From: Eledone cirrhosa
Taxonomy: Eukaryota
NCBI GenBank assembly: GCA_964016885.1
Contig: OZ024740.1
Span: forward strand, 346,642,001-346,706,000
Direction of reading: 5' to 3'
DNA length: 64,000 bases
Below, one piece after another: positions 1 through 64,000 of the stretch (its first letter is position 1; the number at the start of each line of letters is the position of its first letter). The notes below the pieces were generated by a model, which saw only the letters and a program-made list of their open reading frames with translations, was not told where the DNA came from and ran no database searches. The position numbers and the translations under genes are program-made.

Positions 1-1070
1 TTTCCTTGCTGCCTTTACCCCTCTTTGTATGCCTTCGCTTTTGGAGGGTGAATGTAAGTTTTTTTTTTCTTTTTTGTTTTTTGCCAGCCAAGGTATGGGC
101 ACGTCGGGTGGGACCTGGTTTATTTTGACCCTCACAATATTCTGCCCGCAGTAGGAGGGCACCAAGACTAACTCCTCACTCTTTAGGGTTTCCAAAGAGT
201 GAGACTTTGCTTCCTGGGGGGTGGCGAAAAGTACGTCTACTGTGGCGTAATTTCTACCTCGGATGATGTGGGTTTTGCGTGCCCAGACCCACTCCATGGC
301 CTTTTGGATTTGAGCCTCCGTGGCTCTCTCCACTCGATGTGAGATTTTGCTTACGGTGCGGTAAGTCACCGTCCGTAGCTGCTGGTCCTTGAAAAATCGG
401 GTGGAGGTTTTAGGGAAACTCTATTTGCGCTTCTTGTCACCATGGCCCTTGCGACTGCCATCTCCACCTCTGTGACTAACACTGTCTCGATATATCGGGC
501 AACACCTGCAAAAGAAGTGGTCCCTTTTTCAGCAGCACCACTATTGCTGCCGCTACTGGTCTTACTGGTAGTGCTGAGGTCGCTATTACAGGTATCGGTG
601 TCATTGTTGTTCTTTTCGCTGGTACAGTTGTTGGTGTTGTTTTCGTTGATACTGTTGCTGCTGTTACTGTTATTGTGGCTGTTGTTATTATTGTTGTTTT
701 TGTTGATACTGTTCCTACTATTATTGTTGTTGTGGCTGTTGTTATTGTCATTGTTATTGTCGTTCTCGACCTTACCGCTGTTATTTTTGTTATTGTCGTT
801 CTCGACCTCACCGCTGTTATATTTGTTATTGTCGTTCTCCACTTTACCGCTGTTATTTTTGGTGTTGTTGGTGATGTTGTTGGTGTTATTGTTGGTGTTA
901 TTTGTGTTAGAAATATTTGGTAATTTTAAATCTGTAACAATCTTTTTTTTCTTTGTAATATTTTCGTTTATATTTACCTCCGCTGGAACGCTGTCTTGTT
1001 GACATGCTGATAAAGTCTCCCTCTCTCTGTGTTGTCTGACAGCGCTCTCTATCTTTTTTGTGTTATCCAT
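1..1070 (-). pseudogene. ORF1 (gag-like) of Tx1 family C, Asn-rich N-terminus, frameshifted near 370
   Basis: ORF 366..1085 with ATG at 1070, a poly-Asn region and three 36-bp repeats (753-860). B-like ORF1 sequence continues in another frame. Confidence 0.75.
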
Positions 1071-1298
1071 GTTGAAATTTTTCAAAAAATATATTTTTAC
1101 ACAAATACGAATACGAATAAGAATACGACACCCCGTAAAGGGGTGCCGTATTATTTACTAGTGAACCCCTGTATAAGGTGGGTCACTTCTTCTAAATTTT
1201 ATCAAATTTAAAACTTGAATAAAAGGTTTAGAACGGTTGAAAAAGAGGTAAAACGTTGAAAAAGACTGGAGGCGATAAGAGGCGTGGCTTCACCAACA

Positions 1299-1302
<4 letters not shown>
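1..1302 (-). mobile_element. Tx1-like non-LTR retrotransposon family C, 5' portion (runs off the window start)
   Basis: Minus-strand ORF1 region is homologous to family B ORF1 (VTYRTVSKISHRVERATEAQIQKA, LVPSYCGQNIVRV-like). The 5' UTR ends at the (AAT)n tract at 1303. Confidence 0.85.

Positions 1303-1375
<73 letters not shown>
1303..1375. repeat. (AAT)n microsatellite joining the C 5' end and the A1 3' end
   Basis: Pure AAT run read directly from the sequence. Confidence 0.98.
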
Positions 1376-1377
<2 letters not shown>

Positions 1378-1656
1378 CTTCATTTATTGGCCAGAAGGGC
1401 CGACATATAGGGGACAATACAAAAGACCCTGGACAGTGGGGTTTTACAGAAAATTCGAGTAAACAATATGAATAACAATAACAAAGTAACAATAACAAAG
1501 TAACAATAAAGTAACAAGAAAATTAAAACAAGAAAAAATTCTCCAATAAGGGGGATGGCCACCTAGGATTCGCTCAGGTACCCCACCAGTCCTGAACGAC
1601 CCGACGCTTCGAGAGCACCCTGGAAGGTCACCCCTCTGCTCCTCAAATTTACCTAC

Positions 1657-4600
1657 CTACAGCCGCATGTCCAGAGTAGACCTACGCACACGGGCCATTC
1701 TCGCCACATTCGCCACCTCTCAGCAATGTACTGGTGGGCAGCACTTCTCTCTCCAACCTCACCTTCCTTTCCAAGTGAAACTTGAAAAAGTTGATGAGGG
1801 ATTGGCCGAAGATAAAAGTGTCTGTCTTCAGTCCTTTCAACCTCGTCCACCATACAACCTCTTTCGCTACTAACACCAGACAGAGGAAAATTGCCTGCCC
1901 TTCCTGGCCAAAAGAAGGCGGCGTGTCGATCTTCACTATGGACACAGCCGATAGCCGGATCCGTTCTACACGCGACAACAGCTGTTCAACATAACTCCAC
2001 AAGTCAGTAATGCACGGACACTGGACGAGTGCGTGCAGAACGGTTTCGTCGCTCTGCGCGCATCTCGGGTAGGTCCGTCTGACAGCACTTCTGTGCCTGT
2101 AGAGTTTATCTCGAACCGGTAGCACTGCCAAGCGAGGGAGTTTTGGAAATTATCCATCGTCCCCAGCTCCAAAGTCCTCCGGTACAGACTGGTTAGTTCG
2201 ACTTTGTCCGAGTGCGTCGTCGCCCTTGCCCACCACTAATTCTCTATAGAACTCGAGAGTGAAAGTTCCACTGACCGCATTGCCCGCCTGGTAGAAGGCA
2301 GTGAGTGCCTGGCAACATTCCAGATACCAGTCACCCAGTCTCGGACTCTTCTTGACCCAGGACTGCAGTTCAGTCAAAGAAACGAGCTGCGGAAGACCCG
2401 TCTGACAAACGGTGACCGCACCTGTTCACCGTTTAGGCAGAATATCTGGAGACGCAGCAGACTCAGCGCGTGCTAGCGCATCATTAGCGACAGCATGCCT
2501 AGCTCTCCACGTAGAGGGTGCTGGCAGCAGATGGACCGCCTCACCCGCGTAACCTGACCCCTGCACAAGAATTTGAAGAGGAGCCACTCCAAAATGGCGA
2601 GGCGCGAACGGGGGCAAGGGACGACGGTCACACGGTAGTAGATGACGGACGTGATGTACGCGTTCGCCACCTCTGCCCGGCCTTTCAGTGATAGCTTCAT
2701 CCCAGCCCATTTCTGGGTGAGACTGGCTACACTGCCCGTCACCTCGTCCCAATTCTTATCGACCTGGAACTCTGGCCAGAACCAAACCCCTAGCAACTTT
2801 AACGGTCCGTCCGTCCAACGCCTAACGACGCTATTGGACGGCATGGACTTGCCTCTCCAGGTGCCGAGCTGCAAGCCCACCGACTTTTCCGGGTTAAGTT
2901 TTGCTCCCGTCAACCTTTCATATTCCTCCAATAAGTTGCCGACCACCTCGAGTGGATGCTCTGCAACATCTCCAGCTTCCGCAGTAAAGGCTTGAGAGTC
3001 AATACGTACAGAAAGAGAGGACACCTTTGACGGACCGATCGGGACACCTGAAACGGTTCCGAGAGGTGGCCTTAATTTTGACTATCGAGCAGGTGCAGCT
3101 GTGCATTGCAGCGATCCAGCATCTGAAGACGGGGCTGAAGCAAGCCGCCTTGAGGACAGCCTCCAGGTACCGATGGTCGACCCTATCGAATGCTTTCGAT
3201 TGATCTAAATTGATCAAAGCCCCACCGAAGCCAGGTTTTCACCCTACCCTCTCTATAATGTATCGCATTAGGTGGAGGTTGTCGTGTATTGACCTGGTGG
3301 GGATTGCGCAAATGTGCACCTCCCCAACCAAATCCCTAACGACAAGCGCCAACCTCATCGATAACACCCTGGCCAAAATCTTAAACTCTGTTTTGAGCAG
3401 AGTTATGGGCCTGAAATTGTCTAATGTGTCCCTCTTGTTATCGTCTTTCCTTATCACCGTTACTAATCCCCGGCTCACAAAACTGGGAATACTCCCGTTG
3501 TGCTGCCAGTTGCAGTAGAGGGCTTCGAGAAGATTGGAGGACAAGTCTGGCATAATTACGTAAAGCTCGTAGAGCAGACCATCCAAACCGGGTTACTTGC
3601 ACCTCATGCAGCCGACAAGGGCATCCTGAATCTCGGCTGAAGTAATTGGCCGTTCGCAATGTCCAGCGTCAGCCGTCGAGAGTTGCGGTAAGCCATCGAG
3701 GTAGGGAATGAAGTCCGCCACCATCTCTGACCCGCCACTTCCCCCGAACAACCGAGCCAAATGTTGGCGAAAGGCCTCACACATCCTCTTGGAATCGCAC
3801 AGCTCGTGCCCGTCTCGTCCGTCAAAGACCGAATCATCGTGGTTTTATTACGATGCTGCGCCTCTGCCACGCGGGCCCATCGAACAGCTTTGGTTCCCTC
3901 GTTTTTCAGAGCACGCGCCTTAGCTCTGACAATGCAACCTTCGTGTTTCCCATTGAAGTAATGGTCTAATGCCATTTTCGCCGCTAGCACGTCAGTTGCA
4001 ATGCCACTACGAATAGCCTCGTCTAACTTATCTACCAACTCCCCCTTCTTTCTTTTTTTTCTCTAACGCTACTTCTTTGCTAAACTCTATCGACATTACT
4101 CTAATCTCTCTTTTGAGAGCCCCCCACCATCTATTGTTGACGACTCCCCCTGTCAACTTTTTCTTAACTAAATTGTTGACCTGGTCCCTGAAAGCCTTAC
4201 GTGCCCGAAATGACATGTTTAGCTTCAAGTAACCAGGTCCTAACCTACGCGTCTTATCTAGGTCGACCATACAGATCACAAACATGTGATCTGAATAGAC
4301 GGCCGCTTGAAAGCGTGGACAGCTTACACTATTTCTGTGTATTTTCCTAATGAATATCCTGTTAATATACGATCTAGATGACCCTATGCGGTTAGCCCAG
4401 GTCCACACTGGCGCATTAGGGAAATCTAGTTGGTACCTGTCAGACAGTTGGAACTGGCTGATAAGGTTCTGGAGGCTTTTGCACCCCCCTCTCCTATCGG
4501 ATACTCCCACACAGTCACAGCGTGCGTCTAAGATGCCGTTCCAGTCCCCCGCTAACAGTAAAGGGCGAGACGTACCCAGAAAGGCTTCCAGGCGTCTAAA

Positions 4601-4966
4601 GAAGTCCGGCCGTCCTGCCCCAGTAGGAGCATAGACGGCCACCAGTCTAAAGGCACCACCTTCGTTATTGTTCACGTCAAGGACCACCAACTTCCCGTCC
4701 GGGTCGCGGAAGATCAACCTTACCTCGAGATCCAGGCCTTTCCTAAACAGCACTGCCACCCCGCCTCCCATTCGCGGCCGGCTAACAGATGCAACGATCT
4801 GATAGTCGTCGAAAATGGGGGCTAGTGCGCGCGTGTCGGAAATCCTGGTCTCGCTGACGGCAATTACATCCATTTCTATAGACCTGAGGTCGTTGATAAG
4901 GTGACCCTGCTTCCAGGACGATCCCAGGCCTCGAACATTTAAACATCCTACTCTTAATACGGCCAT
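1657..4966 (-). pseudogene. A1 ORF2: APE endonuclease, reverse transcriptase and C-terminal zinc finger, disrupted
   Basis: Motifs LNVRGL, AVSET, AVYAP, AGDWN, YSDH (APE); DGLxYE, NFRPITLL, LDQSKAFDRVDH (RT); xxRCAQSDETVLHALVQC. A short deletion near 2950 removes AYADD. Multiple frameshifts. Confidence 0.92.
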
Positions 4967-4997
4967 GTTGGCAGGTTAAAAAGCGAGAGAGGAAGGT

Positions 4998-7001
4998 TTA
5001 CTTACCTTCCGGGCTCTTGTGAAGGTCGGGTTTTTCGACTTCCATAGTTGGTGGGGTTTCTTTTGGGAACACCTTTAAAAGTCTTGAAGTGGGTTTTACG
5101 TTCGGGGTTTCCACGTCCCGAGGATAGATAGCTGTCTCGTATTTCTTTGAATATATCGAGCGACATTCGCACCAGAAGCAAATCTTCCGGCACGCGAAAT
5201 GTGCTCGGTTTAAAAATGTCCCCCTCATTAAGTATATTTTCACTTCGTGCTACGAGGGCCATCAGTTCCTTGTTGGCCCCCCTGACGAGCACGAAGTTTT
5301 GTATGTTTTGTTGGTGTGATTTTATTTGTTTGGTGATGGTTTTGGTGGTTTTGTTTCGGTTGTATCTGTGTTTGTTGTGATTGCGGTGTCTGTGGTTTCA
5401 GATGATTGTGTGTATATTTGTTCTTGCGTCTGTTTTGGTTGTTTGCGTTTGGTGGATTCTGGTCATGGTGATGGTGGTGTTGATGTTGGTGTTATTGGAG
5501 AGATGTTTGCGTGGGTGGTGTCTGCGTTTTTTATTGTGGGTGATTTTGTGCTTTGTTGATTTTTTTTTCTTTTTGTGTTTCCTTTTTTGACTTTTGGGGG
5601 ATTTGGATTTTCCCTCATCTTCACTACTGGTAGATGAGGGGTCTGTGTCTGTAAGTGTGTCTGTATGTATGTTTATGGTTTTATTGGTGTGGGTATTTTG
5701 GGGGGGAGGGGGAATTTGACAGCTTTCCTCGTTTCCCCCCTGGATGGTCAATGTTGGTGGTGGTTTTTCTATTGGTGCTGTTGTTGGTGTTTTTGCCGGT
5801 GCTGGTGTTGGTTGTGGTCCTCGCCCCGGCGTCAGCAGCAGTGGAGCCTTTAGACTCCTTGCCTCTTTCAGCAGTTGAGGGCAGAAGGCTCGCAAATGGT
5901 TTTTTTCCCCACAAACAAAACACTGCGGCCTTTTGCCTTCGGTCATAATGTGAATGACCGTCCCATTCTGAAGGCGTATGTGGTCCGGTATTGTCTTCAC
6001 ATTCTCGGGCCTGATCTGGAGAAGGATCTCCAGGTCAACCCCGAATCAGTCCTCTCTGGCCGTTCTGGTCACTTCTATAGGGACGGTATCCGTCCCCTCC
6101 ACAATCACACATCCCAGAAGCCACCACATGTCAAGTCCTGGTGGGATTCTGGGAATGCGGAGACGGGCAGTTCTGTTTGCCATGTGGGAGGGGTACATTA
6201 TGACATTGCTGGTTTTGCAAGGAGTCATAGCGTGTTTCATAGCGAGGGCTTCTGACTTGAACAACACCGAAATGGTGCCGTACTGTCTGCCCCTCTCTAT
6301 GTATTCGGTGTCTTCTCTGATGCACCTCAGCGCGACCTCGTCATCTTCTTGTGGGATTAAATCCGCCCTTTTGGTTTGTGCTAAGACGCATCTATAATGC
6401 ACCATTCTGCGCTCCACTGCCTCAATAGCTTCTACCGGCCGAGTTAAGTTGGCGCAGGTTTGCTCTTGCTTGGTGAGCTTCCATGCCTGGGCCAACTTTT
6501 CATCTTTATTTCAGAGGTCCATGTTGAAGCATGGTCTCTTTTTTGCTCCTGCCGCAGCGAAAGTGTTCTTCTTGTTTTCTTTGGGGGTGTTGTTGTCGTT
6601 GTCGTTGTTCTTGTTGGTGTTGTTGTTATCACTGTCGCTGCTATAATTGTTGTCTTTGTTGGCACCGTTGTTCTCGGTGCAGTTTGTATTGTTGCTGGTG
6701 GTGTTGTCGCTATTGTTTTCATGTTAGTGGTGTTGATATTGTTGTTGCATTTCTTTTTTTTTTATGTTATCTGCATTTTCGTTTAGGCTGTTAACGTAAT
6801 TTTTTTCAAAATTACGTTTCTCATTGATATCATTGGTGTCTTTGTTTAGATTGTTTGTGATGGTGTTTGTGTTATCAATTTGTGTTAATTTCGCTGTAGC
6901 GCTCCTCTCAACTTCTACGTCGTTGTCGCACGACAGCAGACGTATCGCTGCGGGCGTGGCTCAGCTATATGTTTTTGTTGTCTCCGTAAATGTTTGAACA
7001 T
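4998..7001 (-). pseudogene. A1 ORF1 (nucleic-acid-binding protein), disrupted
   Basis: Asn/Thr-rich N-terminus, central domain, knuckle CFVCGEKNHLRAFC (about 5881-5922), Pro/Thr linker and Lys-rich patch, spread over several ORF fragments. Confidence 0.85.
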
Positions 7002-7178
7002 GTAAAAAAAAGTTCAAATATTTGGGCCAAAAGTTCAAATATTATACTTTCCCCTTCACAGGGCAAATTCTAAGGGCGTATATCCCTTACACAACAAGAA
7101 ATATTTAACAACAAATAATTTTAATAGGCAAATAAAGCGACTTACTGGGAGCGAGCCAAAAAGACGTCCGAACAGACC

Positions 7179-7211
<33 letters not shown>
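7179..7211. repeat. (AAT)n junction tract
   Basis: Direct read. Confidence 0.97.
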
Positions 7212-7212
<1 letters not shown>

Positions 7213-7314
7213 TTTTCTTTATTAACCACAAGGGTTCACATAAAGTAGACATTAAGGACAGTACAGGACAATACAGGACGGTACAAATGGGCATTTCTGC
7301 GTGTAAAAAAACAG
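7212..7314 (-). mobile_element. Tx1 family B 3'-terminal stub (about 100 bp)
   Basis: Nearly identical to the B 3' ends at 10314, 13949 and 46746. Flanked by (AAT)n on both sides. Confidence 0.92.
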
Positions 7315-7332
7315 TAATAATAATAATAATAA

Positions 7333-10149
7333 TAATTCTCAAAAACATTATCATCACAAACAAAATAAACATTACTGACTTAAATCATCTCTATTATGCA
7401 TCGGCTAAAGTCACCACTCACTTATGTGGAGTGAAGATGAAAAAACAAAGGAATTCCCACAAGAAATCTACTTGGCAAGATAACATCAATCGCCAAATAA
7501 ACCTTCTCCGATCTGACATAGAAATTTTAACAAACTATAAAGTAGGTGAACATGTTAAACAAACTAAACTTAGAAAATTGAAAAAAAAGTACAGTATAAG
7601 ATCAACATGTGAAATAGACATGCTGATAGAAACAATCAAGCAAAAAGTGTCGGCCAAAGCTGCTCGTATAAGGCGCTTTGAAAAACGATCTAGATTCTAT
7701 AAGGACAATAATATGTTCAAAAACAACCAAAGAAACTTCTACCGAAAAATTGGTAAGTCAACAATAACTGCTAAATCAATACCACCCAAGGAGGAAGTGC
7801 AAGAATTCTGGGAAAAGATCTGGGCCGAAGAAAAAGTTCATAACATACATGCCCCATGGATAGACAGACAAATGAAAGAAACAGCTCACCTTGAAGAACA
7901 AACATGGGAAAATATAACAGTTGAACAGCTGCGCTTGGCTCTAAGAAAAACCAGCAAATGGAAATCCCCAGGAAAAGACAAAATACAAAACTTTTGGATA
8001 AATACCTTCACAGAGTCTCATGAGCTGTTAGCCCAACTTTACAATGAAATAGTTAAGGAGCCAGAAAAGATACCATCATGGCTAGTTAACGGCATTACAT
8101 TCCTGCTACCGAAGAATGATGAGACAAACAATCCCAAAAATTACAGACCGATAACCTGCTTGACCACAATGTATAAAATTTTAACATCAGTCCTAACTGA
8201 ATACACATATGACCACCTGATAACAAATGTCCTATTTCCCATTGAGCAGAAAGGGTGTAAACGAGGCTCATATGGCTGTAAGGATCAGCTTCTGGTTAAC
8301 AAAATGATACTGGAAGATTGTCATAATAGACACAAAAATCTATCGATTGCTTGGATAGATTATAAAAAAGCATTTGATAGTTTGCCACACAGTTGGATTG
8401 AAAAATGTTTAGAGATTTTCAAAATATCCCCCGTTGTCTGGAGGTTTTTGTCATTCAGTATGAGGATATGGAGAACGACACTCCTTTTGAATAGTGAAAC
8501 AAAATCACTGGAAGCTGGAGAAGTTAACATTAATTGTGGAATTTTTCAGGGTGACTCTTTATCACCGCTTTTATTCTGCATCGCACTTATACCATTAAGT
8601 AAAATGCTCAATGAAACAAAACATGGATATAGAGTCTATGACAAAACCATTAATCACCTGTTCTACATGGATGACCTGAAACTATTTGCAAAAAATGATG
8701 AACAATTGCAAGGGCTATTATCCACTGTGAAGCAGTTCAGTGATGACATTAAAATGGAGTTTGGACTGGATAAATGCGCCAAAGCAACGTTCACCAGAGG
8801 AAAGCTGCTGAAGAGTTCAGACATTAATCTTGATCGGGGGAACGTGATAAGAGAGCTTGATCAAGAACAAACTTACAAATATCTAGGTGTTTGTGAAGGA
8901 GACGGAATCAAGCACTCGACAATGAGGGAAAGGATAAGGAAGGAATGTTACCGCAGAGTCAGACCAATCTTAAGAACAGAATTGAATGCAAGGAATAGGA
9001 TCGATGCCATAAACACGCTTGCCATACCAGTAGTAACCTACAGTTACAATGTCATCAACTGGTCAAGCACAGAGATCCGTAGGCTCGATACAAAAATCCG
9101 AAAATTCTTAACCATGCACAGAATGCATCACCCTAAGGCAGACATAGATAGAATATATCTCCCTAGGAAAGAAGGAGGACGTGGGTTAATCCAGTTAGAC
9201 ATTGCGTTGAAAACTGCAACAATTGGATTATCCACATATCTAAGGGAATCACATGATTGGATGATCAAACTCGTTTTGAAACACGGAAGCACCAAAAGAT
9301 CATATTCCATTACAAAAGATGCACAAAGATACAGTAATGGACTACAAATTTCAGAAGTCCCATTTACTGCTGAAATGGAAAACACAGAAAAAGCAAAGCA
9401 GGTAAAAGTAACTGCAAAGAAAGAACTGCTACAGAAACTGGCTAAGAAATGGCAAGAAAAGCCTCTGTATGGAAAATACCCAGAGCGAGCTAACAATCCT
9501 GATGTTGACAAAACTTTAACCCATCAGTGGTTGGCATCCTCTGGACTGAAATCGGAGACTGAAGCACTGATTATATCCGCACAAGATCAGTGTCTGCCAA
9601 CAAAAAATTACCAAGCCAACATAATAAAAAATGGGTGCAGCCCATTATGCCGTGTATGCAAAAAACAACCAGAGACCATTGACCATATAATTTCAATGTG
9701 CAGTCCTATAGCATTTTGACCTGCCCCATCAAAAGAATTGGTGGGAGCATCAACCACCTCCCATACTTGAAAAAGATCACATCTCAATCTTGTGGAACTT
9801 TAGCATCCAAACAGACCGTAAAATAGATGCAAATAGACCTGATATAATATTGAAGGACTTTCAAAGGAGGGTATGCCTGCTAATTGATATGTCTGTTCCA
9901 ATAGACAAGAATGTATCTATAAAAACATTTGAAAAATTGAGCAAGTATAAGGACCTGGAGATAGAAATTGGAAAAATGTGGAAATTGAGAACTAAAACAA
10001 TACCAGTGGTTGTAGGCGCTCTGGGAATGATACCTAAGGGGTCTAACGACTACTTATCGCAAATCCCAGGAAACCCGCGTATAGGAGAAATACAAAAGAT
10101 AGTACTAATGGGAACTGCCCATATACTAAGGAAGATCCTGTCAATATAA
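7333..10149 (+). pseudogene. Dong-like RT-RLE polyprotein, about 800 codons open, then a deletion/frameshift near 9707
   Basis: ORFs 7287..9719 and 9790..10149. The RH[D/N]-containing segment present in copy 2 (about 17610-17680) is missing here. Confidence 0.88.
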
Positions 10150-10287
10150 GTACATCACAAGTCTAAACACTAAGGATGCATGTGTGAATATGTGTGTTCT
10201 TTCTTGAACATGGCGGACCTTGTTGTCTCTTGAGGTCACTGGTTGTGACTTGGTGATAACTCGTATAAACATAAAGCAAGATAAATG
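7333..10287 (+). mobile_element. Dong/R4-clade non-LTR retrotransposon (RT + RLE), 5'-truncated copy 1
   Basis: RT motifs WKSPGKD, NYRPITCL, EQKGC, WIDYKKAFDS, GIFQGDSLSP, HLFYMDDLK; CRVC...ETIDHI; RLE RPDII...LIDMSVP...EKLSKYKDL; (TAA)n tail from 10288. Confidence 0.93.
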
Positions 10288-10313
10288 ATAATAATAATAA
10301 TAATAATAATAAT
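10288..10313. repeat. (AAT)n shared by the Dong tail and the B1 tail (tail to tail)
   Basis: Direct read. Confidence 0.96.
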
Positions 10314-13300
10314 GATTTCTTTATTAACCATAATGGTTTACATAAAGTAGACATTAAGGACAGTGCAGGACAATACAGTACGGTACAAATGGGCATTTCT
10401 GCGTGTAAAAAACAAAAACAGAGGATGTAACAAAAAAAACAATGAAAAATTCCCCAATAGGGGGGAGACTTCGGAGGGACATTTGTGGAGAAAGCCCAGT
10501 AAAAGGCCACAGTGACCCTGACCACCAAGGCAAGTGCCCTCTCCCAGTTTTCCACCTTTAATTTACAGATAGGTACTCAGAGTAGGCCCATTCACTCGGG
10601 CCATTCTTGCTTCTCTCACCCATCTTTCAACAAAATGCTGGGAAGATAGCACTTCCCTCTCTATTCTGATTTTCCCTTTCAAATGAAATTTGAAAAAGTC
10701 AATCAGGGCATCACCGAAGAGGTAAGTGCTCGTCTTCAGCCCTTTCAAAAGTGGCCACCATACTATCTCTTTCGCCATGGCCACCAGACAGATAAAAACT
10801 GCCTGCCCTTCCCGGCTAAAGGAAGGGGGCGGGGAAATCCTCACGATGGTCTCTGACCATAGCCGGATCCGTCCTACACGCGACAGCAGGTGTTCGACAT
10901 AAACCCACAAGTCACCAATTTTCGGACACTGGACGAGTGCGTGCAGGACGGTTTCGTCGCCCAGCGCGCATCTAAGACATGCCCGGCTGACGGCACCTCC
11001 ATGCCTGTAGAGTTTAGCCCGAACTGGCAAGGCTCCTCGGTAGCACTGCCAGGCCAGAGATGTCTGGAAGCTGTCCATAGGTCCCGGCCCGAAAGTTTTT
11101 CCGAAGTGATTGGCTAGTTGATTTTCGTCGACGCCTAGAATTTCCCCAAGTACGTCATCGCTCTTCCCGTCCACTAATCCTCTATAGAACGCCGAGGTGG
11201 AGTTTCCACCGATCACATTGCCCGATTGGTCGAGGGCTGTGAGCGCCTGAAGACATTCCAGTCTCCAAGCGCTCCCTCTCGGTCTTCGCTTGACCCAGGA
11301 CTGCAGCTCCGTCAAGGAAACGAGCTTGGGAAATGCCTACACATTGGGAGATGCGTACACATCGTAGCCGCCGAAGATCGGTGCGAAGGCCCGTGTTTCG
11401 GAGATTCTGGTCTCGATGATGGCCACTACATCTATGTTTAGTGACCTGAGGTCGTTGAGCAGGTGACCCTGCTTCCATGACGACCCCAAGCCACGCGTAT
11501 TTATGCTGCCTATTCTGAGTGAGGTCATGTTTAAAATAGAGTGGAAAAGATGGGAAAGACCACTGACCGTACTTTTCGTAGAGGAAGGATGGTTTCTCCA
11601 TCCCTTTTCATTTGGTCGTCTGGTGAAAGGACCGTTGAATCATCCCTTCGGCTGGTCGTCGGCTCTTCTATGAGTATGTCCGAATATACTCTCCGGTTGA
11701 GAGTCCCTCCTAGGTTTCTGAAATCACCAACTTCGTTGGGGAATTTCGTTTTAATGTTTGTGTATTGTTTCTGTGCTCTTTTTAGCAGTCTTATGTTCGT
11801 TGGCGTTTTGATTGGTGCTGGTATTATGTAGTCGTGCTGTGAAATGTCTGTGTGTTCAATTATGTAAGTCATTAGTTTCTTGTTGTGTGTATTTATTGCC
11901 GTGCCTTTGTTTTTCTGGGGGTGAGGTGTGGTTCTGCTATTTTCGTGTCGTTGTTGCTGTGTGTGTGTGTTTTGTTGATGTGTTTGCGATGTTGGTGCTT
12001 GTGGTGGTGGTGTTGAAGTTGTTGTTGTTGTTGGCGGTGGGGTTTTCCCCGGTGGTGATGGTGGTGCTAGTGTGGGTGGTGATGGTGTTGTTGGTTTTGC
12101 TGCTGTGAGTCTCTTTGCAGTAGCCTTTACCCTTTTTTCATTTCTTTCCTATCCTTTCGAAGGCGACGATGCGCTGCATCTGAGTTTGTGCCTTCTTACG
12201 ACCTTTTACCATCCCTCTCCCACCAAACGCTCCATATCTGATTCTGTGAGGTCGGGGAGGGGTACCAGCTCCACTCTTTCACTTCTTGTTGTTGGTGATG
12301 TTTGCACTGGAGTCTCTGTTGCAGCTACATTTGGTATTAATGTTGTTGTTGTTGTTAATACTTCCACTGCTGCTGCTGTTTTTGATTTCCGTGGTGTGGG
12401 TATGGGTTCCACGGACCTATCGTTCCTGGTTGCTGCTTGTCCTGTTGCTGGTAGCCGTGGAGCCGGTTTCGGAAGGAGAGGGGTTTTCTCCTTTCTCAGA
12501 GTCTTCTCGTTGCAGAAGGCCCTCAGGTGAGTCTTCGATCCACAGCGAAAGCATTTCGGGCGTTTGCCGTCAACACTTATGGGCAGTTGAGTGCCATTAT
12601 TGAAGTCTATCACATCCGGGATAGCTTCGATGCACTCCTGGTTGGTTTGGATTAACATCTCAATGGAGGTGCCAACCCAATCTTCTGTTACTTTTTTCTG
12701 TACTTGCAGTACAGTTGCTTTGTCCTCGATTCCGACGAGGACAGACGCGGCCAGTCAAGAAGGAGCCATCCCGGGGTGTGGGGGCGGTCAGTTTGACCCT
12801 CACAATTTTTTGCCCGCAGTAGGAGGGCACCAACACCATTTCCTCGCTCCTTAGGGTCACTAAGGATTGAGCCTTTGCCTCCTGGTGTTTGGCAAAAAGC
12901 ACGTCTACGGTGGCATATTTCTTGCCTCGGGTGATGTGCGTTTTCCGCTGCCACACAAACCCTAAGGCTTTTTGTATTTGAGCCTCTGTGGATCTTTCAA
13001 CCCTACGTGATTTTGTGCTTACTGTTCGGTACGTGACCGTACAGTGCTGTTGGGTTTCGAAAAATGTTTCGGCTGCCTTACAGATTGCTCGGTATCCAGT
13101 TTTTGTCACCATCTTCTTCGCTTCCTGTAATTCCTCATTTGTTATGAGGATGGTTTCCAGGTTCTTTACGATACCTGCAAACGAGATTGGTTTTTCTTTG
13201 CTGCTGTTGTTGTTGTTGTTGTTGTCATCAGAGCTGCTGTTGCTTTTGTTGTGTTGCTGCAGGTACTACGACTACTGCCGCCGTCGCTGTTGCTGCGGTT

Positions 13301-13885
13301 GTTGTTGCTGCTGCTGCTGTTGCTGTTGTTGTTTATGCTGCTGCTGATGCTGTTACGGCTGCTACTGTTGTTTTCCTTGTCACTGTTGCTGCTGCTACTG
13401 CTATTATTCAGGACGTCAGACGAAATAAATGGGTTTTCGTATTTCCCGCACACCTTTTTCGTCGTTGTCGTCGTCGTCGTGGAGAAATGTTGCACGCTTT
13501 GCACGTGATTTTTCTTTACTGGCGTCGTTTGCGAAAGAGAAGGGAGGGAGAGAGACACATTTAGAGAAGGGAGGGAGAGAGACAATCTTATCTCTGCTGT
13601 AGTGACGATTGAGGAAGAAGAAGACGGAATGAGAGGGAGTGACCTATGAACATTCTCTTTTCGTAACCATGTTTTTTTTTTGTTTAAAATAAATATTGGG
13701 CACAAAACCCCAATAAGCGGTTATTTAACCCCGAAGGGCCAAATAACGGACAGAAAGACCCCTCTCACGAGGAGGAGGTTGTTTTTGTCTACAATTTGGT
13801 TAAAGTTTTAAACAATTTACAATTGTTATAGCGGTCAGCATTTACAATACCTTACAGAGCCGAGCCTCCGTCAACCATAGCATTC
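10314..13885 (-). mobile_element. Tx1 family B copy B1 with a ~2.4 kb internal ORF2 deletion
   Basis: Both termini are intact. ORF1 has CFRCGSKTHLRAFC. The ORF2 start MTSLRIGSINTRGL (11528) is joined at about 11337 to the C-terminal CCHC region (10563..11315). Confidence 0.93.

Positions 13886-13948
<63 letters not shown>
13886..13948. repeat. (AAT)n junction tract
   Basis: Direct read. Confidence 0.98.
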
Positions 13949-13949
<1 letters not shown>

Positions 13950-14916
13950 CTTTCTTTATTAACCACAAGGGTTTACACAAAGTAGACATTAAGGACAGTA
14001 CAGGACAATACAGGACGGTACAAATAGGCATTTCTGCGTGTAAAAAAACAAAAAAATAGAGGTTTTAATAAAAGAACAATGAAAAATTCCCCAATAGGGG
14101 GGGAGACTTCCGAGGGCCATCGTGGAGAAAGCCCATTAAAAAAAGCCACTGTGACCCTGACCACCAGGGCAATTCTCCTGTCCCAGTTTTCCACCTTCAA
14201 TTTACAGGCATATACTCCTAGTAGGTCCATTCACACGGGCCATTCTTGCATCTCTCACCCATCTTTCAACAAAAAGCTGGGAAGAGAGCACCTCTCTCTC
14301 TACCCTGATTTTCATTTTCAAATGAAATTGGAAAAAGTCAATCAGTGCATCACCGAAGAGGTAAGTGCTCGTATTCAGCCCTTTCAGACGCGTCCACCAT
14401 ACTATCTCTTTCGCTATGGCCACCAGACAGATAAAAAACTGCCTCCCCTTACCGGCTAAAGGAAGAGGGCGGGGAAATCCTCACGATGGCGACTGCAGGT
14501 GTTCGACATAAATCCAGAAGTCAGCAAGCTCGGACACTGGACGACTGCATGCAGAACGGTTTCATCGCCCTGCGCGCATCTAGGACATGTCCGGCTGACG
14601 ACGCCTCGTTGCCTGTAGAGTTTATCCCGAACTGGCAAAGCTCCTCGGTAGCACTGCCAGGCCAGGGATTTCTCGAAGTCGTCCATAGGCCCCGGCCCGA
14701 AAGTCCTTCCAAAGATATTGACTAGTTTATTTTCTTCGACGCCTAGAGTTTCCCATAGTACGTCGTGGCTCTTCCCCTCCACTAATCCTCTATAAAACGC
14801 CAAGATGGAGTTTCCACCGATCACATTACCCGACTGGTCGAGGGCTGTGAGCGCCTGAAGACATTCCAGTCTCCAAGCGCTCCTTCTCTGTCTTCGCTTG
14901 ACCCAGGACTGCAGCT
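13949..14916 (-). mobile_element. Tx1 family B copy B2, 5'-truncated (about 1 kb of the 3' end)
   Basis: B 3' UTR plus the ORF2 C-terminus (CPRCAQGDETVLHAVVQC). Ends at GGACTGCAGCT. Confidence 0.92.
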
Positions 14917-14919
14917 ATA

Positions 14920-17900
14920 CGAAGAATATACGAAGAAATATTGTTAAAAAAACGTTACTAACTGATATAGAAATTGATCAGATCAAGCAATTAGCACAAA
15001 GTCATCGAAGGGAAAATAAAACATGTGTCAGTTAAAACGAGGTAAATTGTAACACTTCGCATCCCAGGGTGGAGGCGGATCATTGACAGAAGAACAAATT
15101 AAAGAAAGGTTCATAAAAGTTGAGGGTGTGCATGCTCAAGATGAAACTCAAAACGAAAACAATGAGATCGTAATTGATAAAGAAATGAATGAGAATGAAC
15201 TTGCCAACTTGAAGAATGAAATTATGATCGAATGGATGAAAATGAAAGAATCTGACATGGGGAACGAGACACTCTCCCTAAGATCCAGAACTCCAAACAG
15301 AACCAAAATATAATACACAAGACTAACTTAATTCTCAAAAACATTATCATCACAAACAAACTAAACATTACTGATCTAAATCATCTCTATTATGCATCGG
15401 CTTAGGTGGAGTGAAAATGAAAAAAACATAGGAATTCCCACAAGAAACCTACTTGGCAAGAGAACATCAATCGCCAAATAAACCTCCGATCTGACAGAAA
15501 TTTTAACAAGCTACAAAGTAGGTGAACTTGTTAAACAAACTTAGAAAATTGAAAAGAAAATACAGTATAAAATCAACAAGTGACATAGACATGCTGATAG
15601 AAATAATCAAGCAAAAAGTGTCGGCCAAAGCTGCTCATATAAGGCGCTTTGAAAAACGATCTAGATTCTATAAGGACAATAATATGTTCAAAAACAATCA
15701 AAGAAACTTCTACAGAAAAATTGGCAAGTCAACAATAACTGCTAAGTCAATACCACCCAAGGAGGAAGTGAGAGAATTCTGGGAAAAGATCTGGGCCGAA
15801 GAAAAAGTTCATAATATACATGCCCCATGGATAGACAGACGAATGAAATATACAGCTCACCTTGAGGATCAAACATGGGAAAATATAACAGTTGAACAGT
15901 TGCGTTTGGCTGTTAAAAAAAACCCCATCAAATGGAAATGCCCAGGAAAAGACAAAATACCAAATTTTTGGTTAAATGCCTTCACAGAGTCTCATGAGCT
16001 GTTAGCCCAACTTTACAATGAATTGGCTAAGGAGCCAGAAAAGATACAATCATGCCTAGTTAACGGCATTACATTCCTACTTCCGAAGAATGATGAGACA
16101 AACAATCCCAAAAGTTACAGACCGATAACTTGCTTGACCATAAAGTATAACATTTTAACATCAGGCCTAACTGAATATACATATAATCACCTGATAACAA
16201 ATGATCTATTTACCAATGAGCAGAAAGGTTGTAAACGAGGCTCATATGGCTGTACGGATCGGCTTTTGTTTAACAAAATGATACTGGAAGATTGTCATAA
16301 TAGACAAAATATCTATCAATTGCTTGGATAGATTACAAAAAACATATGATAGTTTGCCACACAGTTGGATTGAAAACTGTTTAGAAATTTTCAAAATATC
16401 TCCCGTTGACAGGAGGTTCCTGTCATTCAGTATGAAGAGATGGAAAACGACACACCTTTTGAATAATGAAAGAAAATCACTGAAAGCTGGAGAAGTTAAT
16501 ATTAATTGTGGAATTTTTCAGAGTGACTCTTTATCACCGCTTTTATTCTGCATCGCACTTATACAATTAAGTAAAATGCTCAATGAAACAAAACATGGAT
16601 ATAAAGTCTATGACAAAACCATTAATCACTTGTTCTACATGGATGACCTGAAACTATTTGCAAAAAATGATGAACGATTGCAAGGGCTATTATCCACTGT
16701 GGAGCAGTTCAGTGATGACATTAACATGGAGTTTGGACGAGATAAATGCGCCAAAGCAAGGTTCATCAGAGGAAAGCTGCTGAAAAGTTAAGACATTAAT
16801 GTTGATCGGGGGAATGTGATAAGAGAACTTGATCAAGAAGAAAATTACAAATATCTAGGTGTTTGTGAAGGAGACGGAATCAAACACTCGACAATGAGGG
16901 CAAGGATAAGGAAGGAATGTTACCCCAGAGAAAAAGCAATCTTAAGAACGGAATTGAATGCAAGGAATAGGATTGATGCCATAAACACGCTTGCCATATC
17001 AGTAGTAACCTATGTCATCAACTGGTCAAGCACAGAGATCCGTAGGCTTGATACAAACATTAGAAAATTCTTAAATATGCACAGAATGCATCAACCTAAG
17101 CAGATACAGATAGAATATATGTCACTAGGAAAGAAGGAGGACGTGGGTTAATCCAGTTAGATATTGCGGTGAAAACTCCAACAATTGGATTATCTACATA
17201 TCTAAAGGAATCACATGATTGGATGATCAAACTCGTTTTGAAACACGAAAGCATCAAAAGATCATACTCCATTACAAAAGATGCACAAAGATACACTAAT
17301 GGACTACAAATTTCAGAAGTTCCATTTACTGTTGAAATGAAAAACACAGAAAAACAAAGCAGGTAAAAGTAACTTCAAAGAAAGAACTGCTACAGAAACT
17401 GGCTAAGAAATGGCAAGAAAAGCCTCTGTATGGAAAATACCCAGAAAGAGTTAACACTCCTGATGTTGACAAAACATTAACCCATTAGTGGTTGGCATCC
17501 TCTGGACTGAAATCGGAGACTGGAAGACTAATTATCTCAGCACAAGACTAGTATCTGCCAACAGAAAACAACCAGAGACCATTGATCATATAATTTCAAT
17601 GTGCAGTCCTTTAGATCCAACCGAATAGCTAAATAGGCACGACCCAGCTGCACAATACATACATTGGATAATGTGTAAGAATTTTGACCTGCCCCATCAA
17701 AAGAATTGGTGGGAGCATCAACCACCTCCCATACTTGAAAAAGATCACATCTCAATCTTGTGGAACTTTAGCATCCAAACAGACCGAAACATAGATGCAA
17801 ATAGACCTGATATAATACTGAAGGACTTTAAAAAGAGGGTATGCCTGCTAATTGATATGTTCGTTCCAATAGACAAGAATATATCGACAAAAAGGTTTGA

Positions 17901-18254
17901 AAAATTGAGCAAGTATAAGGACCTGGACATAGAAATTGGAAAAATGTGGAAATTAAGAACTAAAACAATACCAGTGGTTGTAGGCGCTCTAGGATGATAC
18001 CTAAGGGTCTAATGATTACTTATCGCAAATCACAGGAAACCCGCGTATAGGAGAAATACAAAAGATAGTACTAATGGGAACTGCCCATATACTAAAGAAG
18101 ATTCTGTCAATATAAGTACATCACGAGGCTAAACACCTAAAGTTGCATGTGTGAGTATGTATGTTCTTTCTTGAACATGGCGTACCTTGTTGTCTATTGA
18201 GGTCACCTGTTGTGACTTGGTGATAACTCGTATGAACATAAAGCAAGATAAATG
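14920..18254 (+). mobile_element. Dong/R4-clade retrotransposon copy 2 (longer 5' region, decayed)
   Basis: Colinear with copy 1 from about 15330 and extends about 410 bp further 5'. Has YMDD and the RLE motifs, many stops and the same 3' terminus AGCAAGATAAATG. Confidence 0.93.
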
Positions 18255-18259
18255 CAGCT

Positions 18260-18298
18260 ATAATAATAATAATTATTATTATTATTATTATTATTATT
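18260..18298. repeat. (AAT)n/(ATT)n tract with a polarity switch near 18272
   Basis: TAATAATAATAATTATTATT read directly. Confidence 0.95.
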
Positions 18299-18489
18299 GA
18301 ATGCGATGTTTGACGGAGGCTCGGCTGTGTAAGGTATAGTAATTTTTAACCGCTATAACAATTTTAAATTGTTTAAAACTTGAACCAAATTGAGAGAGGT
18401 CTTTCTGACCGTTATTTAGCTCTTCGGGGTTAAATAACCGCTTATTTGGGTTTAGTGCCCAATATTCATTTTAAACCGTAATAAAAAAC

Positions 18490-20612
18490 ATGGCTACAAA
18501 AAAGAATTTTCACAAGTCACACCCACTCTTTCCGTCTTCTTCTTCCTCAACCGTCATTACGTCAGAGAGAAGATTGTCTCTCTCCCTTCCTTCTCTAAAT
18601 GTGGTGTCGCCTCTTTCGCAAGCGACGCCATTAAAGAAAAAGAAAAATATAGTTTCTGGTAGCTTTCACCAAGAGAACGTGCATACCGTGGAACATTTCT
18701 CCACGACGACGACAACGACGAGAAATGTGTGCGGTAAATACGGAAGGCCATTTCATTCGACTGACGTCATGAAGAATAGTAGCAGCAGCCGTAATAACAG
18801 CAGCAGCAGCAACAGTGACAAGGAAAACACTAGTAGCAACCGTAACAACATCAGCTGCAGCATAACCAACAACAGCAGCAGCAGCAACAGCAACAACAAC
18901 AGCAGTAGCAGCAGCAGCAACAACAACAACAACCACGTCAACAGCGGTGGCGGCGGTCGTTGTAACAGCAGCAACAACAAAAGTAACAGCAGCTCTGACG
19001 AAAACAATAACATCAACAAGACAAAAAAAAACAATCTCGTTTTCAGGTATCGCAAAGAGCCTGGAAACCATCCTTATAATAAATGAGGAATTACAGGAAG
19101 CAAAGAAGATGGTGCCGAAAACCGGACACCGATCAATGTTCAAGGCAGCCGAAAAATGTTTCGAAACCCAACAGCACTGTACGGTCACGTACCGTACAGT
19201 AAGCACAAAATCACGTAGGGTTGAAAGAGCCACAGATGCTCAAATACAAAAAGCCTTAGGGTCTGTGTGGCAGCGGAAAACGCATATCACCTGAGGCAAG
19301 AAATATGCCACAGTGGACGTGCTTTTTGCCACACCCCAGTGACCCTAAGGAGCGAGGAAATGGTGTTGGTGCCCTCCTACTGCGGGCAAAACATTGTGAG
19401 CGTCAAACTGACCGACGTTCCACCCAGGATGGCCCCTTCTTCGCTCGCCACGTCTGTCCTCGTTGGAATCGAGGACAAAACCACTGTACTCCAAGTACAG
19501 AAAAAAGTACGAGAAGATTGGGTAGGCACCTCCATTGAGATGTTAATTCAAACCAACTAGGAGTGCATCGATGTTATCCCGGATGTGATAGACTTCGGTA
19601 ACGGCACTCAACTGCACATAGGTGTTGAGGTCTGACGTCCGAAATGCTTTGGCTGTGGGTCGAAGTCTCACCACAGGGCCTTCTGCAATGAGGAGACCCT
19701 GAGAAAGGAGAAAACCCCCCTCCTTCCGAAACCGGCTCCACTGCTAGTAGCAACAGGACAGGCGGCAAGCAGGAAGGATAGGTCCGTGGCACCCATACCC
19801 ACGCCACGGAAATCAAGAACAGCAGCAGCAGTGGAAGTATTAACAACATCAACAGTAATACCAACTGCAGCTGCAACAGAGACTCAACTGCAACCATCAC
19901 TAACAAGAACAAGTGAAAGAGTGAAGCTGGTACCCCTCCCCAACCTCACAGAATCGGACATGGAGTGTGAGATAGGAGAGGGATGGCAAAAGGTCGCCAG
20001 AAGGCAGAAACGCAGAAGAAGCGCATCGTCGCCTTCGAAAAGGGAGGGAAGAAATGAAAATAGGGTAAAGGCTACTGCAAAGAGACTTAAATAGGGTAAA
20101 GGCTACTGCAAAGAGACTTACAGCAGCAAACCAACGACACCATCACCTCCCACACTAGCACCACCATCACCACCGGCGGCAACCCCACCGCCAACAACAA
20201 CAACACCTTCAACACCACCACTACAAGCACCAACATAGCAAACACAACAATAAAACACACACACCCAGCAACAACGACAAGAAAATAGCAGAACCATACC
20301 CAACCCCCAGAAAAAGAAAGGCACAGCAATAAATACACACAACAAGAAACTAATGACATACATAATTGAACACACAGACATTTCACAGCACGACTACATC
20401 ATACCAGAACCAATCAAAACACCAACGATCATAAGACTGCTAAGAACAGCACAGAAACAATACACAAAAATTAAAATGAAATTCCCCAACGCAGTTGGTG
20501 ATTTCTGAGACCTAGGAGGGACACTCAACCGGAGAGTATATTCGGATATACTCACAGACGAGCCGACGACCAGCCGAAGGGAGGATTCAACATTCCCTTC
20601 ACTGATCAAGTG
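18490..20612 (+). pseudogene. B3 ORF1, Asn/Ser-rich N-terminus, CCHC knuckle, disrupted
   Basis: ORFs 18490..19086, 18947..19294, 19267..19560 and 19786..20094. A 31-bp tandem duplication lies at 20058-20119. Confidence 0.85.
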
Positions 20613-20691
20613 AAAAGGGATGGAGAAACGATCCTTCCTCTACGAGAAGTTAGCTAAGTTGTCTTTCCCATCTTTTCCACTCCATTTCAAC

Positions 20692-23600
20692 ATGACCTCA
20701 CTCAGAATAGGCAGTATAAATGCGCGTGGCTTGGGGTCGTCATGGAAGCAGGGCCACCTGCTCAACGACCTGGGGTCACTAAACATAGATGTAGTGGCCA
20801 TCAGCAGGACCAGAATCTCCGAAGCACGGGCCTTCGCACCGTCTTCGGCGGCTACGATGTGTACGCTTCTCCCTGCCGTCCTGGATCGAAGGGAGGAGTT
20901 GCTGTCCTTTTTCGGAGAGATTTGGATCTCGCCATACTGGCCATCTTCCTGGACCCAGAAGTTAAGTTGTTGGTGCAGGACGTGACCAGCGGAGACGCGC
21001 AAGCTTTCAGGCTAGTGGCCGTCTATGCCCCGACAGGAGCAGGGCGGCCCGATTTCTTCTGGCGTCTGGAAACCTTTCTAGGAATGTCCAGCTCTTTAGT
21101 GATAGTGGGCGACTGGACCGGGATCTCGTATGCACGTTGGGACTGTGTGGGATTAGCAGATAGGGTAGGATGGTGCAAGAGCCTCACCAACCAGCTCAGG
21201 CGTTTTGAACTGTCTGAGAGGTACCGATTGGATTCCCGAATGTGCCAATGTGGACTTGGACAAACCGCGTCGGTTCATCCAGATCATATCTAGATAGAGT
21301 ATTTTGTAGGGAAATAGATAGGTCTAGCATAGGCTGTCTACAATTCAGGATAGTCAGCTACACGGACCACAAATTCGTGATATGTGTGCTTGACTTAGAT
21401 ATTCTTCATAGACGAGAACCCGGCTACTGGAAGCTAAACGGGTCCTTACCAGCGCGCAATACCTACATAGACGGGATTAGCGAACTAGTTAAGCGGGCTT
21501 TGACGGGGGCCATCGTCAACAACCAGTGGTGGTTTGCTCTGCAAAGAGCGATTAGAATAGAGTGCATTAGGTTTAGTAAGGCTTTAGCCATAGAGAAAAA
21601 TAGAGCAGAGGGAGAACTAGTTAGAAAATTAGACGAGGCGCTTAGCAAAGGCATCGCGATCGATGCTCTTGCGGCGAAATTGCCCCTTGAACAATTCTTC
21701 AATGCAAAGCACGAATGCTGCGTTTTCAGAGCTAGGTGCGTGCTCTCAGACACCAGGAGACGAAAGCCATTCAATGGGCCCTAGTGGCGGAGGCGCGTCG
21801 TGGCAACAAAGCTACTCGATCCTGGGCAAATGTGTGAAGCTTTTCAGCGACGCTTTGCTCAGCTGTTCGGGGGTAGCGGCGGGCCAGATCGAGGGTTGGA
21901 CTTTAGTGTTTACCTCGACGGACTGCCGCGGCTCCCGGCCACTGAGGCGGAGTGTTGCGAAAATCCGATAACAGCAGCTGATGTATGGGAGGCAATGACT
22001 GGGTGCACAAGGGGTAAATCGCCTGGTTTGGATGGTCTGCCCTATGAACTTTACGTACAGTTGCCAGACTTGTTCGGAGACCTCTTGGCGGATGTCTACT
22101 GCAACTGGCAACAGAACGGGGAATTCCCAGCTTTGTAAACCGAGGAGCCCGTGGCGTTGCTGAAAAAGGATCCGAACAAGAGGGATAACATAGATAATTT
22201 CAGGCCTATAACTCTTCTAAATACAGAGTTCAAGATTTTGGCCAAGGTGCTAGCAAAGTGGTTGGCGCTTGTCGTTGGTAGTCTGGTAAGAGAGGCGCAG
22301 ACATGGGCCATTCCCGACAGATCCATCCACAACAAGCTCCACCTCATGCGATACATTGTGGAGTGGGTAGCTAGGGTACCTGGCACGGGTGTGTCCTTGA
22401 TCAATTTAGATGAGTAGAAAGCTTTCGATTGGGTCGACCATCGTTATCTGGCGGCTGTCCTGAGGGCGGCTGGCTTTGGGCCCGTCTTCAGAGGCTGGAT
22501 CACCGCCATGCACAGCGACATCTGCTCTGTAGTGAGAGTGAACGGTCACCTTTCGGAACCGTTCAACATCATGCGCTCGGTCCGCCAAGGATGTCCCCTG
22601 TCGTCCATCTTGTACGTATTTACTCTCGAGCCATTACTGCACAAATTGGAGACATTGAGGGGGGGGGGGATCCCGCACGAATTAGGATGCGGAAGATCCG
22701 TGTCAGCATATGCGGACGATGTCACCGTAGTGGTGTCGAACGCAAAACTGATCGAGGCGATCGGCACTACACTAAGAGAATACGAAGCGATGACAGGAGC
22801 AATGATCAACCAGGAAAAGTCGGTGGTCCTGCAGTTCGGCAACTGGAGAGGCAGGTCCATGCCGTCCAACGGCGTCGTCTGGCGCTGGACAGACGGACCA
22901 ATTAAATTGTTAGGGGTCTGGTTCGGTCGGGACCTCCAGAGGGACAAAAGCTGGGACGAGGTGACGAGCAGGGTGGCTTCTCTCACCAATAAATGGGCAG
23001 AGAGGAAGCTATCCGTGAAAGGTCGAGCGGAGGTGGCGAACGCGTACATCGCGTCCATCATTTACTACGGCCTGACCGTCGTGCTTTGTCCTAAGCCTCG
23101 CCTGACTGCGCTGGAGCGTTTGCTATTTCACTTTTTGTAGAAGGGACGCGCTCCGTTGGTCAGCCGGTCCATCAGCTGTCAACACCCGCTACGTGGAGGG
23201 CGGGGCTTGCCGTGGCTATGATGTGCAGACACGCGCTCAGGCTACGACACTCCACCTCTTCCTCGACGCTGATCAGGTGTGGTTGCCGTTTGCTAGACGC
23301 GTCTTTCCCCAGCTCATCTCCTTGACGGAGCTGCAGTCCTGGGTCAAGCGAAGGACGCGAGGGAGCGCTTGGAGACTGGAATGTCTTCAGGCGTTCACAG
23401 CCCTCGACCAATCGGGCAATGTGATCGGTGGAAACTCCACCTCGGAGTTCTATAGAAGATTAGTGGAGGGGAAGAGCGACAACGTACTTTGGGAAACTTT
23501 AGGCGGCGACGAAAATCAACTAGCCAATCTCTTTGGAAGAACTTTCGGGCCGGGCCTATGGACAACTTCCAGAAATCCCTGGCTTGGCAGTGCTACCGAG

Positions 23601-24065
23601 GAGCTTTGCCAGTTCGGGATAAACTCTACAGGCAAGGAGGTGTCGTCAGCCGGGCATGTCCGAGATGCGCGCAGGGCGACGAAACCGTCCTGCGTGCACT
23701 CGTTCAGTGTCCGAGCATTGCTTGGGTTTATGTCGAACACCTGCTGTCGCGTGTAGGACGGATCCGGCTATCATGTGAGTCCATCGTGAGGATTTCCACG
23801 CCCTCTTCCTTTAGCCGGGAAGAGCAGGCAGTTTTTATATGTCTGGTGGCCATGGCGAAAGAGATAGTATGGTGGACGCGTCTGAAAGGGCTGAAGACGA
23901 GCACTTACCTCCTCGGTGATGCCCTGATTAACTTTTTCCAATTTCATTTGAAAAGGAAAATCAGGGTAGAGAGGGAGGTGCTCTCGTCCCAGCTTTTTGT
24001 TGAAAGATGGATGAGAGATCAAGAATGGCCCGAGTGAGTGGCCCTTCTGAGTATATGCCTGCAAA
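20692..24065 (+). pseudogene. B3 ORF2 APE-RT-CCHC, disrupted
   Basis: SINARGL, AVYAP, VGDW, YTDH; KSPGLDGLPYE, NFRPITLL, VRQGCPLS, AYADD; CPRCAQGDETVL. Confidence 0.92.
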
Positions 24066-24434
24066 TTGAAGGTGGAAAACTGGGCGAGGAGAATTGCCCT
24101 GATGGTCAGGGACACCGTGGCTTTTTTAATGGGTTTTCTCCCCGATGGCCCTCGGAAGTCTCCCCCCTATTGGAGAATTTTTCATTGTTCTATTATTACA
24201 TCCTCTGTTTTGTTTTTGTTTTTTGCAGGCAGAAATGCCCATTTGTACCGTCTGTATTGTCCTATACTGTCTATAATGTCTACTTTATGTAAACCCTTTT
24301 GGTTAATAAAAAAGCATTATTATTATTATTATTACTATTATTAGAACAACAACAACAACAACAAAACGCAAAAAAAGAAGAAATAGAAAGGACAAGAAGA
24401 TATATATTTATAAATATAGTGTTTGTGAATTCGT

Positions 24435-24549
24435 GAAGAAGAAGAAGAAGAAGAAGAAGAAGAAGAAGAAGAAGAAGAAGAAGAAGAAGAAGAAGAAGAA
24501 GAAGAAGAAGAAGAAGAAGAAGACGATGACGACGATGATGATGATGATG
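24435..24549. repeat. (GAA)n followed by (GAT)n microsatellite
   Basis: Direct read. Confidence 0.97.
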
Positions 24550-24927
24550 AATATAACATGGATGGAGTGGACATCTCTAGACTTAATACATACACTTAGA
24601 TATGAGTTCACAGACTAAATACATTTTTTAGTGTGAGCGATACTATTGAAAATTCTTATTCACAAGTTGTAGATATTACTGCAGTTACAACAACTAAGCC
24701 GACAATGACCACAAAAACATAAATAACCACACAAAATTGTTAAACAACACCAACCACAATTACACAATGGTAACAAACACCCGAAACTATTATAGCATCA
24801 GCAAATAAATGGAATGTTGAAAGGAATTAAGCTAATGTTATTTTGTCAATTATACAGCACAAGTGAGCCGTAATACAAACCATTGAGGTTTGTAATAAGG
24901 CAAATGTTATCCAACAACGATAACATA

Positions 24928-25026
24928 ACTACTACTACTACTACTACTGTTGCTGCTGCTATAACTACTACTACTACTGCTGCTGCTACTACTACCACTA
25001 CTATTACTACTACTACTACTACTACT
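24928..25026. repeat. (ACT/GCT)n compound microsatellite
   Basis: Direct read. Confidence 0.93.
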
Positions 25027-25053
25027 TACAAAAAATATAATCACAATTGTAAT

Positions 25054-25200
25054 GCTGGTTTCTAGATTAGGCACAAGGCCATCAGTTCTGGGTGTGTGGA
25101 ATGGTTGATTGAAATGGCCACAGTGCATGATTGTCAATTTATTATATCGACCAATCATGCATAATTTGGACTCAACGAGATTGTATCTCAAAATATAAAG
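25054..25200 (-). mobile_element. Degenerate SINE 3' part
   Basis: The reverse complement resembles GGCCTTGTGCCTAA...TAGAAAC and GGTCGAT of the neighbouring SINE. Confidence 0.55.
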
Positions 25201-25226
25201 AACAGCAACAAATATCACAAGTCATT

Positions 25227-25415
25227 GCGGTGGATTGGCAGTATCAGTAGAGGGTCGGACGCCATGCTTTCCAGCATAGTTACGTCCCTTTACGATCTGA
25301 GTTCAAATCCCGCCGAGGTTGACTTTGCCTTTCATCCTTACGGGGTCGATAAAATAAAGTACCAGTAATGTACTGGGTAATTGCTGCCCTTGTGCCTAAA
25401 GTAGAAACAATTATT
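25227..25415 (+). mobile_element. tRNA-derived SINE with a Nin-like central domain
   Basis: A-box-like TGGCAGTATCAGTAG, B box GAGTTCAAATCC, central GCCTTTCATCCTTACGGGGTCGATAAAATAAAGTACCAG, ATT-type tail. Related copies lie at 39796 and 60869. Confidence 0.85.
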
Positions 25416-27713
25416 TTGTTGACGTTTGAACGATTCTGTCAGAGATGAATAATTCCTATTATTAGCCAGAAGCACCCAAGACAAGTGGTAAAGTACAAAA
25501 TCAAAATGAAAATCTAAACAGCACATGAAAATAGTAGGTAAATTTTCAAGTGAAATCGCGTGACCATCAATCCCCATGAATAATAATAAACAGGATTAGG
25601 CCGATGCATTAAGAAAATAATACTAAATTAAAGTAGGTTTAATTTAGTGATAATAAACACACACACATATATATAGTGCATGTCAAACACTTCGACAAAA
25701 GCAGACACGCCTCCTTGTGACTCAATTAAAACAGAATCTACGTGAATAGCTTGATCCACTGATGTAGCGGTGCCAGCTACAGAATGAATGTTTTTGAACA
25801 TTATGCACATCCAACAGCTGAAATCGAAATTGGAAAGAGCGATGCTCCTTTGTCCGGTTTTCCTAATGTATTTTTCATCTCTTTCACTAAACAATTGCCC
25901 TCTATTGCTAAATCATTATTGGAATTAAAAGATTTTGCTCCAAGTCCCATTTTTGGTGAGATCGACAACCTCTGAATGATAATTGTTTTCGTACCTCAAC
26001 TTAACTGATTAGATAATCTGGCCCCTTTAAGCTTTCCACATCGGAAAAAACTCACCTTCAAACCTACGCGTGGCATCAACTTTTTTTTATATAATTCCAT
26101 CAGCCTCGAATGGGAGAAGACATTTAGCGTTTGGCAACATTTCAAATTTTAGGCGTCGAATCAGTGTTTAACATTGAATCATGCTTGATCAAAAATGTAA
26201 TCTACATAACGAGGTGCTTCATTAAAAGTAATGACACACGCTCGCTGCCTATATGATCAGTGTAAGGGTTGCAAAAATAGGGAGCAATTTTCTGCCTTCT
26301 GTGGCAAATATACAATTTTATAAGTATACATGTTAACCAATCACAGACAGACCTTCTCTTCAAGCAACCCACTCAGTGCAGTGGTAGTTTTGTAATACGA
26401 ACCATTTACGCAGATGTAGGAATTCTAACATCATACAAAATCAGCTGCGAGTCAAATCTGTTTACAGAATGTGCTTACACAATATAATTACATATATCTA
26501 AAACAAAAACCAAAAATGAGATATGAAGACAAAACCGAAAGTTTAAAATTAACTTCCGCTATACTGACATTGATATAATATTTACAGTATAATACGAGGC
26601 AATAAAATATTAAATTGTCATTGCTTAAAAAATGAGTTTGAAACTTTATTTTTATTTATTTATTCATTGTTTTCTTTTCTCATTACAACTATTTTGTCGG
26701 AATATCTTTACAGGCTGTCATCAATTGTGACGTATTCAAATAAAATATTAATTATTATGTTCACGTTAACAACATCAATTAATGATATAATAAATTTCCT
26801 CAATGAATAAAAAAAAAAAAAGACAAATGCAATTCACTGATTAGTTTACGATGAAGTATTACATTAACGAAAATGATTTTATTGATGATGATTTAGAAAG
26901 AAATCACCGACCATCTAATTAAATGATTTTATAGCAGAGAGTTTCCCGGAGAATCAAAGGATTGAAGAACGTATTTTATTATAGAAACTTACATTGTATT
27001 CATAACAATTGTAGAGTTCCAACCTGAAATACTTTTGACAATAATTGCTCTTTTGCTTAAAGATAGAACAAATGGTATAGTAGAATATGTAAGAAATAAT
27101 TTAATCTAATTATATTTAATTATAACCTAATATCACTTAAAGGCACCGATAAAATTTATTTTCGATTTTCGGCAAGGCCACAAATAATTTAAACTATTCT
27201 AATATCTAGAATTAGCTATATAGGTATATATTGTACTTTTTTATGAGCAAACTGTTCAAGTAAATTTAACCAACCAGAACGATGCTTCCACAATGTAAGT
27301 ACATCTACAAGAAACCGCAGCTAAATCATCCTCAAACGAAATTCTATCGTTTTATAAATATTCTATACAACTACGGACTCGAAAATAAATCCAAAATGAT
27401 GAGTACTATTGCCATCAGAACCGATCCATACATGCTTAACATCTAATATAAGAAGACCTCAAGGTCTTTTTTCTCTCTTAGTATGTTGTGTTGAGATGCA
27501 AATCAACTTGGTGAATTCAATGCAAATTGGTTTATTCTGAAATTAAATACCAATGAATCCATTTTACATAGGAGGATTGACAACTATTTTCCCAGCAACA
27601 CGTTATTCATCAATTAGTGATGTGAGTCCTTCAGTATTGCGATCCCTTACTTATATTTTCGTCAATAGTATCAACGAAGGTACAATTAGTTGGAGAGCGT
27701 AACGCTTCTAAAG

Positions 27714-27764
<51 letters not shown>

Positions 27765-27851
27765 AATATATATAACAAAGGAGTTGTGGTAAGGAACCAG
27801 ATGGACCATAACGCACCAGAGTATTCAATACTTAGGGTAGTAAAGTAAGAA

Positions 27852-27936
27852 ATAGGAAAAAAGTATGACCCCGATGGCAGAGCTAAAGCCGTTTCGACGG
27901 CTTGAGCTCTGCCGTCGGGGTCATACTTTTTCCTAT
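27852..27936. repeat. Near-perfect hairpin with ~40-bp arms and a TTCG loop
   Basis: ATAGGAAAAAAGTATGACCCCGATGGCAGAGCTAAAGCCGT-TTCG-ACGGCTTGAGCTCTGCCGTCGGGGTCATACTTTTTCCTAT, abutting (TA)n. Confidence 0.95.
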
Positions 27937-27955
27937 AAATATATATATATATATA

Positions 27956-28520
27956 TACGATAAAGAAAGACAAACACAGATATATACATATATGCGTTCA
28001 AACCACAAGGGACGTAAACCGCCAGGGTGAAGAAAATAATGATAAAGATAATACGGTTCATAAGACTCAATTAAAACGATAAATTAAGATTTGCAAACTG
28101 ATTATGATAACTATCAATATCCAGACAGCTTTTCGTAGAACTATTTCGCAATTACGTGGAGAGAGGTAAAAATACAATGCTCTTCAAGGGATGTTCGGAT
28201 CAGTAATCTCCCCACTATTAAATTTCTTACAAGACTAGATAATGTGCCTGTGTTAAGAGAGAAAAAATCACGTGCTATCCCGTACCTAGCAGGTCGAGCA
28301 GAACGTAAGCTACTGAAAAATAGCAGCCAATTCCACTCGATACGTAAAAGCTCAACAAACGTTTAGGAGCTGAATTTATCAAAAGTATATATTGAGTTTA
28401 AAACTCACAATAGTCCCTTATCCCTAGTCAGTATTTTCTTCACTCTGGCGGTTCACGTCACTTGTGATTTGAACACATATATGTATATATATATATCTGT
28501 GTTTGTCTCTCTTTATCGTA
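27956..28520. mobile_element. Fold-back element with ~85-bp imperfect terminal inverted repeats
   Basis: 27956-28042 is the approximate reverse complement of 28428-28520. An overlapping second inverted repeat pairs 28394-28421 with 28562-28589. Confidence 0.65.
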
Positions 28521-28584
28521 TTATAAGGGTCGGACAATTTTTTCCCTGAGCTATTTTAATTATAAGGGACTATTGTGAGTGTTT

Positions 28585-30201
<1,617 letters not shown>

Positions 30202-30290
30202 AAATATTTGCTCTACGGTTCTTATATATTTGATATGTATTTATCCTTATCGAACCCTCTTTGGATTTTAGTCTTCAAATTTATTATTAT

Positions 30291-30351
<61 letters not shown>

Positions 30352-30355
30352 GTCC

Positions 30356-30416
30356 TCAAGTATGAAATTTGTAGAAATTTGTTTTCTTTACACATTCCTA
30401 CAAATTTCATACTTGA
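30356..30416. repeat. Hairpin with 23-bp arms
   Basis: TCAAGTATGAAATTTGTAGAAAT / ATTCCTACAAATTTCATACTTGA, one mismatch. Confidence 0.9.
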
Positions 30417-30558
30417 TGAACCCCCCACACCCCACACACCCACACACGCACACATATATATATATAAAAGAAATAAGCTTTCGCTTCAAGCATATCTTTA
30501 TACAATATGTAGAGAAATTTCGTATTTCTAAAGAAATACGGTTTTAAGAAGCCGTAGC

Positions 30559-30760
30559 TATGTAAACACCGGGGGGGGGGGATAACGCCCACTGGTAGTG
30601 TCCAGCAAAAGCAAGGGGGACAACCGTCTATGCATTTAGGGCGCTGGGAAGTATCGTCCTGACGAAGGCCAGTCAAGCCTGAAATGCATAGATGGTTGTC
30701 CCCCTTGCTTCTGCTGGACACCACCAGAGGGTGTTAGCCCCCTCCCCCGGTGTTTGCGTA
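30559..30760 (+). mobile_element. Penelope-like pLTR remnant with an inverted partial copy (~79-bp arms)
   Basis: 30559-30637 is reverse-complementary to 30682-30760. A hammerhead motif spans the loop and right arm, and the element abuts (TA)n. Confidence 0.65.
30653..30696 (+). ncRNA. Minimal type I hammerhead ribozyme
   Basis: Stem I ATCGTC/GATGGT, core CTGACGA, stem II AGGC-CAGTCAA-GCCT, GAAA, palindromic stem III A-TGCA-T, UH = UA. Predicted cleavage after 30690. Confidence 0.72.
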
Positions 30761-31112
30761 TATATATATATATGTATGTATATATATACACATATACATA
30801 TAATTATTTACATGGATGGATATAGGTATGTACCTGTATCCAAGATAGAGATTCATTTCAATAACACGATATATCAATATAGAGAGTGTACTACGACACA
30901 ACAACCAGTCGATGCAATGACTATGTATATGTGAATTATAAGTGTATATGCATGGTTATTTTTAGTTCAGTGCGTAGATTTGTGTGTTTGAGTATTCCAT
31001 TGTATGTGAAATAATAAAACAGATATTGAAGGAGAGCCTACAGACAAAAGTCTTACTGTATTGCGCTGTAACTATCTTTGCCCTTGAGTTTGGTGGACTT
31101 GACCTTCTCGGA

Positions 31113-31114
<2 letters not shown>

Positions 31115-31197
<83 letters not shown>
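31115..31197. repeat. (CT)n(TA)n microsatellite
   Basis: Direct read. Confidence 0.95.
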
Positions 31198-31201
<4 letters not shown>

Positions 31202-31383
31202 GGGTGTCTCTGTATGCCCGTATGTGTGTGTATGTTTCTGGGAATGTGCGTGTTTGTATAGAATTTCAATGCAAAATACATCAACCACAGTTAGCTGAAC
31301 TAAGCCTTTGTATATTTGCAAACCTAGTAGAAAATATTTGCTTTCAGAATCGAAAAAAAGGGAAAAGGCAATGAATAAATAGA

Positions 31384-31426
<43 letters not shown>

Positions 31427-31854
31427 AAATAATAATTACAACAACATCAACAACATCAACGACAACAATAAATATATATATAAAAGGCAAAATCTCTAAG
31501 AGAAAGCAAACAGTGAAACTTATCTAAAGATGAAGATGATTTTGTTGTATGGTCTTTGGTTTTCTTGAGAACGATATCTAGGGAATGAGAATTACCAGTT
31601 AAATACTTCAATTTTCGACAGTTCACAAACTCCGGAAATCAACCGGAGCTGACCGAACCAAAATAAATAAGCGTTCGAATGAACAGTAAGCTTCGCCATC
31701 TTTTGCACACGGGCACGTTGTGTTCAGCGTCAATATTACTATTACTATTTATCATTATCATCATTATTCTTTTTATCATTGTTTTTATTATTCTTTTTAT
31801 TATGTCCATGGGCATTATTTATATAGTTATTATTGGTAGGCTTATTTTCAAAGT

Positions 31855-31904
<50 letters not shown>

Positions 31905-33840
31905 TGCATAATAAACAATTATTATTATTATTATCATCATCATTATTGTCGTTGTTGGTTTAGTTTTGTTAGTATTCAAACCTTGCTCCTGTGCAGAAAG
32001 GCGCTATGTGGTTCATTTTACCAGAGCGGAAGGATATTCAATTTTCACAAGCACGCGCACACATCCTGGAGCAGAAGTGGCCATGTGATGGACGGACGAG
32101 CAGTAATTGAACATCAAGCGTACGTGTGTTCATGTATATGGTTGTGCACGCGACAATGTTTGTGAGCGCCTAAGAGTGTACGTGTTTTAGTTGGTATATT
32201 TGAGTGCGATTGTGTGATAGCGTGCTGTGCATGGAGTGTGATGATGGGTGAGTGTATGTGTGATAAGGATTTACAGTAATGATGCTTGTGACGTCTTCAT
32301 TCTCTCATCTTTCCCTTCATCACCGTAAGTTTTCTCGTTTTTGTCATATACCTTCATTCCTTATATCACCATTCACGTTGATATATCATCTTTCTTTTCA
32401 TCCTTCCCTTTCTCCTCCTCCTCATCAACATTAACAATAGCAGCAACATCAGCATAGGTATCATACTCGCCACGACGATCATCATCATCATCATCATCAT
32501 CATCTTTGTTTTCATCATCATCACAATCATCATCGACATCTTCACGGTCTATATTATACAAAACCGTGTTGTATTTCCTACGAGGCACTTTCTCTCTCCA
32601 TATTCGTACGTCAATATCATTATCATTATTAATATCATTACTGTTAACGTTGTCATTAAAATCACCCCCAGTACTACCGTTAACAACAACATTATCATAT
32701 TTAAGATCATTATGTTCATTAGCATCACCATTATTTATGACTTCGATTGGATATCTACGTTTTATTCTACATTCTTCGTTGATTTGATACCAATATTATA
32801 ATTCTGCTACGAGTCTCGAAACAAAGAATTAAATCACTCCGAGAATTTGTTCCACTTAAAAAAATGTTATCCAATTCATCTTCTGGGACTATTTTTACTC
32901 TTTTATATTTAAACTAACCAGTATACTCACAGTTTATCTCTACCTGCTGCCCTTAGGGACTAAAGCTGGCTTTGTTTACCAAACAGGTCCTTCAATTTTT
33001 AGTTGGAATTATGATAGCAGACAAACATTTTGCGTCCGCTAAACTGAATTACCGGCTTTTCATAGAATGGAAGAACCCAAAATTACTGAATAAGTGACAG
33101 CAGCACCAATCACAATCAAAAGAACAACATCAGCCCCTGTAGCATCAGTGACACTACCAACATTCTCAAAGTTTCAGAGACGCTGATGATGAAGCAAGTG
33201 GCACCAGACACATATAAGATTATTAGATAGACCTACCCGCATGTAGTGCGAACAATCAATGTAAAAGTGACTAGTAGGCTTTTAAAGGTGTTCCTTTAGG
33301 AATCCCACCACGTCCACCCACGACACCCGGAGGGTATGTACTCCCCGTTATCTCTTAACTAACCAGCCAACAAGCTATTATATGAATATGACTCATACAT
33401 GTCAGTGCCCTTGTGTCTTCCTGGAAGGAAGGTCGCTGTAAGCAACGATACTTGCTGGTCACTAGCAATATATATATATATATATATGATGTTGGAAATG
33501 TGCAACGAAAGAACTTTGTTAGGCTATATATATATATATATATGTGTTTATATTTATATTATATCCGTATTTTTGACCGTTGGTCATTCAATGATAAACA
33601 TTGAGGACTAAATGAATTAACTGTGGACATATAAAAGATGCAGAACCGAAAACCAACAGAATAGTGAGTGTGTTATGTTATTATTTTTGGCAATATTATT
33701 ACAACAATATGACTCTCCCCAAGTATAACAATATATATATATATATATAATGTAGGAGGTGAGTTATATTGTCGTACAATAAAGCAATGCAGATATCGGA
33801 TATGTAGTACTCTACAGTTTGTAGGACTGGAGTATAAATA

Positions 33841-33930
33841 ATATAAGATCAAAAGATGGTTAAAAGAGTTCCATGTATTTTATTATGCGCATAATAAAAT
33901 ACATGGAACTCTTTTAACCATCTTTTGATC

Positions 33931-33936
<6 letters not shown>
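33841..33936. repeat. Perfect 96-bp palindrome with no spacer
   Basis: The 48-bp arm ATATAAGATC...TATTATGC is followed immediately by its exact reverse complement. Confidence 0.96.
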
Positions 33937-36113
<2,177 letters not shown>

Positions 36114-36439
36114 TTTACTTAAAATAATACAATGCCTGAGTGGAAATATACTTTAAGTTTTAATGTTGGAAAAAACTAGATATATTTCAACGACCTGGTT
36201 ACGTAAGACCCTCGTGGAATCATCAAGTGGAATCATACGGCAAGCACAAACAGAGGAAAGCAAAAATATTTGATTCGGAAACGGCCCGCGAACTTGGTGT
36301 TATTTTTGCGCCAGATCATTTCCGAATCTCTCTTTTTATTGTCTGTCAGTCTCTCTCTCTATCTCTCTCTCATATATAGAGAGAGACAGAGAGTGAGCGA
36401 GAACAGAGAGATAACTACTTTTCTATCGAGCAAGCTAGT

Positions 36440-36525
36440 TATGTATGTATGTATGTATGTATGTATGTATGTATGTATGTATGTATGTATGTATGCATGC
36501 ATGCATGTATGTATGTATGTATGTA

Positions 36526-36556
<31 letters not shown>

Positions 36557-36590
36557 GTGTGTGCTGCGCGTGCGCGCGCGCGCGCACACA
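36440..36590. repeat. (TATG)n(TG)n(CG)n compound microsatellite
   Basis: Direct read. Confidence 0.93.
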
Positions 36591-38559
36591 TCTGTAACTT
36601 TCCCTTTTCCCACACGATATTTTTTAATATATTTTATGTACTTCCTTTCGTTTGTTTTTTTACCAATTCCAAGTTTATGTTATAACTAGTTGTGTTCCTT
36701 CTTTATATCCTTTCTTGTTTTTATTTATTTCTAAACCTAAGCTTCTATTTTCTGTTATTTTTGGGGTGTTACTTTGACTGATTTCGGATATACTTTTCCT
36801 TTTCGTTTCGTTCTCATAATTTCCTCAGTGCAGTTTATGTTAAAAAAAAACAACTAAATGAAGATAATGTATGAATAAATAAATAAATAAATAAATACAA
36901 CATTGAATCAGTTTTCAGAAATTGCATTCCGTTCCACCTCTCCTGACAGTATTTTCAAACCGATCAAAATCTGCGACACGTGGAACGCTACTCGCTGAAG
37001 AGAATAATTCCTTCTATCCATCAGCAGCGATACGCCAATATGGCGACAATGATACCACTGACGTTGCAAGGCTTGATTGCATCCACAGCGACTAGAAAAT
37101 CAACAAGAACATAGACAAAAAACAGCAGAGAATGAAGTTTATCACAGACGATAGTATTAAAATAGATAAAACACAACCCAAACTTGATATTACTTTGCAA
37201 CAATGTCTTGTCTTGTACAATCTTGCAAAGCAAGCAGAAAAAAAGAGGAAAATATGGTTGAAGGGAAAACTCATCATATAAGCATTTCAATGTAAATCCT
37301 TAATAAAATAGCCAGGTTGTTTTTTATTATTGTTTCGCAGAAGTATTATTATTTTGTTTTTATTTTGACGTCATCCTTCCTTCTTTCACCTAACAGTGAT
37401 TTCTTAACGCATCTTAAAATCTAATACAAGTGTATTAACGAATAAAGATGGCTATCTTGTGTATTGTAAATTTATTGCTGTTTTTATGAACAAAAATATA
37501 AGGCTCGGATGGCCAGACTTTGGTTGAAAATAATCTTTCTTCGTTTTACAAAAATTGCATTTGTTTAATTTCATTTTAAAATCTCTCGAAGATTTTGTAG
37601 AAAAAATATGTTCTTTTACATTTCTCGGAGATCTAAGCTCGGTGAAATCTATGGTGTCTAGTAAATAATCATTTAAAAAGAAATACGGTTAGAAGGTTTC
37701 ATAGATGTATGACAACAAAAGACAATCTACTTTCACACTGATGAATTTTCAACTAAAAGAAAATTTGACAAGATTTAGTTTATCATATAAAGAGAAAAAA
37801 AATCATTGGTATATAACTAACAATACCTAAAGAATTTAAGGAATATTACAAAGCAGTGTCCGAAAATAATGTCGACACAGTTTCTTTCTTTTTTGCTTTT
37901 ACTATGCAACCTCTTACAGACTTTGGAAAAACAATATGAATGGTGAAACAGATTTTCCACTTATTCTTTCAGATTAAATCCAGTAAGTGTTCTCTAAGTA
38001 ATAAATAAATAAATAATTGTTTACTTTAGCTTGAAATGTATTACTCGTGTTTTATCCTTTGTAGAAGTCAAAATAATTGATATTTTCACAAATATTCTGG
38101 TATCTATTTGTTGCATTTTATTGAAGGCTGTATTTTTTTTTTTTATATATTTCTAAATGTTATTCGCATAGCAACTCGTGGGGAATTTTTAAAGAAATTG
38201 CATCATAATCTTAATTTAGCCACAAGACATTGCCTGCTTTAAATCACTCGACAGTTAACTTTTGCAAAGTACTACTCAGCCCCTCTTATCGAAATAGATA
38301 CAGAAAATATGTTAAAGTTAGTTTCATGTAAGCGTCTCATTGATGTGAGGGATTTAGAATTAACGAATTTTTTTTACGTTGAATATGATTAGGTTATGCA
38401 CAAAATAGTTTAATATGTGATCATGTTATTCATAGCTTGTGACCAAGTTGCCCCATACATTTCGTTTGTCTGGTTAGGTGGGTAACAAGAATATATGTTT
38501 TGTGGGTGTTCGTTTTTCAATTTCTGCGAACAATCCTAGCACACACTCTGACAACTACG

Positions 38560-38679
<120 letters not shown>

Positions 38680-39795
38680 CCGGAAATTAACTTCGAAATT
38701 TTGTTATTTTATAGAGTGTACAGAAATGAAGATTCGACACGTGCAATATCTATACGGAAAACTAAATCCTCAAATCAGTTGTAAATAATTTAGTTTGGTG
38801 CATAGTATTGTTAGCACAGCTTTTGAGTGCTAGCATGAATACTTTTATTATATTCGTATAGTTTAAAGAAGCCTGAATTATCTTATACTTTATTGAAATA
38901 CCCCTGAAATAATGTGCAAAGATATATAATGCATTTTACATTAACCTACACTATATATCTGCGATATACATTAACCTACAGTATATATCTGCGATATACA
39001 TTTATTCTTGAAGAGTAATTCAAATCTATAAGAATATATTGTAATTACCATTTTCATTGCATATCACCATTTTTAATACATGCAGCGATGTATGTAACAC
39101 ATGCTTAGCAAACATATAAGTAAATCTGGTATTTTTATAGAACAATTAAGAGAAATTGTGTATAGAGTGATGAACGTATATTTGAAATTTAAAAAAAAAA
39201 AAAAATTGTCTTTCGATATTACACTTCTTCTTCGGTTTAGAAATGTACCTTGTATCTATAACGACAATGCCATTAAAATGTAAAGTAAATTGCTTGTTTC
39301 TAACAATAAATATTTTACTGTATTATCCTATGTAAAATATTTATATAATGTTTGAGCAGCCACTAGAGGCAATTTACGTGCAAGGTTTGTTTATTCCTTG
39401 CATCAATATATTTGTGACAATTATATGTTATACAATACAATATACGTGAATGCACTTAATGAGACTTCTTGGAATAATAATTTCGAAATGTAAAGTAAAA
39501 TAAAATGAAATGAAACGATTGAAATTATTTCAACTATACAGTTCTGTTTCCAACTTCTTGAGTTCCTGACGTAATATTTCATTCGACTGATGAAACAAAC
39601 CCCAATAGCAATTATGTTGAATTATATCAATTCCTAGACAACTAGATTAGTGAAGTTAAAAAAGTTATCATACAAGTTTATCTTACATATAATTTAATGA
39701 ATATGAAAAGGAAAACATAACTTTTGACGGCAAAATTTTGTTTAACAAATAATGTAGATTCACAAAACTGACTTGACATCAGTTATAATACTTAG

Positions 39796-39959
39796 AATAA
39801 TTGTTTCTACTTTAAACACAAGGTCAGCAATTACCCAGTGCATTACTGGTACTTTATTTGATCGACCCCGGCGGGATTTGAACTCAGATCGTAAAGGGAC
39901 GTAACTATGCTGGAAAGCATGGCGTCCGACCCTCTACCGATACTGCCAATCCACCGCCC
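39796..39959 (-). mobile_element. tRNA-derived SINE, inverted near-copy of 25227-25415 with an internal deletion
   Basis: The reverse complement matches 25227-25415 closely but lacks about 25 bp of the central domain. Confidence 0.87.
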
Positions 39960-40745
39960 TTTAATACTTAGTATAATACTTAGAATAATGTTATCATTTT
40001 TAATGCATAAAACATTTAAAATTATAATCTGAAATAAATATACGAAGAATAAAAGAACGATATGAAGCAATGACTAATATTATTTGTTTTATTTTCACAA
40101 GCACGTAAGACAAATCTGAACAGGTAAATTACGGACTTGTTATAACGTCACCATTTAATATTAATCATTACTGTACTTTCATAAATGCAAAACATTCTGC
40201 ATTCTACATTGGTTAGCGAAAGTAATTCAAATTATTGAAAAATGAAATAATTAAACGTTAATGTTCATATTTACGCATTAATGCATAACGTTTGATTCGA
40301 TATTTACTAAATTTCTTTGTAGTAGGTAAATATATGATTGTCTTGGGGGTTGGAAAACAGAACACATCAAAGCGAGTAGGACCTCATGCATTCGTCTTTA
40401 TATAAGATTTTGCACAATATATATGTATATTTACATTTACATACACATGAAAGTAAAATACACCTACTTGAAACCTATGCTGGTATATTCTCTGACCATC
40501 TTGCTTTGCTATGTGTTGCTATTTTAATCTGCCCAAATACTTTGAGACGAATCCCAATGTCACACTAACATGCTTTTATGTAAATTTCGCATCCATATAT
40601 TTTCATTTTTGTTATCCTTATCCTGACTAGCTCAAATCAGTATATGCTCCTCTTGGAACCACAGAAATATTTTCTTTTTGGGCCTCGGAATTCGTAAATC
40701 TTCAATATCCAGGGTGTTACTACCACTACTACTACTGGTAATAAT

Positions 40746-41886
40746 GATTTCTTTATTATTGGCCACAAGGGCCAAACATTGAGAACAATACAAAGACAGG
40801 GACAGTGGGGGTATTCATGGAATCGAATTTTAAAAAATTAACAAAACAATTAAACAAAATGAAAAATATCAACAACAGTATTCCCCAATAGGGAGAGATA
40901 CCACTGAGGCGTGAAGGTTAGGCCATTATGTGGCAAATTTCCCCCCGTAGATCACAAGATGTTTTCTTTTTCCCTCAACTTACCGTATCTGCCGGCGCAG
41001 CTCTTGCACGTCCCGGTTCCAGTGAGATGTATTTCAACAGCCCCGGCTTCCACGGAAGGAGGGAGAAGAAAACATTGAAGGACCGATCACGTGATCTGAA
41101 ACGGTTCCAAAAGGTGTCACATTAGTATGACCCCAGAGCGTGTGCCGCTTTGCATGGCACCTATCCAATCTCTTCAGACGGGAACAAATCCAGCTGCTTT
41201 GTGAAGAGTCTATATGTATCAATGTTCGAACTTACAGAATGATTTCAATTGATCTTAATTGATCATAGCCTGTCTCTATGATATGGAGGTGAAGGTTGTC
41301 ATGTATGGACATGGTCAGGATTGTGAATGATTTCTCCTGCCCTATTAGACTGTTGACGACTAGCGCCACACTCTTTGTTAACACCATGTCCAAAATCTTA
41401 AATTATGTGTTCAACAGTATTATGGGCTTGAAATAAGCAATAGTGTCCCTCTTCTTGTCGTCTTTCCTCATCAGCGTTAATACGCCCGACTCACAGGACT
41501 GGGTGGTGTTTTTGTTTTATGTGTGTGTTTATACATGTAATTATTAATTGAGGAGAAGGAGAAGGAGGGGAGAGACTTCCGCATTTTTCCCTGCTTCACT
41601 GTTCATAATGTTGGTGGTGGTGGGGACGGTGTCACGTTTTTCAACGTTTGAGCAGCTGTCACTTGATAGCTGTCTTAACAAGAAAGAGCGTATTCAGTCC
41701 ATTTTTTTTCATGGGAAGAGGCTGAAAAATTATTTGTAAAACAATGAAATTAAAATATTTGGGGATTGGGCCTATGTGCAACGTTCAATCAACAATTTCT
41801 AACAAAAATATAACAATGAATGTAACGTAAACAAGTGAAAATTATCAAAACTTACGGAGCGATATTCACACACGTCTTGACAGATT
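40746..41886 (-). mobile_element. Tx1-like family D, heavily internally deleted (~1.1 kb), both termini retained
   Basis: A-like 3' end (TTATTGGCCACAAGGGCC...GGACAGTGGGG), RT scraps (PIILLNT, ILTMSIHDNLHL-like) and a 5' motif TCGCTCCGTAAG. Flanked by TAA/TAC repeats. Confidence 0.7.
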
Positions 41887-41897
41887 AAAGTACAAAG

Positions 41898-41910
41898 ATA
41901 ATAGTAATAG

Positions 41911-41959
<49 letters not shown>

Positions 41960-42034
41960 GCTGCTGCTGCTGTTGCTGCTGTTACTACTACTACTATAAC
42001 TACTACTACTACTACTATTACTACTAATAATAAT
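41898..42034. repeat. (TAC/TGC/TAA)n compound tract
   Basis: Direct read. Confidence 0.95.
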
Positions 42035-45000
42035 GATTTCATTTATTGGCCACAAGGGCCGACATATAGGGGAAAATACAAAAGACTGGGACAGTGGGGT
42101 TTTACAGAAAAATCGAGTAAACAATATGAATAAACAAAGTAACAATAACAAAGTAACAGTAAAGTAACAATAAAATTACAACAAGAAAAAAATTCCCTGC
42201 CCTTCCTAGCCAAAAGGAGGCGGCGGGTTGATCTTCACTATGGACTCGGCCGATAGCCGAATCCGTTCTAAACGCAACAACAGCTGTTCAACATAACTCC
42301 ACAAGTCAGTAATGCACGGACACTGGACGAGTGCGTGCAGAACGGTTTCGTCGCTCTGCGCGCATCTAGTGCAGGTCCGTCTGACAGCACTTCCGTGCCT
42401 GTAGAGTTTATCACAAACTGGCAGTGCCCGCGGTAGCACTGCCAAGCGAGGGATTTTTGGAAGTTATCCATCGTTCCCGGCTCGAAAGTCGTCCGGTACA
42501 GACTGGTTAGTTCGACTTCGTTGACTCCCAGAGCCTCTCTGAGTGCGTCGTCGCACTTGCCCACCACTAATCCTCTATAGAACTCGAGAGTGGAAGTTCC
42601 ACTGACCGCATTGCCCGCCTGGTAGAAGGCAGTGAGTGCCTGGCAACATTCCAGATGCCAGTCACCCAGTCCCAGTCTCTTCTTGACCCAGGACTGCAAC
42701 TCAGTCAAAGAAACGAGCTGCGGAAAGCCCCGTCTGACAAACGGCGACCAAACCTGTTCACCGTTTAGGAAGAATATCTGGAGATGCCGCAGCCTCAGCG
42801 CGTGCCTGCGCATCATTAGCCACGGCATGCCCAGCTCTCCACGTAGAGGGTGCTGGCAGCAGATGGACCGCCTCACCAGCGGAACCTGAGCCCTCCACGA
42901 GAATTTGAATAGGAGCCGCTCCAAGATGGCGAGGCGCGAACGGGGGCAAGGGACGACAGTCAGACGGTAGTAGATGACGGACGCGATGTACGCGTTCGCC
43001 ACCTCCGCCCGCCCTTTCAGTGATAGCTTTCTCTCAGCCCATTTCTGGGTGAGACTGACTACCCAGCCTGTCACCTCCTCCCAAATCTTATCCACCTGGA
43101 GGTCTGGCCCGAACCAATCCCCTAGCAACTTTACCGGTCCGTCCGTCCAGCGCCTAACGACGCTGTTAGACGGCATGAACTTGCCTCTCCAGGTGCTGAG
43201 TTGCAAGCCCACTGACTTTTCCGGGTTAAGTTTTGCTCCCGTCAACCTTTCCGATAAGTTGCCACCACCTTGAGGACAGCCTCCAGGTATCGATGGTCGA
43301 CCCTATCGAATGCTTTCGATTGATCTAAATTGACAAGAACCCCACCGAAGCAAGGTTTACTCCCTGCCCTCTCTATAATGTATCGCATTAGGTGGAGGTT
43401 GCCATTTATGGACCTAGTTGGGATTGCGCAAGTTTGCGCCTCCCCAACCATATCCCCTACGACAAGTGCCAACCTCTTCGCTAACACCCTGGCCAAAATC
43501 TTAAACTCTGTGTTGAGCAGATTTCTGGGCCTGAAATTGTCTAATGTGTCCCTCTTGTTCTCGTCTTTCCTTATCAGCGTCACTACGCCCCGGCTCACAG
43601 AACTGGGAATACTCCCGTTTTGCTGCCAGTTGCAGTAGAGGGCTTCGAGGAGATTGGAGAACAAGTCTGGCATATTTAAGTAAAGCTCGTAGGGCAGGCC
43701 ATCCATGCAGCCGACAAGGGCATCCTGAATCTCGGCTGAAGTAATTGGCCTTTAGCAGCACCCAGTGTCATCCGTCGAGAGTTGCAGCAAGCCATCGAGG
43801 TAGGGACTGAAGTCCACCACCATCTTTAACCCGCCACTTCCCCCGAACAACCGAGCAAAATGTTGTCGAAAGGCCTCACACATCCTCTTAGAATCGCTCA
43901 GCTCGTGCCTGTCTCTGCCCGTCAAAGACCGAATCGTGGTTTTATTACCACACGGCGCCTCTGCCACGCGGGCCCATCGAACAGCTTTGGTTCCCTCGTT
44001 TCTCAGAGCACGCGCCTTAGCTCTGACGATGCAACCTTCGTGTTTCGCATTGAAGAAATGGTCTAATGCCATTCTCGCCGCTAGCACATCAGTTGCAATG
44101 CCACTACCAATAGCCTCATCTAACTTATCTACCAAATCCCGCTCCTTTCTATTTTTCTCTAATGCTACTTCTTTGCTAAACTGTATCGACATTACTCTAA
44201 TCTCTCTTTTGAGAGCCCCCCACCATCTATTGTTGACGACTCCCCCTGTCAACTTTTTCTTAACTAAATTGTTGATCGGTCCCTGTAAGCCTTACGTGCC
44301 CGAAATGACATGTTTAACTTCAAGTAACCAGGTCCTAACCTACGCGTCTTATCTAGGTCGACCATACAGATCACAAACTTGTGATCTGAATAGACGACCG
44401 TTTCAGAACGTGGACAGCTTACACTATTTCTGTCTATTTTCCTAATGAATATCCTGTCTATATACGATCTAGATGACCCTATGCGGTTAGCCCAAGTCCA
44501 CACTGGCGCATTAGAGAAATCTAGTCGGTACCTGTCAGACAGTTGGAACTGGCTGATCAGGTTCTTGAGGATTTTGCACCCTCCGCTCCTATCGGATACT
44601 CCCACACAGTCCCAGCGTGCGTCTAAGATGCCGTTCCAGTCCCCCGCTAACAGTAAAGGGCGAGACGTAACCAGAAAGGCTTCCAGGCGTCTAAAGAAGT
44701 CCGGCCGTCCTGCCCCAGTAGGAGCATAGACGGCCACCAGTCTAAAGGCACCACCTTCATTATTGCTCACATCCAGGACCACCAAATTCCCATCCGGATT
44801 CCGGAAGATCGACCTTACCTCGAGATCCAGGCCTTTCCTAAACAGCACTGCCACCCGCCTCCCATTCCCGGCCGGCTAACAGATGCAAAGGTCTGATAGT
44901 CGTCGAAAATGGGGGCTAGTGGCACGTGTCGGAAATCCTGGTCTCGCTGACTGCAATTACATCCATTTCTATAGACCTGAGGTCGTTGAGCAGGTGACCC

Positions 45001-46722
45001 TGCTTCCGGGACGTTCCCAGGCCCCGAACATTTAAACATCCTACTCTTAATACGGCCATGTTGGCAGGTTAAACAGAGAGAGAGGAAGGTTTACTTACCT
45101 TCCGGGCACTTGTGAAGGTCGGGTTGTTCGACCTACATAGTTAGTGGGATTTCTTTAGGGAACCCCTTTAAAAGTCTTGAAGTGGGTTTTACGTTCGGGG
45201 TTCCCACGTCCCGAGGAAAGCTGTCTCGTATTTCTTTGAATATGTCGAGCGACATTCGCACCACAACCAAATCTTCCGGCACCCGAAATGTCCTCGATTT
45301 AAAAGTGTCCCCCTCATTAAGTATATTTTCACTTCGTGCTACGAGGACAATCAGTTCCTTGTTGGCCCTCCTGACGAGCACGAAGTTTTGTATGTTTTGT
45401 TGGTGTGATTTTATTTGTTTACGTGGCTGTATTGGTGATGGTTTTGGTAGTGTTGTTTCGGTTGTATCTGTGTTTGTTGTGATTGCGGTGTCTGTGATTT
45501 CAGATGTTTGTGTTTATATTTGTTCTTGCGTCTGTTTCGGTTGTTTGCGTTTGGGGGATTCTGCTGATGGTGATGGTGGTGTTGATGTTGGTGTTATTGG
45601 AGAGATGTTTGCGTGGGTGGTGTCTGCGTTTTTTTATTGTGTGTGCTTTTGTGCTTTGTTGAGTTGTTTTTTTTCTTTTTGTGTTCCCTTTTTTGTATTT
45701 TGGGGGATTTGGGATTTCCCTCATTTTCACTACTGGTAGATGAGGGGTCTGTGTCTGTAAGTGTGTCTGTATACATGTGGGAGGGTACATTATGACCTTG
45801 CTGGTTTTGCAAGGAGTCATAGCGTGTTTCATAGCGAGGGCTTCTGACTTGAACACCCCCAAAATGGTGCCGTACTGTCTGCCCCTCTCTATGTACTGGG
45901 TGTCTTCTCTGATGCACCTCAGCGTGGGATTAAAGCTGCCCTTTTGGTTTATGTTGAGATGCATCTATAATGCACTGTTTTGCGCTCCACTGTTCAATAG
46001 CTTCTACCGGGACAGTTAAGTTGGCCCAAGTTTGCTCTTGCTTGATGAGCTTCCATGCCTGGGCCAACTTGTCATCTTTGTTTGAGAGGTCCATGTTAAA
46101 GCATGGCCTACTTTTTGCTGCTGCCGCAGCGAAAGTGTTCTTCTTGTTTTCGGTGAGGGTTTTGTTGTCGTTGTTCTTGTTGGTGTTGTTGTTAGCACTG
46201 TCGCAGTTATTATTGTTGTCACCGTTGTTCTCGGTGAAGTTGGTATTGTTGCTGTTGGTGTTGTCGCTATTTGTTTTCATGTTAGTGGTGTCGATATTGT
46301 TGTAGTATTTGTTATTTTTTTTTTGTTATCTGTATTTTCGTTGTCGCTGTTACTGTCATTTTTTTCAAAATTAGAGTTCTCATTGGTATCATTGGTGTCT
46401 TTATTTACCTTGTTTCTGGTGGTGTTTGTGTTATCAATGTGTGTTAATTTCGCTGTAGCGCTCCTCTCAACTTCTACGTCGTTGTCGCACGACAGCCGAC
46501 ATATCGCTGGAGGGCGTGGTTTAGCCATGTTTTCTTTTCTTCGTAAATTTATTAACATGTGAAAAAAATGTTCAAATATTTGTGCCAAAAGGCCCAAATA
46601 TTATACTTTCCCCGTCTAAGGGTTTATATCCCTTACACAACAAGATATATTTAACGACAAATAATTTTAACAGGCAACTAAAGCATCTTACTGTGAGCGA
46701 GCAAAATACGTCCGCTTAGACC
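42035..46722 (-). mobile_element. Tx1 family A copy A2, both termini, several internal deletions
   Basis: Colinear with A1. Deletions near 42190, 43265, 43705 and 45773, the last removing the ORF1 knuckle. APE and RT motifs remain in ORF fragments. Confidence 0.94.
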
Positions 46723-46745
46723 AATAATAATAATAACATAATAAT
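46723..46745. repeat. (AAT)n junction tract
   Basis: Direct read, one interruption. Confidence 0.9.
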
Positions 46746-49700
46746 GATTTCTTTATTAACCACAAGGGTTTACATGAAGTATACATTAAGGACAGTGCAG
46801 GACAATACAGGACGGTACAAATGGGCATATCTGCGTGTAAAGAAAAAAAACAGAGGATGTAACAAAAAATAACAATGAAAAATTCCTCAATAGGGGGGGG
46901 GGGGACTTCGGAGGGACATTTGTGGAGAAAGCCTAGTAAAAGGCCACAGTGACCCTGACCACCAAAGCAAGTGCCCTCTCCCAGTTTTCCACATTTAATT
47001 TACAGATACGTACTCAGAGTAGGCCCATTCACTCGCGCCATTCTTGCTTCTCTCACCCATCTTTCAAGAAAATGCTGGGAAGAGAGCACTTCCCTCTCTA
47101 CCCTGATTTTCCTTTTCAAATGAAATTTGAAAAAGTTAATCAGGGCATCACCGAAGAGGTAAGTGCTCGTCTTCAGCCCTTTCAAACGTGTCCAGCATAC
47201 TATCTCTTTCGCCATGGCCACCAGACAGATAAAAACTGCCTGCCCTGCCCGGCTAAAGGAAGAGGGCGGGGCAATCCTCACGATGAACTCAGATGATAGC
47301 CGGATCCGTCCTACACGCGACAGCAGGTGTTCGACATAAACCCACAAGTCAGCAATTTTCGGACACTGGACGAGTGCGTGCAGGACGGGTTCGTCGCCCT
47401 GCGCGCGTCTCGGACATTCCCGGCTGACGGCACCTCCATGCCTGTAGAGTTTATCCCGAACTGGCAAGGCTCCTCGGTAGCACTGCCAAGCCAGAGATTT
47501 CTGGAAGTTGTCCATAGGTCCCGGCCCAAAAGTTCTTCCGAAGAGATTGGCTAGTTGATTTTCGTCGACGCCTAGATTTTCCCCAAGTACGTCGTCGCTC
47601 TTCCCCTCCACTAATCCTCTATAGAACGCCGAGGTGGAGTTTCCACCGATCACGTTTCCCGATTGGTCGGGGGCTGTGAGCGCCTGAAGACATTCCTGTC
47701 TCCAGTCGCTCCCTCTCGGTCTTCGCTTGACCCAAGACTGCAGCTCCGTCAAGGAAACGAGCTTGGGAAATACGTGTCTAGCAAACGGCGACTACACCTG
47801 ATCACCGTCGAGGAAGAGGTGGAGATATCGTAGCCTGAGCGCGTGTCTGCGCATCATCAGCCACGGCTTTCCCAGACCTCCTCGTAGCGTGTGTTGACAG
47901 CAGATGGAACGCCTGACCATCGGAGCGCGTCCCTTCCATAAAAAGCGAAAGAGCAAACGCTCCAGCGCAGTCAGGCGGGGCTTAGGACAAGGTACGACGG
48001 TCAGGCGGTACCAGAGGACAGATGCAATGTACGCGTTAGCCACCTCCGCTCGACCTTTCAGGAATAGCTTCCTCTCCGCCCATTTCTGGGTGAGAGAAGC
48101 CACCCTGCTTGTCACCTTGTCCCAGTTTTTGTCCGTCTGTAGGTCCGAACCGAACCAGACTCCTAGCAATTTAACCGGTCCGTCCAGCGTCCGACGACGC
48201 TGTTGGACGGCATGGACCTGCCTCTCCAGGTGCCGAGCTGCAGTCCCACTGACTTTTCCTGGTTGATCATTGCTACTGTCACCACTTCGTAGTCTCTTCG
48301 TGTATTGCCGATCGCCTCGACGTGTTTGGCGTTCGACACCACTACGGTGACATCGTCCGCATATGCTGACACGGATCTTCCGCATACTAGTTCGCGCGGG
48401 ACCCACCTCGACGTCTCCAGTTTGTGCAGTATTGGGTTCAGAGTCAATACGTACAAGAGGGACGAGAGGGGACATCCTTGGCGGACAGAGCGCATGATGT
48501 TGAATGGTTCCGAAAGGTTCACTCTCACCACAGAGCAGATGTCGCTGTGCATGGCAGCGATCCGCCTTCAGGACTGCCGCTAGGTAGCGATGGTCGACCC
48601 TTTTCGAAAGCTTTCGACTGATCTAAATTGATCATGGATCCACCCTTGCTAGGTTCCCTAGCTACCGTCTCCACGATGTATCGCATGAGGTGGAGGTTGT
48701 CGTGGATGGATCTGTCGGTAATGGCGCATGTCTGTGCCTCTCCCACCAGACCACCAACGGCAAGCGCCAACCTCTTTGCTAGCATCTTGGCAAAAATCTT
48801 GAACTTAGCAGAGTTATGGGCCTGAAATTATCTATGTTATTCCCCTTGTTCGGATCCTTTCTCAGCAGCGCCACCGCTACTCGGCTCACAGAGCTGGGAA
48901 TTCTCCCGTTCTGTTGCCAGTTGCAGTGGCCGGCCAACAACCTGCCTCCGAACAAGTCTGGCATCTGTACGTAAAGTTCATAGGGCAGACCATCCAAAAC
49001 AGGCGATTTACTCCTTGTGCAGCCAGTCCTTCCCTCCCGTACTTCAGCCTCTGTTATCCACTTTTCGCAACACTCCGCCTTAGAGGCCGAGAGCCGCGGC
49101 AGTCCTTCGAGGTAGACACTAAAGTACATCCTTCGATCCGGCCCGCCGCTGCCCCCGAACAGCTGAGAGAAGTGTCGCTAAAAAGCTTCACACATTTTCC
49201 CGGGATCGAGTAGCATGCGCCCGTCGTGGTCCACCAAAGACCGGATGGTGGCTTTGTTGTCACGACGCGCCTCGCCACTCGGGCCCATTGAACGGCTAAC
49301 GTCCCCTCGTGTCTGAGAGCACGCACCCTAGTTCTAACAAGGCAGACTTCGTGCTTTGCATTGAAGAATTGGTCAAGGGCCAATATCGCCGCAAGTACGT
49401 CGTTCGCGATGCCTTTGCTAAGCGCCTCGTCTAATTTTCTAACTAATCCTTCCTCTGCTCTTTTTTTCTCTATAGCTAAAACCTTACTATCACTAAAGAA
49501 CTCTATTCTAATCGCTCTTTTCAGAGCAAACCACCACTTGTTGTTGACCATGGCCCCGTCAACGCTCACTTAACTAGTTCGCTAAACCGGTCTCTGTAGG
49601 CCTTGCGCGCTGGTAAGGACGCGTTTAGCTCCCAGTAGCCGCGTCCTCGTCTATGAAGCCTATCTAAGTCAAGCACACAAATCCCGAATTTGAGGTCCGT

Positions 49701-52700
49701 GTAGCTGACTATCTTGAATTGTGGACAGCCTATGCTAGACCTATCTATTTCCCTGCAAAATACTCTATCTAGATATGATCTGGATGACCCGATACGGTTT
49801 GTCCAATTCCACATTGGCACATTCGGGAAATCCAATCGGTACCTGTCAGACAGTTCAAAACGCCTGAGCAGTTTGATGAGGCTCTTGCACCCCACGCGCC
49901 GCTATCCGCTAATCCCACACTTATCGAGCGTGCATCTAAGATCCCGTTCCAGTCGCCCACTAACACTAAAAAGCGGGACGTTCCTAGAAAGGTGTCCAGA
50001 CGCCAGAAGAATTCAGGCCGCCCTGCCTCTGTCGGGGCGTAGACAGCCACTAGACTGAAAGGTTTCCCGTCTCCCCTGGTCACGTCCAGGCACCACCAAC
50101 TTACCTTCTGGTTCCAGGAAAATGGCCCGTATGGCGAGATCCAAACCTCTCCGAAAAAGCACAGCAACTCCTCCTCCCGATCCAGGACGGCTGGGAGATG
50201 CGTACACATCGTAGCCGCCGAAGATTGGTGCGAAGGCCCGTTCTTCGAAGATTCTGGTCTCGCTGATGGCCACTACATCTATGTTTAGTGACCTGAGGTC
50301 GATGAGCAGGTGGCCCTGCTTCCATGACGACCCCAAGTCACGCGTATTTATGCTGCATATTCTGAGTGAGGTCATGTTGAAATGGAGTGGAAAAGATGGG
50401 AAAGATAACTTACCTTACTTCTCGTAGAAGAAGGATCGTTTCTCCATCCCTTTTCACTTGATCGTCTGGTGAAGGGACCGTTGATCCTCCCTTCGGCTGG
50501 TCGTCGGCTCTTCTGTGAGTATATCCGAATATACTCTCCTGTTGAGTGTCCCTCCTAGGTCTCTGAAATCACCAACTGCGTTGGGGAATTTAGTTTTAAT
50601 GTTTGTGTATTGTTTCTGTGATATTCTTACCAGTCTTATGTTTGTTGGTGTTTTGATTGGTGCTGGTATTATGTAGTCGGGCTGTGAAATGTCTGTGTTC
50701 AATTACGTAAGTCATTAGTTTCTTGTTGTGTGTACTTATTGCTGTGCATTTATTTTTCTGGGGGTTGTGTGTGGTCCTGCTATTTTCTTGTCGTTGTTGC
50801 TGGGTGTGTGTGTTTTGTTGTTGTGTTTGCGATGTTGGTGCTTGTGGTGGTGGTGTTGAAGATGTTGTTGTTGTTGGCGGTGGGGTTGCCGCCGGTGGTG
50901 ATGGTGGTGCTGGTGTGGGTGGTGATGGTGTTGGTGGTGTTGCTTCTGTAAGTCTCTTTGCAGTAGCCTTTACCCTTTTTTTCATTTCTTCCCTCCCTTT
51001 TGGAAGGCGACGATGCACTGCTTCTGCGTTTGTGCCTTCTTGCGACCTTTTGCCATCCCTCTCCCAGCTCACACTCCATGTCCGATTCTGTGAGGTCGGG
51101 GAGGGGTACCAGCTCCACTCTTTCACTTGTTCATGTTGGTGATAGTTGAAGGTGTGTCTCTGCTGCAGCTGCAGTTGGTATTTCTGTTGCTGTTTTTAAT
51201 ACTTCCACTGCTGCTGCTTTTCTTGATTTCTGTGGCGTGGGTATGGGTGCCACGGACCTATCCTTCCTGATTGCCGCCTGTCCTGTTGCTGGTAGCAGTG
51301 GAGCCGGTTTCGGAAGGAGGGGGTTTTCTCCTTTATCAGGGTCTTTTCATTGCAGAAGTCTTTGAGGTGAGTCTTCGACCCATAGCGAAAGCATTTCGGG
51401 CGTTTGCCCTCAACACTTATGGGTAGTTAAGTGCCGTTATCGAAGTCTATCACATCCGGGATAGCTTCGATGCACTCCTGGTTGGTTTCAATTAACATCT
51501 CAATGGAGGTGCCTACACAATCTTCTACTTTTTTCTGTATTTGCGGTAGATTTGTTTTGTCCTCGATTCCGACGAGGAAAGACGCGGCCAGCCAAGAAGG
51601 CGCCATACCGGGGCGGGGAACGTAGGTCAGTTTGAGCCTCACAATTTTTTGCCGGCAGTAGGAGGGTACCAACAACATTTCCTCGCTCCTTAGGGTCACT
51701 AAGGATTGAGCCTTTGAGTGTGGCAAAAACACGTACACGGAGGCATATTTCTTGCCTCGGGTGATATGCGTTTTCCGCTGCCACACACACTTTAAGGCTT
51801 TTTGTGTTTGGGCCTCTGTGGCCCTTTCAACCCTACGTGATTTTGTGCTTACTGTACGGTACGTGACCGTACAGTGCTGTTTTGTTTAGAAAAATGTTTC
51901 GGCTACCTTGCAGATTACTCGGTGTCCGGTTTTCGTCACCATCTTCTTTGCTTCCTGTAATTCCTCATTTATTACAATGATCGTTTCCAGCTTCTCTGCG
52001 ATACCTGCAAACGAGATTGGTTTTTCTTCCTTGTTGTTGTTGTTGTTGTTGTTGTCATCAGAGCTGCTGTTACCTTTGTTGTTGCTGCTGGTACTACGAC
52101 CGCCGCCACCGCTGTTGCTGTGGTTGTTGTTGTTGCTGCTGCTGCTGTTGTTGTTGCTGTTGCTGCTGTTGCTGTTTTTGTTTATGCTGCTGCTGATGTT
52201 GTTGCGGCTGTTACTAGTGTTTTCCTTGTCACTGTTGGTGCTGCTGCTATTATTACAGCTGCTGCTTCTATTCTTCATGACGTCAGTCGAATGAAATGGC
52301 TTTCCGTATTTAACGCACACATTTTTCGTCGTTGTCGTCGTCGTGGAGAAATGTTCCACGGTATGCACGTTCCCTTGGTGAAAGCTACCAGAAACTATAT
52401 TTTTCTTTGTCTTTAATGGCGTCGCTTGCGAAAGAGGCGACACCACATTTAAAGAAGGGAGGGAGAGAGACAGTCTTCTCTCTTATGTAATGACGATTGA
52501 GGAAGAAGAGGACGGAAAGAGTGGGTGTGACTTGTGAAAATTCTTTTTTGTAGCCATGTTTTTTATTACGGTTTAAAATGAATATTGGGCACAAAACCCC
52601 AATAAGCGGTTATTTAACCCAGAAGGGCCAAATAACGGGCAGAATGACCCCTCTCACGAGGAGGAGGGTGTTTTTATCTACAATGTGGTTCAAGTTTTAA

Positions 52701-52774
52701 ACAATTTGCAATTGTTATAGCGGTTAAAAATTAATATACCTTACAGAACCGAGCCTTCGTCAACCATAGCATTC
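46746..52774 (-). mobile_element. Tx1 family B copy B4, full length, decayed
   Basis: ORF1 from about 52557, ORF2 50375-47000 (APE, VRQGCPLS, AYADD, C-terminal zinc finger). Termini match B1 and B3. Confidence 0.95.
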
Positions 52775-52792
52775 AAAAATAATAATAATAAT
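52775..52792. repeat. (AAT)n junction tract
   Basis: Direct read. Confidence 0.9.
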
Positions 52793-55700
52793 GAGTTCAT
52801 TTATTGGCCAGAGGGCCGACATATAGGGGACAATACAAAAGACTGGGACAGTGGGGGGCTTACAGAAAAATCGAGTAAACAATATGAATAACAATAACAA
52901 ATAACAAGAAAAATACAAGAAAAATTCCCCAATAAGGAGGAATGACCACCCAGGTACCCCACCAACCCTGAACGACCAGACGCTTCAAGAGCACCCTGGA
53001 AGGGCACCCCTCTCCTCCTCAAATGTACCCACCTACAGCCGCATTACCAGAGTAGGCCCATTAACACGAGCCATTCTCGCCACCTTCACTCACCTTTCAG
53101 CAAATGTACTGGGGGAAGCACTTCTCTTTCCCCCTCAACTTCCTTTCAAAGTGAAACTTGAAAAAGTTGATGAGGGATTAGCCGAAGAGAAAAGTGTATG
53201 TCTTTATTCCTTTCAACCTCGTCCACCATACAACCTCTTTCGCTACTGCCACCAGACAGAGGAAAATTGCCTTCCCATCCTGGCCAAAAGAAGGCGGTGG
53301 GTCGATCTTCACTATGGACTCGGCCGATAGCCGGATCCGTTCTACACGCGACAACAACTGTTCAACATAACTCCACAAGTCAGTAATGCACGGACACTGG
53401 ACGAGTGCGTGCAGAACGGTTTCGTCACTCTGCGCGCATCTCGTGCAGGTTCGTCTGACAGCACTTCCGTGCCTGTAGAGTTTATCTCGAACCGGCAGTG
53501 ACCCCGGTAGCACTGCCAAGCGAGGGACTTTTGGAAATTATCCATCGTCCCCGGCTCGAAAGTCGTCCGGAAATACTGGTTAGTTCGACTTTGTCGACTC
53601 CCAGAGCCTCTCCGAGTGCGTCGTCGCACTTGCCCACCACTAATCCTCTATAGAACTCGAGAGTGGAAGTTCCACTGACCGCATTGCCCACCTGGTAGAG
53701 GGCAGTGAGTGCCTGGCAACATTCCAGATGCCAGTCACACAGTATCGGTCTCTTCTTGACCCAGGACTGCAGCTCAGAAACGACGAGCTGCGGAATGGCC
53801 GGTCTGACAAAAAGCGACCACACCTGTTCACCGTTTAGGCAGAATATCTGGAGATGCTGCAGCCTCAGCGCGTGTCTGCGCATCATTAGCCAAGGCATGC
53901 CCAGCCCTCCACGTAGTGGGTGCTGGAAGCAGATTGACCGCCTCACCAGCGGAACCTGAGCCCTCCACAAGAATTTGAAGAGGAGCCGCTCCAAGATGGC
54001 GAGGCGCGAACGGGGGCAAGGGACGACAGTCAAACGGTAGTAGATGACGGACGCGATGTACGCGTTCGCCTCCACCGCCCGACCTTTCAGTGATAGCTTC
54101 ATCCCAGCCCATTTCTGGGTGAGACTGGCTACCCTGCCCGTCACCTCCTCCCAATTCTTATCCACCTGGAGGTAGACCCGAACCAAACCCCGAGCAACTT
54201 TACCGGTCCATCCCTCCAGCTCCTAACGCCGCTGTTGAACGGCATGGACTTGCCTCTGCAGGTGCCGAGCTGCAAGCCCACCGACTTTTCCGGGTTAAGT
54301 TTTGCTCCCGTCAACCTTTGATATACCTCCAATAAGTTGCCGACCACCTCGATTTCTGAGGTGTCCGACACCATCACGGTGATGTCGTCCGCATAAGCCG
54401 ACACAGCCTTTCCGCGTCCCGGTTCGAGCGGGATGCCCTGCAACAGCTCCAGCTTCCGCAGTAAAGGCCCGAGAGTCATTACGTACAGAAGGGAGGAGAG
54501 AGGAAACCCTTGATGCACCGATCGCGAGACCTGAAACGGTTACGAGAGGTGGCCATTAATTTTTACCACTGAGCAGGTGCCGGTGTCCATTGCAGCGATC
54601 CAGCTTCTGAAGACAGGGCCCAAGCCAGCCGCCTTGAGGACAGCCTCCAGGTACCGATGGTCGACCCTATCGAATGCTTTCGATTGATCTAAATTGACCA
54701 GAACCCCACCGAAGCCAGGTTTTACTCTACCCTCTCTATAATGTATCGCATTAGGTGTAGGTTGCCGTGTATGGACCTGGTTGGGATTGCGCAAGTTTGC
54801 GCCTCCCCAACCAAATCCCCGACGACAAGCGCCAACCTCTTCGCTAACACCCTGGCCAAAATCTTAAACTCTTTGTTGAGCAGAGTTCTGGGCCTGAAAT
54901 TGTCTAATGTGTCCCTCTTGTTCTCATCTTTCCTGATCAGCGTCACTACGCCCAGGCTCACAGAACTGGGAATACTCCCGTTTTGCTTCCACTTGCAGTA
55001 GAGGGCTTCGAGGAGATTAGAGAACAAGTCTGGTATATTTATGTAAAGTTCGTAGGGCAGACCATTCAAACCCGGTGACTTGCGCCTAATGAAGCGGACA
55101 AGGGCATCCCGAATCTCGCCTGAAGTAATTGGCCTTTCGCAGCGCCCAGCGTCAGCCGTCGAGAGTTGCGGCAAGCCATCGAGGTAGGGACTGAAGTTCG
55201 CCACCATCTCTGACCCGCCACTTCCCCCAAACAACTGAGCAAAATGTTGGCGAAAGGCCTCACACATCCGCTTGGAATCGCTCAGCTCGTCTCCGTCTCT
55301 GTCCGTCAAAGACCGAATCTTGTTTTTATTACCATGCTGAAGCATGGCCTCTTTTTTTTGCTGCTGCTGCCGCAGCGAAAGTGTTCTTGTTGTCGTTGTG
55401 GGTGTTGTTGTCGTTGTCGTTATTCTTGTTGGTGTTGTTGTTATCACTGTCGCTGTTATCATTGTTGTCTTTGTTGCCACCGTTGTTCTCGGTGCAGTTG
55501 GTATTGTTGTTATTGGTGTTGTCGCTGTTTGTTTTCATGTTAGTGGTGTTGATATTGTTGTTGCATTTGTCATTTTTTTTTTGTTATCTGTTTTTTCGTT
55601 GTCGCTGTTACTGTCATTTTTTTTCAAAATTAGAATTCTCATTGGTATCATTGGTGCCTTTGTTTACATTGTTTGTGGTGGTGTTTGTGTTATCAATATC

Positions 55701-55844
55701 TGTTAATTTCGCCGTAGCGCTCCTCTCAACTTCTACGTCGTTGTAGCACGACAGCAGAGGGGAATGGCTCAGCCAAGTTTTTTTTGTTTTTTTTTCTTCT
55801 CGTTAATGTTTTAAAATTTTTAAAATTTCAAATATTTGGGCCAA
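52793..55844 (-). mobile_element. Tx1 family A copy A3, ~2.7 kb internal deletion (APE and most of ORF1 lost), RT retained
   Basis: AYADD present (54141..54518). The junction at about 55333 joins positions equivalent to A1 3850 and 6519. The extreme 5' ~150 bp is missing. Confidence 0.93.
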
Positions 55845-55852
55845 ATAATAAT

Positions 55853-55885
55853 GTTTTCTTTATTGACCACAAAGGGTTTACATAA
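55853..55885 (-). mobile_element. Tx1 family B 3'-terminal stub (about 33 bp)
   Basis: GTTTTCTTTATTGACCACAAAGGGTTTACATAA matches the B terminus and follows a short (AAT)n. Confidence 0.75.
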
Positions 55886-56126
55886 TGATAACAGTAAACG
55901 ATTTGAAAGTTTCATTTGTATTTGCAAACATTTGCAGGTAATAAACGAATTCGTCTTAGCTTGACAAATAGTTACACTAATATTTATTGCATGGGAAGTG
56001 GCATAGAAATCATTTATTAATGCCAACTCACGTATCATTCATTATGACTTCCTTTATATCTTTTTCTTAAGTTCCTTGACGTTTTCTCGAGATTTCCTTT
56101 CCATCGATTCTTTCTGCATTTTATCA

Positions 56127-56850
<724 letters not shown>

Positions 56851-57299
56851 ATTGTTGTGTGTGTTTGGTGAACGGAACGAATCTCTACAGAAACGTCTGA
56901 TCTAATCTGATGCGCGTTAACACAAATTGCTCGATTACTATATTACATTAAAGCCGGATACTTACCGACGCGGTATCAGTCGACACGATTAATATGTAAA
57001 TTAAATAAAAAGACACAGCACCTAACATAAATGAAACACGCATGGAAATATATACCGTAATGTTATGTTTAAAATATCTAACTTACTTCGATATTCAACC
57101 TCGCTGGAGCAACATACAGTTTGACGATTCCATCATTTGAATCGATCAACATACGAGAAAGAGTAAATGAACAAAAACATTTATTTGTTTTTTGGGGTTT
57201 TTTTTTAATGCCTGTTGAATACATTTACAGAACTAGAAAGGTCAGATAAGAAAATCAAAGTGTTGTTTTTGATATATATATTTATATATTTATATATAC

Positions 57300-58000
57300 C
57301 CTCCTATTATTGAGGAACATGAGAAACAGTACTCAATACCGAAGTAGAGTTTAAGTATTCATTTATTATGGTTTCGATTTATACAACCACAAATACTAAG
57401 ACTTTCGCACAGAGATATCGGGACAACAGTAAGCTGAATTTGGTATTATCACACCCAATTGTCTTTGCTTAGGTGTCATTCCAGAGTTTCTGGGTGCCCC
57501 ACCGCACATGAGGCTGACAGAGAATACTTTCTCTATTTAATAAGGATGTTATCTTATCGGGCCGAATTTGATCCTCCTCCGAGACTTTGCTTACGCCATA
57601 ATATCCAATATATTGTACTAAAGCATCATCTTTAGTTCTCTAGGTTGTACTCATATATTGCCTTGTCTCCCAAGCATGCGCCACTGATTTCACGAAGACA
57701 GACATATACACACAGAGCTTGGTGCTTTATATACTGAAGGATTTGACCACATAGTGCTCTGTGCTTTAGATAAAGGAGCCTTCAGGCGCCGAAAGACAGC
57801 TATTGCATTGCTGAGTTTCTTTTCAACATTAGTTTCTGAGTTGCAAAATTTACCGAGAATACAGCCAAAACATGCAAATTTGACTGATCCTACAATTGGA
57901 CGGGTTGCACTTCTACCTCCACAATATGTTTCAGTTTGTTATTCTTAATGCTAAAGTTAAAGCCAATATGAACACAAGCGGTTGCTGCAACACGTGACTC
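57300..58000 (-). mobile_element. Possible degenerate Penelope-like GIY-YIG C-terminal remnant
   Basis: Manual minus-strand translation gives scraps (ALCVYV, YNI.DIMA.AKS, SLLNR) reminiscent of the LS.Y.W..., I.W.I..A and LLN.R.E pattern. Adjacent to (TA)n. Weak support. Confidence 0.3.
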
Positions 58001-58529
58001 AGCTCAATAATGTTATTGGTATGAGAATGTGTTCGCTGTACGACTTTCCACTCCTGAATCTAACTTCTCGTATATGCTTATCAGCTACCTTCTCAGGCTG
58101 CTAAGTATAGCAATGCAAATAACATTACTGTTACTGGTTTTTTTAATTTAACTGCTGCCATGGTGGGGAACCTCCTTCAGGGAATTTACCCTACCATATC
58201 GATCACTATTTCTATTGTTTATTTTCTAAATTGATGATATATTTTCCTTGGGTTTAGTTGTTTTCTGTGGTAAAAAAAAAGTAATTTCCTTTCATATTCT
58301 CTCGCTTTCTTTACATTCTTTTACATCTCACGCACACTTCTCAGCACTACTATCATCACCCCCTCTACAATTATCCCCACCACTACAACCGCTAATAACA
58401 ACACCAACACCAATACTAACATTATCATTACCATCACCATTAATATTATTATTTTTGATTATGCACATTATTTATAATATTTTGCCTAAACTGTTTTACA
58501 TATTATCTTGTTTTCTGTTCTCTTCTGGT

Positions 58530-58530
<1 letters not shown>

Positions 58531-58579
<49 letters not shown>

Positions 58580-58586
58580 GTTATGT

Positions 58587-58633
<47 letters not shown>

Positions 58634-58664
58634 ATACTGCTGCTGCTGCTGCTGCTGGTTATGT

Positions 58665-58698
<34 letters not shown>

Positions 58699-58780
58699 GC
58701 TGTTGCTGCTGCTGCTTCTGCTGCTGGTTATGTTACTACTACTACTACTACTGGTGCTGCTGCTGCTGCTGCTGCTGCTA
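58531..58780. repeat. (TAC/TGC)n compound minisatellite with GGTTATGT spacers
   Basis: Direct read of three to four higher-order units. Confidence 0.93.
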
Positions 58781-58886
58781 CCGCAATCGTTGCTAACCTT
58801 GTTATCACCACTATTGTTCAACATTTTCTTTTATTTTTTGTTCTTGTGAGATATTTCTTGAATTCGCGCTCTTGTTTATTTTTCAG

Positions 58887-59160
58887 AATCAACTGCGGTT
58901 ACGAAGAAGTGTTTGCCGATGCGAAGCACGTGCCAGATGAATATGGATGGGTATGTTTGAACAACATCTGCGTTGTAGTTCAGCGCTTGGCTCGAAAAAC
59001 TTTTTCAACGGCCATGGGACACGATCCAATGATCCTTACTGCTATCTCAATTTCCTTTTCTTCTGTTATCGATCTCTTTTCAAACCTCTGTCTAGTTCTC
59101 AGTTTGTTCTTAACACATAGCTGTCTCTTGATCAAACAACTTAATTTTAATAACCTGTGA
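58887..59160 (+). CDS. Candidate terminal coding exon (Cys-containing, hydrophobic C-terminus)
   Basis: Polypyrimidine tract plus CAG acceptor at 58884-58886, then an open frame INCGYEEVFADAKHVPDEYGWVCLNNIC...LCLVLSLFLTHSCLL. No family recognised with confidence. Confidence 0.35.
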
Positions 59161-60439
59161 CACGACCGCCAAACACCGGATATTGTTTGGAATTTGATTA
59201 ACGGACGGAATAAGTCCCTCCTTCCATTTCAAATCATTGCTTTCTCATAATGGCGAAGTTTACTCCGCACTTAAGCAAGTCCCTAGCATTGTATGGAATA
59301 ACTAACAAAAGAAAGGAGTCTGCCAACAGGCAAGAACGGACAGACTTGAAAATTTGATTGAGAGTTGTATTCGTTAGAAACTATAACAAATATTTAAGAG
59401 CCTGCTAATTCTTTTTTTTTTTAAATGTTTATTTATCTGGTTTTGGAGAAATTTAGTTTAACCAGTCAATTAACTTGTTTGCTTTTTCAGTATTATGATT
59501 TTACTTTTGTTGTTTAATTTGGTATTATTGTTTCTATTATTACTTTAGTACATTATTTCTGATCATGTTGATTCCTTTTCGTTTTATTTTTACGTGGTGG
59601 AGTGTTTAGGCAAATTGTATCAGGGAATATCTGAAAAATTCTCCACCAAATAGAACAATAAAACAAATACAAAAATATTACCCGCATGGATAACCACTTG
59701 CAATCACTTATCAGTAAGAATATAAAATGGCTTTTCTTAAAGGCATTGGTAAGTTTAATGACTGAGTTCTTCGTAATTACAATTGTTAAACGTTCGTTTA
59801 TTGGATATTGAAAAAACTGTTATAGTTGCATTGAATTGTTTTACACTCATGTGTATGACTACGGATCATAGTTATAACATCTGCATTCATTGCTTCTGTT
59901 TATTTGTTTTATTGGTTTTATTTTTCGATAATACTCCGGATGAAATATAGAAACGATAAATATTTCATTGGCAGTAGCACAGTAAAAACATATGTTAGAA
60001 AACAATAACATCAGTATATTCTTTAAAAATGAATAGAAAACAACGCACAATATTCCAGACAGACAGGTTCCTGATACTATATCAAATATGAATAAAACTG
60101 TGTGTCTTCTCAGTCATATATTACTTCTCACTCACATGTTATTGTTCCCGTATATGTATTTTACAATTTTCTTTTTTTAGTGCTAAAACTAATGAACTAT
60201 TGGTAAATCTTTCCTATATTTGCTTCAGTCAGAATTGTGGTAAAAACATAAATACACTCAAAAATAGATACATTTACTGCAAGCTTTACACCAGAATATA
60301 AATGAAAATGAAACATTTCTTCAGATATAATAGGTCTCCCCAAATAGAATAATGCGCGGGTCTCTAATTCGATTAATCGATAGATTAGTAGATTCATTAA
60401 AGGTGCGTCGGATAAATACTATATAGATATAGTTCCAGT

Positions 60440-60520
60440 CTTCTGAGTTCGAATTGTGCTGGATTCATGTTTTCATTCCATCAGGGTCGATCAATAAATT
60501 CTAATCAGCTACTTGGATCC
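60440..60520 (+). mobile_element. Degenerate SINE fragment
   Basis: TCTGAGTTCGAAT...AGGGTCGATCAATAAA resembles the B box and central domain. Confidence 0.5.
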
Positions 60521-60868
60521 AATACTTGTCTTTCTCACACACATATTCTGAGAATATATTTGCATTGCAAGGTGAGGGAATATCGAGGTAAAATCACAAT
60601 ATGCATTGCCTCCATTCGAAAAGAGATATCGTCATATGTTTCATGCAACAAAAGTACTGGACCGTAAATTCAGCTGAAAATGAATGATGAGTTATACAAG
60701 ATAGAATCGTTAAGAAAATTAGAGAATAATATATAAGTATACACACTTGCATAGGTTTACATTAAGTTTCGATTGCAGGATAGAAAAGTTTCGTTTCACC
60801 TCTACTATTTATACAACTGATCACGTCATGTAATTTCACAAGAAATATTTCTATTATTAATTCAGTGA

Positions 60869-61090
60869 GGGCGGTGGCTTGGCAGTATTGGTAGAGCGTC
60901 GGACATCCTGCTTAGTGCATAGAGGTACGACCCTTTACGTTCTGAGTTCAAATCCCGCCGATGTTAGATTTGCCTTTCATCATTACAGAGTTGATAAAAC
61001 AAAGTTCCATCACGCAGTGGGATCGATTTAATCGACTTTACCCTCACCCAAAATTGCTGGCCTTGTGTCTAAATCAGAAACCATTATTAA
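60869..61090 (+). mobile_element. tRNA-derived SINE, longer variant
   Basis: TGGCAGTATTGGTAG A box, GAGTTCAAATCC B box, GCCTTTCATC domain, ATT tail. Confidence 0.85.
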
Positions 61091-61569
61091 TTGAGTAAAT
61101 AATTCGGTTGTGGAGACAGCACACAATGTAGTAATTTATTGCTGTTAGTCAACCTGTATTCGTTTGATATATGTGACAGTCCACAAAACACGCATCAAAA
61201 TGGTGTTATTCGTCTGTGTGCAGTGTAGGTGTTAAGATATGTATATCCACTTGTAGTGTAACATATCTTTATAGCAATGTGCCTATAAATATATTATTGT
61301 CTGTATGCGTGTAGGCATAGAAGTATGTATATTGCATGTAGGTATATATATATATTTACATTCGTGTCGCGAATGTGGTTTAGCTTGAATCGTGTAACTC
61401 TGGAGGTACTCCTTTCTACATACGACCCTCTGAGTTCATAGAAGAATATCCAGAATAAGAACTGACTTGATTTAAACTTTAGAAATAATATATGAATCGC
61501 TGTTAAAGAATTGAGAAAATATTCTTCCGACTATCATTAATGCTCGTGTAATATGTATATATATAACTT

Positions 61570-63900
61570 TGATAACTTTGATAGATTTCGGCCAGTATCG
61601 ACCCAGGCTATGTCTAACTTATTAGCACAGCCTGGCGAAGTGTTTCAAATCGGTATTTGAACATCATGGCCCACTCAAGTCAAGAGTTATTGTTTACGGG
61701 TGTAGGAAGTTTTTCCAGGCTTTCGTGAAGGAATTTATCCAAAGACTTCTGGAACTTTTGGGGTCTGTTTCTTTTTCAATTTGTTTTGGTGTAATTTTAA
61801 AGAGAGAGGGCCAATTGAGGTGAAATAATTGGACCATATTTTTGTTATGATTTTTGTTGTTGGTGGATAGTATGGGGTCTTAGCCTTGAGTATAGTTTAA
61901 AGGTGATGCCAACATCATTTGGGCAATGCTAATAGAATATTTTCCACATCATACAGATAATGTAACGCTCACGGTGGCTTTGGAGAGAATAAAATTTGAG
62001 TTTTCCTGGTCGACTCCAATTGACAAGGCCTGACATGCCATCTATCTTTTTCGTGATTTACCTTTGAGGAGCTTCAATGTTCATGATACTTTGTTTCACA
62101 GTGGACAACGGTATTCCAAGTGGGGTCGGGCAAAAGTGGGGAAGAGAATATTAGGGATATCGCTCGACTCGAACGTTCTGAGAATCCAGGAACACATTCT
62201 GCAGGCCATGTCAACTTTGCTGTTTATATGAGTGACCCAGCTTATGTTGTTGTCCATAGTTACTCGCGAGAATTTCATATGAAGGAAGGGAGTATGAGAG
62301 TGGATTAACTCAAATTAACTCCTCGTTCAACAGCATATTGTTCTTTTCCGTCTATTGAATAACAGAGAGAATATCTGATTGGAGGCATATCCGGTCACCC
62401 ACGCCATTGATGACCTTCTGGAGCTTGGAATCTTCTGGGAAGGTTCTGATGCTTCTGTGCTTGATGTTGTCATTAATGTCATTAATATAGATAATGAAAA
62501 GAAGTGGGCCCAACACAGTGCGTTGTGGGACACCACTACTGACGTTGGCTGGGCTGGATTTATAATCCTTCGACTACAACATGTTGGGCTCTGTTTAACA
62601 GGATACACATGATCCACTGTAGCAGATTTCCAGTGACACCAATGTTGGATAATTTTCTCAGTAGAATGCTGTGATCAACCCAGTCAAATGATTTGCTGAA
62701 ATAAAGATAGATGACATCAGTGTTGAAGCCTTCTCCCAAATTCTCAAAATTTCATCGAAATGATGCATTAGCTGCGTTCGGCCATCCCTTCCATTACGAA
62801 ACTCATGCTGGATGGAGTTCAGCAGATTGTTGCTTTCAAGACAGTGAGTTATTCGTGATTTCACCACCATCTCAAACACTGTAATGATATGAGAGGTTTA
62901 ATGTAATCGGACGGTAATTCACGCAAGGGATTTGTTTCCCTTTTTGTAAACTGGGACAACAGACTGGAATAGTAAGTTTTCTGGTATATATCCAGCATCC
63001 AGTAAGGTCCTTCACAGATTAGCAAGCGGAGATGCAAGTTGGTGTCGACACACCTTCAGGACACAATCAGGGAACCTATCGGGGCCTACTGCTGAATTGT
63101 GCTCAGTTTCGTTTATTGACGCCAAGTTATCAGGGGTGCCAAACTGTATGTCTGATATAGTGTCTTGGGGATTAACATCACTGATACAGCCCAGATCATA
63201 CATATCAGGATATCTCACCCATGATTTTAGCATTATCTTGGAGAGTGCCATTTTCATTAATATGAGGACCAACAGTGGAACCAGTGACGTCGTGTGTTTT
63301 TCTTTTTTTTTGCAAATGAAAAGAACACTTTGGGATTCAGTTTGATTTTCTCAATGGCCCAGGCCTCATCAGCTGCTCTTTGATTGTTGATGATAGACAT
63401 CATGCTGTTTTGGAGGTTGTATTTTTTCATTTCTAGTGATGTAATGGCAGTCAAATGGATTTGTTGCTGCTGGCAGTATTTAACTTTGTTGATTGTTTTG
63501 TTAATTCTTTTAATTTTTCTGATATATGTTTATCTCTGTCTAGGGATTCTGTACTTAGATTTGTATTCAGATCTTAATGGCGTATGTTTTGTACATATGT
63601 TTGATACAGAGTTTACAAATGTCTGCCAGGATTTTTTTTTATTTTAGTGGGTGTGTGAATGTGCGCGAAGGACCAATCGGCATGTGCAAGATTATGATTG
63701 ATCGCTTCCCAGTTTGCATTATGAAGATCTATGGTGTCAAATGGATGAACTGGAGAACTGTCATTGGGTTTGCGTTTTGGACGGAGGAATCTCAAATCAC
63801 AGAGAAACATGACATAGTCTGAGAGTAGAGATTTTCCACTGCAATGTCGCGGATAGTGTCAGTGTGTTTACCTAACATTAGGTCCAAGACGATTTTGTGG
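61570..63900 (-). mobile_element. CR1/L2-like LINE ORF2 remnant, 5'-truncated and decayed
   Basis: Scraps LDLM, ADW, NPKVFFSFAKK, AVGPDRFP..VLK, QHEFRNGR, FSKSFD, VPQRTVLGP, SWVTHIN...WILRTF, RPHLEY. Boundaries approximate. Confidence 0.8.
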
Positions 63901-63944
63901 CACCTTGTTGTATATACATATATATATACAGAGTACTGATACTA

Positions 63945-64000
<56 letters not shown>

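Follow-up and report, generated by a model that had tools for sequence, protein, structure and literature searches.

An (ATT)n-directed, strand-polarised L1/Tx1-group retrotransposon lineage builds head-to-tail arrays in Eledone cirrhosa and has its 3′ hairpin and ATTA junction in common with a tRNA-type SINE

Several Tx1-clade elements are microsatellite specialists: two papers place Kibi in (TC)n, Koshi in (TTC)n and crocodilian Tx1 elements in (TTCC)n/(TTTC)n (PMC4494074, PMC3812793). The second paper describes the mechanism of microsatellite targeting as not well understood, and assigns the Dong/R4 clade, including DongBg of the snail Biomphalaria, to TAA microsatellites (PMC3812793). Convergence of an APE element, Keno, and an RLE element, Utopia, on U2 snRNA is also reported (PMC4640811). 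L1-group LINE/SINE pairs are represented by LINE1-1_ZM/ZmSINE2 of monocots (PMC3747384) and by Tx1-Mar/SINEU (PMC4494074), the partners having in common a 3′ hairpin with compensatory changes, or a target. L1-Tx1 and Dong-R4 families, the same two classes as described below, are listed as recently active in Octopus vulgaris (PMC13282606); we compare them by class only, and the relevant passages give no targets, duplications or partner SINE.

We analysed a stretch of 64,000 nucleotides from contig OZ024740.1 of Eledone cirrhosa (the window), together with related copies across the genome. Positions 1-24343 are occupied by a train of retrotransposons that extends ~5.2 kb beyond the upstream edge of the window (L263), and a second cluster with short or interrupted tracts lies at 40735..55890 on the minus strand.

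1..1302, minus strand: 5′ UTR and opening part of ORF1 of family A, whose remainder lies upstream, outside the window (L263, about 5998-10000)
1303..1375, no strand: (AAT)24 tract, separating the 5′ end of A from the 3′ end of C
1376..7178, minus strand: family C, decayed, near full length, with the APE domain within 4031-4975
7179..7211, no strand: (AAT)11 tract
7212..7314, minus strand: B-type 3′ fragment of ~103 nt, 5′-truncated, flanked by tracts on both sides
7315..7335, no strand: (TAA)7 tract
7336..10286, plus strand: Dong/R4-like RLE element D1, 5′-truncated, not Tx1, (AAT)n on its own strand
10287..10313, no strand: AAT tract common to D1 and B, tail-to-tail
10314..13885, minus strand: family B, both ends intact, with a large internal deletion
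13886..13948, no strand: (AAT)21 tract
13949..14916, minus strand: 3′ part of B, head-to-head with D2, without a tract between them
about 14917..18259, plus strand: Dong/R4-like RLE element D2, 90% identical to D1
18260..18298, no strand: (AAT)4 followed by (ATT)9 (18272-18298), the polarity switching inside the tract
18299..24315, plus strand: family B copy B3, full-length, decayed, with a 3′ hairpin and an AATAAA-like signal, without poly(A)
24316..24343, no strand: (ATT)6 and interrupted units
about 40746-41880, minus strand: fourth family, decayed fragment, whose tracts have two units only or are interrupted
about 42036-46722, minus strand: family C
about 46747-52771, minus strand: family B
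about 52794-55845, minus strand: family C, deleted
within 40735..55890, minus strand: tiny 3′ piece of B

All intact APE-type termini within 1-24343, including those of the inverted copy B3, adjoin AAT/ATT tracts (1303-1375, 7179-7211, 7315-7335, 10287-10313, 13886-13948, 18272-18298 and 24316-24343) and read (ATT)n on their own strand, as a preliminary description of this DNA had claimed. That description also noted an avoidance of TA, CA, CT and GAA repeats, and self-BLAST of the window placed no element end in these arrays. Its statement that every element reads (ATT)n on its own strand holds for the APE-type elements but not for the two RLE pieces (7336-10286 and about 14917-18259, together about 6.3 kb of the train), which read (AAT)n. 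Similarly, a tract is present at the intact APE-type termini but not at all ends, the join at 14916/14917 being tract-free. The train had further been taken as all-Tx1 and composed of four divergent families. However, the Dong/R4-like element of opposite polarity had been missed or mislabelled, and A, B and C, along with the newly found B2 and C2, form a single close L1/Tx1-group APE-RT lineage, with RTs that are 76-84% identical.

Element D is likely a Dong/R4-like element with an already known target. It encodes an RT followed by CCHC, RHD and PD..D..K restriction-like endonuclease motifs and has no APE, and R2 proteins were its only matches among solved structures. Like the Dong/R4 clade, D and family E combine an RLE enzyme with (TAA)n at both ends. 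Their 3′ ends lay on (TAA)n of their own strand in 30/30 cases; truncated D-type 5′ junctions did so in 10/12, the other two being on (AAG)n, with L300 left out of the count owing to an internal deletion. Taken alone, element D holds nothing new; the addition is that it occupies the same tracts as an APE lineage that reads the other way. This parallels the use of one target by Keno and Utopia, except that here the target is a microsatellite, used on opposite strands in the same genome.

In the L1/Tx1 group ORF1 is a separate frame, which outside mammals includes a CCHC knuckle, and a 3′ poly(A) tail is usual though no strict criterion. In the lineage described here, ORF2 comprises an N-terminal APE, an RT and a C-terminal zf-RVT domain (Pfam PF03372, PF00078 and PF13966). 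Its catalytic motifs align with those of human L1 ORF2p, which was also its best match among solved structures (E 3e-52, versus 1e-21 for R2). ORF1 gave no Pfam family above the cut-off; a CX2CX4HX4C motif is present in ORF1 of B and C2, and also in U2-inserted relatives. The relatives L317 and L319 carry 3′ poly(A), and the 3′ ends of the lineage pass straight into ATT with no poly(A). In quick RT trees built with U2-inserted contigs of Keno type (Rfam), the lineage fell in an unresolved fork. Of 150 places scored, more than 100 held intact ORF2 copies that are near-identical. The lineage is not uniformly ATT-bound: in one nested branch (L482) the element ends lie at TATC-type repeats. We ruled out that B2 is family A carrying a B ORF2, since the 5′ region of B2 is its own. 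L425 and L429 represent related families. A search with Rfam for self-cleaving ribozymes at the precise 5′ ends of four loci gave none at E<=2. Relatives in metagenomes showed 23-37% identity over long matches, and a perfect ATT tract of at least 5 units accompanied 0/22 of those inspected.

The lineage resembles Kibi, Koshi and crocodilian Tx1 in being an L1/Tx1-group APE-RT element of a specific microsatellite. It differs from them in its (ATT)n/ATTA target, the lack of poly(A), a 3′ hairpin that also occurs in a SINE, and near-identical ORF2s that are combined with more than one type of 5′ UTR/ORF1, several types being present. We found no (ATT)n-targeting Tx1 family in a literature search conducted without Repbase and the main surveys.

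Far from mostly lacking (ATT)n, full-length 5′ ends across the genome were preceded by the in-phase repeat in 88/90 position-sampled copies, at least three units being present at the junctions of 29/30 B, 29/30 C and 30/30 A copies. The same held for 34/36 full-length B/B2 and 35/37 full-length C2 junctions, the remaining two C2 junctions being interrupted tracts. At the other end, at least three ATT units directly followed 7,018 of 9,045 B-type 3′ ends, 22% lacking three perfect units, and all 30 sampled 3′ ends opened with ATT. Young copies had at least four perfect units on each side in 34 of 37 cases. Of background positions, only 0.32-0.37% have a tract of at least three units no more than 20 nt upstream, which excludes a chance association. 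Copies truncated at the 5′ end, which carry no 5′ leader, had an upstream tract in 13/27 cases and one or two units in 5 more, while 9/27 had no upstream ATT, two of these lying directly after (CTT)n; these upstream classes, like the neighbour counts, were assigned by eye. The repeat is a target present before insertion and not an element tail. The proposal that an L1/Tx1-group lineage is directed to (ATT)n with a set strand polarity, and makes head-to-tail arrays, is supported genome-wide.

Target duplications were readable where tracts are interrupted. Among full-length young copies, exact duplications measured 15 bp at L465 and 18 bp at L476, and truncated copies had 16-17 bp (L201), 11 bp (L182), 8 bp (L181) and 7 bp (L197). 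The full-length B copies L061 and L066 allow at most 3 bp, and the array L072-L074 shows a 42-bp duplication beginning with GTT. Contigs from public runs yielded no empty-site joint for L061 or L465, where repeats flood the assembly or are skipped.

Our main reading, to which we assign a probability of roughly 0.75, is that one active two-ORF APE-RT non-LTR lineage inserts in phase at ATTA, mostly within (ATT)n, by target-primed reverse transcription with a duplication of 15-18 bp, the size seen in the clearest young copies. The ORF structure, junctions, polarity, duplications, absence of poly(A) and covarying 3′ hairpin come from the data, and the enzymatic steps would follow a probable order. 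The APE would probably cut the AAT strand at a T/A step, and the RT, probably bound to the 3′ hairpin, would begin at the last base of the element; a second nick is likely to fall on the ATT strand, 15-18 nt downstream. Because two staggered nicks would create the duplication, about five or more units would remain on each side of every insertion as fresh targets. Trains would then result from repeated insertion by several families, by SINEs and, on the opposite strand, by Dong-like elements, and unequal crossover between neighbours would also add to the arrays. Counting against this reading are the duplication sizes at L061, L066 and L072-L074, the 9/27 truncated copies with no upstream ATT, the 22% of B-type 3′ ends short of three perfect units, the TATC-type ends of L482, and the low share of SINE copies in tracts given below.

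The 3′ hairpin of the lineage covaries, with 3/4 pairs changed on both sides. Only 1/500 shuffles reached the same covariation, although kin sequences may outscore shuffles without any structure. The hairpin and the ATTA junction also occur in a tRNA-type SINE with at least 40,537 copies in the genome, some of them in the window.

25227..25415, plus strand: tRNA-type SINE copy with the 3′ hairpin and ATTA junction of the LINE lineage
near 39796-39957 and near 60868-61009: further tRNA-type SINE copies

The head of the SINE has A- and B-box-like motifs by eye and no Rfam match. All 23 SINE 3′ junctions examined opened with ATT, and 12/23 had a duplication of 16-22 bp, while in 17/23 its length was at least 10 bp. 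However, only 2/23 lay inside (ATT)>=3, compared to 78% for B. Judged from sequence, the SINE is likely a partner of the APE-RT lineage, moved in trans, because the two have the 3′ hairpin and ATTA junction in common, even though the SINE mostly avoids long tracts. The known LINE/SINE pairs likewise have a 3′ hairpin or a target in common, but here the overlap covers only some 25-45 nt at the 3′ end, and the SINE is tied to tracts far less than the LINE.

The behaviour of the SINE bears on where specificity resides. The APE may need only a short ATTA(T), the preference for tracts arising when a read-through AUU 3′ end of the RNA pairs with the nicked (AAT)n primer; we regard this as plausible, though we do not expect it. 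A polyadenylation-like signal lies 6-8 nt ahead of the tract, so RNA cleavage would fall inside the tract, and copies never include poly(A). The SINE, with the same junction and few long tracts, fits as well, but a different, relaxed family could move it. If true, this would shift the seat of specificity and leave the remaining model unchanged. More tentatively still, the RNA 3′ end, and not the endonuclease alone, may set specificity, being strict for the lineage's own RNA and loose, over 5 bp, for the SINE with its at least 40,000 copies; with so few SINEs in tracts, one enzyme would have to yield two levels of specificity. The same tentative proposal has the APE and RLE lineages splitting the strands, mutually seeding targets and perhaps co-priming. 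Occasional priming from both strands of one site would then give rise to tract-less head-to-head joins, which account for 4/9 tract-less truncated copies and for position 14916 of the window.

It is unlikely that full-length RNA brings part of the upstream tract with it, as an (AUU)n leader from the donor site that lets its 5′ end join through homology. The frequency of upstream tracts in full-length versus truncated copies (88/90 against 13/27) is in line with such a leader, as are L061 and L066, which have a long upstream tract and one unit downstream. In the full-length copies L465 and L476, however, the upstream flank ends in an exact copy of the interrupted downstream tract, with 1-2 perfect units.

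The preliminary description had proposed that tails create new targets, each element adding (ATT)n and thereby the next site. ATT units do follow nearly all 3′ ends, and the truncated copies L189, L231, L274 and L278 have a long 3′ tract with none upstream, but 3′ ends with a single unit exist (L061, L066, L182 and L197) and no units were added in the readable duplications. A single carrier repeat provided paralogous sites for comparison: the 20 empty sites, out of 30 loci, that fitted the strict pattern had a median of 6 units, and filled sites summed to 12, 11 and 15 (p=0.003), as duplication alone would give, solo filled sites numbering three only. This proposal is largely refuted and very improbable; the new target corresponds to the target-site duplication plus the split tract. 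Unbiased insertion with survival or assembly restricted to tracts can be set aside, since, plentiful as ATT tracts are in the genome, the phase is fixed and the strand polarity is fixed and opposite to that of the Dong-like family, no copies occur in the commoner TA/CA arrays, and 99%-identical young copies show the same pattern.

Insertion in phase at ATTA adds (ATT)n/ATTA to the list of Tx1-type targets, microsatellite targeting by Tx1 elements being already known, and provides a measured route by which such elements renew their landing sites. The many near-identical intact ORF2 copies make microsatellite targeting testable with natural proteins, with the SINE as a built-in control that has the junction in common but not the tract preference. 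In this genome, APE and RLE elements have converged on opposite strands of one repeat, and the lineage is the likely driver of one very abundant SINE.

The window (346642001-346706000 of contig C1) lies in a genome of 3.0 Gb and contains the following features.

1-24343, train of elements, in the order (from self-comparison and reading) 5' part of A, C, 103-nt B fragment, D1, B, 3' part of B, D2 and inverted B3
18299-24315 (+ strand), B3, an inverted, full-length, decayed B copy
33932-36114, AT/AC-rich microsatellite array of 2.2 kb, without element termini
about 40746-41880, decayed fragment of a fourth family

About 5.2 kb more of the train lies upstream of the window and holds what remains of A, a further piece of D and a fragment of A type. 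Families A, B and C share an architecture of two ORFs with APE-RT, and the window copies, with a within-family identity of 84-94%, are old. D1 and D2 carry RT, CCHC, RHD and PD..D..K motifs, and among solved structures only R2 proteins match them. The preliminary description held that every element reads (ATT)n on its own sense strand; this is true of A, B and C, but D1 and D2 have the opposite polarity and read (AAT)n. AAT/ATT tracts were likewise said to abut termini throughout, and they do so at all train junctions except 14916/14917, where there is no tract.

Genome-wide, search patterns placed inside the 5' UTRs, with the tract itself excluded, gave 615 matches for B, 396 for C and 131 for A. 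Junctions were read in the first 30 matches by position of each family, and (ATT)≥3 was found directly upstream in 29/30 B, 29/30 C and 30/30 A copies, the background for (ATT)≥3 proximity being 0.32-0.37%. Almost all of these 5' ends were in phase with (ATT)n, with G as the first base. Among 57 loci of a 3'-anchored sample, 36 were full-length copies, and 34 of these had at least three perfect units upstream; at least three perfect ATT units also followed 7,018 of the 9,045 B-type 3' ends. The strand-polarised (ATT)n junctions proposed earlier are thus seen across the genome, and a lack of (ATT)n at most 5' junctions, also looked for, is contradicted by the tract in 88 of the 90 position-sampled copies.

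As to target or tail, truncated copies lack a 5' leader. We scored 32 copies as truncated and retained 27, after dropping L164, L175, L218 and L226 (internal deletions or chimeras) and L198 (a duplicate). Read by eye, 13 had a tract upstream (including one interrupted tract and one with a short piece between), five had one or two units and nine had none; scripted scoring alone detected a tract in 6/21 truncated copies of the 3'-anchored sample. Interrupted tracts made the duplication readable at two loci, with an identical 15 bp containing a GTT interruption on both sides of L465 and an identical 18 bp on both sides of L476. Truncated copies showed duplications of 16-17, 11, 8 and 7 bp with zero extra units. 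Paralogous empty sites came from a dispersed carrier repeat with 1,205 matches (L483-L512), whose compound ATT/GTT tract has repeatedly taken up insertions of B, C, C2 and D. A strict pattern was fitted by 20/30 empty sites, with a median of 6 units, compared to unit sums of 12, 11 and 15 in three solo filled sites (p=0.003). The absence of extra units at the duplications, together with the paralogue sums, therefore indicates that the target is renewed by duplication, and not by tails creating new targets as had been suggested. Against renewal by duplication, loci L061 and L066 permit at most 3 bp, the duplication in the B triple L072-L074 is 42 bp, and the nine truncated copies mentioned have no upstream unit. 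Taken together, we consider the lineage to be real: it is active, is directed to (ATT)n and renews its target through duplication. L1-type endonucleases prefer T/A; from this preference and the phase of insertion, the first nick would cut the AAT strand at a T/A step, with the second lying 15-18 nt away.

Head-to-tail arrays had been attributed to insertion, and 38 of 90 full-length 5' ends, examined by eye, do lie directly behind the 3' end of another family member (B 9, C 14, A 15). Five C2 copies are spaced at 5,840 bp, and the spacers at the two junctions read are five units long. The middle copy of L072-L074 (pairwise identities 97.2, 97.9 and 95.9%) has an ORF1 frameshift in common with one neighbour but is overall closer to the other, which points to unequal crossover as a second route to arrays.

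Family D had 4,554 matches genome-wide, with AAT tracts on its own strand at 30/30 3' ends and 10/12 truncated 5' junctions. Dong targets TAA, a snail member included (PMC3812793). A second Dong-like family, E, is often tail-to-tail with B. These D/E-type elements are a convergent neighbour of the (ATT)n lineage; convergence has been described for Keno/Utopia (PMC4640811). Of the nine truncated B copies without an upstream tract, four abut truncated Dong-like pieces head-to-head, as at window 14916; such joins without a tract occur at L270, L276, L278 and L228. Later deletion is their simplest reading.

The 3'-anchored sample also revealed B2, with an ORF2 ~95% like that of B and an unrelated 5' UTR and ORF1; this swapping extends over the first 2.2 kb (L202, L195 and others). 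A search with a distant RT identified C2, which has an ORF2 90% like that of C, its own 5' end (L454) and a 1,150-aa open frame in >100 of 150 scored places. Both ends were present in 37 of 39 fetched C2 copies; three or more perfect units preceded the element in 35/37 and followed it in 36/37. The copies are ~99% identical to one another, and the family is very young. A similar short motif, recognised by eye ~25-40 nt from the first base, occurs in A, B, B2, C, C2, the fourth family and one Dong-like element (window 18299-18340 and 41850-41880; element downstream of L284). The 5' ends carrying it are otherwise unrelated, and it is possibly an internal promoter element.

In quick trees, both leaving out matches of <230 aligned residues, A, B, B2, C and C2 formed one clade (SH-aLRT 100), in place of the four divergent families first described. 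Its sister comprises unnamed proteins 40-44% identical. The clade and U2 snRNA-inserted elements (Keno-type by target, Rfam) fall in a fork without resolved branching, which does not fix strict Tx1 membership. Among metagenome relatives (L316, L319, L317, L326), two adjoin U2 and are Keno-type by target; U1 snRNA adjoins others (one by Rfam, one by eye), which are possibly U1-targeting. Near-identical family B pieces were also present in sequencing runs of several other organisms, some at very low depth. The family at L482, nested inside the clade (support 99), has two visible 3' ends running into TATC-type repeats at one locus, a possible target switch. L482 has an intact 1,101-aa ORF and keeps the 3' hairpin described below, with further compensatory changes.

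A 33-mer from the window SINE had 40,537 matches genome-wide, some of them tandem repeats of the SINE head (45-bp period; L245-L250 and C1 10.53-10.54 Mb). From 30 sampled loci, five in one tandem array and two without a 3' end were dropped. In the remaining 23, the 3' junction started with ATT in 23/23 and ATTA in 22/23, duplications were ≥10 bp in 17/23 and 16-22 bp in 12/23, and only 2/23 lay in (ATT)≥3. The SINE and all LINE families have in common a stem of 3-4 bp closing an identical 5-nt loop, 16-17 nt from the end, and 3/4 pairs are altered on both sides. A hairpin with this loop is also found inside the B2 5' region (L200, L090). What the SINE and the LINEs share resembles the stringent LINE/SINE pair known for monocot L1 (PMC3747384), and the SINE is likely, from these sequence features, the partner of the (ATT)n lineage.

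Recently active LINEs of O. vulgaris include L1-Tx1 and Dong-R4 (PMC13282606); together with one short match to an Octopus sinensis protein, this suggests an octopod host. Octopod Dong-R4 is named in PMC8967140 and PMC9115989, and L1-Tx1 in PMC8967140, in passages that give no targets. PMC4824008 and PMC4758252 cite Ohshima and Okada 1994 for octopus SINEs, of which the SINE seen here may be one. Recorded Tx1 targets include TC, TTC, TTCC and TTTC, with further ones in Figure 3 and the supplements of PMC4494074. Our full-text literature search, with Repbase outside its scope, found no (ATT)n Tx1 family. The lineage works like Kibi and Koshi, but its motif differs and is new among the literature searched. 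An earlier description of it is possible. It comes with a SINE that is likely its partner, and with Dong-like elements as convergent neighbours.
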